NCBI GenBank assembly: GCA_965237935.1
Contig: CBDEGW010000004.1
Location: 861,340 to 925,339, forward strand
Origin: Dehalococcoidia bacterium
GTDB lineage: Bacteria; Chloroflexota; Dehalococcoidia; Lucifugimonadales; CBDEGW01
Direction: 5' to 3'
DNA: 64,000 bases
The notes beneath the pieces are model-generated. The model ran no database searches. It was given only the letters and a program-made list of their open reading frames with translations, and was not told the DNA's origin. A program made the position numbers and the translations under genes. Below, one piece after another: positions 1-64,000 of the stretch. Every line of letters begins with the position of its first letter. Position 1 is the first letter of the stretch.

Positions 1-707
1 GGCGCCCCAGGTGAACTCATGATCAATCCTCAGGCTGCTTTTCCTACAAGGGCTCCAGGAGGGCCGGTGGAGACCTACAACGGGACCGGATTCATGAACT
101 CGGGCAACCTTTCCGAAGAGCCCGCCGGTCCAGGTGCACCACCCAACGATACCTTTTCCGTTGTCTTCGACACGCCCGGAGCTTATCAGTTTGTCTGTCT
201 GGTCCATCCCTTTATGACCGGCACAGTAGAGGTGGTTGATGTCACGGATACAGATGTGCCAACCCAAGCCGACATAGACGCCCGGGGGCAGGTGGAAATG
301 GCCCCGTTGCTGGCATTCACCGATGATATCCAAGGAGCGATAGCATCAGGTCAGGTAGTGGAACCTGAGACAGGCCCCAATGGAAGCGTCATATGGTTGG
401 TGCAGGCCGGAGTAGGTCCCCCTGAGGCTGAGGTATTAGATTTTCTAACCAAAGACCTGACCATACAGCAAGGGGACACAGTAGTATGGACAACCCGCTC
501 CTTCCACACAGTGACCTTCTCGCCAGGGCCGGAGCCCCCGGCCTTTATCATTCCTCAATTCCAGGACCAAGGCCCACCTCTGCTAACCATCAACAGTCAG
601 GTGGTGCTGCCGGCCAAACCCTCGGCCGAGTTTGACCCTACTCAGTTTTACAACTCGGGTCTTATAGGTGCCGCCGAGTCGCCGGGCGGCACAGGTTTCT
701 CCTTAAC

Positions 708-2411
708 CCCGAATCCACCGAAGGACGTCCTTGGGGACAGCCCTTGAAGAAGGCAGAGGGTGCTCCTCTGAATCTGGGATAATGGTTTTGGAACAGAAAC
801 CCGCCCGGAAACAAGGAGCACCCAATAGATGCTGCCACAGAACAAACCCGACCGTATCCGCATCCTCTTTGACGACCATCGCCTGGTGGCCAATGCCGGC
901 CTGCTCCTGCCGGCCACCCTAGCCCGGCACCTGGGCCTGCGGGAACTCGTCGACCATCACCTTGACCTCGGCGGAGCGCCGGGACGGGCGAACACTGGGG
1001 ACAAGATGCTGACGCTGGTCGCTTCCGCGCTGGCAGGCGGCGACTGCATCGACGACGCCGATGCGCTGCGCGCTGGTGGGACGGTCGGTGTTCTAGGCTG
1101 CGTGGTCAAGGCGCCATCCACCCTGGGGACCTTCCTGCGCAGCTTCCGGTGGGGGCATGTCCGTCAACTCGACCGCGTGAGCCGCCAGTTGTTGGCCCGG
1201 GCCTGGGCCGCTGGGGCCGGACCCGGCGACTCGCCCCTGACCATCGACCTGGACTCGACCATCTGCGAGACCTATGGACTGGCCAAGGAGGGAGCGCGCC
1301 ACCACGGCTATACCGGCGCCCGCGGCTATCACCCACTGCTGGCCATTGCCGCCGGCACCGGCGAAGTGCTGATGTCCCGGCTGCGCGAGGGCCGGGCCAA
1401 CACCGCCCGTGGCGCCGCCCACTTCCTGCGTGAGACGGTGGGGCGGGTGCGCTACGGCGGGGCCAGGGGACAACTCACGGTGCGGGCCGACAGCGGCTTC
1501 TACGCCCACACTGTCGTTGCCGCCTGCCGGGAAATGGATGTCCGCTTCTCTATCACCATCCGCCAGCGCGCCAGCCTGCGGGACCTGATCGAGGCGATAC
1601 CAGAGGAGGACTGGACTCCCATTCCCTACTGGATGGACGGTGCCGCCGATGTCGCCGAGACGACTTACACCCCGTTCCAGACCAAGCCGGACGCCGCGCC
1701 GGTGCGGCTCATTGTCCGGCGGGTGAAGCCGACGCCCGGTTCCCAGCTCGCCCTCTTCGCCAGATACAGCTATCACGCCTTCATCACCGACCGCGATGGG
1801 GAGACGCTGGAACTGGAGGCCGATCATCGCCGCCACGCCGAGGTCGAGAACGCCATACGCGACCTCAAGTACGGCGTCGGGCTGAACCACATGCCGTCGG
1901 CGCGCTTCGCCGCCAACGGCGCCTGGCTGGCGGTCCAGGTGATGGCGCATAACCTGGCCCGCTGGACGGCGCGGATTGGTCTGGGCGAGCGGACCGTGAT
2001 CACCAAGACCCTCAGGCGGCGGGTCTTCGCTCTGGTGGGACGGATCACCCGCTCGGCGCGCCGCCTCACTTTGCATCTCCCCCGGCGCTGGCCTTGGGAA
2101 ACCCAGTTCAGTCGCGCCTTGGCCCGGCTGCAAGCCATTCCGTTCCCGGCCTGACGGCCAGCCTGCAACTGACCCAACGTCCCCGCAATCTCGCGCCACC
2201 CCGGTCGCGAGAGTCCCCTGCTGCGTATCCTCTCGCCATCCCGCGCATCGCAACTCCCGCATAGGGCCTTAGGGGCCCTGTGCGGCGACTGAAGACCGTC
2301 CGCCGGCCTCCCATCTACCCCAAGACCCCAGGCCATCTCCCCTGTAGCTCCCTCACCCACCCCCTTCCGCTGTCCTCACGCCGTCCATCCGTGTCCTTCG
2401 GTGGATTCGGG
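708..2411 (+). mobile_element. IS1380-family insertion sequence, copy 1 (1,704 bp)
   Basis: Terminal inverted repeats CCCGAATCCACCGAAGGAC...GTCCTTCGGTGGATTCGGG. Flanking direct repeat CTTAA(C). One 441-aa DDE transposase ORF. The sequence recurs four more times in the window. Confidence 0.92.
829..2154 (+). CDS. IS1380-family DDE transposase (441 aa)
   Basis: The N-terminus ...FDDHRLVANAGLLLPATLARHLGL...GDCIDDADALRAGG...APSTLGTFLRSFRWGHVRQLD is the pattern I recognise from IS1380-family transposases. The protein is identical in all five copies. Confidence 0.9.
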   Translation: MLPQNKPDRIRILFDDHRLVANAGLLLPATLARHLGLRELVDHHLDLGGAPGRANTGDKMLTLVASALAGGDCIDDADALRAGGTVGVLGCVVKAPSTLGTFLRSFRWGHVRQLDRVSRQLLARAWAAGAGPGDSPLTIDLDSTICETYGLAKEGARHHGYTGARGYHPLLAIAAGTGEVLMSRLREGRANTARGAAHFLRETVGRVRYGGARGQLTVRADSGFYAHTVVAACREMDVRFSITIRQRASLRDLIEAIPEEDWTPIPYWMDGAADVAETTYTPFQTKPDAAPVRLIVRRVKPTPGSQLALFARYSYHAFITDRDGETLELEADHRRHAEVENAIRDLKYGVGLNHMPSARFAANGAWLAVQVMAHNLARWTARIGLGERTVITKTLRRRVFALVGRITRSARRLTLHLPRRWPWETQFSRALARLQAIPFPA

Positions 2412-4679
2412 CTTAACCTTCAACGAGACGGGTACCTTTAAGTACATCTGTGCCGTCCACTCTGAACTGGGTATGGAGGGATCCATTACGGTGGTACCGA
2501 ACTAGCCGTATCAAGAAAGGCCTGATCCAAGAGGGCGGCGTTGGAGAGCCGCCCTCTTGCTTATCTATAGCAGCCGGAGGCTGACCGTGCAAAGTTACGT
2601 AGCCCCCCCAAGGCGATAGACCTGTGACCGTTCCAGGCGTATTGATGAAGCTCACCGCACTGTTGCTCCTGGCCGCCCTGCTGGGTCTGGCAGCCTGCTC
2701 AGGTGACGAGAAGAATCAGGGGACCCCCGTAGAGGAGACTGCCTCTGAAGGCCCGGTTCATGACCATGAGCTGTATGGTCATGAACCGGAGGGCCATGAA
2801 GGGTCCGAGGGGTTCACTCTGGGGCCTGATACAGGGGAAGAGACGGTATATCCTGATGCCCTCTGCCCACCCCTCGCACCCACACGCGAATATGACGTCG
2901 CCTCTATAAACGTTGAGATCACCCTGAACCGCTTTCTAGACTACGACCCTAAGGGCCTTATGTACGTCCTGGAAAGGGACATAGAACGAGTGCGCCAGGA
3001 GGAGAATCAGAACAGGGAAGCACGCGCCGATATGGCGGAGCCCGCCGTCTCCCTGGGGCTTCAAGGCGACGCCATTCAGCCATTGATCTTAAGAGTGAAC
3101 CAGGGCGAATGCCTGCGAGTCACTCTACGAAATGCCCTGGATGACGAGCCAGCCAGTTTTCACTTGCATGGCTCCGGCCTTCACCTAGCGGATACCGGCA
3201 CCCCAGCTATCGCCACCAACCCTAAGGCCATCGCTCAGCCCGGTGCTACCGTTGCATACGAGTGGATGGTGGAAGAGAGCGAGGCAGAAGGGACACACTA
3301 CTTCCATAGTCACGGTGACGACCGTTTCCAGACCAGTCACGGCCTATTCGGAGCCATTATCGTGGAACCCGAGGATTCCCGGTACATAGACCCTCTAAGC
3401 GGTGACGAGCTACACAGTGGTTGGCAGGCCATCATTCAGAATCCTTACGGCAGCGACTTCCGTGAATTCGCCATCGTCTATCACGAGATAGGAAATGAGC
3501 GATATCGACATCTGGATAAAAATGGGCTGTTTGTTGTCCAGGTGGACCCCTTCACTGGCGCCTATCGGCCCGGAGACAGGACCTTGAACTACCGCAGCGA
3601 GCCCTTCATGAACCGTCTGAAGCTACAGAATGACACCTTCGAGCAGGTAGACCCCTCCTTGGCATCAGCTCATACACCTTTGGCGACCCGGCTACACCAA
3701 TCGCCAGGAGCTATCTAGGCGACCCGGTGAAGCAACGGGTGATACACGGTGGGTCCGAGGTCTTCCACGTGCACCACGTTCATGGCGGGGCCATCCGATG
3801 GCGACGCCAGCCGGATGTGGAGCTTACTTCCTTTGACAGCGGTTTTGACAAGCGGCCTCCTTTAATTCCTCAAGCTTCTGCACGAACAGACTCCCAGGCC
3901 ATCGGCCCCTCAGAGACCTATGACCTGGAGAACGAATGCGGCAGCGGGGGTTGCCAGGAGAGCGTGGGCGACTACCTGATCCACTGCCACGTGGCCCATC
4001 ATTACCTGGCCGGCATGTGGATGATCTGGAGGGTTTATAACACCCTCCAGAACGGCGACGTTTCCCAGGACACCCTATCACCTCTCTCTGAGCTCCCGGA
4101 CCTACAGAGTAACGTGAAGCCCGCAGTCACCTCACAAGAGCTAAAAGGAAGCACTGTGAACTGGAAGGGACTGACCTTCGACATCACGCAGGGGAATCTG
4201 GCACAGTGGGTCGAGCGTCAGCTACCTCCTCAAGGGCTTGCCAAGGGATATGACGCCTCCGTTTTAGACTGGCAGAGGGACGAAGACCTCTACCTGAATG
4301 AACCTGAAAGCGACCGGGTCTGGCCTGGCTATAGCTCTTCGACGCCGGGCATCAGACCTCCGCTGTATTTCAATCCCAATACCGGGAAGCTGGCCTACCC
4401 ATTTTTACGGCCTCATCTGGGGATAAGACCTCCTTTCGCACCCAATCACGGCCCTGCTCCTTTCTTGGACCCCATTCAAAAGGGACGGGACCCACCGCAA
4501 CCTGGGGAGAATGGGCGGTGGAGTCTCTGTCCCCGAGGGACAGAGTTAAAAGAGTAGGTCATCCACGCCATCGAGCTCCCCATAGCGCTTAATCAGAAGG
4601 CCAATATTCTGGACCCGGTAGGTCAGCTTTTCGTTTTGAAGGAAGAGGAAGGCGCTATCAGAGCCGACAACAACCTAAG

Positions 4680-6383
4680 CCCGAATCCACCGAAGGACAC
4701 GGATGGACGGCGTGAGGACAGCGGAAGGGGGTGGGTGAGGGAGCTACAGGGGAGATGGCCTGGGGTCTTGGGGTAGATGGGAGGCCGGCGGACGGTCTTC
4801 AGTCGCCGCACAGGGCCCCTAAGGCCCTATGCGGGAGTTGCGATGCGCGGGATGGCGAGAGGATACGCAGCAGGGGACTCTCGCGACCGGGGTGGCGCGA
4901 GATTGCGGGGACGTTGGGTCAGTTGCAGGCTGGCCGTCAGGCCGGGAACGGAATGGCTTGCAGCCGGGCCAAGGCGCGACTGAACTGGGTTTCCCAAGGC
5001 CAGCGCCGGGGGAGATGCAAAGTGAGGCGGCGCGCCGAGCGGGTGATCCGTCCCACCAGAGCGAAGACCCGCCGCCTGAGGGTCTTGGTGATCACGGTCC
5101 GCTCGCCCAGACCAATCCGCGCCGTCCAGCGGGCCAGGTTATGCGCCATCACCTGGACCGCCAGCCAGGCGCCGTTGGCGGCGAAGCGCGCCGACGGCAT
5201 GTGGTTCAGCCCGACGCCGTACTTGAGGTCGCGTATGGCGTTCTCGACCTCGGCGTGGCGGCGATGATCGGCCTCCAGTTCCAGCGTCTCCCCATCGCGG
5301 TCGGTGATGAAGGCGTGATAGCTGTATCTGGCGAAGAGGGCGAGCTGGGAACCGGGCGTCGGCTTCACCCGCCGGACAATGAGCCGCACCGGCGCGGCGT
5401 CCGGCTTGGTCTGGAACGGGGTGTAAGTCGTCTCGGCGACATCGGCGGCACCGTCCATCCAGTAGGGAATGGGAGTCCAGTCCTCCTCTGGTATCGCCTC
5501 GATCAGGTCCCGCAGGCTGGCGCGCTGGCGGATGGTGATAGAGAAGCGGACATCCATTTCCCGGCAGGCGGCAACGACAGTGTGGGCGTAGAAGCCGCTG
5601 TCGGCCCGCACCGTGAGTTGTCCCCTGGCCCCGCCGTAGCGCACCCGCCCCACCGTCTCACGCAGGAAGTGGGCGGCGCCACGGGCGGTGTTGGCCCGGC
5701 CCTCGCGCAGCCGGGACATCAGCACTTCGCCGGTGCCGGCGGCAATGGCCAGCAGTGGGTGATAGCCGCGGGCGCCGGTATAGCCGTGGTGGCGCGCTCC
5801 CTCCTTGGCCAGTCCATAGGTCTCGCAGATGGTCGAGTCCAGGTCGATGGTCAGGGGCGAGTCGCCGGGTCCGGCCCCAGCGGCCCAGGCCCGGGCCAAC
5901 AACTGGCGGCTCACGCGGTCGAGTTGACGGACATGCCCCCACCGGAAGCTGCGCAGGAAGGTCCCCAGGGTGGATGGCGCCTTGACCACGCAGCCTAGAA
6001 CACCGACCGTCCCACCAGCGCGCAGCGCATCGGCGTCGTCGATGCAGTCGCCGCCTGCCAGCGCGGAAGCGACCAGCGTCAGCATCTTGTCCCCAGTGTT
6101 CGCCCGTCCCGGCGCTCCGCCGAGGTCAAGGTGATGGTCGACGAGTTCCCGCAGGCCCAGGTGCCGGGCTAGGGTGGCCGGCAGGAGCAGGCCGGCATTG
6201 GCCACCAGGCGATGGTCGTCAAAGAGGATGCGGATACGGTCGGGTTTGTTCTGTGGCAGCATCTATTGGGTGCTCCTTGTTTCCGGGCGGGTTTCTGTTC
6301 CAAAACCATTATCCCAGATTCAGAGGAGCACCCTCTGCCTTCTTCAAGGGCTGTCCCCAAGGACGTCCTTCGGTGGATTCGGG
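4680..6383 (-). mobile_element. IS1380-family insertion sequence, copy 2
   Basis: Same 1,704-bp element in inverted orientation. Flanking direct repeat CTAAG (4675-4679 and 6384-6388). Confidence 0.92.
4937..6262 (-). CDS. IS1380-family DDE transposase
   Basis: 441-aa protein identical to the one at 829-2154. Confidence 0.9.
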   Translation of the reverse strand: MLPQNKPDRIRILFDDHRLVANAGLLLPATLARHLGLRELVDHHLDLGGAPGRANTGDKMLTLVASALAGGDCIDDADALRAGGTVGVLGCVVKAPSTLGTFLRSFRWGHVRQLDRVSRQLLARAWAAGAGPGDSPLTIDLDSTICETYGLAKEGARHHGYTGARGYHPLLAIAAGTGEVLMSRLREGRANTARGAAHFLRETVGRVRYGGARGQLTVRADSGFYAHTVVAACREMDVRFSITIRQRASLRDLIEAIPEEDWTPIPYWMDGAADVAETTYTPFQTKPDAAPVRLIVRRVKPTPGSQLALFARYSYHAFITDRDGETLELEADHRRHAEVENAIRDLKYGVGLNHMPSARFAANGAWLAVQVMAHNLARWTARIGLGERTVITKTLRRRVFALVGRITRSARRLTLHLPRRWPWETQFSRALARLQAIPFPA

Positions 6384-8945
6384 CTAAGAACACCTTTGGC
6401 GATACGGGCCAACGCCGGCGAGGAGTGTGTGGATGTCGTCTTTAAGAGCGAGCTGAAGGATACCCGCGAAATCGGCTTCTTCAGTAAGGTCAATATCCAT
6501 ATCCACTTCGTTCAGTTCGATATTCAGGGCAGCGACGGTGTGAATACGGGCTTCAACTATGAAACTTCAGTCCGCCCATTCACCGTGGAGGGGGAGAGCC
6601 TTGAGATAGACGCCGCTAAGGGCGCAGTAAGCGTGAGCCTTAGCAGTGCCCAACGCTTTCAGCCTGGGATTCTGGTAGGCGTGGGCATGGACCAGGATGA
6701 ATCCTTTGAGGTCAGGCGGATTCAATCGATAAACGGGGACATCCTTACTTTCAACGAGCCGTTGGAGTTCTCTCACGTCGAGGGTGAGATCGTGAGCACC
6801 GAATTTGTGCGTTACCGCTGGTATCCCGACGTTCAGTTCGGCACCGCCTACTTCCATGACCACGTCAACGCCCTCACATCCTGGAAGCACGGCCTCTTCG
6901 GCGCGCTAATCTCGGAGCCTCCGGGTTCGACTTACCACGACCCCCGTACCGGCGACGAGATCAGAAGTGGCTCGATAGTGGACATACATACGGATGCCAT
7001 AGTATCGACAGACGTCATAGGCAGCTTCCGGGAGTTGGTCCTGTTCATCCAGGACGGCAACCCGCTCACCAATGTCGGCAACTCCAGCGGGAGCTCCTTC
7101 AACCTGCGGGTAGAGCCCCTGGCGGCCCGCGGCGGCGATGCCTCCCTTCTTTTCAGCAGCCAGATTCACGGCGACCCAGAGACGCCTTTGCTGGAAGCCT
7201 ATCTGGGCGACCCCCTGGTAATCCGCGGCCTGGTGAGCGCCGCCAATGATGTCCACAGCCTCCACGTTGACGGCCACTGGTTCCGCCTGGAGCCCTACAG
7301 TGACACCTCGCCTCCCATCAGCACAGTCCATATCGGCATATCAGAACGGTACGATCTGGTGATGCCGAGGGCCGGCGGTCCTCAGGGGCTTCCAGGCGAC
7401 TACCTCTATTACAATGGGCGATCCTTCAAGCTCCAGGAAGGAAGCTGGGGCATCATCCGGGTCTACGGAAACAGGGCGGATGTTACATTAGAGAAACTAC
7501 CGGGTCATACGGCCATCCCACCGCTGGCATCTTCGGTTTGTGCCCCCAACGCACCGCTGAAAGAGTTTCATATTGCCGCAATCGAGATTCCTTTGCCTAT
7601 GCTCGGCGGCACAAGGGGCAAGCTCTACGTTCTCCAGGCCGATGTAGAATCGGTCCGGTTAGGCGCAAGGGCACCCGAGCCCCTGGTCCTCCATGTGAAC
7701 GTGGGTGACTGTATCAAAGTCCAACTCGACAACGAGACCGGAGGCCCGGTCTCCTTCCACGCCGATATGCTGGCTTCCGACCCCATGGACTCGCAGGGAG
7801 TCGCAGCCGGATTTAATCCGCCTCAGACGGTTGCCCCAGGTCAGAGCCGCACGTATACCTACTTCGCTCACCCAGAAATTGGGGAGACCACGGCCCTGGT
7901 GCGGGACTGGGGCAACGTAGTGGAAAATCCAGGAATTGGCCTCTACGGAGCCACCATCGTTGGCCCAAGGGGGACTTCATACACACATCCCATTACGGGA
8001 GAGGATATGTCCATGAAGGCCGGCTGGAGGGTAGATGTCCATCCTCCGTCGGGCACCAGCTATCGCGACTTTGCTGTGTTCTTTCAGGATGAGGACGCTA
8101 TAATCGGCACCCACCTTATGCCCTATAGTGAGCATGTGCAGGGAGTAGTGGGACTGAATTACGGCATGGAACCCCTCTTAGAGCGTCTCAGGAGGAACGC
8201 CGAGACGTCTAGCGTATTCAGGAGCTCCATCCACGGCGACCCGGCCACGCCAATCATGGAGGCATACGTTGGAGATTCGGTGCGCATAAATGTCCTCGTC
8301 CCCTTCAGCGAGCAGACCCAGGTCTTCAGTCTGGAGGGCCATCGGTGGCCCCTTGAGCCTGGTAGAGCAGGCAGTGATATTCTTAGCTCTATCCAGATTG
8401 CTGGGTTGGAGGCGGTGACTCTGATTCCAGCCCATGGGGCCGGAGGGGAATTAGGCCTGCCCGGAGATTACCTCTATGGCGATCATCGAGAGCCTTATCG
8501 TGAAGCCGGCCTCTGGGGGCTCTTTAGGGTACACGCTCTGGACTCCCTCGATGCAGAACTCCAGCCACTGCCTAACGGCTGAAGGCAACGATTTCTCTAA
8601 GCACATCAGATGGATTGTGGTCACCGTCTCATATCTGGAGTGGATTTGTCAAAAGGCCAGGTCCGGTAAATTCCATATATGACCCTCTAAGCGACCACCA
8701 ATACGGTTAAACCGCAGTTCAGGGAGAGTCCGATACCCCTCGCCGCCACTGAAAGTTTGGTGGCGTGATATTATGCGCCTAAGAAGGAAAACTACAGCGT
8801 CAGTCACTCTAATGGAAAAGACAGGCTGAAAGTTCTTGCTTTGATACAATCAGGTCCACCAGAATTCCCAGGAACACCGGCACCCTTAGGGCCATTGATT
8901 TTGAAGGTTTTGGTTTCTTGATGGCAGCAAAACGGAGGTCTAGAT

Positions 8946-9323
8946 ATGGACAACTCAGGCTACAATACGCTTTCTCCCGAAGAGCGGTCCGTAATTGAAG
9001 CAAAAGGGACCGAGCCCCCGTTTTCGGGTGAGTATGATGACTTCTATGAGGCTGGCACTTATGTATGTCGGCGATGCAATGCTGAACTGTATCGATCCGC
9101 CGACAAGTTCGACGCCCATTGCGGCTGGCCAGCCTTCGATAAAGAGATACCGGGATCGGTAATTCGCATACCTGACCCCGACGGCCAGCGAATAGAGATC
9201 GCTTGCGCCCATTGTGATGGTCACCTGGGGCATGTATTCATTGGAGAGCGCCTTACAGAAACAAACACTCGCCATTGCGTGAATTCGCTGTCGATGAAGT
9301 TCTTGAAATCGGAGCGGGATTAA
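8946..9323 (+). CDS. msrB: peptide-methionine (R)-S-oxide reductase MsrB
   Basis: Two CxxC zinc pairs (CRRCNAEL, CAHCDGHLGHVF) and the catalytic ...RHCVNS motif, typical of the SelR/MsrB family. 125 aa. Confidence 0.9.
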   Translation: MDNSGYNTLSPEERSVIEAKGTEPPFSGEYDDFYEAGTYVCRRCNAELYRSADKFDAHCGWPAFDKEIPGSVIRIPDPDGQRIEIACAHCDGHLGHVFIGERLTETNTRHCVNSLSMKFLKSERD

Positions 9324-9389
9324 TCATTACCCTGGAGAATACGCTGTAGCGTGGCTGCAGGCTTGGATTGAACCTAACAGCTATAAGTA

Positions 9390-9526
9390 GACTTTGCACA
9401 AATACTCAGGAGAGTGCAGAGAACCTAGGTTCTCTGCCAGGGAGTCTGAGGGGTGCCCCTCAGGAATTAGACATATCGGGTGGGTGGGAAAGAAAACGTC
9501 TGCTGTTGGACTTTAGATGCAAAGCC
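9390..9526 (-). mobile_element. MITE-like repeat, subfamily A, copy A1 (degenerate ends)
   Basis: Contains GACTTTGCACAAA...TTTAGATGCAAAGCC termini, the 22-bp perfect palindrome GCAGAGAACCTAGGTTCTCTGC and the CTGAGGGGTGCCCCTCAG hairpin. Flanking 9-mers match 6/9. Confidence 0.75.
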
Positions 9527-9609
9527 CTAGGAGTCCCAGAGGGGATTAAACAAATCCGCTTTCAACACTCTTTAAGTGGTTAGAGATCAATCTAACTGCA
9601 CAGGTCAAA

Positions 9610-11607
9610 ATGCTAAGTGCGTCCAACATCAGTAAGGCCTACGGAGACCGGGTTTTGTTCACTGGTCTCTCCTTCAACGTCGCGGCCGGAGAGCGCATTG
9701 CTCTCATAGGTCTCAACGGGTCCGGCAAGACCACCCTCCTGGACATTCTGGTTGGCGATATGTCTCCGGACACTGGGAGTATATCCAGGCATCGCAACGT
9801 CACTATTGACTATCTCAAGCAGGAGTACGATCGGTTTTCCGACAAAACCCTGCTTCAAGAGGTGCTGGAGGTACCTTCCGAGGAGGCCGCTCTTAGGGAC
9901 AGGATTGCTGCCACCCATGAGTCCCTTTCATCGGAGACCGGCCCAGGCAACCATGATGAGCTGTTACGACAACTCAGCCAGCTCGACATGGCGTTGGAGG
10001 CAGCTGGTGGAGGCTACAGGGAGCATGAGGCCAAGGCGATCCTCTCGGGCCTGGGCTTTAAGCAAAACGACTTCTTCAGACCCCTCGGCGAGTTCAGCGG
10101 CGGTTGGCTCATGCGCGCTGCACTGGGCAAGGTGCTTTTCAGGAAGCCGGATGTGTTGCTCTTGGACGAGCCAACCAATCACCTGGACCTTGACGCCAAC
10201 CTGTGGTTTGAGAAGTATCTGGCCTCCTTCCGTGGCGCGGTAGTCTTCACCTCTCACGACCGGGCTTTCCTGAACCAGGTAGCAACCGGTGTGCTGGCTA
10301 TTGAGCCAGACGAGGTGGTGTTCGCCAGGGGCGGCTATGACGACTACCTCATCGCCCGCGAGCGTTCCCTTCAGGTCAAACAGGCGGCCGCGGCTAGGCA
10401 AGAGCGCGAGGTCCAGAGGCAGATGCGCTTTGTCGAGCGCTTTCGCTACAAGGCCAGGAAGGCCAGCCAAGTCCAGAGCCGCTTGAAGCAGCTCGCGAAG
10501 GTACAGCGAATTCAGCTGCCCAGGGCAACCAAGAGGGTCCACTACTCCTTCCCGGAGCCGTCTCGCAGCGGCGCTGAGGCAATCTGTCTTACCAACGTGA
10601 GCAAGTCCTACGGCGATCACTCCGTCTACCGCGGTCTGAACCTGGTCCTGATGCGCGGTGACCGAGTCGCCCTGGTTGGACCCAATGGCTCCGGGAAAAC
10701 CACCTTGCTGAAGATCCTCGCGGGTGTCCTTCCCTTTGAGGAGGGTGAGCGGAAGACTGGCCACAACGTGATAACAGCCTACTACGCGCAGCATGTGCTG
10801 GAGCTCCTCAACCCAGGCAACACGCTCATCGAGGAGCTTCAGCAGACTGCACTCGAGGCGTCGGAGCAGAACCTGCGGCACATCCTCGGTGGCTTCTTGT
10901 TCAGCGGCGACGACATTCGCAAGCCCATATCCGTGTTGTCTGGTGGAGAAAAGGCGCGAGTGGCCCTGGCCAAGCTGCTCGTCCAACCAAGTAACCTGCT
11001 GCTCATGGACGAGCCAACCAACCACCTGGACATAGTCTCAAGGGAGATTCTCGCGGACGCCCTCAGCGACTATCGCGGCACCATCTGCCTCATAACCCAC
11101 GACCGCACTCTCATACGGCAACTCGCCAACAAAATCATTGAGATCGATAGCGGCCAACCCATGCTCTTCCCAGGCGACTACGACAGCTACCTGTATCGGA
11201 AACAGGTGGAAACCGCGCAGAGTAGCGCCCGTGTCGTTGCCAACGGAGTGGACCATGCCGTTTCGGAGCCAGACCCTGCCGGCAATCGCCCCGCGGGGAG
11301 ACGCTCCGGACGACCGCGAAGCGCCGAGGAGGAGCTGCGCCGTGTCCTCAGCAGAGAGGCTCGCAGGCTGGCCACGCGGATAAATGAAATCGATGCCACG
11401 CTGGTGGCTCTCGAAGCCCGGATTGCGCAGTTGGAGGCGTTGTTCTCTAGCCCGGACCAGTTTGAAGACGCGTCTCAACTGGCCACCTCCGGAGAGCAGT
11501 ACCGGGTGCTCAAGAGGGAGGCACAATTGCTCTTGGAGGAGTGGGAGAGGTTGTCGTTGGAGGCGGAGAGGATTGAAAGCCAGCTCGGGGAGCTCAATTC
11601 CCTATAG
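9610..11607 (+). CDS. ABC-F family ATPase (two ABC domains, no TM domain)
   Basis: Walker A motifs GLNGSGKTT and [12 protein letters not shown] signatures FSGGW and LSGGEKARV. Walker B motifs [11 protein letters not shown] and [12 protein letters not shown]-terminal coiled-coil tail. Confidence 0.9.
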
Positions 11608-11709
11608 AGTTCAGGGACTCTGGTAGCCGGGGCGATGATGGTCTGGAGGGTTTGGACAGGAGTTAACACCAGTTCTCTGAACAGGACTGAGGCTTCCTGG
11701 GTCATTGGG

Positions 11710-11851
11710 GGCTTTGCACAAAAAGTCAGGAGAGTGCAGAGAACCTAGGTTCTCTGCCAGGGAGTCTGAGGGGTGCCCCCTCAGGAATTAGACATATCGG
11801 GTGGGTGGGTGGGAAAGAAAACGTCTGCTGTTGGATTTTTTGTGCAAAGCT
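11710..11851 (-). mobile_element. MITE-like repeat, subfamily A, copy A2
   Basis: GGCTTTGCACAAAAAGTC...GATTTTTTGTGCAAAGCT termini with both internal palindromes. Adjacent 9-mers GTCATTGGG / GTCATTAGA match 7/9. It sits between convergent genes. Confidence 0.8.
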
Positions 11852-11877
11852 GTCATTAGAAGAGGGAGTATAGAGCA

Positions 11878-12174
11878 CTAAACCATCTCGTAGAACTCTA
11901 TGTAGCTCTCCTCCTGGAGTTCCCTAAGCTGACTATAAATGGTCCCGAGCTCGTCGGGTTCGCTGGCTTCTGAGTCAAAGGGAGAGCGAAGCGTCTCCTC
12001 AGTCCAGTCCATGTAGACAGTGTTGGCCGGCCCTGGCACAGTGTAGCCGCTCCAATAGACCCTGGTGGGAGATCGCCCTGCTTTCTCGTAGCCCTTCCCT
12101 ATCTGAGCGATTAGCTGAGCTGCATTACGTGTAGCCCCAGGCTTAACCTTATAGACCCGCCTAATTAGGTACAT
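11878..12174 (-). CDS. small hypothetical protein (98 aa; possibly NIPSNAP/Dabb-like fold)
   Basis: Clean ORF with an ATG start and coding-like composition. No motif I can name with confidence. Confidence 0.5.
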   Translation of the reverse strand: MYLIRRVYKVKPGATRNAAQLIAQIGKGYEKAGRSPTRVYWSGYTVPGPANTVYMDWTEETLRSPFDSEASEPDELGTIYSQLRELQEESYIEFYEMV

Positions 12175-12603
12175 TCGACTCCTTTCTAGCTAGCTCGAGA
12201 TATTTTGACGTTCCGTTTCTCTTTAGCTTACACGAAACTGAGAATGGCCGATGTTGGCAACCTACATGGATGCCGCGGGGATTACCGTGGCGGTATGGAT
12301 TTAAGTCCATCTCATTGCCCTCGGTTGTGCTAATCACCTCTGGTACTCCTAGCCGTTAGGTCACATACTATACGGGTCGCCATAGCCTCTAAGCCATACC
12401 CTCCCATTGGGACTCTTACCGAAGGTTCAGCCATCTTATCCGAACTGGGGTTCAGGAGTTAATTATCTGACGGTATCCAATGCCTGCCGAGTAAGATGTC
12501 GTCAAGAGGCAGGGCTCGGCATTCCAGTGATTGGAGGATGTGTTTGACGGTCTATAATATATTAGAGCTACACAAACCGTAGAACGCAATCCTGAGGGGA
12601 AAC

Positions 12604-12792
12604 ATGGTCATAGGAAAGGAACGCACTAACTGGTATGAAGGCCATGGATCGGCCTGCACCTGTGCCGATTGTGTGGCACGGGCGGCGGAGCAGCGCCGGT
12701 TTGATAATGCAACCCAGGGCCGCAAGGTAGGGCGCAACGAAAAGTGTCCATGTGGTAGCGGTAAGAAGTACAAGAAGTGCCATGGCGGTTAG
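12604..12792 (+). CDS. SEC-C motif domain protein (62 aa)
   Basis: The C-terminal [15 protein letters not shown] is the SecA-type metal-binding SEC-C motif. An upstream CTCADC pair is also present. Confidence 0.75.
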
Positions 12793-12901
12793 CCATCTCC
12801 GAGCACCCTTGGAGGGAGACCAGAAGAATATGCGCTACCGGCCTTATCGAGCGTTACGATGGCAAACCGCAGATCATAGCCCGCAATGACTAAGAAGGGG
12901 C

Positions 12902-13387
12902 TCAGTCTCTGAAGTTGATGTATTGGAGCGGTAGGTCAACTTTCATCTCTTTAAGTGCCTCGATGGTCTGCTGAAGATCGTCGCGCTTTTTGCCGGTGAT
13001 ACGGAGCTCGTCGCCCTGGATGGCTACCTGGACCTTGAGCTTCCTGCCCTTCACCATTTTAATGATCTGCTTGCCCGTCGCTTCATCAATGCCCTGGCGA
13101 ATGACGACCTCTTGCCGCAGGCTGCCTTTCGTGGCGTTCTGAGGGGTCTTGAAGTCTAGCACGTCGCTGTCGACTCCACGTCGGGCACAGTACTTGTGCA
13201 ACAGTTCGTGCATCTGCCGCAGCCGCATGTCGTCGTCAGCCGTGACCGTGAGGATGTTGCCGGAACGCTTAATAGAGCACATGTTCCCTTTGAGGTCGTA
13301 GCGCTGTTTGGCCTCACGCTCAACGCCGTTAAGAGCGTTATCGAGCTCCCCAATGTTTGTCCGGGATACGACGTCAAAGGAGGGCAT
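12902..13387 (-). CDS. yajQ: YajQ family (UPF0234) nucleotide / cyclic-di-GMP-binding protein
   Basis: MPSFDVVS... N-terminus, 161 aa, with the ...QRYDLKG... pattern typical of YajQ. Confidence 0.8.
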   Translation of the reverse strand: MPSFDVVSRTNIGELDNALNGVEREAKQRYDLKGNMCSIKRSGNILTVTADDDMRLRQMHELLHKYCARRGVDSDVLDFKTPQNATKGSLRQEVVIRQGIDEATGKQIIKMVKGRKLKVQVAIQGDELRITGKKRDDLQQTIEALKEMKVDLPLQYINFRD

Positions 13388-13999
13388 TCAGAATTCCTTT
13401 CATACAGACAAAAAAACCCGCATTTATAAGTAATTACCCGGATATTACTGGGTAATATCACTTGAGGCAAGACGCGGCCCCTCTATTGTTCGGACAACGG
13501 TGGGTCGTCTTTCGACCAGATTGACGGTGAGTTTCCTATGATCAACGTACTCTTCGGGCATCCGTCCGAGCCCAACACGGTGCTGGTCGGGAGCATAGAT
13601 GGTCTTTACCGATCGACCGGTGCTGTTAGGTCGCTGGCCACCACCGTTTCGCATATGCGGCCAGGGCTTTGGAGTTGGCATCGATTCAAGAGTCAATTGG
13701 TTCACCCTGTCCGAGCGGGCTTTCGTCGATGCGATCAGGTTCAACAAGAATCGCTTCGTCCAAAAGGATGTCGGTGGAGGAAGCGTACATCTCCATGTCA
13801 CCTCCGAGCATCGAGAATAAAGATCAAGACACCATTATCCAGCGCCCAGGTCAAGCTGGGTCATACCTGGGTTTTGACACTAATTTTGACATCAACGCCC
13901 ACTCACTACTGGATACAACAAGGAACATAGCAGATAGGCGGCCTGATTTCCTCAGGACGCCTGCGTATTTGGAGACACGTTGAGGGACAAAGGTATTCA

Positions 14000-14038
14000 G
14001 CTTACAAAACAGCTGCTCTACCACTGAGCTACGGTGGC
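14000..14038 (-). other. tRNA-like 5' half (acceptor + D-arm + anticodon-loop TTTGTAA), not a complete tRNA
   Basis: The reverse complement reads GCCACCGTAGCTCAGTGGTAGAGCAGCTGTTTTGTAAGC. It has a canonical D-arm (GCTC-AGTGGTA-GAGC), but the anticodon stem pairs poorly and no T-arm or 3' acceptor strand follows. Confidence 0.3.
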
Positions 14039-14260
14039 ACGAATCTACCGCTTGGAATCGGTAATGGTACGCCAGAGATGGAGACATTGTAGCGCACGGG
14101 CCCCATGGGGGAAAGAAGGGCTCAGTGTGGACTGTTGAAGACGCGAGCAGCCTACTTGCCCAATGGGCGCTTGCGGGAAATTTTAGTGGTGCTGGGCGTT
14201 AGGCGACACGTGAGTTGAGAAGCTGGAGGTCACCACTCGCCGCTCTGCGCGGCGAAGGAG

Positions 14261-16282
14261 CTAAGCGTTGGCGGCGACGATCACTGTCGATGCCGACATA
14301 AGAGCTGCCCCCACGGCGGGCGGCATAACGAACCCTACACTGAATAGCGCGCCTGCAGCCAGTGGAATGGCCAAAACGTTGTAACCGGTAGCCCACCAGA
14401 GATTCTGGAGCATCTTGCGATAGGTCTCGCGTGCCAGCCGCACGATGGTCGCCACATCTTCCGGCCTCGAGCGGACCAGAACAACGTCCGCCGACTCGAT
14501 AGCCACGTCTGTGCCAGCCCCGATGGCTATCCCAACATCGGCCTCAGCTAGCTCGGGGGCATCGTTCACCCCATCGCCCACCATAGCGACCGTAAATCCA
14601 CGCTGTTTGATCTCACGGACCTTGGCCGCCTTTTGATCCGGTCGCACCTCCGCGAAGAAATCGTCTAGACCAAGCTCGCCCGCGACGGACCGCGCAACTA
14701 CTTCAGAATCGCCGGTGAGCATCATCACGCGGACGCCCATCCTCTTCAGCTCATCCACCGCCGCTCGCGACTCCTTGCGAACGACGTCGCCAAGGCTGAC
14801 TGCTCCTTCTAACGACCCATCCACGAGAAGGTACACGACCGTATTCCTCGAATCTGCGAGGCCACTCATACGATCTGAGTCGGCGGTGAGCCCCTGTTCT
14901 CGTAAATAACCGGGGCTGACCACCTTGATGTCGTGCCCATCTATGACTCCGCTTGTTCCCTGGCCCGGTAAGGCACGGAACTCGCTCACGGGTATGCTCT
15001 CGAGCCCCTGAGCTGATGCCGCCTCCACGATTCCGCGGGCTATCGGGTGCTCCGACTGGCTCTCCAGACTCGCTGCCAGACCGAGAATTTCTTGCTCACT
15101 TCGATTTGCCAGTGGAACGACCGCGGTGAGACCAAATCGTCCTTCTGTGAGTGTGCCGGTCTTGTCGAAAATGACAGCATCAATGGCTCTCGCTCTCTCA
15201 AATCCAGCACGGTCTCTGATAAGGAGGCCGGCTCGCGCGGCGATCGATGTAGACACGGAGACAGCCAACGGAATGGCCAGCCCCAGTGCATGCGGGCAAG
15301 TGATGACCACTACTGTCACCGCCCGTTGAAAAGCGAAGTTGGCTCCCTCTCCAACGGCTAGCCAACCCGCCAAAGTTCCAGCGCCGGCGGTGAGCCCGAT
15401 CAGCGTGAGCCAGGCCGCGGCACGGTCGGCTAACCGCTGCGTGCGTGAGCGAGTCTCTTGCGCTTGGCGGACCAACTCGATCACTTGAGCAAGGTAAGTC
15501 TCCTCGCCTGTGCGCTGCACCTCGACGGTTACTGCTCCTTCCCCGTTTATGGAACCGCCGATGACTTGCAGGCCAGGAGTCTTTTCGACTGGGAGACTTT
15601 CTCCCGTTAGCATGGCCTCGTTGACCGACGTACGGCCGTCCACGACCACCCCATCGGTGGGGACTCGTTCACCTGGCCTAACAGATACATGGTCTCCGGG
15701 CTGAAGCTCGGCGATAGGCACGTCTACCACCATGCCGTCGTCGCCCACCTTGTGTGCCTCCGAGGGCATTAAGCCGGCCAACACCTCAAGTGCCCGCGAA
15801 GCACCCATGATGGAGCGCATCTCCAGCCAATGGCCAAGGAGCATGACGTCGATGAGGGTAGCGGTTTCCCAGAAAAACCCGTCGCCGGAGACCCCAAAGG
15901 TGATGACGCTGCTGTAGACGTACGCGTTCGTTATCGCGACGGCGATGAGCGTCATCATGCCTGGGGACTTGGACCGGGTCTCGGCAACAATCCCGGTCAG
16001 GAAGGGCCAACCACCGTAGAAGAAGACCACCGTGGCGAAGCCCCATTGGATAAAGCTGTCTCCAGAGAAATCCCAGGCGCCGTCAACCCCAAGGTTTTCT
16101 TGAATCAGTGGTGCCAGCAGCAGAATCGGCACGCTCAGGATCAGCGAAACCCAGAAGCGGCGACGAAAGTCGGCCACCATGTGGGCATGGTGAGAGCCCT
16201 GGTGCATCGCGTCGTGCTGCTGAGGAGACCCGCTCCCTACGGGGTGTGTGCCGTGCTCGTGTTGGTTTACCGAATGATCCAT
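14261..16282 (-). CDS. copB: heavy-metal (copper) translocating P1B-type ATPase, CopB-like
   Basis: His-rich N-terminus (HEHGTHP...HQGSHHAHM). Transmembrane CPH motif (ITCPHALGLAIP). DKTGT phosphorylation site (FDKTGTLT). Hinge GDGVNDAP. Confidence 0.9.
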   Translation of the reverse strand: MDHSVNQHEHGTHPVGSGSPQQHDAMHQGSHHAHMVADFRRRFWVSLILSVPILLLAPLIQENLGVDGAWDFSGDSFIQWGFATVVFFYGGWPFLTGIVAETRSKSPGMMTLIAVAITNAYVYSSVITFGVSGDGFFWETATLIDVMLLGHWLEMRSIMGASRALEVLAGLMPSEAHKVGDDGMVVDVPIAELQPGDHVSVRPGERVPTDGVVVDGRTSVNEAMLTGESLPVEKTPGLQVIGGSINGEGAVTVEVQRTGEETYLAQVIELVRQAQETRSRTQRLADRAAAWLTLIGLTAGAGTLAGWLAVGEGANFAFQRAVTVVVITCPHALGLAIPLAVSVSTSIAARAGLLIRDRAGFERARAIDAVIFDKTGTLTEGRFGLTAVVPLANRSEQEILGLAASLESQSEHPIARGIVEAASAQGLESIPVSEFRALPGQGTSGVIDGHDIKVVSPGYLREQGLTADSDRMSGLADSRNTVVYLLVDGSLEGAVSLGDVVRKESRAAVDELKRMGVRVMMLTGDSEVVARSVAGELGLDDFFAEVRPDQKAAKVREIKQRGFTVAMVGDGVNDAPELAEADVGIAIGAGTDVAIESADVVLVRSRPEDVATIVRLARETYRKMLQNLWWATGYNVLAIPLAAGALFSVGFVMPPAVGAALMSASTVIVAANA

Positions 16283-16713
16283 CGATGCCCCACTCTGGAA
16301 GTATCATAATGGCGAGCTGAAAACTAAACAAGCCGAAACAAATGGAGGGGAACAACCCGCACCCTTGCAAGGGGCGACGCTCCCTTTGTAGCGACCTGCC
16401 ACCCTCCGAGGTCCAGTAGCTGGATGCTTTCTCACCTGAACTAGCCCAATGGGCACTTCGGGCAAATTTCCTATTACTGGCTCGACGTTTGCAGCAGCGG
16501 ACGGGATATGTAATCCTTACCGGTCGAGGGGGTGGTAGGCCTTGGGCTCGTACAGTTCGAGAGGGAGCAGTTCGTAACTGGTGCAACTGCATTTGTCTCA
16601 CTAGCGGTGCCCCTTCAATGGTGAGAAGCCCTGCCCTGGGGAGCGAGCCACTCAACAGAGCTCGAACTCGGGCGCTGTGGAGAAGCACCTCAGGCTGAGG
16701 CCCGGTAGACAGT

Positions 16714-17841
16714 ATGGCACACAAGTCGTCGATTCCAATCGAGCTCTTGACCACGTCAGATCAGGTTTATGACCTAGCCCATATCTTATTCCAGGAACGC
16801 TGTATCGCTTTAGATACCGAGTCAAACAGTCGGCACAGATACCCTGAGAGAGTCTGTTTGGTTCAAGTGGCGACCAACAGCAAGGTCTACCTAATCGATA
16901 CGCTTGCTGTAGATGAAATGAAACCAATAGGCGCAGTATTGGCAGACGAGACGGTGTTAAAAGTGATTCAGGGCGCTGAATACGACATACGGTGCCTGGA
17001 TAGAGAGTGGGGGTTTCGGGTACGAAATCTCTTCGACACGTCCATCGCAGCCCGCTTTGTCGGTATGACGCAGTTCGGACTGTCAGCTCTGACTGAGGCT
17101 TTGCTGGGAGTGCACGTTCCAAAAGATGCCCGCATTCAAAAAAGCGACTGGTCCCATCGGCCGATCAGTCACGAGGCCTTGAATTACGCAGCTACGGATG
17201 TCTGGTATCTTCTGGGTATCCAGGAGGAGCTTGAGAGCAGGCTGCGAAGCCTCTCAAGGTCTCCATGGGTTTCTGAGGAGTGCGCTCGCTTGGAAGAGAT
17301 CCGTTACGTTGCCCCGGATCCGGAAACGGCGTTTCTATTACTGAAGGGCAGCCACAGGCTAGATGGGCAAGAAAAGGCGATTTTGAAACGACTATTCATG
17401 TTGCGAGAAGCCGAGGCTCGGCGTCGCGATCGGCCTCCCTACTATGTTCTGCCACACGAAACTCTAGTCCACTTGGCGTCCAATCCGGCCGCCGATCTAG
17501 CCAAACTCCCATCACTCAGGGGGCAAGTTGACTCCCGTTTTGGCAGGCTTTTACGCGCAACTCTTGATAAGGGATTGGCCGATCCACCAATCAGTAGTCC
17601 AATCCGTTATAGCGTACAACCGATGACGCCGGTTGAAATTAAGCGTCTACAGATACTGAAGACGTGGCGAGTGAACCTGGGGCGGCAGCTGTCTATTGAT
17701 CCGGCTCTAGTATGGCCGATGGCAAGTCTGGAACGTCTTGCGAAAGCCCCTCGCACATTGGGTGCTGAGCTTCAGTCACTCGAGGTGAGGCAGTGGCAAC
17801 GTGAGCAATTCGCTACGTCATTGGGGGCCTCCCTCGCCTAG
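16714..17841 (+). CDS. rnd: ribonuclease D-like 3'-5' exonuclease with HRDC region
   Basis: DEDD-type exonuclease motifs (ALDTESNS, GAEYDIRCL, YAATDVWYL) followed by HRDC-like repeats. 375 aa. Confidence 0.8.
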   Translation: MAHKSSIPIELLTTSDQVYDLAHILFQERCIALDTESNSRHRYPERVCLVQVATNSKVYLIDTLAVDEMKPIGAVLADETVLKVIQGAEYDIRCLDREWGFRVRNLFDTSIAARFVGMTQFGLSALTEALLGVHVPKDARIQKSDWSHRPISHEALNYAATDVWYLLGIQEELESRLRSLSRSPWVSEECARLEEIRYVAPDPETAFLLLKGSHRLDGQEKAILKRLFMLREAEARRRDRPPYYVLPHETLVHLASNPAADLAKLPSLRGQVDSRFGRLLRATLDKGLADPPISSPIRYSVQPMTPVEIKRLQILKTWRVNLGRQLSIDPALVWPMASLERLAKAPRTLGAELQSLEVRQWQREQFATSLGASLA

Positions 17842-18277
17842 TTGAATAGCGCGCCCCCCAATCTGCCCCGCTTAAACACCTTGTCTTGGAGCAGGGGGTC
17901 CAATTGCCGATTCTGAGGGCAGCGTTCAAGTTGACAGAGGAAACTGGAAGAGAGCATCATTCCTCTCATTGGGGGGCGATCTCCTCCTGTAGGCACCATT
18001 GTCGAGCCTGGAAAATGCTATCCCGTGATGATCCAATGCTCCGTTGCGTCGTCGAGACCTTGCCAGTGTCTGGGCTCACCTGTCGTGCGATTAGGGTATG
18101 TTATTGCTCTATCTGAGTAGCGTCCAGTCACGGAGTGCTTTGAGATATGATAGCGGACGGTATCGCAGAGGCAGTCCAGGTGCCACCAAGATTGAAGTAG
18201 GATCGGTGATTAGCAACCCATTTCACCTGATGTAGCAGCGGCGTCTACGGCCAGGCGTGACCTGAGGTTAACCGACT

Positions 18278-19024
18278 ATGGCTTTTAGAGTTGCCACGTT
18301 AAACATGGAACAGAATCACAATCGATGGGAACTTCGCCGGGAGTTGATCATACAGCAACTGGCAGAGCTTAGGCCGAACATACTGGCCCTTAACGAGATC
18401 TGTGTTCCCCTGCAAACAGGTCGCTGGCTCCAGCATGAGGTACTGAAACTCTATGATCTCAAATACAGCCTGGTTCAGCAGACGAAGACGAACGGATCTT
18501 CACTGGCTGATGCCGAAGGGATACTCACAAGCTTCCCGTTGACGGAGACGGCCAACCTAGACTACCGCGCTTGGGACGCGGTCGCTCTGGTTACTAGACT
18601 TGAGATAGAGGACAGGCAGGTCGACGTATATGTTACCCATCTCCACAGGTCAGTAGGAGCAGATTCCCTCAGGCTTTACCAAGTACAGCAGCTTTTGGAG
18701 TGGATCAATGAGCGGGATGACGTGGAGCATCAGGTAGTGTGCGGCGACTTTAATGCGACCCTTGACATGCCATCCGCCCAGCTGATGACCAGTCGTTTCG
18801 AACCCTCACAGACTGAACCCACCGCATTCACTACACTGGCCGAGGTTGATGGCGAGCCGTCGCATCCTTCGTGGGGAAGAATGGATCGCTGCATCGACTA
18901 CATCTGGGCATCACGCAACCTCAAAGTTCTCACAAGCGGGCTCTGTTTTAACAGGCCTAGCCTCGAAGATACCTCGTTGTGGCCCTCAGACCATGTAGGT
19001 GTTTGGGCTGACATTGAGTTTTGA
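18278..19024 (+). CDS. endonuclease/exonuclease/phosphatase (EEP) family protein
   Basis: N-terminal ...VATLNME..., LALNEI, the internal GDFNA motif and C-terminal ...SDHVGVWADI are typical EEP catalytic motifs. Confidence 0.75.
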   Translation: MAFRVATLNMEQNHNRWELRRELIIQQLAELRPNILALNEICVPLQTGRWLQHEVLKLYDLKYSLVQQTKTNGSSLADAEGILTSFPLTETANLDYRAWDAVALVTRLEIEDRQVDVYVTHLHRSVGADSLRLYQVQQLLEWINERDDVEHQVVCGDFNATLDMPSAQLMTSRFEPSQTEPTAFTTLAEVDGEPSHPSWGRMDRCIDYIWASRNLKVLTSGLCFNRPSLEDTSLWPSDHVGVWADIEF

Positions 19025-19066
19025 TAGAACATCGACAGCTAGCCCAATGCAGGAGGAGAGTGAGAA

Positions 19067-20035
19067 ATGCCAGCAGTGCAGGTCGAAGACCTCTCGGCGC
19101 TTCCTCGTATTGACCCGATAGACGCCAAAGAGATGAATGAGCGACGCGTCATCACCGTGGTAGACGCTCCGAGGATGCTTGAAGGTGCCGGCTTCGAGGT
19201 TCGGAGGGCCTTCGCAGGGGTTGACCTGCAACTCGTTGACCCCTTCATTCTTCTCGACCACATGGGCGCTGTCGAATACTCACCAGGCGAAGCGAAAGGT
19301 GCGCCGGACCATCCACACCGTGGATTTGAAACGGTTACATACATGATGGACGGAGAGCTCGAGCACCGCGACTCTAATGTCGGCGGTGGCCTAATAACTG
19401 ACGGAGCCACCCAGTGGATGACGGCCGGTGCAGGCATTGTGCATTCAGAAATGCCGACTGAACGGATCGTTACCAAGGGCGGACTATTCCACGGTGTGCA
19501 GTTGTGGGTCAACCTTCCTCGGGCGCAGAAGTGGGTTCCTCCTCAGTACCAGGACATTGATCCCCACAAGGTGGTTATGCTCGCCTCAGATGACGGAGGA
19601 GCAGTTATCCGCCTGATCGCGGGCGATCTCGCCAAACACATTGGCCCGGACGGCACGCACACGCCGATTATTTACGCACATGCCAGCGTGGCACCGGGGG
19701 CACGTTTACAGATTCCCTGGCGCCCGGATTTCAATGCCCTCGTCTACGTGCTCGCTGGTCGAGGAGCAGCTGGGAGCGCCCAGCGCGCCAGCATCAAGGA
19801 GGGCCAGTTGGCTGTCATGGGCGAGGGCGACTTCGTCACTATATTCAGCGATCCCAAACCAGATGGCCTATCCCCATCATTGGAGATCATTCTGCTGGGA
19901 GGAAGCCCTATTAGGGAGCCGGTTTCGTGGCATGGCCCGTTTGTCATGAACACCCGTGAGGAGATCATCGAGGCGATCGAAGATTACAAAGCTGGCCGCA
20001 TGGGTAGTATCCCGGCGAAACGGCTGGGGGACTAG
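19067..20035 (+). CDS. pirin family protein
   Basis: The bicupin pirin signature ...PDHPHRGFETVTYMMDGELEHRDS... is present. 322 aa. Confidence 0.88.
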   Translation: MPAVQVEDLSALPRIDPIDAKEMNERRVITVVDAPRMLEGAGFEVRRAFAGVDLQLVDPFILLDHMGAVEYSPGEAKGAPDHPHRGFETVTYMMDGELEHRDSNVGGGLITDGATQWMTAGAGIVHSEMPTERIVTKGGLFHGVQLWVNLPRAQKWVPPQYQDIDPHKVVMLASDDGGAVIRLIAGDLAKHIGPDGTHTPIIYAHASVAPGARLQIPWRPDFNALVYVLAGRGAAGSAQRASIKEGQLAVMGEGDFVTIFSDPKPDGLSPSLEIILLGGSPIREPVSWHGPFVMNTREEIIEAIEDYKAGRMGSIPAKRLGD

Positions 20036-20352
20036 CAGCCTACTGTTGTAACGGTGGAGGGACTCAAATGCTGGCCTGCTGACGCCTTCAGTGCCTCGTA
20101 GGCTTATAAGAAGGGCGCTGGGCTCCATCCCTCCCACGTCTCTACCATACGCTGCTTGAACTTGCCAAAGGGCCAGGAGTGGAAAACACCTCTGCCCTAA
20201 GCGTTTCCCAGGACACCGTGACCCCAAGTTGCTCAGCGGCTAGGCCGCCACCAACACGGCCAGGTCGTGTTTCAGGTGGAGATGGACACCCCCCCGTCTC
20301 CACCAACTGCTAATTAGTAGTGACATCTTCATCGGGTCACGCTCGAAGAAGG

Positions 20353-21722
20353 AGTAGAGTCCCAGGAAGTGGTGTAAGAAGAGGAGGGGGTCTGGAGTAA
20401 GAGAGACCACCGCGTCATCCTTAGCGGGCAAAACAGAAGCTCGAGAAAGGAGGACAACGGTGGTCAAGGAAAGGATGGACCTGCTGGAGTTGTTGCGCAA
20501 GGGGGGAATGGACGGTGACGTGGACTTTCTACGGGAGGCTCTGAGAGTGCTGGTAGAGGGGATCATGGATGCGGAGGTGTCTGCGAGGATCGGTGCTGAG
20601 TATGGAGAACGCAGCCCTGAGCGGGTGACCCAGCGCAACGGGTATCGGTCCCGGGCGTGGGATACCCGGGTAGGGACTATGGAGCTGCACATCCCGAAGC
20701 TTCGAGAGGGGAGCTACTTCCCGAGCCTGCTGGAGCCACGGCGTCGCAGCGAGCGAGCTCTGCTGGCGGTGATCCAGCAGGCCTATGTGGAAGGTGTATC
20801 GACAAGGCGGGTGGACGACCTGGTCAAGGCCCTGGGGTGCGAGGGTATCTCCAAGAGCCAGGTGTCGCGTATCTGTCAGGAGCTGGACGTGGTGGTGGAT
20901 GGCTTCCTGGGCCGTCCGCTGGACGGCGGACCATATCCCTACCTGTGGCTGGACGGACTAACCCAGAAGGTCAGAGAGGATGGCAGGATCGTCAACGTCA
21001 GCGTGGTGGTGGCAACGGCGGTCAATGGCGAGGGCAAGCGGGAGATCATTGGGATGGACGTGGGTACCAGCGAAGACGGCGCCTTCTGGCTGGCCTTTCT
21101 GCGCTCACTGTCCGCCAGGGGTCTGAGCGGGGTGGATCTGGTGGTATCGGATGCGCATCAGGGACTCAGGGATGCCATCGCGACTGTCTTCGGTGGGGCC
21201 AGCTGGCAACGGTGCCGCACCCACTTCATGACCAACCTGCTCACTCGGGTCCCCAGGCGCGCTCAGCCCTGGGTGGCCAACATGGTCCGCACCATCTACC
21301 AGCAGCCGTCCCCTCAGGAGGTCCACGCACAGCTCGAGCGGGTGATCGCCCAGCTACAGGACCCGTTCCCTCAGGTGGCCTCTCTACTGGACGAGGCTGG
21401 TGCGGACGTCCTGGCCTTCTCCAGCTTCCCTGTCCCCCACTGGAAGAAGATCTGGTCCAACAACCCCCTGGAGCGCCTCAACAAGGAGATACGGCGTCGC
21501 ACCGATGTCGTGGGCATCTTCCCTAACCGACCAGCCGTGCGTCGCCTGGTTGGCGCCGTCCTCGCTGAACAGCACGACGAATGGGCCGTCGGCCGTCTAT
21601 ACACGACACCCGCGGTCTACAGCATCGACGAAGCTCTACCCGAGGCGGATCTAGCGAAGGCAGTGGCATAGACCGCGATCAACAGGATGACGTACTCTTA
21701 CACCACTTGACGGGACGTGACC
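20353..21722 (+). mobile_element. IS256-family insertion sequence (1,370 bp)
   Basis: Imperfect ~27-bp terminal inverted repeats (AGTAGAGTCCCAGGAAGTGGTGTAAGA / rc GGTCACGTCCCGTCAAGTGGTGTAAGA). Perfect 8-bp target duplication GAAGAAGG at 20345-20352 and 21723-21730. Confidence 0.88.
20460..21671 (+). CDS. IS256-family (Mutator-type) transposase
   Basis: The ...DFLREALRVLVEGIMDAEVSARIGAEYGERSPERVTQRNGYRSRAWDTRVGTMELHIPKLREGSYFPSLLEPRRR... pattern is characteristic of IS256 transposases. Confidence 0.9.
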   Translation: MVKERMDLLELLRKGGMDGDVDFLREALRVLVEGIMDAEVSARIGAEYGERSPERVTQRNGYRSRAWDTRVGTMELHIPKLREGSYFPSLLEPRRRSERALLAVIQQAYVEGVSTRRVDDLVKALGCEGISKSQVSRICQELDVVVDGFLGRPLDGGPYPYLWLDGLTQKVREDGRIVNVSVVVATAVNGEGKREIIGMDVGTSEDGAFWLAFLRSLSARGLSGVDLVVSDAHQGLRDAIATVFGGASWQRCRTHFMTNLLTRVPRRAQPWVANMVRTIYQQPSPQEVHAQLERVIAQLQDPFPQVASLLDEAGADVLAFSSFPVPHWKKIWSNNPLERLNKEIRRRTDVVGIFPNRPAVRRLVGAVLAEQHDEWAVGRLYTTPAVYSIDEALPEADLAKAVA

Positions 21723-21728
21723 GAAGAA

Positions 21729-21752
21729 GGCCCCCAACGGTTGCTGGGGGCC
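21729..21752. terminator. GC-rich hairpin (GGCCCCCA-N8-TGGGGGCC) followed by TGTTATATT
   Basis: Perfect 8-bp stem. The IS256 target duplication overlaps the foot of the stem. It may terminate the + strand pirin unit, the - strand lipoprotein gene, or both. Confidence 0.5.
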
Positions 21753-21889
21753 TGTTATATTGGTGTGCCGCGGCGAGATCACCAGCCTAAACAGGTCGGA
21801 CCAGTGCGGCTGAACAACTCTTGCCCGCCCATATCAATTGCTATTAAAGGGACATCCCGCCCGACCTGCTCTCCGCGCCTCTCAGCTGT

Positions 21890-22282
21890 CTAGCGAACGG
21901 TTCCCTCAACGGTTAGAACCTCGCCCTCCACGGTCCCCAGGACTTGCACGAGCTGATCCGACCAGGTGACCGAACCCTCACTCGTAAGGCCATCCATCAT
22001 CATCAGGTCTAAGCCCTTCACCACCAGGGACCTCCCTGCACACTGAGGTGGAAAGGATTCGGCCAGCACTTCGCACAGACGTACCTGGCCGTTCTGGGCG
22101 TGCAGAAGCCCGTTGATCAGCAGTGGACCCTTGAGATTAGAGGTGAATACGTCACCAATAGATATGCCAGGACCGACGCCGCTAATGTGACCAGAGTCCA
22201 GATCACCGTCGTCGTCACCACACGCCGCCGCAACGACGCTGGCAATAGTCACGACGGCCAAGAGAGCTAGTATCTTCTTCAT
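21890..22282 (-). CDS. small lipoprotein, unknown function
   Basis: MKKILALLAVVTIASVVAAAC lipobox at the internal ATG (22282). The longer track ORF (to 22348) lacks a signal-like start. Confidence 0.6.
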   Translation of the reverse strand: MKKILALLAVVTIASVVAAACGDDDGDLDSGHISGVGPGISIGDVFTSNLKGPLLINGLLHAQNGQVRLCEVLAESFPPQCAGRSLVVKGLDLMMMDGLTSEGSVTWSDQLVQVLGTVEGEVLTVEGTVR

Positions 22283-22654
22283 TTTCGGGCCTCCTAAACT
22301 TAGATGCTGTACTGAGCTGATTATCCTCATCACAAGGACAAGGTACAAGGTGGAGGTGACCTGCCGGATCAGCCAAAGGTCGTATTCGGGGTCGTAGAAG
22401 AGAAGTAGTGGTCTAGGGTCTGGGAATCGGAAGGGAGAAGGGCCGCCCTAGTGGTGAAGGCGGCCCGCTCTCTCTATTGGGAATGCCCTAGACCGTGATT
22501 CCCCATATGAGCCCTGGTGTGCGTCCCCTAATCGTCGGCGGCTGCCTCGGCCACCCGTGCGCCCTCTATGCTGATCTTGGGCAGCCACTCCAGCCAGCTT
22601 GGGAAGTACCTGAACCATAGTCATTGCCAATCGGTTCAAATCGCTTGGTCTTAA

Positions 22655-24358
22655 CCCGAATCCACCGAAGGACACCGATGGACGGCGTGAGGACAGCGGA
22701 AGGGGGTGGGTGAGGGAGCTACAGGGGAGATGGCCTGGGGTCTTGGGGTAGATGGGAGGCCGGCGGACGGTCTTCAGTCGCCGCACAGGGCCCCTAAGGC
22801 CCTATGCGGGAGTTGCGATGCGCGGGATGGCGAGAGGATACGCAGCAGGGGACTCTCGCGACCGGGGTGGCGCGAGATTGCGGGGACGTTGGGTCAGTTG
22901 CAGGCTGGCCGTCAGGCCGGGAACGGAATGGCTTGCAGCCGGGCCAAGGCGCGACTGAACTGGGTTTCCCAAGGCCAGCGCCGGGGGAGATGCAAAGTGA
23001 GGCGGCGCGCCGAGCGGGTGATCCGTCCCACCAGAGCGAAGACCCGCCGCCTGAGGGTCTTGGTGATCACGGTCCGCTCGCCCAGACCAATCCGCGCCGT
23101 CCAGCGGGCCAGGTTATGCGCCATCACCTGGACCGCCAGCCAGGCGCCGTTGGCGGCGAAGCGCGCCGACGGCATGTGGTTCAGCCCGACGCCGTACTTG
23201 AGGTCGCGTATGGCGTTCTCGACCTCGGCGTGGCGGCGATGATCGGCCTCCAGTTCCAGCGTCTCCCCATCGCGGTCGGTGATGAAGGCGTGATAGCTGT
23301 ATCTGGCGAAGAGGGCGAGCTGGGAACCGGGCGTCGGCTTCACCCGCCGGACAATGAGCCGCACCGGCGCGGCGTCCGGCTTGGTCTGGAACGGGGTGTA
23401 AGTCGTCTCGGCGACATCGGCGGCACCGTCCATCCAGTAGGGAATGGGAGTCCAGTCCTCCTCTGGTATCGCCTCGATCAGGTCCCGCAGGCTGGCGCGC
23501 TGGCGGATGGTGATAGAGAAGCGGACATCCATTTCCCGGCAGGCGGCAACGACAGTGTGGGCGTAGAAGCCGCTGTCGGCCCGCACCGTGAGTTGTCCCC
23601 TGGCCCCGCCGTAGCGCACCCGCCCCACCGTCTCACGCAGGAAGTGGGCGGCGCCACGGGCGGTGTTGGCCCGGCCCTCGCGCAGCCGGGACATCAGCAC
23701 TTCGCCGGTGCCGGCGGCAATGGCCAGCAGTGGGTGATAGCCGCGGGCGCCGGTATAGCCGTGGTGGCGCGCTCCCTCCTTGGCCAGTCCATAGGTCTCG
23801 CAGATGGTCGAGTCCAGGTCGATGGTCAGGGGCGAGTCGCCGGGTCCGGCCCCAGCGGCCCAGGCCCGGGCCAACAACTGGCGGCTCACGCGGTCGAGTT
23901 GACGGACATGCCCCCACCGGAAGCTGCGCAGGAAGGTCCCCAGGGTGGATGGCGCCTTGACCACGCAGCCTAGAACACCGACCGTCCCACCAGCGCGCAG
24001 CGCATCGGCGTCGTCGATGCAGTCGCCGCCTGCCAGCGCGGAAGCGACCAGCGTCAGCATCTTGTCCCCAGTGTTCGCCCGTCCCGGCGCTCCGCCGAGG
24101 TCAAGGTGATGGTCGACGAGTTCCCGCAGGCCCAGGTGCCGGGCTAGGGTGGCCGGCAGGAGCAGGCCGGCATTGGCCACCAGGCGATGGTCGTCAAAGA
24201 GGATGCGAATACGGTCGGGTTTGTTCTGTGGCAGCATCTATTGGGTGCTCCTTGTTTCCGGGCGGGTTTCTGTTCCAAAACCATTATCCCAGATTCAGAG
24301 GAGCACCCTCTGCCTTCTTCAAGGGCTGTCCCCAAGGACGTCCTTCGGTGGATTCGGG
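22655..24358 (-). mobile_element. IS1380-family insertion sequence, copy 3 (intergenic)
   Basis: Same element. Flanking direct repeat CTTAA (22650-22654 and 24359-24363). Carries a synonymous ATC>ATT difference near the transposase start. Confidence 0.92.
22912..24237 (-). CDS. IS1380-family DDE transposase
   Basis: Identical 441-aa protein. Confidence 0.9.
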   Translation of the reverse strand: MLPQNKPDRIRILFDDHRLVANAGLLLPATLARHLGLRELVDHHLDLGGAPGRANTGDKMLTLVASALAGGDCIDDADALRAGGTVGVLGCVVKAPSTLGTFLRSFRWGHVRQLDRVSRQLLARAWAAGAGPGDSPLTIDLDSTICETYGLAKEGARHHGYTGARGYHPLLAIAAGTGEVLMSRLREGRANTARGAAHFLRETVGRVRYGGARGQLTVRADSGFYAHTVVAACREMDVRFSITIRQRASLRDLIEAIPEEDWTPIPYWMDGAADVAETTYTPFQTKPDAAPVRLIVRRVKPTPGSQLALFARYSYHAFITDRDGETLELEADHRRHAEVENAIRDLKYGVGLNHMPSARFAANGAWLAVQVMAHNLARWTARIGLGERTVITKTLRRRVFALVGRITRSARRLTLHLPRRWPWETQFSRALARLQAIPFPA

Positions 24359-24541
24359 CTTAAGGATTAATCACTTGAGGCCTGGAATCGGACTTCGCGT
24401 GCCCACAAATTGACCCGAACGACACTTAATACTTCACGACCTGCTTGGTAGGCTTTACAAGTCGACACCACGCCATGGCTGAAGTGATCTGAAGAAGACT
24501 TACACAATTCCAGCTCTACGTTAAACGAGGGAGGTACCACA

Positions 24542-25471
24542 ATGAAGCTAACTAGATTAATTGGCCTGCTGCTCCTGGTTGTCACCACTTTGGCAATGGG
24601 AATTTCCTCCGTACTAGCGGCCAAGCCCCAACCCGTGATTGAACACAGTAATGGATATCCTAGTGGTTCCCACTTCAACCTCAATGTCCACGGCAAGAAG
24701 GCAGGCTACGCATGTGACCCAGCGCCCGGAGGCAGCTCTGTTTTCATCCCTGAATACGGTTCGGCAACTCTACAGTACGTTTCTAACAAGAAGTCCCCAG
24801 CCACAGAACTGAAGGCGCTAGATCCATGTGCAGAGGCCTTTGACGGCGATCCAGTCAAGGTACAGCTGCCCAAAGAGGAGCAAGGCTACTACGTGTTTGC
24901 AAGAATCCGGGCCAAGCCTAACAATGGCACACCTGATGGTGAGCCAAGCTCGATTCTTCTTGTTCCTGACCCCGTATTGGAGGCATGCAACGACACGGAT
25001 CCGGCGAATCCAGATTTCCCAGACTTCACTGAGTGCCCAGACGACATACTCTTGGCTCTTGGCCTTGTAACCAACGAAGGGGCATACGACCTAGTGGACC
25101 AGGAGTTTGTCCGCTTCGAGGACCCCAATGCTAAAGGCAAAGGGAAGGCAAAGGCTATCGGCATTACAGGCCTGTTCCTATGGACAGGCTACGTGTGCGA
25201 CGCACTGCTGGACACGAACGGGGACGGCGTAATAGATGGGCTAGATGTGCCAGCGAGCTACGACACCAATGGCACACCTGGCATTCAGCAGGACGAATTG
25301 GACACCTGGCTAGCGGACCAAGCCCTTCTGGGAACATGCACCTTTTACGAGAATGAGTGGGTCTTCAATGTTGCCGACCTGGTGGTGCAGGACCAAGACA
25401 TCACGAACGATGGAACCAAGTTGCTGAAGATCCGGTTCTATCCAGTAAGTACGACTGAATTCATACGATAG
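24542..25471 (+). CDS. secreted hypothetical protein with an EF-hand/dockerin-like Ca-binding loop
   Basis: Signal peptide MKLTRLIGLLLLVVTTLAMGISSVLA/AK, several Cys residues, and a DTNGDGVIDGLD loop. A GGAGG SD lies upstream and a strong terminator downstream. Confidence 0.65.
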   Translation: MKLTRLIGLLLLVVTTLAMGISSVLAAKPQPVIEHSNGYPSGSHFNLNVHGKKAGYACDPAPGGSSVFIPEYGSATLQYVSNKKSPATELKALDPCAEAFDGDPVKVQLPKEEQGYYVFARIRAKPNNGTPDGEPSSILLVPDPVLEACNDTDPANPDFPDFTECPDDILLALGLVTNEGAYDLVDQEFVRFEDPNAKGKGKAKAIGITGLFLWTGYVCDALLDTNGDGVIDGLDVPASYDTNGTPGIQQDELDTWLADQALLGTCTFYENEWVFNVADLVVQDQDITNDGTKLLKIRFYPVSTTEFIR

Positions 25472-25589
25472 GGGAGAACAACCTGGTAAAATCGTAGAGA
25501 GCATCGAATGCCCAGACAATCAGCAGGCTCACTGCTTGGAGACGACTATGGACGTTGCCTCTAGGCCAGATCGGGGACCGTTGTTGTAC

Positions 25590-25627
25590 GGGAGGGCTCG
25601 CCTTTGGCGAGCCCTCCCTTTTTGTGT
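25590..25627 (+). terminator. rho-independent terminator
   Basis: Perfect 13-bp stem GGGAGGGCTCGCC-TTT-GGCGAGCCCTCCC followed by TTTTTGTGT. Confidence 0.85.
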
Positions 25628-25810
25628 CTCCATTACCTTTTCACTAGTAGATAGGTCGCTTGAACCACATAGCCTGATAGCAAATGCACGCCGCTCCCTT
25701 AGGCTGCCCAGGATGATTTCGGTGAGATGTAGTTCGTCCCTCCCCAGTCTCCCCACCCACTAATGGTGACGTGGTATTATACGCCTGGAAATGAGATGAA
25801 AGGTTCTAGT

Positions 25811-25963
25811 GGTCTGTCCACTAAATAGCGACGCATTCTTCCCCACCCTCCCGCCCAGAGGTTTTATCCAAAGGGGGACACCCCCTGCCACTTCGCGCAG
25901 GGCAGGCTCTTGAACCCCCGACAGTGGGTTCCCTGTACCCTCCTAGGGTTTTTGTGCAAAGCT
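25811..25963 (+). mobile_element. MITE-like repeat, subfamily B, copy B1
   Basis: ...AATAGCGACGCATTCTTCCCCACCCTCCCGCCCAGAGGTTTTATCCAAAGGGGGACACCCCCT...CTAGGGTTTTTGTGCAAAGCT. The left terminus is degenerate. Confidence 0.7.
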
Positions 25964-26001
25964 ATTTGCGGGACTAAGAACTGGTCACAGGGAGGTGAAT
26001 A

Positions 26002-26907
26002 ATGGCCATTTTGCCGACACGGGAGCTTGGACGAACGGGCCTTCAGGTCAGTATGTTGGGATACGGCGCTATGGGGCTGCGGGGAGCCCCCCGAGGGCGT
26101 GAGGTTTCGAACCAACAGGCGGATAGCATCCTCAACGCCGTCCTGGATTCTGGCATCAACTACATAGACACCTCAATCGACTACGGGGATAGTGAGGAGC
26201 ATATTGGGAGAGTCATCTCGCATCGTCGCTCTGACTACTATCTGGCCACAAAGTGCGGGTGTGTAGTGGGCGGCCCGCCCGAACACGGCAGTCAGTTGCC
26301 CCATGTTTTCACCCGGGAGAACATCGTCACCGGGGTGAACCAGAGCCTTGCCCGCATGAAAACCGATTACATAGATGTTCTACAGTTCCATGCCGGGCCT
26401 TCACGGGAGGAACTGGAGGAGAACGGCGCCATTGAGACGGTGCTCGACCTGAAACGAGAGGGTAAGGTCCGCTTCATAGGCATGTCCTCCACACTGCCCA
26501 ATCTTGCAGACCACATCGCCATGGGAGTGTTCGATGTCCTCCAGATACCCTACTCGGCCCTCCAGAGGGAGCACGAGGAGGTCATCACCTCGGCCGCCCA
26601 GGCGGGTGTGGGAACAGTCATTCGAGGAGGTGTCGCTAAAGGCGCTCCATCGCGTGGGAAACAGGAAGGCTCTGCCTGGGGCCTGGGACAGCAAGCCGGC
26701 TTGGAGGACCTCCTGGAGGGTATGACGCCGATGGAGTTCATCATGCGCTTCACCCTCACACACCCGGACCTGCACACCACCATCGTTGGCACCATAAACC
26801 CCGACCATCTAAGGGAGAACTTGGGCGCCCTCCAGAAGGGCCCACTATCTAACGATCTCTACCAGGAGGCCAGGCGACGCCTCACTGAGATGGATAGAGG
26901 AGTTTAG
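26002..26907 (+). CDS. aldo/keto reductase family oxidoreductase
   Basis: ...LGRTGLQVSMLGYGAMGL..., INYIDTSIDYG and ...YIDVLQFH... motifs typical of AKRs. 301 aa. Confidence 0.85.
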   Translation: MAILPTRELGRTGLQVSMLGYGAMGLRGAPRGREVSNQQADSILNAVLDSGINYIDTSIDYGDSEEHIGRVISHRRSDYYLATKCGCVVGGPPEHGSQLPHVFTRENIVTGVNQSLARMKTDYIDVLQFHAGPSREELEENGAIETVLDLKREGKVRFIGMSSTLPNLADHIAMGVFDVLQIPYSALQREHEEVITSAAQAGVGTVIRGGVAKGAPSRGKQEGSAWGLGQQAGLEDLLEGMTPMEFIMRFTLTHPDLHTTIVGTINPDHLRENLGALQKGPLSNDLYQEARRRLTEMDRGV

Positions 26908-26939
26908 CGACGAGAAGGGCGCAAGGAGGCGACCCGGAT

Positions 26940-27983
26940 ATGGCATTAGATACTGTTCGCTTAGGCATCATAGGCGCTGGGGGGATAGCCAGGCAGAGGC
27001 ACCTCCCAGGTTTTCAGGCTATCCGGGAGGCCTCGGTCATCGGCGTATGCAACCGCAGCAGGGAGTCCGGCGAAAAGGTAGCTGCCGAATTCGAGATCCC
27101 CAGGGTCTACGACGCCTGGATGGACATGTTGCAGGAGAAGGACCTGGACGCCATATGTATTGGGACCTGGCCCTATATGCACAAGACCCTGACATTGGCG
27201 GCCCTGGAGAATGGCAAGCATGTCCTGTGTCAGGGACGTATGGCCATGAACGCCCAGGAGGCTCGGGATATGCTGGAGGCATCCCGCAGATATCCCAACC
27301 TGGTGACTCAGGTCGTTCACACGTCCGTTGCCATGAGGGTGGACCCCACCGTGAGGAACATGATAGCCACTGGCTACCTGGGAGACCTGCTGGCCATCGA
27401 CCTGAAGGTCTTTCAGAGCAACTTCGTGGACTCGGACTCACCGCTGCACTGGCGTCATGATGAGGAGTTCAGCGGATTCAACGTCCTAAACATGGGTTCC
27501 TGGTACGAATTGATTTTGCGATGGGTGGGCCCGGCGACAAAGGTCATGGCCATGTCCGCCGTCAATGTGAAGCAAAGACGTGACGACAACGGTATCCTGC
27601 GGGCAGTCTCACTCCCGGACCATGTGGACATACTGTGTGAGATGGCCTGTGGCGCTCAGGCTCGACTGAGCTTCAGCGCTGTGACGGGTCTGGCGCCGCC
27701 ACCAGAAGCATGGTTCTACGGCAGCGATGGTACGATACGTCTAAGTGGTAGCCCCCTGGCCGTGTACGCTGGGAGACGTGGCGAAACTCAGCTTTCTGAG
27801 ATACCCATCCCTCCTGAAGAAGAGGGAAAGTGGCGCGTGGAGGCGGAGTTCATAAATGCCGTCCGCGGGTATCAGAAGGTCACCCACAATTCGTTTGAAG
27901 AAGGCGTGAAGTACATGGAATTCTCCGAGGCCGTGGCCAGGAGCTACATGACAGGCCTTGCCGTCCCCCTTCCCCTGTTATAG
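26940..27983 (+). CDS. Gfo/Idh/MocA family oxidoreductase
   Basis: N-terminal Rossmann motif VRLGIIGAGGIARQRHLPG and the ...GKHVLCQGRMA... pattern. 347 aa. Confidence 0.85.
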   Translation: MALDTVRLGIIGAGGIARQRHLPGFQAIREASVIGVCNRSRESGEKVAAEFEIPRVYDAWMDMLQEKDLDAICIGTWPYMHKTLTLAALENGKHVLCQGRMAMNAQEARDMLEASRRYPNLVTQVVHTSVAMRVDPTVRNMIATGYLGDLLAIDLKVFQSNFVDSDSPLHWRHDEEFSGFNVLNMGSWYELILRWVGPATKVMAMSAVNVKQRRDDNGILRAVSLPDHVDILCEMACGAQARLSFSAVTGLAPPPEAWFYGSDGTIRLSGSPLAVYAGRRGETQLSEIPIPPEEEGKWRVEAEFINAVRGYQKVTHNSFEEGVKYMEFSEAVARSYMTGLAVPLPLL

Positions 27984-28165
27984 GCCATTTTTCCATGTGC
28001 TAGTGGGCACACCTACACCGGGGGTCGCCTGGCTGTACGCGGATCAGGTCGCCAACCCGGAATGATAAGGTATTTAGCGGGGAGTCCACATCAGGGCCCT
28101 GATTTCGCTGAACTCCTGGCGGCATTTGGCCCAGGAATTCTTGCGCCACAGGAGATCGTTGACGG

Positions 28166-29155
28166 TTAGTCAGTGTAGTGGTAGGTCTCTCTCCATGTCA
28201 TGTAGTCCCGAAGGCCTGAGGCGAGGTCTAAATGGGCGACGAAACCCAAGTCCTCCTTGAGGCGAGTTACATCCAGCCTGTTCTCTCGTCCTCTAGAAGC
28301 GGCGCCGAGGTCCACCTCGCCAACGACGCTTGATGGTAAGTCTGTGACTTGGAGACCGGGGCGTAACTCGTGCAACACCTCTATTATTTCTCCCAGGGTA
28401 TTCAATTGCGGGCAGGAGTTGTTATACACATCATAGGATAGAGTTGGCGCCTCAAGCACGGTGCAGATGCCATCAGCGATATCGCTTACGTGCGTAACCT
28501 GTCGCCTTATGCTGCGATTACTTACGTTTATAGGCTCGCCCCTGAGAGCCTTCCCCGTCCACTCCTTGATGATGGACTGGTTGGCGCGATGGTTGGTGAC
28601 CCGTTCCATTGGACCGTAAGGTCCACCAAGCCGGACGCTAACCGTCTGAAAACCGTGCAACTCCCCGTATCTCCGGGTAAGTAGCTCACTCGTGTACTTA
28701 GTGGCCCCGTAGAGGCTGCGTGGATTGAGGGGGCTGTCCTCGTAGAGCACTTCGGTAGGGTCCTGGCCTTCTCCGTAGACGGACCCTGAGCTCACATAGA
28801 GGAACCGCTCCGTAGGCAGCCGGCAAGCCAGCTCCAGCATGTTAGTGGTCCCCATCACGTTGATAGCCACGATGGAGTAGCTTCGCCCTGCCTCGACCTC
28901 AGGAAGGACGCCTGTGAAGACGGCTGCATGCACTATTCGGGTAATGTCATGGGACGCAAGCTGCTCCAGGTTCGACTTGTCGAGAACATCGCCCTGGATG
29001 AAAACCACCTGCTCCGTCCAGGGCGCCAGGTATTTCTTGACCAGGTCATCAGGAGGCGCAAGGTCGAAGCAGATGACCTTGCGGCCGCGCTGCGCCAGAG
29101 CCTTAACGACATTACTGCCAATGAAGCCTGTTCCACCCGTGACCAGGGTTGCCAT
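28166..29155 (-). CDS. NAD-dependent epimerase/dehydratase (extended SDR)
   Basis: TGGTGFIGS nucleotide-binding motif and the YxxxK catalytic pair (YGATKYTSE). 329 aa. Confidence 0.85.
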   Translation of the reverse strand: MATLVTGGTGFIGSNVVKALAQRGRKVICFDLAPPDDLVKKYLAPWTEQVVFIQGDVLDKSNLEQLASHDITRIVHAAVFTGVLPEVEAGRSYSIVAINVMGTTNMLELACRLPTERFLYVSSGSVYGEGQDPTEVLYEDSPLNPRSLYGATKYTSELLTRRYGELHGFQTVSVRLGGPYGPMERVTNHRANQSIIKEWTGKALRGEPINVSNRSIRRQVTHVSDIADGICTVLEAPTLSYDVYNNSCPQLNTLGEIIEVLHELRPGLQVTDLPSSVVGEVDLGAASRGRENRLDVTRLKEDLGFVAHLDLASGLRDYMTWRETYHYTD

Positions 29156-29170
29156 GTCACCCTCCCTTTT

Positions 29171-29884
29171 CTAGGTTTGTCGGGTACCCGTCGCCACTGC
29201 TCCTGGGTCTCCGCTCCGAATCCCCCAGGGATCGCCGGGCATGGCCACCCCCCGTTCCTCGGCCAGCTTGGCTGCGCGCTTTGCCCCCTCACGGACCGGC
29301 TTAACGTAAAACTCATCCAGGTCCAGCCCCAACCCATCCACGATTCTCACCCTGAAGTTGAAGTAGGCGCACACCTGGGCGACGTCCAGAATATCCCGGT
29401 CCGTCCATCCAACGTCCCTCAGTCCTTGAATGTCGGCCTCATTGCACATCGCTGGCGCAAGGGTAAGTTTCTCGACCCACTCCAGCATCACACGTTCAGC
29501 CTGTGTCAGATCCATCCTCCGCCAGTCGTCCTTAATCCGCTCCACTTCAAGATCGTCCCCGCCTTCCTGACGCAGAAACTCTGCGTGGGCAACCGTTCAG
29601 AAGCGGCAGTTTAGGGTGACGGAGGTGACGGTGGCGATCATCTCTCGCTGGGCTGTAGTCAGACGGGATTCACCCCGCATGATTTCCCACATCAGCTCCG
29701 CCGTATGCCACATAGCCTTTGGGCTGAGGCTGTGCAGGACAGGAGGGGAAATAGGAGAGCCACCAGTAAAAATGGTGCGCTCCCGAACCAAGCGCTCACC
29801 AGCACGCTGTTTTTTGATCTTAGCGTAAACCTCTTTGAGCTCGCCTTCGGCCTCATGGTCTCGAACCACTTTAATCCATGGCAT
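29171..29884 (-). CDS. AhpD/carboxymuconolactone-decarboxylase-family peroxidase-related protein with in-frame TGA (candidate selenocysteine, CxxU)
   Basis: Track ORFs 29597-30115 and 29171-29545 are in the same frame, separated only by TGA 29597-29599. The read-through gives ...REMIATVTSVTLNCRF[TGA]TVAHAEFL..., so the TGA falls at the second Cys of the family CxxC...H motif. The likely start is ATG 29884 (MPWIKVV) with AAGGAG 8 nt upstream. A hairpin lies 10 nt after the TGA. Confidence 0.6.
29570..29586 (-). promoter_or_regulatory. SECIS-like hairpin downstream of the in-frame UGA
   Basis: The mRNA reads UGA-ACGGUUGCCC-ACGCAGA-GUU-UCUGCGU. It is a perfect 7-bp stem with a G-first apical triloop, and the stem begins 10 nt after the UGA. 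Confidence 0.45.
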
Positions 29885-30055
29885 TGTCCTACTCCTTACC
29901 TGCCCGGAATTCCCCAGATCAGACCCATGGCAGATGTCGCCGACAGTAACGTCGAGTGCAGGCAGCATACGCCCGACGTCCCGCTGTTTCAACCCTTTGA
30001 GATACTTGGCGCGGATACTATCCTCCTGCTCCCAAGACCGTCCTGACCCCCTGCC

Positions 30056-30214
30056 GGCCTTGCACAAATAGTTCAACGCTTCTTTCCCACCCACCCGCCC
30101 AGAGGTTTTATTCAAAGGGGGACACCCCCTTGCCGCTTCGCGCAGGACAGGCTCTTGAACCCCCGACAGGAAACACAGGTTCCCTGTACCCTTCTAGGGT
30201 TTTTGCGCCAAGCT
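30056..30214 (+). mobile_element. MITE-like repeat, subfamily B, copy B2 (complete, with perfect 9-bp target duplication)
   Basis: GGCCTTGCACAAATAG...TAGGGTTTTTGCGCCAAGCT, flanked by CCCCCTGCC at 30047-30055 and 30215-30223. Confidence 0.85.
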
Positions 30215-30290
30215 CCCCCTGCCCTCCAGCGAGGAGCTCCACCAGGCTATCGAAAGCCACTCCCAGAAGGATAAAAAAAGCATAGTGAGC

Positions 30291-30319
30291 TTGACAGCTA
30301 AGGAGTACAGACATATCCT
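30291..30319 (+). promoter_or_regulatory. possible sigma70-type promoter for amt
   Basis: TTGACA-17 nt-TATCCT, about 70 nt upstream of the amt ATG. Pattern match only. Confidence 0.3.
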
Positions 30320-30386
30320 CAGCGCCGGACGGACCTATTAGGTTGGCCTCCATCAGATCGCGGCATATCGACAAGAGAGGTGCAGT

Positions 30387-31616
30387 ATGAATAGTGGCGA
30401 TACGGCCTGGATCCTGGCGTCGTCGGCGCTGGTTTTCATCATGATTCCGGGCCTGGCGTTTTTCTATGGCGGACTGGTCCGCAGAAAGAATGCCGTAGCA
30501 ACCATCATGCAGAGCTTCATTGCCATTCCTATTGTTGGCGTGGTCTGGGTACTCTGGGGATATAGCCTCGCCTTTGGCCCGGATGTCGGCGGCTTCATAG
30601 GAAACTTAGACTACATCGGCCTGCGCGGTGTGTCGGCGATAGAGGCGGGTCCCTATTCCGATGCCATTCCTCACCAGACCTTTATGATCTTTCAGGCGAT
30701 GTTTGCCATAATTACTCCGGCTCTCATCACCGGAGCCTTCGCTGAACGGATGAAGTTCAGCACTTTGGTTATTTTCATCGTCGCCTGGTCCACCATTGTG
30801 TACGCTCCCCTTGCCCATTGGGTGTGGGGAGACGGTGGGTGGCTGGGGTTGAGTGGATGGGGGGCCCTGGACTTTGCCGGCGGCGCCGTGGTTCACATCA
30901 ATTCGGGAGTCGCCGCGCTGGCCGCCGCTCTCTTCTTGGGGAGGCGTCTACACTATGGGGAGGAGCCCATGGAGCCGCACAACATTCCGTTTGTAGTGCT
31001 GGGAGCGGCGTTGCTGTGGTTTGGGTGGTTTGGATTTAATGCCGGAAGCGCCTTGGCGGCGGGAGGCAGCGCCACCTCGGCCTTCGTGGTGACCAACACC
31101 GCGGCCGCCATGGCAGCTCTCACCTGGGCAGCGCTGGACTATGCCTTCACGGGAAAGGCGAGCGTCGTTGGCGCCGCCACCGGCGCCGTGGCAGGGCTGG
31201 CTACTATAACCCCGGCCGCTGGGTTCGTGGGGCCGATGCCCGCGCTCCTCATCGGACTGGGAGCTGGCTTCTTATGCTACATGGCGGTCCGGCTGAGGAC
31301 CAGGCTTAAGGTGGATGATTCCCTGGATGTGTGGGCCATCCATGGCGTCGGGGGAACCTTCGGAATCCTGGCTACTGGACTTTTCTTGGGGATCGGCTTT
31401 ATGAGCCTGTCCGAGTTTACCGGGCTCGACCGGAGTGAACAGATCCTCCGCCAACTGGTAACGATTGGGGTCAGTTGGGGATGGGCTTTCGTTATGACCC
31501 TGGTGATTCTGGTTGCACTGAAGTACACCGTGGGTCTACGAGTATCGGAACAGGAGGAGGAGCAGGGATTGGACGTCACTCAGCACGGAGAGGAGGCATA
31601 CAGGGGAATAGTATAG
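30387..31616 (+). CDS. amt: ammonium transporter (Amt family)
   Basis: Multi-TM protein with the Amt signature ...DFAGGAVVHINSGVAALAAAL... and ...WFGWFGFNAGS.... 409 aa. No glnK/P-II gene follows. Confidence 0.92.
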   Translation: MNSGDTAWILASSALVFIMIPGLAFFYGGLVRRKNAVATIMQSFIAIPIVGVVWVLWGYSLAFGPDVGGFIGNLDYIGLRGVSAIEAGPYSDAIPHQTFMIFQAMFAIITPALITGAFAERMKFSTLVIFIVAWSTIVYAPLAHWVWGDGGWLGLSGWGALDFAGGAVVHINSGVAALAAALFLGRRLHYGEEPMEPHNIPFVVLGAALLWFGWFGFNAGSALAAGGSATSAFVVTNTAAAMAALTWAALDYAFTGKASVVGAATGAVAGLATITPAAGFVGPMPALLIGLGAGFLCYMAVRLRTRLKVDDSLDVWAIHGVGGTFGILATGLFLGIGFMSLSEFTGLDRSEQILRQLVTIGVSWGWAFVMTLVILVALKYTVGLRVSEQEEEQGLDVTQHGEEAYRGIV

Positions 31617-31624
31617 GAGAAGGG

Positions 31625-31766
31625 GGCCTTGCCCAAAAAGTCCAACAGCAGACGTTTTCTTTCCCACCCACCCACCCGATATGTCTGCTTCCTGAGGGGG
31701 CACCCCTCAGACTCCCTGGCAAAGAACCCAGGTTCTCTGCACTCTCCTGAGTTTTTGTGCAAAAGT
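31625..31766 (+). mobile_element. MITE-like repeat, subfamily A, copy A3
   Basis: Starts 9 bp after the amt stop codon. GGCCTTGCCCAAAAAGTCCAACAGCAGACG...GAGTTTTTGTGCAAAAGT. Confidence 0.8.
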
Positions 31767-31817
31767 TGGGTGAGGTACTGTTGCAACCCTCCTCCAATGG
31801 GGTAAGATAGGCCAAAC

Positions 31818-33305
31818 ATGCCTGCTGATTCGCCACCTTCCCTCTCAAAGACCCGCTTTATCGGTGGCCTCCAGTGCCTCAAACGCCTGTACCTGGAGAC
31901 CAAGCACCGGAAACTAGCTGACCCAATCGACGCTAGCCTGCAGGCACGCTTTGACACGGGCACCGCCCTAGGCGAGCTGGCCCGGGACATGTTCCCCGGT
32001 GGACGCCTCGTGAGTGAAGACTACCTGGCTCTCGACAGTGCGGTACAGAAGACCCAGACTCTGGTCTCTGACGACGCCGTTCCTTCGATTTATGAGGCAG
32101 CTTTCACCTTCGACGGTATCAGGACGCGGTTCGATATCCTGCAGCGCCTAGATTCAGCCGATTTCGCCCTCGTTGAAGTGAAGTCCGGCACCAGCGTAAA
32201 ACCAGAGCACATCCCAGATGCGGCGATACAGACCTACGTTGCCGAAGGCGTAGGCCTGAACATCCGGAAGGTCTACCTGGCCCACATAGATAACAGTTAT
32301 GTCTACGAAGGGGGACCGTACATCCTCGATAGGCTCTTCCAGATGGAGGAGGTAACCGACCAGGTACGGTCGTACATGGCGGCCTCCCTACCCTCCGATC
32401 TCGCCAGAATGAGAGAGATCCTGGAGCGGAGCGAGCAGCCTGAAGTAAGCATAGGCAGACATTGCACGAAGCCCTATACCTGTCCCTTCTACCTGCACTG
32501 CAGGAAAGATACGCCAGAGCATCACATCGAGCAGCTCCCAGGAGCGAGGTCTAATCTGCTGGAGCTCCTGCTATCATCAGGCATCGATGACATCCATGGT
32601 ATCCCTGAGGGGTATTCAGAACTGAGCCCCGACCAAATGCGGGTGCGTGACAGCGTGGTGAGCGGGGAGCCTTATGTGGGAGAAGGGCTGCGGGCATCAT
32701 TGTCGGAAGTACAAGACCCGTTGCTCTTCCTGGACTTTGAAACGTTCAACCCTGCCCTGCCTGCGTACCCTGGAACCCGTCCCTACCAGTTGATTCCTTT
32801 TCAATGGTCCCTCCACCTATTGCACCCGACTGGACAGCTGGAACACCGCGACTTCCTGCACGCTGGACCTGATGACCCGCGACCCGCCTTCATCGATAGC
32901 CTGCTCGAAGCAACCGGTACGACAGGCACCATCATCGTCTACTCGAGCTTTGAGGAGGCCAGGCTCAAGAAGCTTGCCGATGAGTTCCCAGAATACGCCC
33001 AGAGCCTACTGGCCCTTTGCGAGAGAATATTTGACCTCTACAAGGCAGTCAGAGCCCACTACTACCATCCAGAGTTCCACGGGAGCTATTCTCTGAAGGC
33101 GGTCCTCCCAGCGGTTGTCCCCGGTATGACGTATGCTGGTCTGGGCATACAGGAGGGGCAGGCTGCGTCACTGGCCTTCGCCCGAAAGATAGCGCCCGAT
33201 ACAGATGAGACTGAGAAAGCAAGGCTGCACTCCGACCTTCTGGAGTACTGCAGGAGGGATACGGAGGCGCTCGTAGAGGTATTCCAAGCGCTCCGTTTCC
33301 TATGA
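31818..33305 (+). CDS. DUF2779-type protein: Cas4/RecB-like PD-(D/E)xK nuclease (4-Cys) fused to a DEDD-like exonuclease-like domain
   Basis: N-terminal Cys (GGLQCLKRLYL) plus a C-x6-C-x5-C cluster (HCTKPYTCPFYLHC). D...EVK nuclease motif (FDILQRL...ALVEVKSG). The C-terminal half carries LFLDFETFNP, YSSFEEARL and YCRRDTEALVEV. Confidence 0.7.
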   Translation: MPADSPPSLSKTRFIGGLQCLKRLYLETKHRKLADPIDASLQARFDTGTALGELARDMFPGGRLVSEDYLALDSAVQKTQTLVSDDAVPSIYEAAFTFDGIRTRFDILQRLDSADFALVEVKSGTSVKPEHIPDAAIQTYVAEGVGLNIRKVYLAHIDNSYVYEGGPYILDRLFQMEEVTDQVRSYMAASLPSDLARMREILERSEQPEVSIGRHCTKPYTCPFYLHCRKDTPEHHIEQLPGARSNLLELLLSSGIDDIHGIPEGYSELSPDQMRVRDSVVSGEPYVGEGLRASLSEVQDPLLFLDFETFNPALPAYPGTRPYQLIPFQWSLHLLHPTGQLEHRDFLHAGPDDPRPAFIDSLLEATGTTGTIIVYSSFEEARLKKLADEFPEYAQSLLALCERIFDLYKAVRAHYYHPEFHGSYSLKAVLPAVVPGMTYAGLGIQEGQAASLAFARKIAPDTDETEKARLHSDLLEYCRRDTEALVEVFQALRFL

Positions 33306-33381
33306 CCTTAAAGCTAATCACAACGAAAATTTCGCCGCTGGTGGAACAGTCTGCCGTGGGGACTCCTGAGAGGTCTGAACC

Positions 33382-34320
33382 ATGAACGAGAAGCAGTTAG
33401 CGGTCCTGATAGATGTTGAGAACGTAGGGCTTACCTCGATTCAGGCCCTATTTGACCAAATATCCGATACTGGTCGTGTGATTGTAAAGCGCGCGTATGC
33501 GGACTGGTCAAGGGCGGGGAATCAGCGAGACCAGCTTCTCGAACTGGGAATTGAGCCCATCCACGTGTTTCACATGGCGAAATCGGGGAAGAATGCCAGT
33601 GACCTACGGATGGCCATAGATGCCGTGGACCTTCTTTATCAGTCGCCGGTGGATACCTTCGTGATCGTCTCCACCGATAGCGACTTTGCGCCGCTTGTTG
33701 GGAGACTTCGAGCCGCAGGGAAAGCGGTAATAGGAGCTGGACCTCGGGCAACGGCGCCCCACACCCTGGTGATAGCTTGCGACAGGTTTATCTACTTGTC
33801 TCACGACGAAAAGCCGGAACAAATGACGCGTCCTCAAGAACAACAGTCGGTGGAAAGCCTGCTTGTTCGCGCGCTGAAAGCATCGATGGACGAACAAGGC
33901 AGAGTCTCGGGGAGCAGGCTTCATCAGACGATGCATAGACTGGACCCCGGTTTTGACTACCGAGCTTATGGACACTCCACATTCACGAGGTTTCTTGAAG
34001 CTTCCGCTGAGGTCAAGATACTACGTCGCAGAGGACCTGGGGACTTGGCCGTCGAGCTAACGGACCCCGGCAGCATCCCGGCGGGAGAAGCCTCTGATCC
34101 AAATGCGTGGGACCAACGAATAGACTCTGCTTGGAGAAACCGGGTCCCTAGGGAGGGTGGCTATATTTCCGGGCCAATTGCCGCGGCGCTGGCGGCAAGT
34201 GAGCTTGGAGCGCCAAAGCTGAGCGCGTCCCGATACAAGACTCTGCAAAGCCTCTTTAACGCAAGCGCCCTAATCCGGTCGGGGTGGCGGCGCGACGGCA
34301 GCAAAATATTCCGGCTATAG
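33382..34320 (+). CDS. NYN-domain (limkain-b1-type) ribonuclease-like protein with C-terminal OST-HTH/LOTUS-like region
   Basis: LAVLIDVENV, KRAYADWSR, GKNASDLRMAIDAVDL and VIVSTDSDFAPLVGRLRAAGK are the NYN acidic motifs. A helical region follows (...GRVSGSRLHQTMHRLDPGFDYRAYGHSTFTRFLE). Confidence 0.75.
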   Translation: MNEKQLAVLIDVENVGLTSIQALFDQISDTGRVIVKRAYADWSRAGNQRDQLLELGIEPIHVFHMAKSGKNASDLRMAIDAVDLLYQSPVDTFVIVSTDSDFAPLVGRLRAAGKAVIGAGPRATAPHTLVIACDRFIYLSHDEKPEQMTRPQEQQSVESLLVRALKASMDEQGRVSGSRLHQTMHRLDPGFDYRAYGHSTFTRFLEASAEVKILRRRGPGDLAVELTDPGSIPAGEASDPNAWDQRIDSAWRNRVPREGGYISGPIAAALAASELGAPKLSASRYKTLQSLFNASALIRSGWRRDGSKIFRL

Positions 34321-34529
34321 CACTTCTTTCCTAGGGAAGGGCGCCATCAAAAGGGGTCTACCGAGAGCCTTCGTGGCGACGTTGACCGGTATAGGAATAT
34401 GGACTACCATTACAATCACTCCACTACCCTACAGAGAGCGCGTCCGGTTAAGTGCGGAGAGGCCTTGTGCTGACTTCCCTTAGGGCGAAGCCTGAGGAAT
34501 AAGGGAGGATTCAGCGAGAAAGGAGCCGC

Positions 34530-34835
34530 ATGAAGATTTTTATAGGAAACCTGCCCTACCGGTCCACTGACACAGAGTTGAACGACGCGTTTAGCGCCCA
34601 CGGAGAAGTAGCATCCGCTCAGGTTGTTACCGACCGCTACACGGGCAGATCGCGAGGATTCGGCTTCGTTGAGATGCCTAACGACACTGAAGCCGAGGCC
34701 GCGATAGCCGCCCTCAACGGCAAGGACTTCGATGGCCGTGCCTTGGTGGTCAACCAGTCCCGTCCCCGCGAGTATGACAATAGTCGCGACCAGTCTGCCG
34801 GTGGACGCCCGGACAGTGGTGGAAGTCGCTGGTAG
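34530..34835 (+). CDS. RRM-type RNA-binding protein
   Basis: RNP2 KIFIGNL and RNP1 RGFGFVEM motifs, with a Gly/Arg-rich tail. 101 aa. Confidence 0.9.
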   Translation: MKIFIGNLPYRSTDTELNDAFSAHGEVASAQVVTDRYTGRSRGFGFVEMPNDTEAEAAIAALNGKDFDGRALVVNQSRPREYDNSRDQSAGGRPDSGGSRW

Positions 34836-34879
34836 AACCACGGTAAGCCGCCTCTATATCTTCCTCTTCGCTCTTTCCA

Positions 34880-35188
34880 TCAGGACTTCTCGGCACCCGA
34901 CTCCAGCAGGTCCTTCAGAGTCTCCAAGTCATTTGTGATGTTTCGCTTGACCTTCCGTGACATCAGCGGGCCCGCGAGCTTGTAAAATCCACTAGTCTCA
35001 CCCTGAACCCGGATTCGCGCCTGAGTGCCATCAGCCACCTCTTCGAACTCGTATGTAACCTCCATGGGAAAGGGACCCTTCACCGAGCGCATGGCAAGTA
35101 ATGCCTTCGGGTCATACTCGACTACTTCGAGCACGTACTCGATGCGCCTGCCCAGGAAGGATGCTATCCACCCAGAGGTTTTATCCAA
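34880..35188 (-). pseudogene. SRPBCC (polyketide cyclase/START-like) family protein, N-terminally truncated at MITE copy B3
   Basis: Only the C-terminal ~100 aa of a usually ~150-aa fold is present (...EYVLEVVEYDP...GPFPMEVTYEFEEVADGT...). The ORF start runs into the truncated end of repeat B3. Confidence 0.5.
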
Positions 35189-35286
35189 AGGGAGACACCC
35201 CCCTTCGGCAAGCTCAGGACAGGCTCTTGAACCCCCGACAGGAAACCCAGGTTCCCTGTACCCTCCTAGGGTTTTTGTGCAAAGCT
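35168..35286 (+). mobile_element. MITE-like repeat, subfamily B, copy B3 (5'-truncated)
   Basis: It begins inside the element (CCACCCAGAGGTTTTATCC...) and ends with the canonical CTAGGGTTTTTGTGCAAAGCT. It lacks the left TTGCACAAA terminus. Confidence 0.75.
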
Positions 35287-35429
35287 ACATGCAGGCTTCG
35301 GCTAGCGTAACAGAAGAGAAGAGCTATCGGGAAGAACCAGAAGATACCCACACCACCCACGGTAGGCGTATACTAGGCGACGGCATTTCAGTCCTCTTTA
35401 GGGGTAACGCCCTAACTGGAGGTATCAAT

Positions 35430-36572
35430 ATGGTCAATGATTTCCTCTCGGACTTTAACTTCTATATGCCCACCCGAGTCATATTCGGTCCTGGGTCGCT
35501 GAGCCGGCTGGCGGAACTGGTGGAGGGGGTGGGTGGCTCAAGGGCTCACGTGTTCCTGGTAACTGGGCGCCAGAGCTTAAAGGCTCAGGGCACCCTGGAA
35601 CGTGTCCTGAAGGACTTGTCCCGGTTCAAGGTCACTCATTATGATGGCGCCCTCCCTTTTCCCTCCCCGGAACTGATGGATCAGACGGCGGAAACCTGCC
35701 GTAAAGCGGGAGCCGACGTGGTAGTGTCCATAGGGGGAGGCAGCGCTCTGGACCTGGGTAAGGTGGTGGCCATGCTGATGGCCAACCAGGGACCATCTCT
35801 GGACTATGGCATGGGCCGCCGCCAGATAGAGAAACGAGGGTTGCCCTTCATCGCGGTGCCTACTACCTCCGGCAGCAGCAGCGAGGTAACAGGGGGCGCA
35901 GCACTATGGGATATGGAGGGAAAGGCTTCCTTCCGGGTGGGCGGCCCCCTTATGTATCCTACCATCGCCCTGGTAGACCCGGACCTGGCCATGTCCATGC
36001 CGATAGAGCTGGCCGCCGCCACGGGAATGGATGCCTTCAGCAGCGCCTTCGAGTCCTACTGGTCTCGAGAGGCTCAACCCATGACGGATTCCCTGGCCCT
36101 GCGAGTCATACGCATCTACGCCCAGAACCTGGAAGCCTCCTGTCGCAACGCAGACGAGGCGGCTCGCATCAACTGCGCCCTGGCCTCCACCATGTCCGGC
36201 GTGGGTTACACCAACAGCAGGCCAAACATCTGCCACGCCTTTTCGCAGCCCCTTACCCTATTCTGGGGCGTGGCCCACGGCCAGGCGGTCTGCGTAACCC
36301 TTCCGGACTTTCTAGCCTGGAATGCAGAGGCCATACCGGAGAAGCTGCCTGCGCTGTGGGAGGCCCTGGGGGTAACAGGGCTGGAGGAGGCCCAGCAGCG
36401 TCTGACGGAGATCATGACCAACTGCGGTCTGGTGACCAGCCTCAGCCCTATGGGCGTCACCCGAAATGACCTGGACCTGATCCTGGAGCGTTTGCCCTGG
36501 GAACGGCTGGCACAAATACCCAGGTCCATGGACAAGGTCGATGCTCGACCCATTCTGGAGGTGTTGCTGTAA
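35430..36572 (+). CDS. iron-containing (group III) alcohol dehydrogenase
   Basis: MVNDFLSDFNFYMPTRVIFGPGS..., GGGSALDLGK and PTTSGSSSEVT motifs. The track ORF from 35025 is an artefactual 5' extension across repeat B3. Confidence 0.85.
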   Translation: MVNDFLSDFNFYMPTRVIFGPGSLSRLAELVEGVGGSRAHVFLVTGRQSLKAQGTLERVLKDLSRFKVTHYDGALPFPSPELMDQTAETCRKAGADVVVSIGGGSALDLGKVVAMLMANQGPSLDYGMGRRQIEKRGLPFIAVPTTSGSSSEVTGGAALWDMEGKASFRVGGPLMYPTIALVDPDLAMSMPIELAAATGMDAFSSAFESYWSREAQPMTDSLALRVIRIYAQNLEASCRNADEAARINCALASTMSGVGYTNSRPNICHAFSQPLTLFWGVAHGQAVCVTLPDFLAWNAEAIPEKLPALWEALGVTGLEEAQQRLTEIMTNCGLVTSLSPMGVTRNDLDLILERLPWERLAQIPRSMDKVDARPILEVLL

Positions 36573-36649
36573 CCGGATTGGCAGGGCAGAGGTAGCCTGT
36601 CTGTTGGCAGCGGATCTTATTCAATAAAGTTCACGAAGGGGGGAAAGAT

Positions 36650-37201
36650 ATGCCCAGAATTCCGGAGATTACCCAGAGAGAACAGGTACCTGAAGGCCAG
36701 CGGCATCTTTACGATGACATCATCGGCAGCCGTGGGAGCATCGCTGGGCCATACCGCTACCTCCTGCACTGCCCCGAGCTGGCGGTACGCACCGCCCACT
36801 TGATTGGGTATTCACGCTTTGAGACAGACTTCCCAATAGACGTAAAGGAGCTGGCCATCTGCGCCGTGGCCCGGGAGATGGACTGCCTGTATGAGTGGGC
36901 GTCCCACGAAGGCTTCGCCCGCGAGGCCGGGATCCGTGAGGAGGCCATCGCCGCCATCAAGGACCGTAGTGCCCCACAGGGGCTTACGGATGAGGAGGCG
37001 CAGGTCGTGAGGTGCGTCCAGGAGCTCCTGAGACCCCCTCACCGATTAACTGAGCCTACTTTCCAGGCGCTGCGCAGCCGCCTGGGGGACTCTCGGCTTG
37101 TGGAGCTTACGGGCAACATCGGGGCCTACGCCGCATTGGCCTGCACGCTCAACGCCTACGATGTGCAGGCACCGGAAGGAAGGCCTGTACTGCCGACGTA
37201 G
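36650..37201 (+). CDS. carboxymuconolactone decarboxylase (CMD/AhpD-like) family protein
   Basis: ...ELAICAVAREMDCLYEWASHEGFA... is the CMD-family helix motif. 183 aa. Confidence 0.75.
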   Translation: MPRIPEITQREQVPEGQRHLYDDIIGSRGSIAGPYRYLLHCPELAVRTAHLIGYSRFETDFPIDVKELAICAVAREMDCLYEWASHEGFAREAGIREEAIAAIKDRSAPQGLTDEEAQVVRCVQELLRPPHRLTEPTFQALRSRLGDSRLVELTGNIGAYAALACTLNAYDVQAPEGRPVLPT

Positions 37202-37254
37202 CGAGCCCTGATATGTCCGGGTGAAATGCTCGCGGTGGAAGGGAAGGGCTAATG

Positions 37255-37495
37255 TTTTGTCCGTTATATAGCGACGCATTCTTTCCCACCCTCCCACCCA
37301 GAATGTTTCCTCTGGGGGGCACCCCCAGGGTCCCCGTCAAGGGGCAGAGCCCCTTGGAACCCCGGGGAGTGTGAGGGGCGGAGCCCCTTGGAACCCCGGG
37401 GAGTGTGAGGGGCGGAGCCCCTTGGAACCCCGGGGAGTGTGAGGGGCGGAGCCCCTCACAGACACTTCACGGGTGGGTGAGCGGGAAGTGTCAGA
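37255..37495. repeat. composite repeat related to MITE subfamily B, filling a convergent intergenic gap
   Basis: The left arm ATAGCGACGCATTCTTTCCCACCCTCCCACCC matches B1. It also contains the CTGGGGGGCACCCCCAG hairpin, an internal 34-bp tandem array, and an inverted CCCACCC-type arm (CGGGTGGGTGAGCGGGAAG) on the right. Confidence 0.65.
37343..37459. repeat. 34-bp tandem repeat x3 plus a partial unit ending in a hairpin
   Basis: Units GGC(A/G)GAGCCCCTTGGAACCCCGGGGAGTGTGAGG at 37343, 37377 and 37411. The partial fourth unit forms TGTGAGGGG-CGGAG-CCCCTCACA. Confidence 0.9.
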
Positions 37496-37512
37496 ATTCC
37501 CCGGACTGAGGG

Positions 37513-38583
37513 CTAGTTGCGGGAGGAGTTTAGAGCAGGGCCGATGGCCTCCTGGAAGGCGCGCCGCTCCGACTCCGGGAACCGAAAGGTCTCCATGCAG
37601 TACATGTAGATGTGGTCGACCCCCAGTTCCTGCAGGCCCTTCATGCGCTGAGCCACCTGGTCCGGGTCTCCCAAGACTGCCATGCTGTCCGCCATGGCCT
37701 CCTGAAGCTCGTAGGGTATAACTTCCGCCAGCCTCTCGCCGGCCTCCCAGTCCTGGATATGTGAGGCGTCTGGGTACATGGCCTGTAGCTTGGCGTCCGC
37801 CTCCTGAATCATAGGCTTGAGGGGCGTGATGTCGTGCTGGATGCCCCGCTGGCTCAGCCACTCCTCGGCTCCTGGACTCGCCAGGATGGGGAGCAGAATG
37901 GGGCTCCACGCTCGTATCGCCTGGCGGCGGGTGTCTCGAATCATGCAGCGCATCTCCAGGACCTGGTGCACTTCCGAAACGTCGCGGCCGGCACGGGCAG
38001 CACCTTCTGCCAGCCACTGGCGGCTCTGGTCGATGCCCTTGGCGTTGGGAGGGCAGGTCAACAGCACGCCGTCGCACAGCTCCCCAGCCAACCTGGTAAC
38101 CAGGGGCCCCCGGGCGGCCAGGTAAATGGGCACGGGCACTCCTCCACCGTGGTGCATCCGCACTCGGTGGGAGATCCCCTCTGTAGGCTGGTACACTTCC
38201 CACTCGCCGGCCATAAAGGCCCTGATCTTGAGGATGGCCTCCCGCATCTCGCTGATGCGAAGCTGTGGCATTCCTACCATTCGAGGAGCGGCGTTGCCTC
38301 GGCCCAGCCACAGCTCAAAGCGATCGGGGCCGAACTCCTGCACAGTCTTGGCCGAGGATGCGACGACGGAGGTGTGGCGTGGTCCCGGGCAGGTAAGGGC
38401 GGGGTGCACTCGAAGGTGCTCCGTGTTCTGGAGCACCTGGGCCATCACCACGTAGGTATCCCTGAAATAGGTCTGGGCGTCATTGAAGCCGCAGCCGGAG
38501 AAGCCGGCCTCCTCGCACTTCTGGGCGAATTTCACCACCTCAGCGATTGGCTGGCTTGGTGGGGTCCTGAGGTCTACCTGCAT
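37513..38583 (-). CDS. LLM-class (luciferase-like) flavin/F420-dependent oxidoreductase
   Basis: Luciferase-like TIM-barrel pattern. The likely start is ATG 38583 (MQVDLRTPP...) with GGAAGGAG upstream. The longer track ORF (to 38730) overlaps the neighbouring gene. Confidence 0.8.
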   Translation of the reverse strand: MQVDLRTPPSQPIAEVVKFAQKCEEAGFSGCGFNDAQTYFRDTYVVMAQVLQNTEHLRVHPALTCPGPRHTSVVASSAKTVQEFGPDRFELWLGRGNAAPRMVGMPQLRISEMREAILKIRAFMAGEWEVYQPTEGISHRVRMHHGGGVPVPIYLAARGPLVTRLAGELCDGVLLTCPPNAKGIDQSRQWLAEGAARAGRDVSEVHQVLEMRCMIRDTRRQAIRAWSPILLPILASPGAEEWLSQRGIQHDITPLKPMIQEADAKLQAMYPDASHIQDWEAGERLAEVIPYELQEAMADSMAVLGDPDQVAQRMKGLQELGVDHIYMYCMETFRFPESERRAFQEAIGPALNSSRN

Positions 38584-38633
38584 GGCGTTCTCCTTCCGGG
38601 GAAAATACGACAACTGTAAGGGCCATCCCTGAC

Positions 38634-39635
38634 TTACTCTGCCTGGAAAGCGGGCATGACCTCCCGGATGCAGCGGTCTAGTTGATCCTTGAAGTTTCGC
38701 GAGCAGAAGCGCAGCACCGGCATGGTGCATCCGGCGTCTATATAGGATTCTATCTTCCTGATGACGTTATCGGGAGGGCCGTAGGCCAGCCAGGTCTCGG
38801 CCCGCTCCCGGGAGATGTGGCCGGCACCGTAGTAGAGCCTGAGATACTCCTCCGCCTCCGCGAAAGCCTTTTCCGGGTCGTCGTTGATGTTCACCATCAA
38901 GTGCAGGCAGGACTCCAGTTTCGATGGGTCGCGGCCATCCTGGGCGGCATACTCGCGTATCGTGTCGAAGCGCCGGCGGAAGGTCTCGACGGGAGTGGAG
39001 TCTGTCTGCCAGCCATCGGCGTACTTTGCCACCCGCCGCAGGACGCGGTCGACTACCGCCTCCTCCACCTGGTCTCCCTTGGGGTTGACGGCGATGAATA
39101 TGGGCAGGGGATTCTGGGCAGGCTTTGGAAGCAGCTCAACGTCGGCGAACCTGTAGTACTTTCCCTGGTGGGTCACCCGCTCCTCGCTCCACAGGCGGCG
39201 AAGTATGTTGATTCCCTCCATCAGGCGGCCAGCCCTCTCGTTGGAGGCGACGCCCATGACCTCCAACTCGTGGGCAAACTGGGGGCTGTCCTTGGCTCCC
39301 GCACCGTTGCAGACGGCCAGGATGGTGCGGCCCTGAGAGAGCACATCCAGGCTGGCCCACTGGATGGCCAGCTGAATTGGATGGCGAAAAGGGAAGCTGG
39401 CCATGCAGATGGTGCCAAGCTTCACCTCTTTGGTCCGAGTGGCAATGGCGGAGAGGGTCACGATGGCGTCGAGCCTGGGCTTGGAGAGGAGGTTGTCCCC
39501 CACCCAGACCCCGTGAAAACAGCCCGAGTCCTCCGCCATCTGAGCGGCGTCCAGCAGGTCCTCGGTGGTCGTCCACTCAAAGAGCACCGACCGATTGGAG
39601 AGGCTGAGGCCAAACTTTGCCCTCATGTTTTGCAT
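38634..39635 (-). CDS. LLM-class flavin/F420-dependent oxidoreductase
   Basis: Paralogous luciferase-like monooxygenase-family sequence (...FHGVWVGDNLLSKPRLDAI...). 333 aa. Confidence 0.8.
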   Translation of the reverse strand: MQNMRAKFGLSLSNRSVLFEWTTTEDLLDAAQMAEDSGCFHGVWVGDNLLSKPRLDAIVTLSAIATRTKEVKLGTICMASFPFRHPIQLAIQWASLDVLSQGRTILAVCNGAGAKDSPQFAHELEVMGVASNERAGRLMEGINILRRLWSEERVTHQGKYYRFADVELLPKPAQNPLPIFIAVNPKGDQVEEAVVDRVLRRVAKYADGWQTDSTPVETFRRRFDTIREYAAQDGRDPSKLESCLHLMVNINDDPEKAFAEAEEYLRLYYGAGHISRERAETWLAYGPPDNVIRKIESYIDAGCTMPVLRFCSRNFKDQLDRCIREVMPAFQAE

Positions 39636-39650
39636 CCGGTTCCCCTCTAA

Positions 39651-40852
39651 TCAGCTCAGGAGAGATAGGATTGTATGGGTTATCACCCGCGCCTCGTCCT
39701 CGACGTGAGAGATGGGCACAAAGTCTTCCCCCAGGGGCCGCACTCCACCACCGACTCCGTACATCACCGTCGGCACGCCAGCAGCGCAGGGGCCACCGGC
39801 GTCGTAGGTCCCCTGCCCGTAGAAGGTCTCGGGGGCGGAGCCGCGCACCAGGCGGTGGGACTCTGTGAGGGCCTGGACTCCAGGGTGTTCTGGGTCCACC
39901 AGGGCAGGGAGCATGTGCAAGCCTCGCTCGACCGTCACCTGGTAGGGTGACAGGTCTCCGATGGTGTTACGTACGTCCTCTGTCGCCTGGTCCAGATCAT
40001 CCCCGGGCAGTAGGCGGCGGTCCACCTTTATACGCGCCACCTCCGGCAGAGTGTGGGGAGCCAGAGGCTCGAAGGCCACCTGGTAGGGAATGGCGTGACG
40101 TCCTCCCAGTAGCGGATGGGTGCCGTCTAAGGGCACGCTCTTGAGGCGATTCAGCACCTCATGGGCGCCCTCGATGGCGCTGAGCCCCTGGCTGGGGATG
40201 CTGGAGTGGACGGCCTTCCCGCGCACAGTCACGTTCACGTCCACTCGACCGCGGTTGCCCATGGAGATCCGCAAGCCGGTGCCATTCAGGATAATCCCGA
40301 AACCAGGCTTGCGGTCCAGGGCCGCCAGGATGGCTTCAGAGCAGGCGTGACTGCTTCGACCTTCGTTGTTCACGGCAAAGTAGAGGGCGCCTCTCAGAGG
40401 AACCTTCTCCTCTGCCAGGAGTTTCAAAATCGCCAGCATGACGGCGTGGTGCGCTTTGTTCTGGGTAACACCCTGTCCAAATACGCAGGGCTCGTCATAG
40501 CCCCACTGGGCGGCGTGCGCGATCTTGCCCGAGAAGGGCTCCTCCATCAGGTTGTGATGCTGGCTGGGAGTATAGACCATGACCAGCACGCCTGGCCGGA
40601 CGACCCTTCGCCCAGGCGCACCACCAACTGGTTGCGAGGCACGTCCATGATGTCGTAGGCGCCCAGGGACTGAATCTTGGGGCGAAGCACCCGCTGGACG
40701 TAGTGCACCAGCTTGGGATCGTCGGGCTCCATGAAGACGTCATGCCCCATAGGCACGTTTGTCGGCACCTTGGCCAGCTCCACCAGGGTGTCGATTAGGA
40801 AGCGCCTATCCAGGCTTTCGACAAGGGCCGTTGCCTCTTGAGTGGCCGCCAC
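39651..40852 (-). pseudogene. M20-family metallopeptidase / deacylase (ArgE/DapE-like) with a net -1 frameshift
   Basis: The N-terminal ORF (40547-40852) and C-terminal ORF (39651-40589) overlap in different frames. They join as ...LVVRLGEGSS(G)/PGVLVMVYT... around 40590-40606. Confidence 0.7.
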
Positions 40853-41022
40853 GTCAGAATCCTCCGCAACTGGTTTGCGTGAATTCTAGGCGTCCTCCCT
40901 CCAGCCGTCAAGGCGGCGTGGGCCAGGAGAGACGCTGGGCGTGGACATACCGCCACCAATGTACCATTGTACGGAGCCTAGAAGTTATCGAGGGAGCCCC
41001 TCCCTCTGACTCCCCTTGGGAG

Positions 41023-41163
41023 GGCCTTGCACCTAAAGTCCCACAGCAGACGTTTTTTCCCCACCCACCCACCCGATATGTCTAATTCCTGAGGGGACAC
41101 CCCTCAGACTCCCTGGCAGAGAACCCAGGTTCTCTGCACTCTCCTGAGTTATTGTGCAAAGCC
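41023..41163 (+). mobile_element. MITE-like repeat, subfamily A, copy A4
   Basis: GGCCTTGCACCTAAAGTCCCACAGCAGACG...GAGTTATTGTGCAAAGCC. Flanking 9-mers match 6/9. Confidence 0.8.
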
Positions 41164-41242
41164 GCGGGGGAGGGAGAAATCCTCTCTGAGGAGTCCAGCC
41201 TTCATTGCTTGACGACGAAACTCGTCGTAACGCGCTGCCTGC

Positions 41243-42589
41243 TTAGGCCTCCGAGCCCGGATGGCCCGGCGCTCCATACATGGGGCAGCCCACGCAAGAC
41301 CGGACCTCTCCACAAGGGGCGACACCCTGCCCTGAGCCCATCGAAGGCGCCAGACCACTGCTGGTCCTGGTCTGCAGCGGCTCCTTCAAACTCCCCCCAT
41401 CTCCGAACAGGTCGATGCGCAACTGCTTAGCCCTGGGTGGTCGTTGGCCTGGGAAGGCCAGGAAGGGCCAAGCCCGCTTCCTCACCACTCCCATAGCCTG
41501 AAGGTCACGCCAGTTGTCTATACTGTGGAGGCGTCGATTCTGCAAAATGCGCTGTGCAGAGGTGGGACCGACACCGGGAGCGCGTAGCAACTGCTCACGG
41601 CTCGCCGAGTTCACGTCCGTGGGGAAGGCGTCCAGGTTCTCCACGGCGATGGTCGTCTTGGGGTCTGACTCTAAGGGCAGGAACCCGCTATGGTCGAAGG
41701 CCAGCTTAAGCTCCTGATTGGAGAACTGGTATATCCGCTTCAACCAGTCCATCTGGTACAGCCGGTGCTCTCTTGCCATAGGGGTAGGTGGATGCTCCTC
41801 CAGAGGCGTGTAGCGGACCGGACGGAAGGCTGAGTAATAGACCCGCTTCAAGTTCCAGTCGCCATAAAGCTGGTCTATTCGACTGAATATGTCCCAATCC
41901 GACTCGTCGGCGGCTCCCACGACAAACTGGGTGGCCTGCCCCACGGCGCCGTTAGTGTCGCTGCTAGTCAGCTCATAGATCCACTTCATGGGCGCCAGGA
42001 TGTCACGTTCAAGGTCCTTCATAGCGCTGAGCTTTCGCATCATATCCGCCGTCGGCGTCTCAATGTTGACGGAGAGCCGCGTGCCCAACCGATAGGCCGC
42101 CTCCACGTACTGTCGCTCAGTCCCAGGCATCACCTTCATGTGGATGTAACCCTTGAAGCCGTACTTCTGACGGATCACTTCTACCACCTTTACCAGGCGC
42201 TCCGTGGTCTGGGAGCCGCTGCCCGCGATGCCGGAGCTGAGAAAGAGCCCATCTACAGTGTGGCGGCTTTGCAGTTCATTAAAGGTACGCGCCAACTCGT
42301 CCACCTTGAAGGCGTAACGTCTTCTGGGCACCCAGTGGCTGTTGGGGCAGAAAGCGCAGTCCATCTTGCAGAAGTCGGTGAACATCACCCGCATCAGGTT
42401 GATGAACTTTCCGTTGGGCATTGCCGCCCTGTAGACGCCAGGGACCGGGTTCTTCTTGGGGTCGGAGTAGGGGCCCCTCGATACCCTGGAGGCCCCTCCC
42501 TTTTCTGGCGGCGAAAGAATATCGTCGGAGGCCATACCTCCTAGAATTTGCAGCTTCTCGTAGGCATCGGGGGTGTGTTTGATTAGCAT
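41243..42589 (-). CDS. putative DNA modification/repair radical SAM protein (TIGR03916-like) with C-terminal helix-hairpin-helix
   Basis: CxxxCxxC radical SAM cluster (FCKMDCAFCPN) and an HhH motif (LLRAPGVGPTSAQRIL). AAGGAGG SD upstream. The last ~50 aa look like a non-conserved extension. Confidence 0.75.
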   Translation of the reverse strand: MLIKHTPDAYEKLQILGGMASDDILSPPEKGGASRVSRGPYSDPKKNPVPGVYRAAMPNGKFINLMRVMFTDFCKMDCAFCPNSHWVPRRRYAFKVDELARTFNELQSRHTVDGLFLSSGIAGSGSQTTERLVKVVEVIRQKYGFKGYIHMKVMPGTERQYVEAAYRLGTRLSVNIETPTADMMRKLSAMKDLERDILAPMKWIYELTSSDTNGAVGQATQFVVGAADESDWDIFSRIDQLYGDWNLKRVYYSAFRPVRYTPLEEHPPTPMAREHRLYQMDWLKRIYQFSNQELKLAFDHSGFLPLESDPKTTIAVENLDAFPTDVNSASREQLLRAPGVGPTSAQRILQNRRLHSIDNWRDLQAMGVVRKRAWPFLAFPGQRPPRAKQLRIDLFGDGGSLKEPLQTRTSSGLAPSMGSGQGVAPCGEVRSCVGCPMYGAPGHPGSEA

Positions 42590-42608
42590 AGAGTACCTCC
42601 TTAAAATA

Positions 42609-42624
42609 GAGAACGTATGTTCTC
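42609..42624 (-). promoter_or_regulatory. Cheo-type SOS (LexA) box candidate
   Basis: GAGAAC-GTAT-GTTCTC is a perfect 6+6 inverted repeat matching GAAC-N4-GTTC. It lies 20 nt upstream of the radical SAM start codon, just upstream of its SD. Confidence 0.55.
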
Positions 42625-42738
42625 ATACAAAGAGGTTCTCTGTCAAGGGTAGGGATCAGGAGATCATTGGCACCGATAAAAAACAGGGTCTTGGCCTAAG
42701 CTCTGCTGGCCCGCCACTCACATCGGTCTGGGTGTGGC

Positions 42739-43761
42739 TTACTGGGGCTGCTGCGAGATGAGATTGCTGCCGTCGTTATCCAGCTTGCTGCTGGCTCCGA
42801 AGGCATATCCTTTACCTTCTCCCTGGACGTTAAACATGCCCACCACCACCGGTGCCACTTTGCCGCTGCTTCTATTGCTACCCTCTTTGCACGGATCACC
42901 CACATTGAAGTAGCAGAGGGTAACGTCTATGTAAAAGATACCCCAGTCGTTGGGTATAGCCTGGAAAGTAATTACCCTCACCTCTCCCCCCCGCATCTTA
43001 ACGGACGCATATGGCGCTTGGCCGAAAGATAACGCAAATTCCGGCCAGACCAGTAGAGGGCTATTATCGTTGGCCAAGCAACCAAAATGAGGCTGGGCCA
43101 ACCCAGTGCAGAGACCCTGTTCCGGGTCGAAGGGCTGTACGGGAAACAGGTCCCCACCCACTTGCCCGGGTACGTAGGAGTATGAAGGGTCCATCCGTAC
43201 GGCGACCTGCCGCATATCTTTTTGGGCTGGGCTACTGCTGCAATTCAGTATATTGATGGTGTACTCTATGGGCTCACCCACTCGAGCCCAGTTCTGGTCG
43301 CCAGGCGTGCTCAGGTCCGTGTCGCGGCTGACGCTGGGGAAAAAGCATACGCCAGGCACCAGTACTGGGGTGGGCTCCGTGAGCGCCGTCAGTTCGCCGG
43401 GCACCGATACGGTAACTGAGACGTCCTGGTTGTTGACCCTATCCACCACTGTATGCGGTGTCCCAGTCGGCAGAGGCAGGGTGGTCAATATCCATTCGCC
43501 CTCTGATGCCACACAGTCGGCGAAACTGCCGTCCGAGACCTGGTCGCCATCGCAGTCGAACTGTTCCACGTACTGAAGCATATACAGAGCCTGCTGAGTA
43601 ACGGCACCAAGGGCGTACTGCACAAAGGCGCTTGCCCTAGACACCTTGACGAAATTCAGGGCGGCATCGACGTATCTTAGGGTGGGAGTCAAGCCTATAG
43701 CGCCTACCCCAAGGAAGATCAGCACCAAGACCAGGGCAAGGCCTCGTTGTCCCCTCATCAT
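42739..43761 (-). CDS. PilX-N-like pseudopilin / pilus assembly protein
   Basis: The N-terminal MMRGQRGLALVLVLIFLGVGAIGL... resembles the PilX N-terminal hydrophobic segment. Its start overlaps the stop of the upstream pilin gene (ATGA). Confidence 0.55.
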   Translation of the reverse strand: MMRGQRGLALVLVLIFLGVGAIGLTPTLRYVDAALNFVKVSRASAFVQYALGAVTQQALYMLQYVEQFDCDGDQVSDGSFADCVASEGEWILTTLPLPTGTPHTVVDRVNNQDVSVTVSVPGELTALTEPTPVLVPGVCFFPSVSRDTDLSTPGDQNWARVGEPIEYTINILNCSSSPAQKDMRQVAVRMDPSYSYVPGQVGGDLFPVQPFDPEQGLCTGLAQPHFGCLANDNSPLLVWPEFALSFGQAPYASVKMRGGEVRVITFQAIPNDWGIFYIDVTLCYFNVGDPCKEGSNRSSGKVAPVVVGMFNVQGEGKGYAFGASSKLDNDGSNLISQQPQ

Positions 43762-44357
43762 ACCGGCACCTGACTGGCCAGGAGGGCTCCGTAGACCCGG
43801 AAGGTCCTCTTCTCGGTTACGTCGGCGCTCCCCTCCAGCGCAGAGGTTACCTCTATGGCGAAGAGGTTGCCGCTTCTGGAGAACTGGACGCTGGTGACGT
43901 TCCGTGCCACGGTGGATGTGGTAGAGGTTGTCCAGGTACCAATACAGGTATCATACGTAGGTGAGGTCGGGTCGAGGTCCCAGTCATTGCAGACGCGCTG
44001 CTGACGCTGAAGGTCAGAGCCGGAGAGGCTATACTTTGCCTCGCTTCGCTTGTAGACCGCTTCCCCTCCTCCGTATTTATCGTACTGGTCGGCGTCGGTC
44101 CAGTCGGTCCAATCCAGCGTTAAGGAGGAGGCCCCCACAAAGTCACCGTCCACCGGCCTAGAGGCCTGGGCCAGGGGTATGTCTTTCCCCAGCTCTCGGA
44201 CCGCATTCTCCAGGGGCCTTAGGGCGGTTATCCGATCGTTATTTCGGTTGGTCTCAAAGACCATCTGGATGACGCTGACAGCCAACACCGGCAGAACCAG
44301 ACCTATGGACCCAACGGCCAGAAACAACTCGATAAAGGTAAAGCCACGCTGGTCCAT
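43758..44357 (-). CDS. prepilin-type N-terminal cleavage/methylation domain protein (minor pilin)
   Basis: MDQRG/FTFIELFLAVGSIGLV... is the class III signal (G-F-T-x-x-E). Confidence 0.75.
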   Translation of the reverse strand: MDQRGFTFIELFLAVGSIGLVLPVLAVSVIQMVFETNRNNDRITALRPLENAVRELGKDIPLAQASRPVDGDFVGASSLTLDWTDWTDADQYDKYGGGEAVYKRSEAKYSLSGSDLQRQQRVCNDWDLDPTSPTYDTCIGTWTTSTTSTVARNVTSVQFSRSGNLFAIEVTSALEGSADVTEKRTFRVYGALLASQVPV

Positions 44358-44358
44358 A

Positions 44359-44826
44359 TCACTTCTTCACGTAGGTGGTGAGATTCAGAATGGGCTTGCC
44401 ACTGCCGATGCGAGAGACCAATGCCGTGATCTTCTGAAGGGCGTTGTCGCCAGGAAAGTCTAGCGGAGTGGTAATGATGGCCAGGGAGAAGTCTGGCGGC
44501 GGAACAATAGTCACTGGATAACAACCGTCAGGATGATCATAGCAACCGGGGTCATTGTTGTAGGTCGCGGTCTTGATGTCCTCGAGCTGGGAGCGGGCCA
44601 GGGCCTCCGCCTGGGTCTGCTCGTCTACGGTGCCAGCGGACTTGGTGCCGGCGTTCAGGGTGGACATGAAGGCAACGCCCACTATCCCCAGGATGCCCAT
44701 GGCCAGGATAACCTCCAGCAGGGTGAAGCCGCCCTGGCCCCGCAGAAGAACCATTGAACAGCAGCGCATAACCAACACTCGTGGCAAAGTTCTTAACATC
44801 GGATGTCCGTTGCTCTTAGTGTTCAC
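44359..44826 (-). CDS. prepilin-type N-terminal cleavage/methylation domain protein
   Basis: ...LLRGQGG/FTLLEVILAMGILGIV.... The true start is probably an internal Met (MVLLRGQGG, about nt 44754). Confidence 0.7.
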   Translation of the reverse strand: MNTKSNGHPMLRTLPRVLVMRCCSMVLLRGQGGFTLLEVILAMGILGIVGVAFMSTLNAGTKSAGTVDEQTQAEALARSQLEDIKTATYNNDPGCYDHPDGCYPVTIVPPPDFSLAIITTPLDFPGDNALQKITALVSRIGSGKPILNLTTYVKK

Positions 44827-44963
44827 CTAGAAGAGTGAATTGAACAGAGATTTGAGGTTCAAAAGAAAGACCTGTAAGGCTAAAGAGAAAGACCCTTCTG
44901 GTTAGCCCGTGTAGGTCAGTGGTACACTCTACCCACTAGACTGCCGGTCCAAGGAGGAGTGCG

Positions 44964-46340
44964 ATGGCCGACAAGCAGACCTCTGACACGAGCGTCATAG
45001 AGCGACTGGCCCAGTACATGGTGGCAGCGAGAAGCGCAAAGCTTCCCCCGGAGGTGGCTCAGAAGGCCCGGCACCATATCCTGGATACCATCGCCGCAAT
45101 GGTCTCGGGTGCCTCGCTGGAGCCCGGCAGGCTCGCCATCGGCTATGCCCAAAGTCTAGGCGGAACGCCCGAAGCGCAGGTGGTGGGCTCCTCCATGGTG
45201 ACCTCCGCAGTGAACGCAGCTCTGGTCAACGGCATGCTGGCTCATGCTGATGAGACTGACGATTCTCACGCCCCATCTGGGACTCATCCGGGTTGCGCCG
45301 TTGTGCCGGCGGCCTTAGCCATGGCCGAACGGGCCAACGGAAACGGCGAGACCCTCCTCAACGCCGTAGTCCTGGGCTACGACGTTGGATGCAGGACCAT
45401 GCGAGCCCTACGTCCTAACGAACCCCTGGAAGGAAGGACCTTCAGCAGCCACAGCATCGGTGGTGTCTTTGGCGCCGCGGCGGCGGCCAGCGCATTCATG
45501 GAGATGACGCCTATTCAGGTACGCCATCTCTTCTCCTACACCGCACAGCAGGCCTCTGGGATACCCTCATGGGTGACCGACCAGGAGCATATAGAGAAGG
45601 CCTTTGACTTCGGTGGTATGCCCGCTCGCAGTGGCGTGGCGGCGGCCACCATGGTAGCGGCGGGATTTACGGGAGTGTGGGATGTCTTTGAGGGAGACCG
45701 GAACTTCTTTCAGGCCTTCTCACCCAGCGCCAACAGGGAGGAGCTGCTCAATGAGCTGGGGAGCCGCCACGAGATCATGCTAACCAACATCAAGAAGTAC
45801 TGCGTCGGCTCGCCCATCCAGGCAGCCGCAGATGCCCTCCTGAACATTATGCGGGAGCACCAGGTGAGAGCCACGGACGTGGAGCAGATGACCGTCACCC
45901 TATCCGAAGGCGGCGCTCGTACGGTGAACGACCGGCATATGCCGGACATAAACCTGCAATATATGCTGGCCACAACCCTCCTGGATGGGGAGCTGACCTT
46001 CGTGGCGGCCCATGACTACCCTCGGGTGACCGATCCTCAAGTCCTGGAGTTAAGGAAGCGCATCGAATTGCGGGGCGACAACTCCCTTGTCACGCCGGAA
46101 AGCCCACGACAGGCAGTGGTGGAGCTGACGACCAGAGACGGCCACCGCTTCCGAGATCATGTGGTAACGGTGCGGGGCACCGCTGAAAACCCTATGACCA
46201 CCGAGGAGGTGGAGACGAAGGCCCGGGAGTTGCTGTTGCCCAGCCTCGGCGAAACGAGGACAGAGGGTCTGATAGCTATGGTCCGCAATCTGGGGTCCTT
46301 GTCCACTGTTCGAGAGCTCCGACCGCTACTGACCGGCTAG
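44964..46340 (+). CDS. MmgE/PrpD family protein
   Basis: 458 aa with ...ARHHILDTIAAMVSGA... and ...AHADETDDSH... motifs typical of 2-methylcitrate dehydratase-like proteins. Confidence 0.85.
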   Translation: MADKQTSDTSVIERLAQYMVAARSAKLPPEVAQKARHHILDTIAAMVSGASLEPGRLAIGYAQSLGGTPEAQVVGSSMVTSAVNAALVNGMLAHADETDDSHAPSGTHPGCAVVPAALAMAERANGNGETLLNAVVLGYDVGCRTMRALRPNEPLEGRTFSSHSIGGVFGAAAAASAFMEMTPIQVRHLFSYTAQQASGIPSWVTDQEHIEKAFDFGGMPARSGVAAATMVAAGFTGVWDVFEGDRNFFQAFSPSANREELLNELGSRHEIMLTNIKKYCVGSPIQAAADALLNIMREHQVRATDVEQMTVTLSEGGARTVNDRHMPDINLQYMLATTLLDGELTFVAAHDYPRVTDPQVLELRKRIELRGDNSLVTPESPRQAVVELTTRDGHRFRDHVVTVRGTAENPMTTEEVETKARELLLPSLGETRTEGLIAMVRNLGSLSTVRELRPLLTG

Positions 46341-46982
46341 TGGCTGCTGAGATAGGCTTCCAAAGGGGCTCCAGCCCTATGCTCAGGATGAGGCTTCCAC
46401 TATGGGGCCCTTTATGCTTTGCTCCAGAACGTCCAGGGCACCACGAAAGTCCGAGGGCACGAGGCCCAGCGCGTCGGCGGGAAGGCTGCCCGCTAGGTCT
46501 ATGAACACGGGCACCAGGGCCGACTCTGTCAGGGCCTTGCCCAAGTGCTGTTTGGCACCGGGCACCTGGGGAAAGTTGGCGACGATACTAGCCGCCAATC
46601 CTTCATCCGCTATCTCGGCATTGTAGGTTAGGTGTGCCATGCCGATGATGGCTGCTGCAGATAAAGCGGCGCCGGCAGCTAGACCCATGGCCACACCCCC
46701 CAGCCTATCGACGAATCCTAGGAGAAGGATAGTGGCGATCCTCCGCACTATGACAGCGATGACCACAGCTACGATGACGGCCATCAGGATGATCAGGAAG
46801 TAGGAGACAATGGTAACCACAGACTCCTTTGTAGCGGCCTGGGCAATGGGTACGGGCAAATTCCCCACAAAGAGGTGGTCGGTGAGCCATGCGCTAAGAT
46901 CGCCGCTAATATGGCCGGCCAGCAATATTCCCACCAGGACCCCGACTGCCAAGAAGGCGGTCTGTATCAGCCCGGTTCTAAG

Positions 46983-48686
46983 CCCGAATCCACCGAAGGA
47001 CGTCCTTGGGGACAGCCCTTGAAGAAGGCAGAGGGTGCTCCTCTGAATCTGGGATAATGGTTTTGGAACAGAAACCCGCCCGGAAACAAGGAGCACCCAA
47101 TAGATGCTGCCACAGAACAAACCCGACCGTATCCGCATCCTCTTTGACGACCATCGCCTGGTGGCCAATGCCGGCCTGCTCCTGCCGGCCACCCTAGCCC
47201 GGCACCTGGGCCTGCGGGAACTCGTCGACCATCACCTTGACCTCGGCGGAGCGCCGGGACGGGCGAACACTGGGGACAAGATGCTGACGCTGGTCGCTTC
47301 CGCGCTGGCAGGCGGCGACTGCATCGACGACGCCGATGCGCTGCGCGCTGGTGGGACGGTCGGTGTTCTAGGCTGCGTGGTCAAGGCGCCATCCACCCTG
47401 GGGACCTTCCTGCGCAGCTTCCGGTGGGGGCATGTCCGTCAACTCGACCGCGTGAGCCGCCAGTTGTTGGCCCGGGCCTGGGCCGCTGGGGCCGGACCCG
47501 GCGACTCGCCCCTGACCATCGACCTGGACTCGACCATCTGCGAGACCTATGGACTGGCCAAGGAGGGAGCGCGCCACCACGGCTATACCGGCGCCCGCGG
47601 CTATCACCCACTGCTGGCCATTGCCGCCGGCACCGGCGAAGTGCTGATGTCCCGGCTGCGCGAGGGCCGGGCCAACACCGCCCGTGGCGCCGCCCACTTC
47701 CTGCGTGAGACGGTGGGGCGGGTGCGCTACGGCGGGGCCAGGGGACAACTCACGGTGCGGGCCGACAGCGGCTTCTACGCCCACACTGTCGTTGCCGCCT
47801 GCCGGGAAATGGATGTCCGCTTCTCTATCACCATCCGCCAGCGCGCCAGCCTGCGGGACCTGATCGAGGCGATACCAGAGGAGGACTGGACTCCCATTCC
47901 CTACTGGATGGACGGTGCCGCCGATGTCGCCGAGACGACTTACACCCCGTTCCAGACCAAGCCGGACGCCGCGCCGGTGCGGCTCATTGTCCGGCGGGTG
48001 AAGCCGACGCCCGGTTCCCAGCTCGCCCTCTTCGCCAGATACAGCTATCACGCCTTCATCACCGACCGCGATGGGGAGACGCTGGAACTGGAGGCCGATC
48101 ATCGCCGCCACGCCGAGGTCGAGAACGCCATACGCGACCTCAAGTACGGCGTCGGGCTGAACCACATGCCGTCGGCGCGCTTCGCCGCCAACGGCGCCTG
48201 GCTGGCGGTCCAGGTGATGGCGCATAACCTGGCCCGCTGGACGGCGCGGATTGGTCTGGGCGAGCGGACCGTGATCACCAAGACCCTCAGGCGGCGGGTC
48301 TTCGCTCTGGTGGGACGGATCACCCGCTCGGCGCGCCGCCTCACTTTGCATCTCCCCCGGCGCTGGCCTTGGGAAACCCAGTTCAGTCGCGCCTTGGCCC
48401 GGCTGCAAGCCATTCCGTTCCCGGCCTGACGGCCAGCCTGCAACTGACCCAACGTCCCCGCAATCTCGCGCCACCCCGGTCGCGAGAGTCCCCTGCTGCG
48501 TATCCTCTCGCCATCCCGCGCATCGCAACTCCCGCATAGGGCCTTAGGGGCCCTGTGCGGCGACTGAAGACCGTCCGCCGGCCTCCCATCTACCCCAAGA
48601 CCCCAGGCCATCTCCCCTGTAGCTCCCTCACCCACCCCCTTCCGCTGTCCTCACGCCGTCCATCGGTGTCCTTCGGTGGATTCGGG
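46983..48686 (+). mobile_element. IS1380-family insertion sequence, copy 4
   Basis: Same element. Flanking direct repeat CTAAG (46978-46982 and 48687-48691). Confidence 0.92.
47104..48429 (+). CDS. IS1380-family DDE transposase
   Basis: Identical 441-aa protein. Confidence 0.9.
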   Translation: MLPQNKPDRIRILFDDHRLVANAGLLLPATLARHLGLRELVDHHLDLGGAPGRANTGDKMLTLVASALAGGDCIDDADALRAGGTVGVLGCVVKAPSTLGTFLRSFRWGHVRQLDRVSRQLLARAWAAGAGPGDSPLTIDLDSTICETYGLAKEGARHHGYTGARGYHPLLAIAAGTGEVLMSRLREGRANTARGAAHFLRETVGRVRYGGARGQLTVRADSGFYAHTVVAACREMDVRFSITIRQRASLRDLIEAIPEEDWTPIPYWMDGAADVAETTYTPFQTKPDAAPVRLIVRRVKPTPGSQLALFARYSYHAFITDRDGETLELEADHRRHAEVENAIRDLKYGVGLNHMPSARFAANGAWLAVQVMAHNLARWTARIGLGERTVITKTLRRRVFALVGRITRSARRLTLHLPRRWPWETQFSRALARLQAIPFPA

Positions 48687-48872
48687 CTAAGGCCTATATA
48701 AGAACCCATAGCCAGGATGGCGATGAAGACCAGGTCCAGCCAGTTCATAGCTTATAAGGCATATTATTTCACGGCCTTTTACCCGCGATAAGTGACGGAG
48801 GCCTAGCAAATGGCACCTATTCAGGTTCATGGGAATGCGCCAGTAGGTCGAGCAGACTGCGACCTGCTATAG

Positions 48873-49310
48873 TTGAGTTCAACATGTGGAGTGCGGCCTG
48901 CCCTCACATCCACACACGAGAAACGACTATGGGAGGCCGCCTTGCTGACGCTGGCTAGCTGGTACCAGAGGGATAACTGGCGTGGGAGGCCGATGAGGAT
49001 CTCCAAATACGCCGGGCGCGGAATTAAGAAGTCCCCATACAACTGGGGCGTGGTGTCCTGCCTGGTGCCGGACTGGTCCCTGGTCAAAGCGATCCGCAGC
49101 GGCAGCATCTCTCTGGATGAGTACTCCTCGGCCTACCTTCGAGGCCTTGAGGAGAGGTGGGATGAGGTGTCCGCCTGGCTCTCCTCACTGACCCCCAGCG
49201 AGGACTTTACCCTCCTCTGCCACGAGCGTGAAGGGGAGTTCTGCCACCGGTGGCTGGTCGCCGATCTGGTCAGGGAACACCGGCCGGACATCCCCATCGA
49301 TTTGCGCTGA
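48873..49310 (+). CDS. DUF488 family protein
   Basis: ...LLTLASWYQ...MRISKYAGRG...LVPDWSLVKAIRSGSISLDEYSSAYL...FTLLCHEREGEFCHRWLVADLV matches the DUF488 pattern. The real start is probably the internal TTG near 48942. Confidence 0.65.
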   Translation: MSSTCGVRPALTSTHEKRLWEAALLTLASWYQRDNWRGRPMRISKYAGRGIKKSPYNWGVVSCLVPDWSLVKAIRSGSISLDEYSSAYLRGLEERWDEVSAWLSSLTPSEDFTLLCHEREGEFCHRWLVADLVREHRPDIPIDLR

Positions 49311-49332
49311 GCTCCGTTTTTACGTGGGCCTC

Positions 49333-49475
49333 GGCCTTGTGCAAAAAGTCCAATAGCAGACGTTTTCTTTCCCGCCCACCCACCCAATATGTCTAATTCC
49401 TGAGGGGACACCCCTCAGACTCCCTGGCAGAGAACCTAGGTTCTCTGCACTCTCCTAGGGTTTTTGTGCAAAGCT
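49333..49475 (+). mobile_element. MITE-like repeat, subfamily A core with subfamily B-type right end, copy A5
   Basis: GGCCTTGTGCAAAAAGTCCAATAGCAGACG...CTCCTAGGGTTTTTGTGCAAAGCT. CGTGGGCC is present on both flanks (left copy offset by 2 nt). Confidence 0.8.
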
Positions 49476-49569
49476 CGTGGGCCCTAAGGGCGATGAGTCT
49501 CCCTACTATTCTTCACACGTCTGGGTGGCCTCAGCAGCGGAGCGCCGGAGGTACACGAACCGTAGCCAG

Positions 49570-50649
49570 CTAGCTCACCATCGTCCCCAGGAGCTCTCGA
49601 ATACGGTCCGTGGTCTCGGCCCAGGTGGGATGGGTGCCGAAATCCCGGTAGGCCTCCAGGCTCATCTGCACCAGGCGTTCCCGATCATGGCTCAGCTCCT
49701 GCAGATGCACCGCCAGGGCCGACGCGTTCGAGGGGTTTACCAGGAACCCGTTGCGGCCATGATCGATAGTCTCGCCCGCCGCTCCGGCGATGGAGCCGAT
49801 TGAGGGCACCCCAAAGCCCTGGGCCTCGACGTAGACGATGCCGAAAGCCTCGTACAGGGAGGGCACCGCCAGAAGATGACTTTGGGCCAGGCGCGAGGCC
49901 ACCTCCTGGTTGGGCCGGGCGCCCAGCAGGGCAACGTTGTCGCTAATACCGCTACGCCCGATCTGGCGACGTATGGTGCCAACATATGAGGGGTCCATGG
50001 TCAGGCTGCCCAATGCCGTCAGACGCCACTCTTTCGATGGCAGGCGTGCCAGGGCCTCCAGAAGGAGATGCAACCCCTTTCGCGGGATGAGGTTTCCGAC
50101 GAAGAGAACCCGCAGGGGGCCGGGGTCCCTCGCTCGTGCGGTGATCTGCTCTGGGGTAAGAGCAGGGCTCAGGTGGTCGCGGCCGGGGTAGGCCACAACC
50201 CCTAGAGGGTTAGGCCCTACCTGACCCTCCACCAGGTCGCGGGTGGCCACGCTATTAAAGATGAAACCATCCACAGTACCCAGATACCGTTCTTCCACCC
50301 ATCGATACAGCCATTTCCGCCATGCCCGGTGCGGCTCCGTCCAGCGCAGCAGGTGAATGATGGACACCAAGGGATAGCGGACGGCCTTTCGCAGCCGGCG
50401 GTTGGTCCAGACCAGCGAAGGGTGGCAAAGCTCGTCCTGGAGCAGGACGTCGAAGTCTGCCTGGAGGAGCCTCTGCAAGAGGTTGCGAGAGAAGTTATCG
50501 ACCAAGTGGCGAGGGTAGTTTCGCCACGGCAGTGAGATGACCTCTACCTGATCGCCCAGACGACGCAGGTGCTGCACCAGCGTCCGGTCATAGAGGAAGC
50601 CGCCGCTTATGTTGTCCAGGCTCCCATAGATGACCAGACCGACTCGCAC
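49570..50649 (-). CDS. glycosyltransferase family 4 (GT-B, group 1)
   Basis: C-terminal EX7E-type region (...YEAFGIVYVEAQGFGVPSIG...). 359 aa. The GTG start overlaps the stop of the upstream PTPS gene by 1 nt. Confidence 0.8.
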   Translation of the reverse strand: MRVGLVIYGSLDNISGGFLYDRTLVQHLRRLGDQVEVISLPWRNYPRHLVDNFSRNLLQRLLQADFDVLLQDELCHPSLVWTNRRLRKAVRYPLVSIIHLLRWTEPHRAWRKWLYRWVEERYLGTVDGFIFNSVATRDLVEGQVGPNPLGVVAYPGRDHLSPALTPEQITARARDPGPLRVLFVGNLIPRKGLHLLLEALARLPSKEWRLTALGSLTMDPSYVGTIRRQIGRSGISDNVALLGARPNQEVASRLAQSHLLAVPSLYEAFGIVYVEAQGFGVPSIGSIAGAAGETIDHGRNGFLVNPSNASALAVHLQELSHDRERLVQMSLEAYRDFGTHPTWAETTDRIRELLGTMVS

Positions 50650-51026
50650 TAACGCTCCTGCCTGTAGGAGGCCCAGGCCACCTGGTTTTCCCAGATCTTG
50701 ACGGTGGTTGCCTTCAAGTTGGGGGCCTGAATGCGGTCAGAGAGGGAGTGGCTAAAGATGCGAGCGAAGTGCTCGACGCTGGGGTTAAGCCCCTCGAACT
50801 CAGGCAGGTCGTTCAGGGTCGCATCCCGGTAGCGGGCCACCAGCTCTTCCAGGTTCCTCTCGATATCAAGGATGTCCACCAGGTAGCCATGCTGGTCCAG
50901 GGTTGCGCCTTCCAGTTGGATCTCCACCTCGTAGTGATGCGAGTGCAACCGGTTCTCGGAGCCCCAGTCGCCACCTACAAGGTAATGCTGAGCCACGAAA
51001 TCTCTTTTTACGGAAACGGTATACAT
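50649..51026 (-). CDS. 6-pyruvoyl-tetrahydropterin synthase / QueD-family protein (catalytic Cys not evident)
   Basis: ...FVAQHYLVGGDWGSENRLHSHHYEVEIQLEG..LDQHGYLVDILDI... follows the PTPS fold pattern, but has LHSHH where the usual CxxxHGH occurs. Confidence 0.7.
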   Translation of the reverse strand: MYTVSVKRDFVAQHYLVGGDWGSENRLHSHHYEVEIQLEGATLDQHGYLVDILDIERNLEELVARYRDATLNDLPEFEGLNPSVEHFARIFSHSLSDRIQAPNLKATTVKIWENQVAWASYRQER

Positions 51027-51045
51027 GGCGGCGCGCTCCTAGAGA

Positions 51046-52068
51046 TCAGTTCTCGTCATAGGTGAGCATCACCTGGATGGCCTCTTCAGGGTGTGTATCC
51101 AGCAATTCGTAGGCCTGGGCCGCCCGGGATATCGGCAATCGATGGGTGATGAGGCGTGCGGGCTTTACCTGCTCAAGCATCGACCAGGCCACCTTGAGGC
51201 GACGTTCCTTGCTCCAGCGTCCCGTCCACTCAGGAGCAACGGTGCTCACCTGGCTGCTTATAAGTCGAATGCGGCTTCGATGAAAGGCGCCTCCCAAGTC
51301 CAGGCTGGCCCGCTTCTGGCCGTACCAGGAGCCTATGACTATCCGGCCACTGAAACCCGTGGCGGCGATGGCCTGGTCCAGGGAGTCCGGATTGCCGGAA
51401 AGCTCGTAGGTGAGGTCCGCTCCTCCTTCCCGAAACAGGGAGCTCAACTGAGCCCGGAGGTCCTCGGTATCGGGGTCCAGGCTGGCGCGGGCCCCCAGGG
51501 CCAGGGACATCTGGCGTCTAAGCGGGTACTTATCCAAGGTGACCAGGCTGTCCAGAGGCATTCTGGCCAGCAACGCCGTGGTCAGCAGGCCTACCACCCC
51601 TTGCCCGAAAACCAGTACACGTTCTCCGATAGCCGGATTTCCGTCCATCAGGAAATTAACGGCCGTCTCCATGCTGGGTAGGAAAGCGGCTTCATCCGTG
51701 GAAATGGCATCGGGCACTGGGCGGAGCTCCGCGGGCGAAGCCGTAAAATGGCTCTCGTGGGGATGAAAGGCGAAGACCCGCCTTCCCTGCCATTCCTCCG
51801 CCACGCCATCGCCCAGAGCTACAACCCGGCCGACGGCGGCGTACCCGTACTTAAGGGGGTAGCGAAAATCGCCGGACAGGGCGGAAATCGTGGCGTCCAG
51901 GGGTACGTCTGTGGGAGCCTGGCCTCGGTACACGAGCATCTCTGTGCCCGGACTGATGGCCGAGACCAGATTTTGCACCAGCACCTGGCCGGCGGTGAGC
52001 TCAGGCAGGAAGTCCTCGCTTACCGACACCTGGTAGGGCGCGTTGAAGCACACACTTAACCGCTTCAC
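51046..52068 (-). CDS. medium-chain (zinc-type) alcohol dehydrogenase family oxidoreductase
   Basis: GroES-like N-terminus and a Rossmann GxGxxG (VFGQGVVGLL). 340 aa. First gene of a three-gene operon. Confidence 0.8.
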   Translation of the reverse strand: MKRLSVCFNAPYQVSVSEDFLPELTAGQVLVQNLVSAISPGTEMLVYRGQAPTDVPLDATISALSGDFRYPLKYGYAAVGRVVALGDGVAEEWQGRRVFAFHPHESHFTASPAELRPVPDAISTDEAAFLPSMETAVNFLMDGNPAIGERVLVFGQGVVGLLTTALLARMPLDSLVTLDKYPLRRQMSLALGARASLDPDTEDLRAQLSSLFREGGADLTYELSGNPDSLDQAIAATGFSGRIVIGSWYGQKRASLDLGGAFHRSRIRLISSQVSTVAPEWTGRWSKERRLKVAWSMLEQVKPARLITHRLPISRAAQAYELLDTHPEEAIQVMLTYDEN

Positions 52069-52109
52069 TACGGTGTGTATTCTACCATAGGGGCTTCATA
52101 TCTCTGCCT

Positions 52110-52251
52110 GGCTTTACAGAAAGAGTCCAACAGCAGACGTTTTCTTTCCCACCCACCCACCCGATATGTCTGGTTCTTGAGGGGACACCCCTCAGACTCC
52201 CTGGCAGAGAACCTAGGTTCTCTGCACTCTCTTGACTTTTTATGCAAAGCC
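52110..52251 (+). mobile_element. MITE-like repeat, subfamily A, copy A6
   Basis: GGCTTTACAGAAAGAGTCCAACAGCAGACG...CTTGACTTTTTATGCAAAGCC with both internal palindromes intact. Confidence 0.8.
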
Positions 52252-53855
52252 AGCAGAAGGAAATGCAGGGTGGATAGGTTTTTGTACGAGGTCTAGGCCA
52301 ACAGCTGCGTCATCCCACATGATGCAGCGACGTAACGGAGCCAAAAACAGTTGACAACCAGGAGCACCTAGGATATTTTCCCAGTGCATCTTTCCTCAAT
52401 TATCGTTAGGGGGGTGGACACTGGCTGAGGTTAACCATTCAGGAAGGGACGGAGGCCCCTCCGCTCTGGGCCACCTGCGGGTACTGGACCTAGCTGGCCC
52501 GTCAGGCCAGTACTGTGCCAAGCTCCTGGGGGACCTGGGCGCCGACGTCATCAAGGTGGAGCCGCCGGAGGGAGACCCCGGACGGTATCTGGCCCCCTTC
52601 GTCGGTGGCATCCCAGATAGGGAGCGCAGCCTTCACTTTCTTAGCCGGAACACCAATAAGCGAAGCGTCGTTCTAGGCCTGGGTTCGGAAGCCGACCAGG
52701 ATGCGTTCCGCCGGCTGGTGATCGGCTCCGATGTACTTATCGAGACCTTTGCCCCAGGCTACCTGGAGAGCCTGGGACTGGGATACGAAGCCCTGTCGTC
52801 AATTAACCCCCACCTGGTCATGACCTCCATAACGCCCTTCGGCCAAGTAGGGCTCTACAGCAATTACCTGGGAGGGGACTTGATAGCCCAAGCCATGGGT
52901 GGCCTTATGTACGTTCAGGGAGACGATACTAAGCCCCCCTGCATGGCACCGGCGGAGCAGGCTACTATGCTGGCTTGCATCCATGCCGCCTACGCCACCC
53001 TGGTAGCCCTGGAGGCACAACGCCATTCGGGGACAGGACAGCATGTGGACCTGTCCCTTCAGGAGGTGGTGGCCCACCTCCTCTTCACTATTGTGCGGTA
53101 CGCGACTCAGGGCGAAATAGTCCGACGCACCGGAAAAGCAGCCACCAACGCGCCCAATGGCTACTTTAGCTGCAAGGATGGCTACATATGCCTCTTTGTC
53201 AACTTCCCCCATCACTGGGATACTCTGGTGAAATGGATGGGCACCGAGGTCCTGGCGGACCCCATCTGGCGGGACGCCAACTTCCGGCGCCTGAACCCCG
53301 ATATCGTTGACGAGGAGGTGTCCGAGTTCGTTAGCGGCTTCACCGTGCAGGAGTTCTTTGAGCAGGCCCAGGGGCGACACATAGCAGCGATACCGGTGAA
53401 CACCCTGGTGGACTTCCTGGAGAGCCCCCAGACGGTGGCCCGTGGGTTCCTTCAAAAAACCCATCACCCGTCCGTCGGGGAGTATTCTGAGTTGGGGGCA
53501 CCCTACCGGTTCAGCGAGACACCCTGGAGGTTGGCCTCCACGGCGCCTCTACTAGGCCAGCACCAACAGGAAGTTCTGAAGAAGGAGCCCGGTATACGCA
53601 CCATCGCCGGTGGCAGCCCACCGCCGAGTAATGGCTCATCGAATAATGCCCCACGTCCCCCGCCTTTAAAGGGCATAAGGGTAGTGGATTTCACTAGAGT
53701 CTGGGCCGGCCCCCTGGGCACCCGCTACCTTGCGGACTTTGGAGCGGAGGTCATCAAAATCGAGACCGACCGCTACGCAGAAGCGGGACGACTTACCCGG
53801 AGCGGCCCGCCCCTTTTTCCAGAGAACAACCGCGGCAAGTTGGGTATCACCTTAG

Positions 53856-55559
53856 CCCGAATCCACCGAAGGACATCCTTGGGGACAGCCCTTGAAGAAG
53901 GCAGAGGGTGCTCCTCTGAATCTGGGATAATGGTTTTGGAACAGAAACCCGCCCGGAAACAAGGAGCACCCAATAGATGCTGCCACAGAACAAACCCGAC
54001 CGTATCCGCATCCTCTTTGACGACCATCGCCTGGTGGCCAATGCCGGCCTGCTCCTGCCGGCCACCCTAGCCCGGCACCTGGGCCTGCGGGAACTCGTCG
54101 ACCATCACCTTGACCTCGGCGGAGCGCCGGGACGGGCGAACACTGGGGACAAGATGCTGACGCTGGTCGCTTCCGCGCTGGCAGGCGGCGACTGCATCGA
54201 CGACGCCGATGCGCTGCGCGCTGGTGGGACGGTCGGTGTTCTAGGCTGCGTGGTCAAGGCGCCATCCACCCTGGGGACCTTCCTGCGCAGCTTCCGGTGG
54301 GGGCATGTCCGTCAACTCGACCGCGTGAGCCGCCAGTTGTTGGCCCGGGCCTGGGCCGCTGGGGCCGGACCCGGCGACTCGCCCCTGACCATCGACCTGG
54401 ACTCGACCATCTGCGAGACCTATGGACTGGCCAAGGAGGGAGCGCGCCACCACGGCTATACCGGCGCCCGCGGCTATCACCCACTGCTGGCCATTGCCGC
54501 CGGCACCGGCGAAGTGCTGATGTCCCGGCTGCGCGAGGGCCGGGCCAACACCGCCCGTGGCGCCGCCCACTTCCTGCGTGAGACGGTGGGGCGGGTGCGC
54601 TACGGCGGGGCCAGGGGACAACTCACGGTGCGGGCCGACAGCGGCTTCTACGCCCACACTGTCGTTGCCGCCTGCCGGGAAATGGATGTCCGCTTCTCTA
54701 TCACCATCCGCCAGCGCGCCAGCCTGCGGGACCTGATCGAGGCGATACCAGAGGAGGACTGGACTCCCATTCCCTACTGGATGGACGGTGCCGCCGATGT
54801 CGCCGAGACGACTTACACCCCGTTCCAGACCAAGCCGGACGCCGCGCCGGTGCGGCTCATTGTCCGGCGGGTGAAGCCGACGCCCGGTTCCCAGCTCGCC
54901 CTCTTCGCCAGATACAGCTATCACGCCTTCATCACCGACCGCGATGGGGAGACGCTGGAACTGGAGGCCGATCATCGCCGCCACGCCGAGGTCGAGAACG
55001 CCATACGCGACCTCAAGTACGGCGTCGGGCTGAACCACATGCCGTCGGCGCGCTTCGCCGCCAACGGCGCCTGGCTGGCGGTCCAGGTGATGGCGCATAA
55101 CCTGGCCCGCTGGACGGCGCGGATTGGTCTGGGCGAGCGGACCGTGATCACCAAGACCCTCAGGCGGCGGGTCTTCGCTCTGGTGGGACGGATCACCCGC
55201 TCGGCGCGCCGCCTCACTTTGCATCTCCCCCGGCGCTGGCCTTGGGAAACCCAGTTCAGTCGCGCCTTGGCCCGGCTGCAAGCCATTCCGTTCCCGGCCT
55301 GACGGCCAGCCTGCAACTGACCCAACGTCCCCGCAATCTCGCGCCACCCCGGTCGCGAGAGTCCCCTGCTGCGTATCCTCTCGCCATCCCGCGCATCGCA
55401 ACTCCCGCATAGGGCCTTAGGGGCCCTGTGCGGCGACTGAAGACCGTCCGCCGGCCTCCCATCTACCCCAAGACCCCAGGCCATCTCCCCTGTAGCTCCC
55501 TCACCCACCCCCTTCCGCTGTCCTCACGCCGTCCATCCGTGTCCTTCGGTGGATTCGGG
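53856..55559 (+). mobile_element. IS1380-family insertion sequence, copy 5
   Basis: Same element. Flanking direct repeat CTTAG (53851-53855 and 55560-55564). One G>A difference inside the left IR. Confidence 0.92.
53977..55302 (+). CDS. IS1380-family DDE transposase
   Basis: Identical 441-aa protein. Confidence 0.9.
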   Translation: MLPQNKPDRIRILFDDHRLVANAGLLLPATLARHLGLRELVDHHLDLGGAPGRANTGDKMLTLVASALAGGDCIDDADALRAGGTVGVLGCVVKAPSTLGTFLRSFRWGHVRQLDRVSRQLLARAWAAGAGPGDSPLTIDLDSTICETYGLAKEGARHHGYTGARGYHPLLAIAAGTGEVLMSRLREGRANTARGAAHFLRETVGRVRYGGARGQLTVRADSGFYAHTVVAACREMDVRFSITIRQRASLRDLIEAIPEEDWTPIPYWMDGAADVAETTYTPFQTKPDAAPVRLIVRRVKPTPGSQLALFARYSYHAFITDRDGETLELEADHRRHAEVENAIRDLKYGVGLNHMPSARFAANGAWLAVQVMAHNLARWTARIGLGERTVITKTLRRRVFALVGRITRSARRLTLHLPRRWPWETQFSRALARLQAIPFPA

Positions 55560-56548
55560 CTTAGACTTTCAGCGCCCAGAGGGCCGCGAGCTGATCAAGA
55601 GGCTGGTCGAAGTAAGCGATGTCGTGGTGGAGAACTTTGCCTCCGGGGTGCTTGAGAGGCACGGTCTAGGATACCAGGAGCTAAGGAAGGTTAAGCCGGA
55701 TATCATCGTAGTGGCAATGCCCGGTTTCGGGAATGATGGCCCCTATTCCAACTACGTAACCTACGGTCTGCAGCTCCTGTCCTACGCGGGTTTAAGCCAC
55801 CTATGGGCCCACCCCGATACGCCATATGAGGCCCATCCCAAGGTCCACTACCCAGACTTCGCCTCCGGCATCACTTGCTCTCTGGCAGCGATAGCCGCTC
55901 TGGAGCACCGGGCCCAAACGGGTAGAGGACAGTTCATCGAGCTGGCCCAGGCCGAGGCCCTGGCCTCCACTCTGGGTGTGCCTATGCTGGACCTTCTTAT
56001 CAACGGCTACACCTGGGAACCCTCCGGCAACTTCAATCACAACGCATGTCCCCACAGCTGCTATCCCTGCCTGGGGGAGGACCAGTGGTGCGCCATAGCC
56101 TGCTGGACTGATGAGCAGTGGCAGGCACTGCGCGAGACCATGGGAAGCCCCAAGTGGGCGGAAGACGGCAAGCTCGACTCCCTGGAGGGACGCCAGCGCC
56201 ATCGAGAGGAGCTGGACCAACAGTTGTGGGGGAGTGGACCAGAGACTACACTCCCCACCAGGTCATGAGAATGCTTCAAAGGGCGGGTGTGCCCGCCGGT
56301 GTCGTCCAGACGGGGGAACACCTCTATCACGACCCCCATCTCAGGTCCAGAGGCTTCCTTATCTCCTTGGAGCACCCAGGATGGGGCAACCTGGAGCATC
56401 CCGGGTTAACCTCCATTCTCTCCAAAACCCCCGGACGAGTGTCCAGAGGCATGCCCGGCCTGGGCGAGCATAACTGAGGTGGTACCCAAAAACTAGACAA
56501 CTGGCTAAGAGAGAGTCCAGCTCCTAAAATAACCGGCAACTAACCGAC

Positions 56549-56848
56549 GTGGAGGAGCAGGACATGAAGCAGACGAGGAATAAGCACAGTCCGGCGTTCA
56601 AGGCCAAGGTGGCCCTGGCCGCCCTTGCGGGGGAAGAGACCATCGCCCAGCTGGCCAGCCGATTTGAGGTCCATCCCAGTCAGATTCACGCCTGGAAAAG
56701 GGCCCTGGTGGAAGGAGCCCCGGAGCTATTTGCCACCAATCAGAAATCCCAGGAGAAAGCCAAGGAAGCTCAGATTAACCACCTCTACCGGCACATCGGC
56801 CAGCTGAAGGTGGAACGCGATTTTTTGTCGGAAAGGTCCGGTCTATGA
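56549..56848 (+). CDS. IS3-family transposase OrfA (HTH)
   Basis: ...[41 protein letters not shown]... is the IS3/IS911-type HTH, followed by a leucine-zipper-like tail. The start is probably ATG 56563. Confidence 0.85.
56821..56827 (+). promoter_or_regulatory. candidate -1 programmed frameshift heptamer T TTT TTG
   Basis: An X XXY YYZ pattern in the orfA zero frame (gaT TTT TTG), 18 nt before the orfA stop. orfB is in the -1 frame. Confidence 0.45.
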
Positions 56849-57780
56849 GTCGCAGCATACGGCGAGCCATGATAGACCGAGACCACCAGCAGCTGTCTTT
56901 GGTGCGTCAATGTATCCTGCTGGACGTCAGCCGGGCCTCGGTGTACTACCGGCCGGTACCGACCAGGGCAGAAGACCTGGAGTTGATGGCCCTGATGGAC
57001 CGTCAGTATTTGAAGACCCCCTTCTACGGCTCCAGGAAGATGAAGGCCTGGCTGCTGCAACAGGGCTATCTGGTGAGCCGAAAAAGGGTTCGAAGGCTGA
57101 TGCGGTTGATGGGTCTGGAAGCGATCTACCGGCGTCCCAACACCAGCAAACCAGCGCCGGGACACCGGATCTTTCCCTATCTGCTGAAGGGAGTGGAGGT
57201 TAATCGGGTCGACCAGGTCTGGGCCGCGGACATCACCTACATCCCCATGGCGAAGGGCTTCCTGTACCTGGTGGCCATCATGGACTGGCACAGCCGGCAC
57301 GTGCTGGCCTGGAAGCTCTCCAACACCATGGACACCAGCTTCTGCGTGGCGGCGTTGGAGGAAGCCCTGGGTAAGGGACGACCGGAGATATTCAACACCG
57401 ACCAAGGGAGTCAGTTCACCAGTGAGGCCTTTACCCAGACGTTGCAGGAGCAGAGGGTCCAGGTCAGCATGGATGGTAAGGGTAGGTACCTGGACAACAT
57501 CTTCGTGGAGCGGCTGTGGCGGAGCATCAAGTACGAGGAGGTGTATCTGAAAGCTTACCAGACCGTCGCCGAGGCCCGAACTGGGATCAATGCCTACCTG
57601 GAGTTCTACAACCGGCAGAGGCCTCACCAGGCTTTGGGCTACCGGACCCCAGCAGAGGTGTACCAACATGGCCAGGAAGAAAGGGGAGCAGCAGCTGAAG
57701 AAGCAGGGCTGCCATCGGGCTTGGTGAAACCTAGCGCAGGGGTGGGAGACTCTCTTAATTTAGCCCTCATGCTGTCTTAA
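56845..57780 (+). CDS. IS3-family transposase OrfB (rve integrase core, DDE)
   Basis: ...[11 protein letters not shown]...[16 protein letters not shown]...[11 protein letters not shown]...[27 protein letters not shown]... are DDE integrase-core motifs. Confidence 0.88.
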
Positions 57781-58060
57781 TAATGGGGTCCACCTTATTC
57801 CCAACCTCGCACCAGTTTCACTCAGTTCCTCCGTCTTCAATATCTTCTGACGTATGCCTCTCTTCGGACATTCAGCTTCTTCTTCCACCGTCTTCCCCTT
57901 CGGCATCCAGTAGCCGATGCGCGGCTTGGTGAAGATTGTAGGTGGGGTCGTCCGCGTCCTCGTCCGGCTTGCTGTGGAGCCGCCTCTGGTACGTGCGGAG
58001 AGGGCCTGCAGGTCGCCCGGGTTCTTTGGCCCCAGACTCGTCGCGGCGGCTGGTCGTGGG

Positions 58061-58762
58061 TCACTGCCCCTCCGGCACTGGCTGGGCGTCAACGCCCACT
58101 GCTACGTCGTCCATCAGGCCGTTCCGCACGGCCCAGATCACGAGCTCCTGCTTCGTTTTGATCCCCAGCTTGTCCTGTATGCGGTAGAGATTGTTCCGGA
58201 CGGTCACGGTGCTGTTGCCCCTCGCCTCGGCGATCTCGGTGTACGACCTGCCGCTGGCGAATAGTGTCAGGGTCTCCCGCTCCAGCGCCGTCAGCTTGTC
58301 CGGGGCCTGGCGGGCGGCGAACTCACGGTCGCCGCGGACTATGGCGAATACCTCCCGCACCACCTTGCCGGGTATTCGCAGCCGGCCTCTTGCCACATCC
58401 AGAACGGCCTCCACCAGTTCCTCCGGTCGTGAGTACTTCTGAAGGTAGCCCGTCGCACCGGCGGCGACCGCCTCTATCACCGCATCCTCCTCCGTCGAGG
58501 CAGTCAGCATCAGCACCCGTGTGTCGGGCAGAAGTTCCATGGTGTCCCGGCAGGCATCGATGCCGTCCTTGTTCGGCATGATCACATCCATGACGAAGAC
58601 CTGCGGGTCGATCCCTTCGACGATCCTCACCGCCTCCTCTCCGTCCTCGGCCTGCCCCACCACCTCGAAGCGGCCCGATGCTTCCAGCGTATCCCGCAAG
58701 CCGCTCCGCATAATCGGATGATCGTCCACCACCATCACCCGTATCCGACCTTCCGTTGCCAT
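58061..58762 (-). CDS. NarL/LuxR-family response regulator
   Basis: Receiver domain (IRVMVVDDHP...VMDVIMPNKDG...MLTAS) plus a C-terminal LuxR HTH (LTALERETLTLFASGRSYTEIAEARGNSTVTVRNNLYRIQDKLG). The start is ATG 58762 with AAGGAGG upstream. Confidence 0.88.
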   Translation of the reverse strand: MATEGRIRVMVVDDHPIMRSGLRDTLEASGRFEVVGQAEDGEEAVRIVEGIDPQVFVMDVIMPNKDGIDACRDTMELLPDTRVLMLTASTEEDAVIEAVAAGATGYLQKYSRPEELVEAVLDVARGRLRIPGKVVREVFAIVRGDREFAARQAPDKLTALERETLTLFASGRSYTEIAEARGNSTVTVRNNLYRIQDKLGIKTKQELVIWAVRNGLMDDVAVGVDAQPVPEGQ

Positions 58763-58763
58763 C

Positions 58764-60089
58764 TCAGTCTCCTCCTTGGTCCGCCTCATAGGGGACCACG
58801 CAAGCAATGGTCGTTCCGCCTCCCCCCTCGCCACTCTCCACGATGAGCGCTCCTCCCAACTGCTCGGCGTCCGTCCGCATGCCGTCGAAGCCGCGGCCGC
58901 GCTCGGCGTAGTCGTCGGGGAGGCCCACGCCGTCGTCCGAGACGGACAGCCGGATGTGGTCGGCCTCGAAGTCGAGCTTGACCTCTACCCTGCCGGGCCG
59001 GGCGTGCACGAAGGCATTGGTCAGCGCGTTGTGCGCTATGGAGAAGAGACGGGCTCGGACCTCCGTGGCGAGCGGGGGCTCGCTCCCCGACTGCGACATC
59101 CTGGCAGGGACGGCGGTGATCTTCTCAAATGTCGCGCAGTGCGACCACAACACCCGCCCCAACTCCCTGCCCTCGAAGATGTGGCCCGCGTCGATGGGAC
59201 GTCTCAGCGCCCACATGGCCGACCGTGACAGCGCCGCGGTCGCATCCAAAGCGGCCACCAGCTCCTCGTCTGACTTGCCAACCAGCTCCCTGGCCCGGTG
59301 AATCCCCAGGGAAATCAGGTAGGCGGTCTGCGCGGTCGTGTCGTGAACCGCCTGGGAGAACTCGATGCGCTCCTGTTGCACCTTCCGCTCCCCGTCCACC
59401 GCGGTCTGTCTTCTCATGCGTTCGAACCCGGTGATGAGACTGACGCACAGCACAAGGGCGTACATCGCCGCCAACCTGCCCAGCAGCACCTTCTCGTCGC
59501 CCGCATTGAGATCCAGGCCGGCGCCCACCGTCAGGGATACGAAGGTATAGGCGACGGCGGTCAACGTCGTCCAGGCCAGGCTGAGCCAGAGGGACGTGAA
59601 GACCACGGCAAACAGCGCGAGGGCCGGGTAGTAGGCCACGAAGGCGAAGCTGTCGAACCCGGGGCCGATGGTGATGCTGGCCGTGGTCAGGGCTATGTCC
59701 ATGGCGCTGAGGAGGAGCATCCAGCGCCACGTGACCGGCCTGTTCGTCAGGAGCCGGAAGTGAACCGAGCCGTTGACCGTCACCAGCGCCGCCAGCAGGA
59801 GCACGTACCCCACGTCGTCGGGGTACCAGAAGCCCGGCCGGTAGGCTATCTCGAAGGCGGACACCAGCCCGACGAACCAGCGACCCCAGACCGAAACCCT
59901 TGCCGCATACGGCACGACATCGGCGTCGGCCCATATGGCCGGCGAAAACCGCTTCGCTATGGCTCCTAGGTCAGCCTTGGGCAAGTCGAGGCTCCCAGTC
60001 CGCAGTGACAGGCTTGGATTCGCTTTCACCATCCCGCATTGAATACATCCGCCTATAGCCGCGGTCTTTGCGGTGTTTACTACTGACAA
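58764..60089 (-). CDS. sensor histidine kinase (HisKA_3/NarX-type) with polytopic N-terminal membrane domain
   Basis: H-box ...FSQAVHDTTAQTAY... and a C-terminal HATPase region (...NALTNAFVHA...DDGVGLP...GFDGMR...GG). The stop lies 1 nt from the regulator's start. The exact start is uncertain. Confidence 0.8.
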   Translation of the reverse strand: MSVVNTAKTAAIGGCIQCGMVKANPSLSLRTGSLDLPKADLGAIAKRFSPAIWADADVVPYAARVSVWGRWFVGLVSAFEIAYRPGFWYPDDVGYVLLLAALVTVNGSVHFRLLTNRPVTWRWMLLLSAMDIALTTASITIGPGFDSFAFVAYYPALALFAVVFTSLWLSLAWTTLTAVAYTFVSLTVGAGLDLNAGDEKVLLGRLAAMYALVLCVSLITGFERMRRQTAVDGERKVQQERIEFSQAVHDTTAQTAYLISLGIHRARELVGKSDEELVAALDATAALSRSAMWALRRPIDAGHIFEGRELGRVLWSHCATFEKITAVPARMSQSGSEPPLATEVRARLFSIAHNALTNAFVHARPGRVEVKLDFEADHIRLSVSDDGVGLPDDYAERGRGFDGMRTDAEQLGGALIVESGEGGGGTTIACVVPYEADQGGD

Positions 60090-60620
60090 TTTACATCAAT
60101 TGTCCAACTGCTAGTAGAGCACTTTGTACCAATGGGACTAGGCAAAGCGCTCTATCCAACATGGGTAAAAGACAAAGGCCATTTTTACCATATTCATCTT
60201 TTGCAACACCGGCGGCAAGTGCCACACTCTTTAGCAGCCTGGCCAATAGGGGAGGCCGTATTCGTTTGGCATCCAACAGACGCCTAGATGTTCCCGAGAA
60301 CGTGGGCGAGCCCGCCTCTTGCGGCAACGCTGAGAGGCTGGGCCGGCATCAGGACTTGAGGCCCCTGGCGACGCCCGCCGGGGTGGGCGAACGGCTACCC
60401 CACGAAGACATGGGCCCGGGAACAGGTGAGATCGATGAGACGCCCCAGGTGGACGCAGGGCCCGAACCGGCGCAGCGTGACGCCCAGCGTGGCCCAGGGG
60501 CCGACGATGACCCTGAGCGGCTCGGGGGCGGACCCGCACGCCGGGGAGGTCCTCATCCATGCGTGGACGCGGGCGAGCACGCTCCGACGGTAGAAGACGG
60601 TAGAAAGGGGGAGAGCAGTA

Positions 60621-63600
60621 ATGCCATCCAACAAGACGAACTCAGCCGCCAACCCGGGGAGGGTGTGTATAACCCTTAGTTTTCGTTCGGGTGTTCTCTT
60701 AACATTGGCGATGGTCGCAACGCTCCTGCTCGTTATTGCCGGCGCCAACCCCGCGCAAGCGCAGGAGATCTCAACCGTCAGGGTCAGCAACATGGACCAG
60801 CCGATAGCCGGAGCTGAGAACCTGTACTTTGGTCAGATGCGCGCACAGGCCTTCTGCACCAGCAACGTCCCCGTTACCCTGGACAAGGTCCGTATGTACA
60901 CCAGGTCCTTTCACAAACGTCCGAACTCGCCAGGCTATGCGGGAACTCTGGCGCCCTCGGTGGCCATACGCTCAGACGTATCGAGGCGTCCCGGTCCGGT
61001 GCTGCATACCCTGACCAACCCCTCCTCCATCGACGAAACCTTTGACACCGCCGAGGACTTCACGAGCAGCGGATATGAACTGGCCGCAAACACCACATAT
61101 TGGTTGACGGTCTACAGGCCAGACAATACCGGACACATTCAATTCGCAAATACGCTTTCGACCGCTGAGGACTCGGACACGGAGTCAGGCTGGTCATTGG
61201 GCGACAGCATCCTAGCGGAATATGGCATGTCTTATGACGCCCCCTGGGAAACACTTGACGAACCCTACGTCATCAGCATGGCCATCTATGCCACCGGCGG
61301 GGCCCCGACTATGTCGTCCCCGGTCTTTTCCAACGGCGTCTGCGGCCAGAAGGAATCCTACGAGTTCTCGATGAGGGAAAATAGCGCCGCGAGCACTGTT
61401 GTGGGCGCAGCGACCGCCCGCGAACCCGATGGCGACTCCCTCACCTATTCCGTCGGCGGAACCGATGCCGCGAAATTCAACAGGGTGTTCGCCCTGGACG
61501 CCAGCACCGGCGAGATTACCGTCAAGCCGGGCGCAACCGTCGACTACGAGTCAAAGAGTTCCTACTCGCTCACGTTCAGCGTGACCGACGGTGAGGACGC
61601 CTCGGGCTCCCCGGAGTCCGAGCCAACGACCGACGACACCGCCCAGGTGAGCATCCGAGTCACCAATATCGATGAACCGGGGAGCGTCAGCCTGTCAACG
61701 ACTGATCCCAGGGTGGGCCGCAGTGTGAGAGCCAGCATTTCGGATCCGGACGGCTCGCCGAAACCTTTCAGAATAGAGTGGGCCAGGGCCTTCAGGGCCA
61801 CCACCGCGTTCATTCCCTTCTTGCCCATCAGCGTCAGTGACATGACACCGGAATCCTATACTCCCACGGAAGAGGACAAGTACCAGTTCCTTAGAGTCAC
61901 CATATTTTACTTCGACAACGAATGTCGCCGGGTGTACAAAAACAACAATGATTGCCGGAGGACGGCGGAGGGAACGTTCGCCAAGGCCGTGGCGGACGAA
62001 GATGGCCTGATCGTACAGCTGCAGACGGTGAACACCCCGGCAACGGGAGAGATGTTGCTATGGAATGGCGATAGACCGGTCGTCACCCGCCAGCTTATAG
62101 CCCAGGAATGGGACATACGGGACGCCGACGGAATGATAGGTGCGAGGCTTCGCTACCAGTTTGTAACCGTTGATCCGAAGACCGGGGTCGAGACGAAGGT
62201 CTACACCAACAACTCTTGTCGATGTAACCCGCTAAACACATACACCCTTAGGAATTCCGCTCGCGGCAAGGCCGTCATGGTGCGGGTGCACTTTGAAGAT
62301 GATCGGGGCCATACCGAGGTTGTAGCCAGCCGCCTCACGACACTGGTGCCGGTCGTGGGCAACTCGTCGGCCAACGGCGGCGTTGACGTCAGGGGCACAG
62401 CACGGGTGGGGGGAACACTCTCGGTATACACAGGCCGTATCACCGACCCCGACGGCATGGAAGACTCTGAATTTACCTACCAGTGGTTGAGAAGCGAAGG
62501 GACCTACAACACGTCCATTGAGGGTGCGACAGGTTCTACCTACGTTCCCGTCGCCGCTGACGAGGGCACGTCCATCAAGGTACGTGTCGGCTTTACCGAC
62601 GATGCGGGGTATTACGAATCATTCACCAGTGGGGGCACGGCGCCGGTGGCTGCGGCCCCTGTATCTCTATTTACTGCCAGCACCCACGACACGCCCGAGT
62701 CCCACGACGGGAGCGCTGCTTTTACCTTCGAGCTGCGTTTCAGTGAGGCGCCCGCGGACGGGGTCACCGACTCCACCCTTGAGGACCACGCCCTCGCGGT
62801 GATAGGGGGCACGGTTACCGATGTGAGCCAGCTGGAAACGGGCAAGAACCTCAGGTGGGAGATAACGGTGCAGCCGTCCGGAAACGAGGAGGTCATCGTG
62901 ACGCTCCCGCCCACCATCGACTGTGCCGCCCAGGGCGCCATCTGCACCGGCGACGGCAGGATGCTATCCGTCGCGCTGGCGATCCTCGTGCCAGGCCCAC
63001 AGAACGCGCCCACCATTACCGGTACGGCCCAGGTGGGAGGGACGCTGACGGCGAGCACCACGGGCATCACCGACTCTGACGGGCTGACCAATGCCACCTT
63101 CACCTACCAGTGGCTGGCCGACGACGCGGCGATCAGCGGGGCCACCGGCTCGACCTACATGCTGGTGGCCGCAGACGTGGGCAAGGCCATCAAGATCCAG
63201 GTGTCTTTCAGCGACGACGCGGACAATGCCGAGTCGTTGACCAGCGCGGCCACGGCGGCAGTGACGGCGGCCAACAGCCCCGCGACCGGCGCGCCCACCA
63301 TCACCGGTACGGCCCGGGTGGAAGAGACGCTGACGGCGAGCACCACGGGCATCTCCGACTCGGACGGGCTGACCAATGCCACCTTCACCTACCAGTGGAT
63401 AAAGTTGGACAGCAACTTAAACGATTCAGACATCAGCGGGGCGACGAGCTCCACCTACACTCTGGTGGCCGGAGACGCAGACACGGGTATCAAGGTCCGG
63501 GTGTCTTTCACCGACGACCGGGGGAATACCGAGTCGCTGACCACCGAGTCGGCTTTGATAGTGACGGCGGCCAACAGCCCCGCGACCGGCGCGCCCACCA

Positions 63601-64000
63601 TCACTGGTACGGCCCAGGTGGGAGAGACGCTCACGGCGAGCACCACGGGCATCTCCGACTCGGACGGGCTGACCAATGCCACCTTCACCTACCAGTGGAT
63701 AAAGTTGGACAGCAACTTAAACGATTCAGACATCAGCGGGGCGACGAGCTCCACCTACACTCTGGTGGCCGGAGACGCAGACACGGGTATCAAGGTCCGG
63801 GTGTCTTTCACCGACGACCGGGGGAATACCGAGTCGCTGACCACCGAGTCGGCTTTGATAGTGACGGCGGCCAACAGCCCCGCGACCGGCGCGCCCACCA
63901 TCAGCGGCACGGCCCAGGTGGGAGAGACGCTGACGGCGAGCACCTCGGGCATCTCCGACTCGGACGGGCTGACCAGCGCCACCTTCACCTACCAGTGGCT
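60621..64000 (+). CDS. large secreted cadherin-domain / Ig-like repeat surface protein, 3' partial (>1,126 aa)
   Basis: It is not in the ORF track because no stop codon occurs before the window end. ATG 60621 is preceded by AAGGGGGAG. Signal peptide ...LLLVIAGANPAQA/QE. Cadherin-like repeat (...REPDGDSLTYSVGG...ALDASTGEITV...YSLTFSVTDGED...VRVTNIDEPG). At least five ~100-aa repeats of the type PTITGTAQVGETLTASTTGISDSDGL..ATFTYQW....ISGATSSTYTLVA.D.G..IKVRVSFTDD.GN.ESL. Confidence 0.85.
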   Translation, partial: MPSNKTNSAANPGRVCITLSFRSGVLLTLAMVATLLLVIAGANPAQAQEISTVRVSNMDQPIAGAENLYFGQMRAQAFCTSNVPVTLDKVRMYTRSFHKRPNSPGYAGTLAPSVAIRSDVSRRPGPVLHTLTNPSSIDETFDTAEDFTSSGYELAANTTYWLTVYRPDNTGHIQFANTLSTAEDSDTESGWSLGDSILAEYGMSYDAPWETLDEPYVISMAIYATGGAPTMSSPVFSNGVCGQKESYEFSMRENSAASTVVGAATAREPDGDSLTYSVGGTDAAKFNRVFALDASTGEITVKPGATVDYESKSSYSLTFSVTDGEDASGSPESEPTTDDTAQVSIRVTNIDEPGSVSLSTTDPRVGRSVRASISDPDGSPKPFRIEWARAFRATTAFIPFLPISVSDMTPESYTPTEEDKYQFLRVTIFYFDNECRRVYKNNNDCRRTAEGTFAKAVADEDGLIVQLQTVNTPATGEMLLWNGDRPVVTRQLIAQEWDIRDADGMIGARLRYQFVTVDPKTGVETKVYTNNSCRCNPLNTYTLRNSARGKAVMVRVHFEDDRGHTEVVASRLTTLVPVVGNSSANGGVDVRGTARVGGTLSVYTGRITDPDGMEDSEFTYQWLRSEGTYNTSIEGATGSTYVPVAADEGTSIKVRVGFTDDAGYYESFTSGGTAPVAAAPVSLFTASTHDTPESHDGSAAFTFELRFSEAPADGVTDSTLEDHALAVIGGTVTDVSQLETGKNLRWEITVQPSGNEEVIVTLPPTIDCAAQGAICTGDGRMLSVALAILVPGPQNAPTITGTAQVGGTLTASTTGITDSDGLTNATFTYQWLADDAAISGATGSTYMLVAADVGKAIKIQVSFSDDADNAESLTSAATAAVTAANSPATGAPTITGTARVEETLTASTTGISDSDGLTNATFTYQWIKLDSNLNDSDISGATSSTYTLVAGDADTGIKVRVSFTDDRGNTESLTTESALIVTAANSPATGAPTITGTAQVGETLTASTTGISDSDGLTNATFTYQWIKLDSNLNDSDISGATSSTYTLVAGDADTGIKVRVSFTDDRGNTESLTTESALIVTAANSPATGAPTISGTAQVGETLTASTSGISDSDGLTSATFTYQW
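63006..64000 (+). repeat. ~300-bp in-frame tandem repeats inside the surface-protein gene
   Basis: Repeat starts (GCGCCCACCAT) at 63006, 63291, 63591 and 63891. Segments 63401-63590 and 63701-63890 appear identical at the nucleotide level. Confidence 0.9.

Follow-up and report, generated by a model that had tools for sequence, protein, structure and literature searches.

The Correia elements of Neisseria (CREE/NEMIS) are non-coding repeats of ~100-155 nt that have inverted ends of 26 nt, duplicate a TA target, fall into subtypes through internal modules and deletions, lie densely beside genes and form long hairpins once transcribed. To our knowledge, no cognate transposase of these elements is known in their host. 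BOX repeats of Streptococcus pneumoniae and ERIC/IRU repeats of enterobacteria are modular (boxA-B-C) and intergenic with variable inner modules, form stable RNA structures and persist at orthologous sites with occasional gain or loss. REPs are palindromes of 20-40 nt with a GTAG/CGTC tag, which are spread by RAYTs and lack target duplications. IS200/IS605 elements have neither inverted ends nor 9-bp duplications. The insertion sequence IS903 (IS5 family, 1057 bp) has GGC termini, an 18-bp inverted repeat and a 9-bp target duplication. SAR202 bacteria, few of which have been cultured, rank among the most abundant bacteria of the deep ocean. Here, we analysed a 64-kb stretch of DNA (the window) whose flanking proteins have close homologues named Chloroflexi, Dehalococcoidia or SAR202. 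Its ten repeats most likely belong to a single MITE family, carried by a marine SAR202-type member of the Dehalococcoidia (Chloroflexota). The family is apparently undescribed and of an ordinary kind; its two internal hairpins are unusually well conserved.

Results

Ten repeat copies in the window

The window contains nine clear copies and one composite copy of a repeat that is 137-159 nt long. A profile built from the copies and searched with nhmmer recovered the nine copies with E-values of 1e-23 to 1e-46, together with a partial match (E 5e-10) at 37267-37342 in the composite copy B4. A covariance-model scan retrieved the same ten copies, its sole extra hit being an inverted partial match within B4, and neither search revealed further copies in the window. 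Moreover, the 22-nt palindrome GCAGAGAACCTAGGTTCTCTGC has six matches at ≤3 mismatches versus none in 100 shuffled sequences, four of them perfect, one with a single mismatch (at 41116) and one with two (at 31719), and the terminal motif has 16 matches where 2.35 were expected. These data corroborate the ten copies and the four perfect palindromes reported in the initial annotation. The copies are as follows:

9390..9526, minus strand: A1, full length, A-type core; its site is empty in the relative L033; 9-bp flanks CTATAAGTA (9381-9389) and CTAGGAGTC (9527-9535)
11710..11851, minus strand: A2, full length, A-type; best inverted ends among the copies; 9-bp flanks match at 7/9
25810..25963, plus strand: B1, B-type core; hairpin 1 is followed by a 25-nt insert, and the left end, GGTCTGTCCACTAAATAGCG, is diverged
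30056..30214, plus strand: B2, full length, B-type; flanked by CCCCCTGCC (30047-30055 and 30215-30223), a perfect target duplication of 9 bp; its L030 orthologue is without the 25-nt insert
31625..31766, plus strand: A3, begins 8 nt past the amt stop codon
35168..35286, plus strand: B3, left end truncated; adjoins a synteny break with L030
37253..37508, plus strand: B4, head-to-head composite of left end, C-tract, hairpin 1, tandem repeats and inverted C-tract
41023..41163, plus strand: A4, at the left edge of a variable gene island
49333..49475, plus strand: A5, chimeric, its core A-type and its right end B-type (CTCCTAGGGTTTTTGTGCAAAGCT); at the right edge of the variable island; target duplication CGTGGGCC(T/C) at 49323-49331 and 49476-49484
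52110..52251, plus strand: A6, of which L035 retains the first 22 nt only

The copies consist of hairpins and a C-tract and have no coding capacity; open reading frames overlap them only marginally, at predicted 5' ends. The description of all copies as intergenic is right overall, with marginal overlaps of B2 with 29597-30115 (minus strand) and of B3 with 34880-35188 (minus strand). B1 lies 39 nt upstream of an aldo-keto reductase gene and has an orthologous copy in L030. The sequence at 37255-37495, earlier taken for a degenerate relative of the B subfamily, is indeed a repeat and is really the head-to-head composite B4 (37253-37508), whose tandem repeats comprise 3.4 copies of 34 bp (37340-37456). 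An Rfam search, which the initial annotation had suggested, gave no match in the window at gathering thresholds; at E up to 1 there were three matches, unrelated and all outside the repeat elements. Further copies were found elsewhere: three in L030 and five to six in L035, which are two 21-kb loci on one relative's contig, ~92% identical to the window, and six in the 5.4-kb contig L019.

Structure of the element

A typical copy is a non-coding element of ~140 nt that contains, in order, a left inverted end, a C-rich (CCCA)n tract, hairpin 1, hairpin 2, a CTCCT tail and a right inverted end. A6 serves as reference:

52110-52126: left end
52148-52162: C-tract
52177-52195: hairpin 1
52204-52225: hairpin 2
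52226-52233: tail, ACTCTCTT
52235-52251: right end

The termini are GGC, with some right ends reading AGC on the complementary strand. The terminal inverted repeats, initially given as ~13 bp, are present, and their pairing extends over about 17 nt, the left end being GGCYTTGCACAAAAAGT and its right-end partner ACTTTTTGTGCAARGCY; across 36 copies and 14 pairs, 79% of the cells are paired. Hairpin 1 has the core GGGG-ACA-CCCC. Its loop had been described as 2 nt long, which holds for A1 only, the loop of most copies being 3 nt (ACA or GCA). Hairpin 2 reads GCAGRGAACC-YA-GGTTCYCTGC.

Insertion with 9-bp target duplications

A 9-bp target-site duplication brackets the full-length copies. Cognate flanks match at 6.1/9 positions on average versus 3.8/9 for non-cognate flanks (permutation p = 5e-5), with 9/9 matches in two copies (B2 and one L019 copy) and 8/9 in two others. 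These duplications were overlooked in the initial annotation. The comparison with relatives that it had proposed was carried out here, and orthologous sites indeed differ in being filled. The A1 site is empty in L033: when A1 and one copy of the duplication are removed, the window aligns continuously across the junction, and immediately upstream 13/16 positions match, a match unique in the L033 locus within a short homology of about 16-20 nt. Reciprocally, the PTPS/ADH spacer of L035 carries a 176-bp copy where the window has an empty spacer of 20 bp. These data show that the copies inserted with a 9-bp target duplication and that orthologous sites in relatives are empty or filled, and together with the inverted ends they bear out the MITE-like character proposed before. 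Among strains 99.5-99.99% identical, no copy of the family differs; two IS1380-like copies do. Current activity of the family is therefore not demonstrable from these near-identical strains.

Persistence and module exchange

B1, B2, A3, A4 and A5 are all present at orthologous sites in the ~92%-identical relative, as is a remnant of A6. Downstream of amt, L030 has the same flanks and left-end variant as A3 but a B-type core; at the A4 site, L035 has a B-type copy that is truncated in the middle of hairpin 2, whereas the window copy is A-type. The A-type core in the window versus the B-type core in the relative at these two sites indicates that gene conversion reshapes the copies, in line with the exchange of modules between the two subfamilies proposed earlier. 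The chimeric reading of A5 was likewise upheld, CTCCTAGGGTTTTTGTGCAAAGCT being read at its right end. In L035, the A5 site holds a mini-copy with an internal deletion. The 25-nt insert is common to the three B copies of the window and missing in the orthologues of B1 and B2. Thus, the copies are shown to persist long and to be reshaped by gene conversion, internal deletion and truncation at rearrangement breakpoints.

Conservation and folding of the two hairpins

Among 36 copies drawn from metagenome contigs and several Dehalococcoidia contigs, pairing amounts to 92.9% in hairpin 1 and 95.8% in hairpin 2, and changes on both sides occur in 33 of 39 pairs, a count from an alignment fitted to the model and from copies related by descent. 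The observed values are attained in none of 500 shuffles, and structures slid by 1-3 columns show just 37-51% pairing. The predicted folding energies are -49 to -61 kcal/mol (z-scores -2.3 to -7.1). The initial annotation had regarded covariation across distant lineages as a mark of a structured RNA gene rather than a mobile repeat; such covariation is present in the 36 copies and does not thereby refute mobility. A Dehalococcoidia MAG and several metagenome contigs retain an intact hairpin core, with ends that are different or unrecognisable, a pattern that the neutral decay of a plain MITE would not predict. Compensatory changes keep the pairing, also in copies whose ends differ; this suggests that selection acts on the hairpins, probably in addition to the mobility of the element.

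Candidate source of the transposase

The window carries three types of insertion sequence (five IS1380-like, an IS256-like and an IS3-like). The ends of all three were compared with those of the repeat, and none matches, as stated in the initial annotation, which was also right that no transposase with matching ends lies in the window; a DDE_Tnp_1 cognate was not found there. An autonomous element with the ends of the repeat was not found in the window, 38 loci or viral contigs, nor was an IS903-like gene with these ends found in the sequences searched. The IS903 end GGCTTTGTTGAATAAATC, taken from an annotated plasmid record, matches the MITE end at 13/18 positions (15/22 when extended), in a post hoc comparison with one group member only; the IS26 end matches at about 8/14 by hand count. 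The GGC termini, the 9-bp duplication and the 13/18 match point to a transposase of the IS5/IS903 group, and we tentatively propose the IS903 group of the IS5 family as a possible source of the mobilising enzyme. A DDE transposase encoded outside the window presumably binds the inverted ends and makes a 9-bp staggered cut.

Discussion

Alternative explanations of the repeats

Another reading takes the ~60-nt twin-hairpin core, unpaired C-rich segments included, as the functional unit, selected by the host and present in several element families. The core would then serve as a structured RNA or as a REP-like site of protein binding or DNA structure, and the inverted-end version in the window would be one vehicle of it, a reading that overlaps the MITE explanation and does not exclude it. 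Indeed, near-identical cores occur in the window, in a Dehalococcoidia MAG whose ABC-F protein shows only 76% identity, and in metagenome contigs of marine and other origin, with flanks and ends that differ; the pairing is maintained by compensatory changes, and conservation extends to unpaired parts, namely the loop of hairpin 1 (ACA), the linker (ACYCCC) and the tail (CTCCT). Moreover, the adjacent C-tract is inverted in some contigs or swapped for a CCCCCTCTCC...GGAGAGGGGG hairpin. However, the core has no Rfam match, lies three times forward and three times reverse relative to the upstream gene in the window, and gives an unclear strand signal (G-U versus A-C mismatches of 8 versus 4 in hairpin 1 and 9 versus 5 in hairpin 2). 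Nor are orthologous copies consistently more conserved than the flanking non-coding DNA, with identities of 93% versus 85% for B2 and 89% versus 91% for B1, and shared cores could also be obtained by horizontal spread of one element family. We therefore consider a host-selected core as the functional unit rather unlikely. Somewhat less likely still is the fuller proposal of a selected Dehalococcoidia/Chloroflexota module, as REP-like site or structured RNA, that was spread by several element families and bounds variable islands. As an RNA, such a module could be an anti-Shine-Dalgarno sponge or a 3'-end barrier that works in both directions; in addition, it would be a recombination substrate at the edges of variable gene islands.

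Three other readings were weighed. Multi-copy genes for trans-acting small RNAs, which like RsaE/RoxS-type sRNAs would use their unpaired C-rich segments to bind G-rich ribosome-binding sites, would fit the strong hairpins with C-rich single-stranded stretches between them (CCCACCC, ACCCCC and CTCCT) on one strand. On that strand, G-U mismatches also outnumber A-C mismatches weakly overall (80 versus 41, counts that are not independent). In a promoter/terminator scan of 25-44 kb of the window, however, the copies had no promoter-like site and the A-type copies no terminator-like site, the sole terminator-like matches being weak 5-bp stems before a T-run at the right ends of B1, B2 and B3. The copies also lie in both orientations relative to neighbouring genes and match no Rfam family, and their target duplications and presence/absence at orthologous sites show spread as DNA insertions, which leaves the small RNA reading improbable. 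The density, intergenic position and stable hairpins of the copies would also suit REP/REPIN-type palindromes spread by a RAYT, an IS200-like tyrosine/HUH transposase, as would the MAG locus L004, with one copy per spacer over several successive gene spacers, and the same-strand tendency within loci (6/6 in L019 and 4/4 in L004). This origin is nevertheless very improbable given the 9-bp target duplications and inverted ends; the hairpin 5' ends, as read, carry no GTAG or CGTC tag, and no Y1/HUH transposase domain was found among the ~55 window ORFs for which Pfam scans or precomputed gene calls were available. The same duplications and inverted ends make IS200/IS605-type palindrome-associated elements, or orphan TnpB/IscB guide-RNA scaffolds, the most improbable origin, despite the sub-terminal hairpins, the structured non-coding body of ~140 nt and some same-strand clustering. 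Moreover, the two hairpins are unlike one another, the window yielded neither a TnpA nor a TnpB domain, and the known omega-RNA and HEARO models of Rfam gave no match.

Within the preferred MITE reading, the hairpins, transcribed in 3' or intercistronic RNA in either orientation, might act as exonuclease barriers or terminators, a role like that of REP, ERIC or Correia elements. This would explain why the hairpins are retained; it is a possibility that we regard as doubtful.

Significance and comparison with known systems

With its defined ends, its 9-bp duplication and its evidence of gene conversion, this dense MITE family offers a marker for strain-level population genomics, and its copies account for some synteny breaks and variable gene island edges in these genomes. 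Annotators should be cautious about calling ORFs or 'novel RNAs' at MITE sites. If the hairpins are functional RNA or DNA structures, they would form the first REP-like system for the phylum, according to the literature searched.

The SAR202 MITE shares with the Correia elements their non-coding nature, size range, inverted ends, target duplications, subtypes from internal modules and deletions, dense placement beside genes and long hairpins once transcribed. In contrast to the 9-bp duplication of the SAR202 MITE, Correia elements duplicate TA; their ends are unrelated in sequence, they have neither C-tract nor twin-hairpin core, and they occur in Proteobacteria rather than Chloroflexota. With BOX and ERIC/IRU repeats it has in common a modular intergenic structure with variable inner modules, stable RNA structure and persistence at orthologous sites with occasional gain or loss. 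BOX and ERIC sequences are unrelated and show no clear fixed-length target duplication, whereas the mode of spread of the SAR202 MITE is better defined, through its inverted ends and 9-bp duplication. IS903 resembles it in the GGC termini, 9-bp duplication and ends alike at 13/18 positions but encodes its own transposase of ~320 aa and lacks the twin-hairpin core; the resemblance is a lead suggested by sequence rather than demonstrated parentage. The size of 20-40 nt, the tag, the RAYT and the lack of target duplications that characterise REPs are not seen in the SAR202 MITE. Like REP/BIME and REPIN sequences, it forms dense intergenic palindromes with conserved pairing that are possible RNA 3'-end barriers or binding sites, and its core recurs in varied flanking contexts, as REPs do within BIMEs.

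A family of ten modular repeats

The window had been claimed to hold at least ten palindromic repeats in two subfamilies, and searches by palindrome, end motif, profile and covariance model agreed on this family. The 22-nt palindrome GCAGAGAACCTAGGTTCTCTGC matched six times at <=3 mismatches, four of the matches being perfect as claimed, and gave 0 matches in 100 dinucleotide-preserving shuffles, and the terminal motif GGCYTTGCACAAA matched 16 times vs 2.35 expected. Nine of the listed copies were recovered by a profile built from them, at E-values between 1e-23 and 1e-46, and the remaining one, B4, at 37267-37342 with 5e-10. A covariance model found the same ten and, besides them, only a partial match in inverted orientation within B4.

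Repeat copies, named by core type (A or B), with the agreement between their 9-nt flanks

9390-9526 (-): A1; flanks 6/9
11710-11851 (-): A2; flanks 7/9
25810-25963 (+): B1; insert after hairpin 1 at 25862-25886
30056-30214 (+): B2; insert after hairpin 1 at 30113-30137; flanks CCCCCTGCC on both sides, 9/9
31625-31766 (+): A3; flanks 6/9
35168-35286 (+): B3, truncated; insert after hairpin 1 at 35185-35209
37253-37508 (+): B4, a head-to-head composite with a 34-bp tandem repeat
41023-41163 (+): A4; flanks 6/9
49333-49475 (+): A5; flanks CGTGGGCC(T/C), 8/9
52110-52251 (+): A6
Locus L009, one copy: flanks 6/9
Locus L019, one copy: flanks CCACTCACC, 9/9
Locus L019, second copy: flanks ACCTCACC(C/T), 8/9

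Multiple alignment gave the two expected core types, type A reading CTGAGGGG-ACA-CCCCTCAG followed by GCAGAGAACC-YA-GGTTCTCTGC, and type B reading AAGGGGG-ACA-CCCCCTT followed by ACAGGAAACC-CA-GGTTCCCTGT, and A5, described as chimeric, indeed joins an A core to a B-type right end. Some details of the initial annotation were corrected. The inverted ends are present, with pairing that spans about 17 nt instead of ~13 bp; hairpin 1 is present, with a loop usually of 3 nt instead of 2 nt; and the copies are intergenic except B2 and B3, which touch predicted 5' ends of ORFs. Three copies are forward and three reverse with respect to the gene upstream of them, without bias. Within loci, copies tend to lie on one strand regardless of gene orientation (6/6 in L019, 4/4 in the Dehalococcoidia locus L004 and 8/10 on the + strand in the window), for which replication-strand bias, local duplication and chance are possible reasons.

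Target duplications and orthologous sites

Using the profile to place the boundaries of 12 full-length copies (eight from the window, one from L009 and three from L019), we compared the two 9-nt flanks of each copy. Cognate flanks matched at 6.1/9 positions on average vs 3.8/9 for non-cognate flanks (p = 5e-5, 20,000 permutations). The combination of inverted ends and a duplication fixed at 9 bp is the insertion signature of a DDE transposase.

Comparison of orthologous intergenic regions, a check that had been proposed, revealed both gain and loss. The A1 site is empty in L033, a locus of a relative whose ABC-F gene is 92% identical, and reads ...GGAACCTAACGG-CTAGGAGTC-CCATCGGGG... there vs ...TGAACCTAACAG-CTATAAGTA-[A1]-CTAGGAGTC-CCAGAGGGG... 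in the window; without A1 and one copy of the duplication, the window aligns continuously with L033 over the junction. Directly upstream of this junction the match is 13/16, unique within the 22-kb L033 locus. About 20 nt further upstream the homology gives way to a different neighbouring gene, so that the empty site rests on a short stretch. Reciprocally, a 176-bp degenerate copy in L035 (~92.5% identical) separates two genes whose spacer in the window is 20 bp. An apparent empty site of A6 in L035 was rejected as a deletion because L035 retains the first 22 nt of the element, including the shared variant TTTACA.

Insertion sequences and the presumed mobilising transposase

Insertion sequences (IS) in the window

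704-2415 (+): IS1380-like (PF13701), 1712 bp, copy 1
4676-6387 (-): IS1380-like, copy 2
22651-24362 (-): IS1380-like, copy 3
46979-48690 (+): IS1380-like, copy 4
53851-55562 (+): IS1380-like, copy 5
20335-21740: IS256-like; Transposase_mut ORF 20460-21671; ends GGTCACG...AAGTGGTGTAAGA
56111-57780: IS3-like; rve ORF 56845-57780; identified by Pfam domains

The five IS1380-like copies are 99.6-100% identical, with CCCGAATCCACCGAAGGAC ends and 4-bp TTAA-like duplications. Copies 1 and 2, in inverted orientation to each other, enclose multicopper-oxidase-like genes (2624-4557) in a composite-transposon-like arrangement, and copy 5 splits a CoA-transferase gene (52556.. / 55549-56268).

As had been stated, the ends of the IS1380-like, IS256-like and IS3-like elements are all unlike those of the MITE. 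The ends of a SWIM/DDE transposase element in L033 do not match either, and inverted pairs of MITE ends 0.7-3 kb apart occur in none of the fetched loci. The transposase had been suggested to lie elsewhere or to be lost, and no autonomous element with MITE ends was found in the window or the fetched loci. Blastn against plasmids gave no match, and the core pattern had 0 matches in viral contigs. The end motif matched viral contigs six times, which we attribute to chance; the L028/L029 pair among these contigs represents another element, marked by repeated GCACCAAAA motifs, with an IS903-like gene 3 kb from its end-motif match.

Elements of the IS903 group (IS5 family) characteristically have GGC termini and a 9-bp duplication. 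The MITE end agrees with the IS903 inverted repeat GGCTTTGTTGAATAAATC, confirmed in an annotated plasmid record, at 13/18 positions, or 15/22 when extended, and tblastn with the IS903 transposase found nothing in the window or the SAR202 loci. We regard the apparent resemblance of the ends as a lead, not proof.

Persistence, module exchange and rearrangement

In a ~92%-identical relative, represented by two loci of one contig (L030 and L035), copies occupy the sites of B1, B2, A3, A4 and A5, and A6 survives as a remnant. The same DNA as the window also occurs in ENA assemblies ERZ26167216 (ctg494829, 99.99% identical) and ERZ21829488 (contig_8, 99.5-99.8%). Among strains identical at 99.5-99.99%, no MITE copy differed vs two IS1380-like copies, those at 46979 and 53851 being missing from L036, a 99.5-99.8%-identical strain. 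Therefore, the IS1380-like element is currently active, and the MITE family is old and at most slowly mobile.

Modules have been exchanged between copies, as the initial annotation had claimed. At the site 3' of amt, the window and the relative have the flanks and the unusual left end GGCCTTGCCC in common, with an A-type core in the window and a B-type core in the relative, and the A4 site likewise holds an A-type core in the window and a B-type core in the relative. Moreover, a 25-nt insert after hairpin 1 (~22-25 nt, CTTCG....CTCAGGACAGGC) is common to B1, B2 and B3 of the window and absent in the orthologues of B1 and B2. Paralogues are thus more alike than orthologues, and the family has undergone concerted evolution through gene conversion. 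A homologous insert sits in the hairpin-2 loop of a copy of the relative (L035:1464-1649).

Copies have also been deleted and truncated. In L035, the A5 site holds a mini-copy with an internal deletion, and the copy at the A4 site breaks off in the middle of hairpin 2. Where the window has 8.3 kb from A4 to A5 (41130-49414; radical-SAM, pilin-like, PrpD, CvpA and DUF488 genes), the relative instead has 8.8 kb of other genes (L035 11233-20011; IS3 elements, an integrase fragment, PfkB, SDR and Rce1-like genes), with breakpoints inside or at the edge of MITE copies. The truncated B3 adjoins another synteny break, where the relative has, directly following the gene for an RRM protein, a prophage (L030 14946-21236) with genes for an integrase, baseplate and tail. 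With copies at truncations and segment breakpoints, the family marks the edges of variable regions, and we infer that the copies may cause the rearrangements.

Compensatory change in the hairpins

RNA folding of the copies gave -49 to -61 kcal/mol (z-scores -2.3 to -7.1) and a fold in four parts, namely paired ends, a weak stem enclosing the C-tract, hairpin 1 and hairpin 2. When 36 copies were aligned to the covariance model, an alignment that is fitted to the model and whose copies share descent, 92.9% of cells were paired in hairpin 1 and 95.8% in hairpin 2, with both-sided changes in 33/39 pairs (for example GC 13 / AU 10 / UA 8, and AU 17 / GC 15). None of 500 shuffles attained the observed values, and sliding the partners by 1-3 columns lowered pairing to 37-51%. 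The initial annotation had held that covariation-supported conservation across distant taxa would speak for a structured RNA gene and against a mobile repeat; both hairpins do keep their pairing through compensatory changes, which does not refute mobility. G-U vs A-C mismatches (8 v 4 in hairpin 1, 9 v 5 in hairpin 2) gave no clear strand, and orthologous copies were not consistently better conserved than flanking DNA. The Rfam search that had been proposed matched nothing at the elements, at gathering thresholds or at E up to 1, which excludes a known Rfam RNA.

In public genomes and metagenomes scanned by pattern, the core occurred in the Dehalococcoidia MAG OZ252106.1, whose ABC-F protein is 76% identical to that of the window, and in 15 metagenome contigs, one of which (5.4 kb) has six copies. 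In the genome-collection scan, hairpin-2 pattern matches in Bacillus and Pseudomonas were chance terminator hairpins, beyond which the pattern occurred in the Dehalococcoidia MAG only. The MAG and several contigs have the core intact with ends that are different or unrecognisable, and in some contigs the C-tract is inverted or swapped for a CCCCCTCTCC...GGAGAGGGGG hairpin. Neutral decay of a plain MITE does not predict an intact core with differing ends, which suggests that the hairpins are under selection, with a possible contribution from horizontal spread of related elements.

Other features of the window

The window has a G+C content of about 55-63% and lacks genes for tRNA and rRNA. Luciferase-like monooxygenases, aldo-keto and short-chain reductases, CMD-family proteins and CoA-transferases are numerous among its products. 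Its ammonium transporter and ABC-F protein have close homologues assigned to 'Chloroflexi bacterium', 'Dehalococcoidia bacterium' and 'SAR202 cluster bacterium', and from these names and the gene content the window probably belongs to a marine SAR202-type Dehalococcoidia genome. An ORF at ~60600-64000 (+) of >1132 aa runs off the window, starts with a hydrophobic stretch that is signal-peptide-like by eye and contains 300-bp tandem repeats at 63005-64000 (84-94% identical); it probably encodes a large surface or secreted repeat protein. A weak Rfam match to group II intron domain 5 at 14699-14781(-) (29 bits vs the gathering score, 61) falls within an ORF for a P-type ATPase and is likely to be a chance match.

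Proposed mechanism and relation to known elements

The copies are a non-autonomous DDE element (MITE) mobilised in trans. A transposase encoded elsewhere would bind the ~17-nt ends and insert the element with a 9-bp stagger; from the likeness of the ends and the 9-bp duplication, we tentatively consider that it might belong to the IS5/IS903 group. Each MITE end, read outward, presents a short hairpin and finishes with TTTTTGTG, and an identical T-tract follows the 13-bp GC-rich stem of a canonical intrinsic terminator at 25590-25618, 3' of ORF 24542-25471. By analogy with REP, ERIC and Correia elements, the hairpins might have been retained since, transcribed either way, they would act as 3'-end barriers or terminators, a role that we propose tentatively. 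A G-quadruplex role is doubtful because A1, the L009 copy and one L030 copy have only three C-runs.

Several known identities were rejected for the family. REP/REPIN elements were ruled out, as the MITE has target duplications, its hairpins carry neither a GTAG nor a CGTC tag, and none of the window ORFs scanned was a RAYT gene; nor was it judged an IS200/IS605-type element. The core motifs of integron attC sites are RYYYAAC/GTTRRRY. The MITE ends are without these motifs, target duplications are present, and the genes nearby have ordinary metabolic or housekeeping functions and mixed orientations; attC sites were therefore rejected as well. Literature searches combining SAR202 or Chloroflexi with MITE, and searches with sequence strings, found no such family described in SAR202 or Chloroflexota. 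The less ordinary feature of the family is a hairpin core that is conserved more widely than the ends that belong to it. In behaviour it is closest to Correia, ERIC, BOX and RUP-type elements, and in insertion chemistry to IS903.
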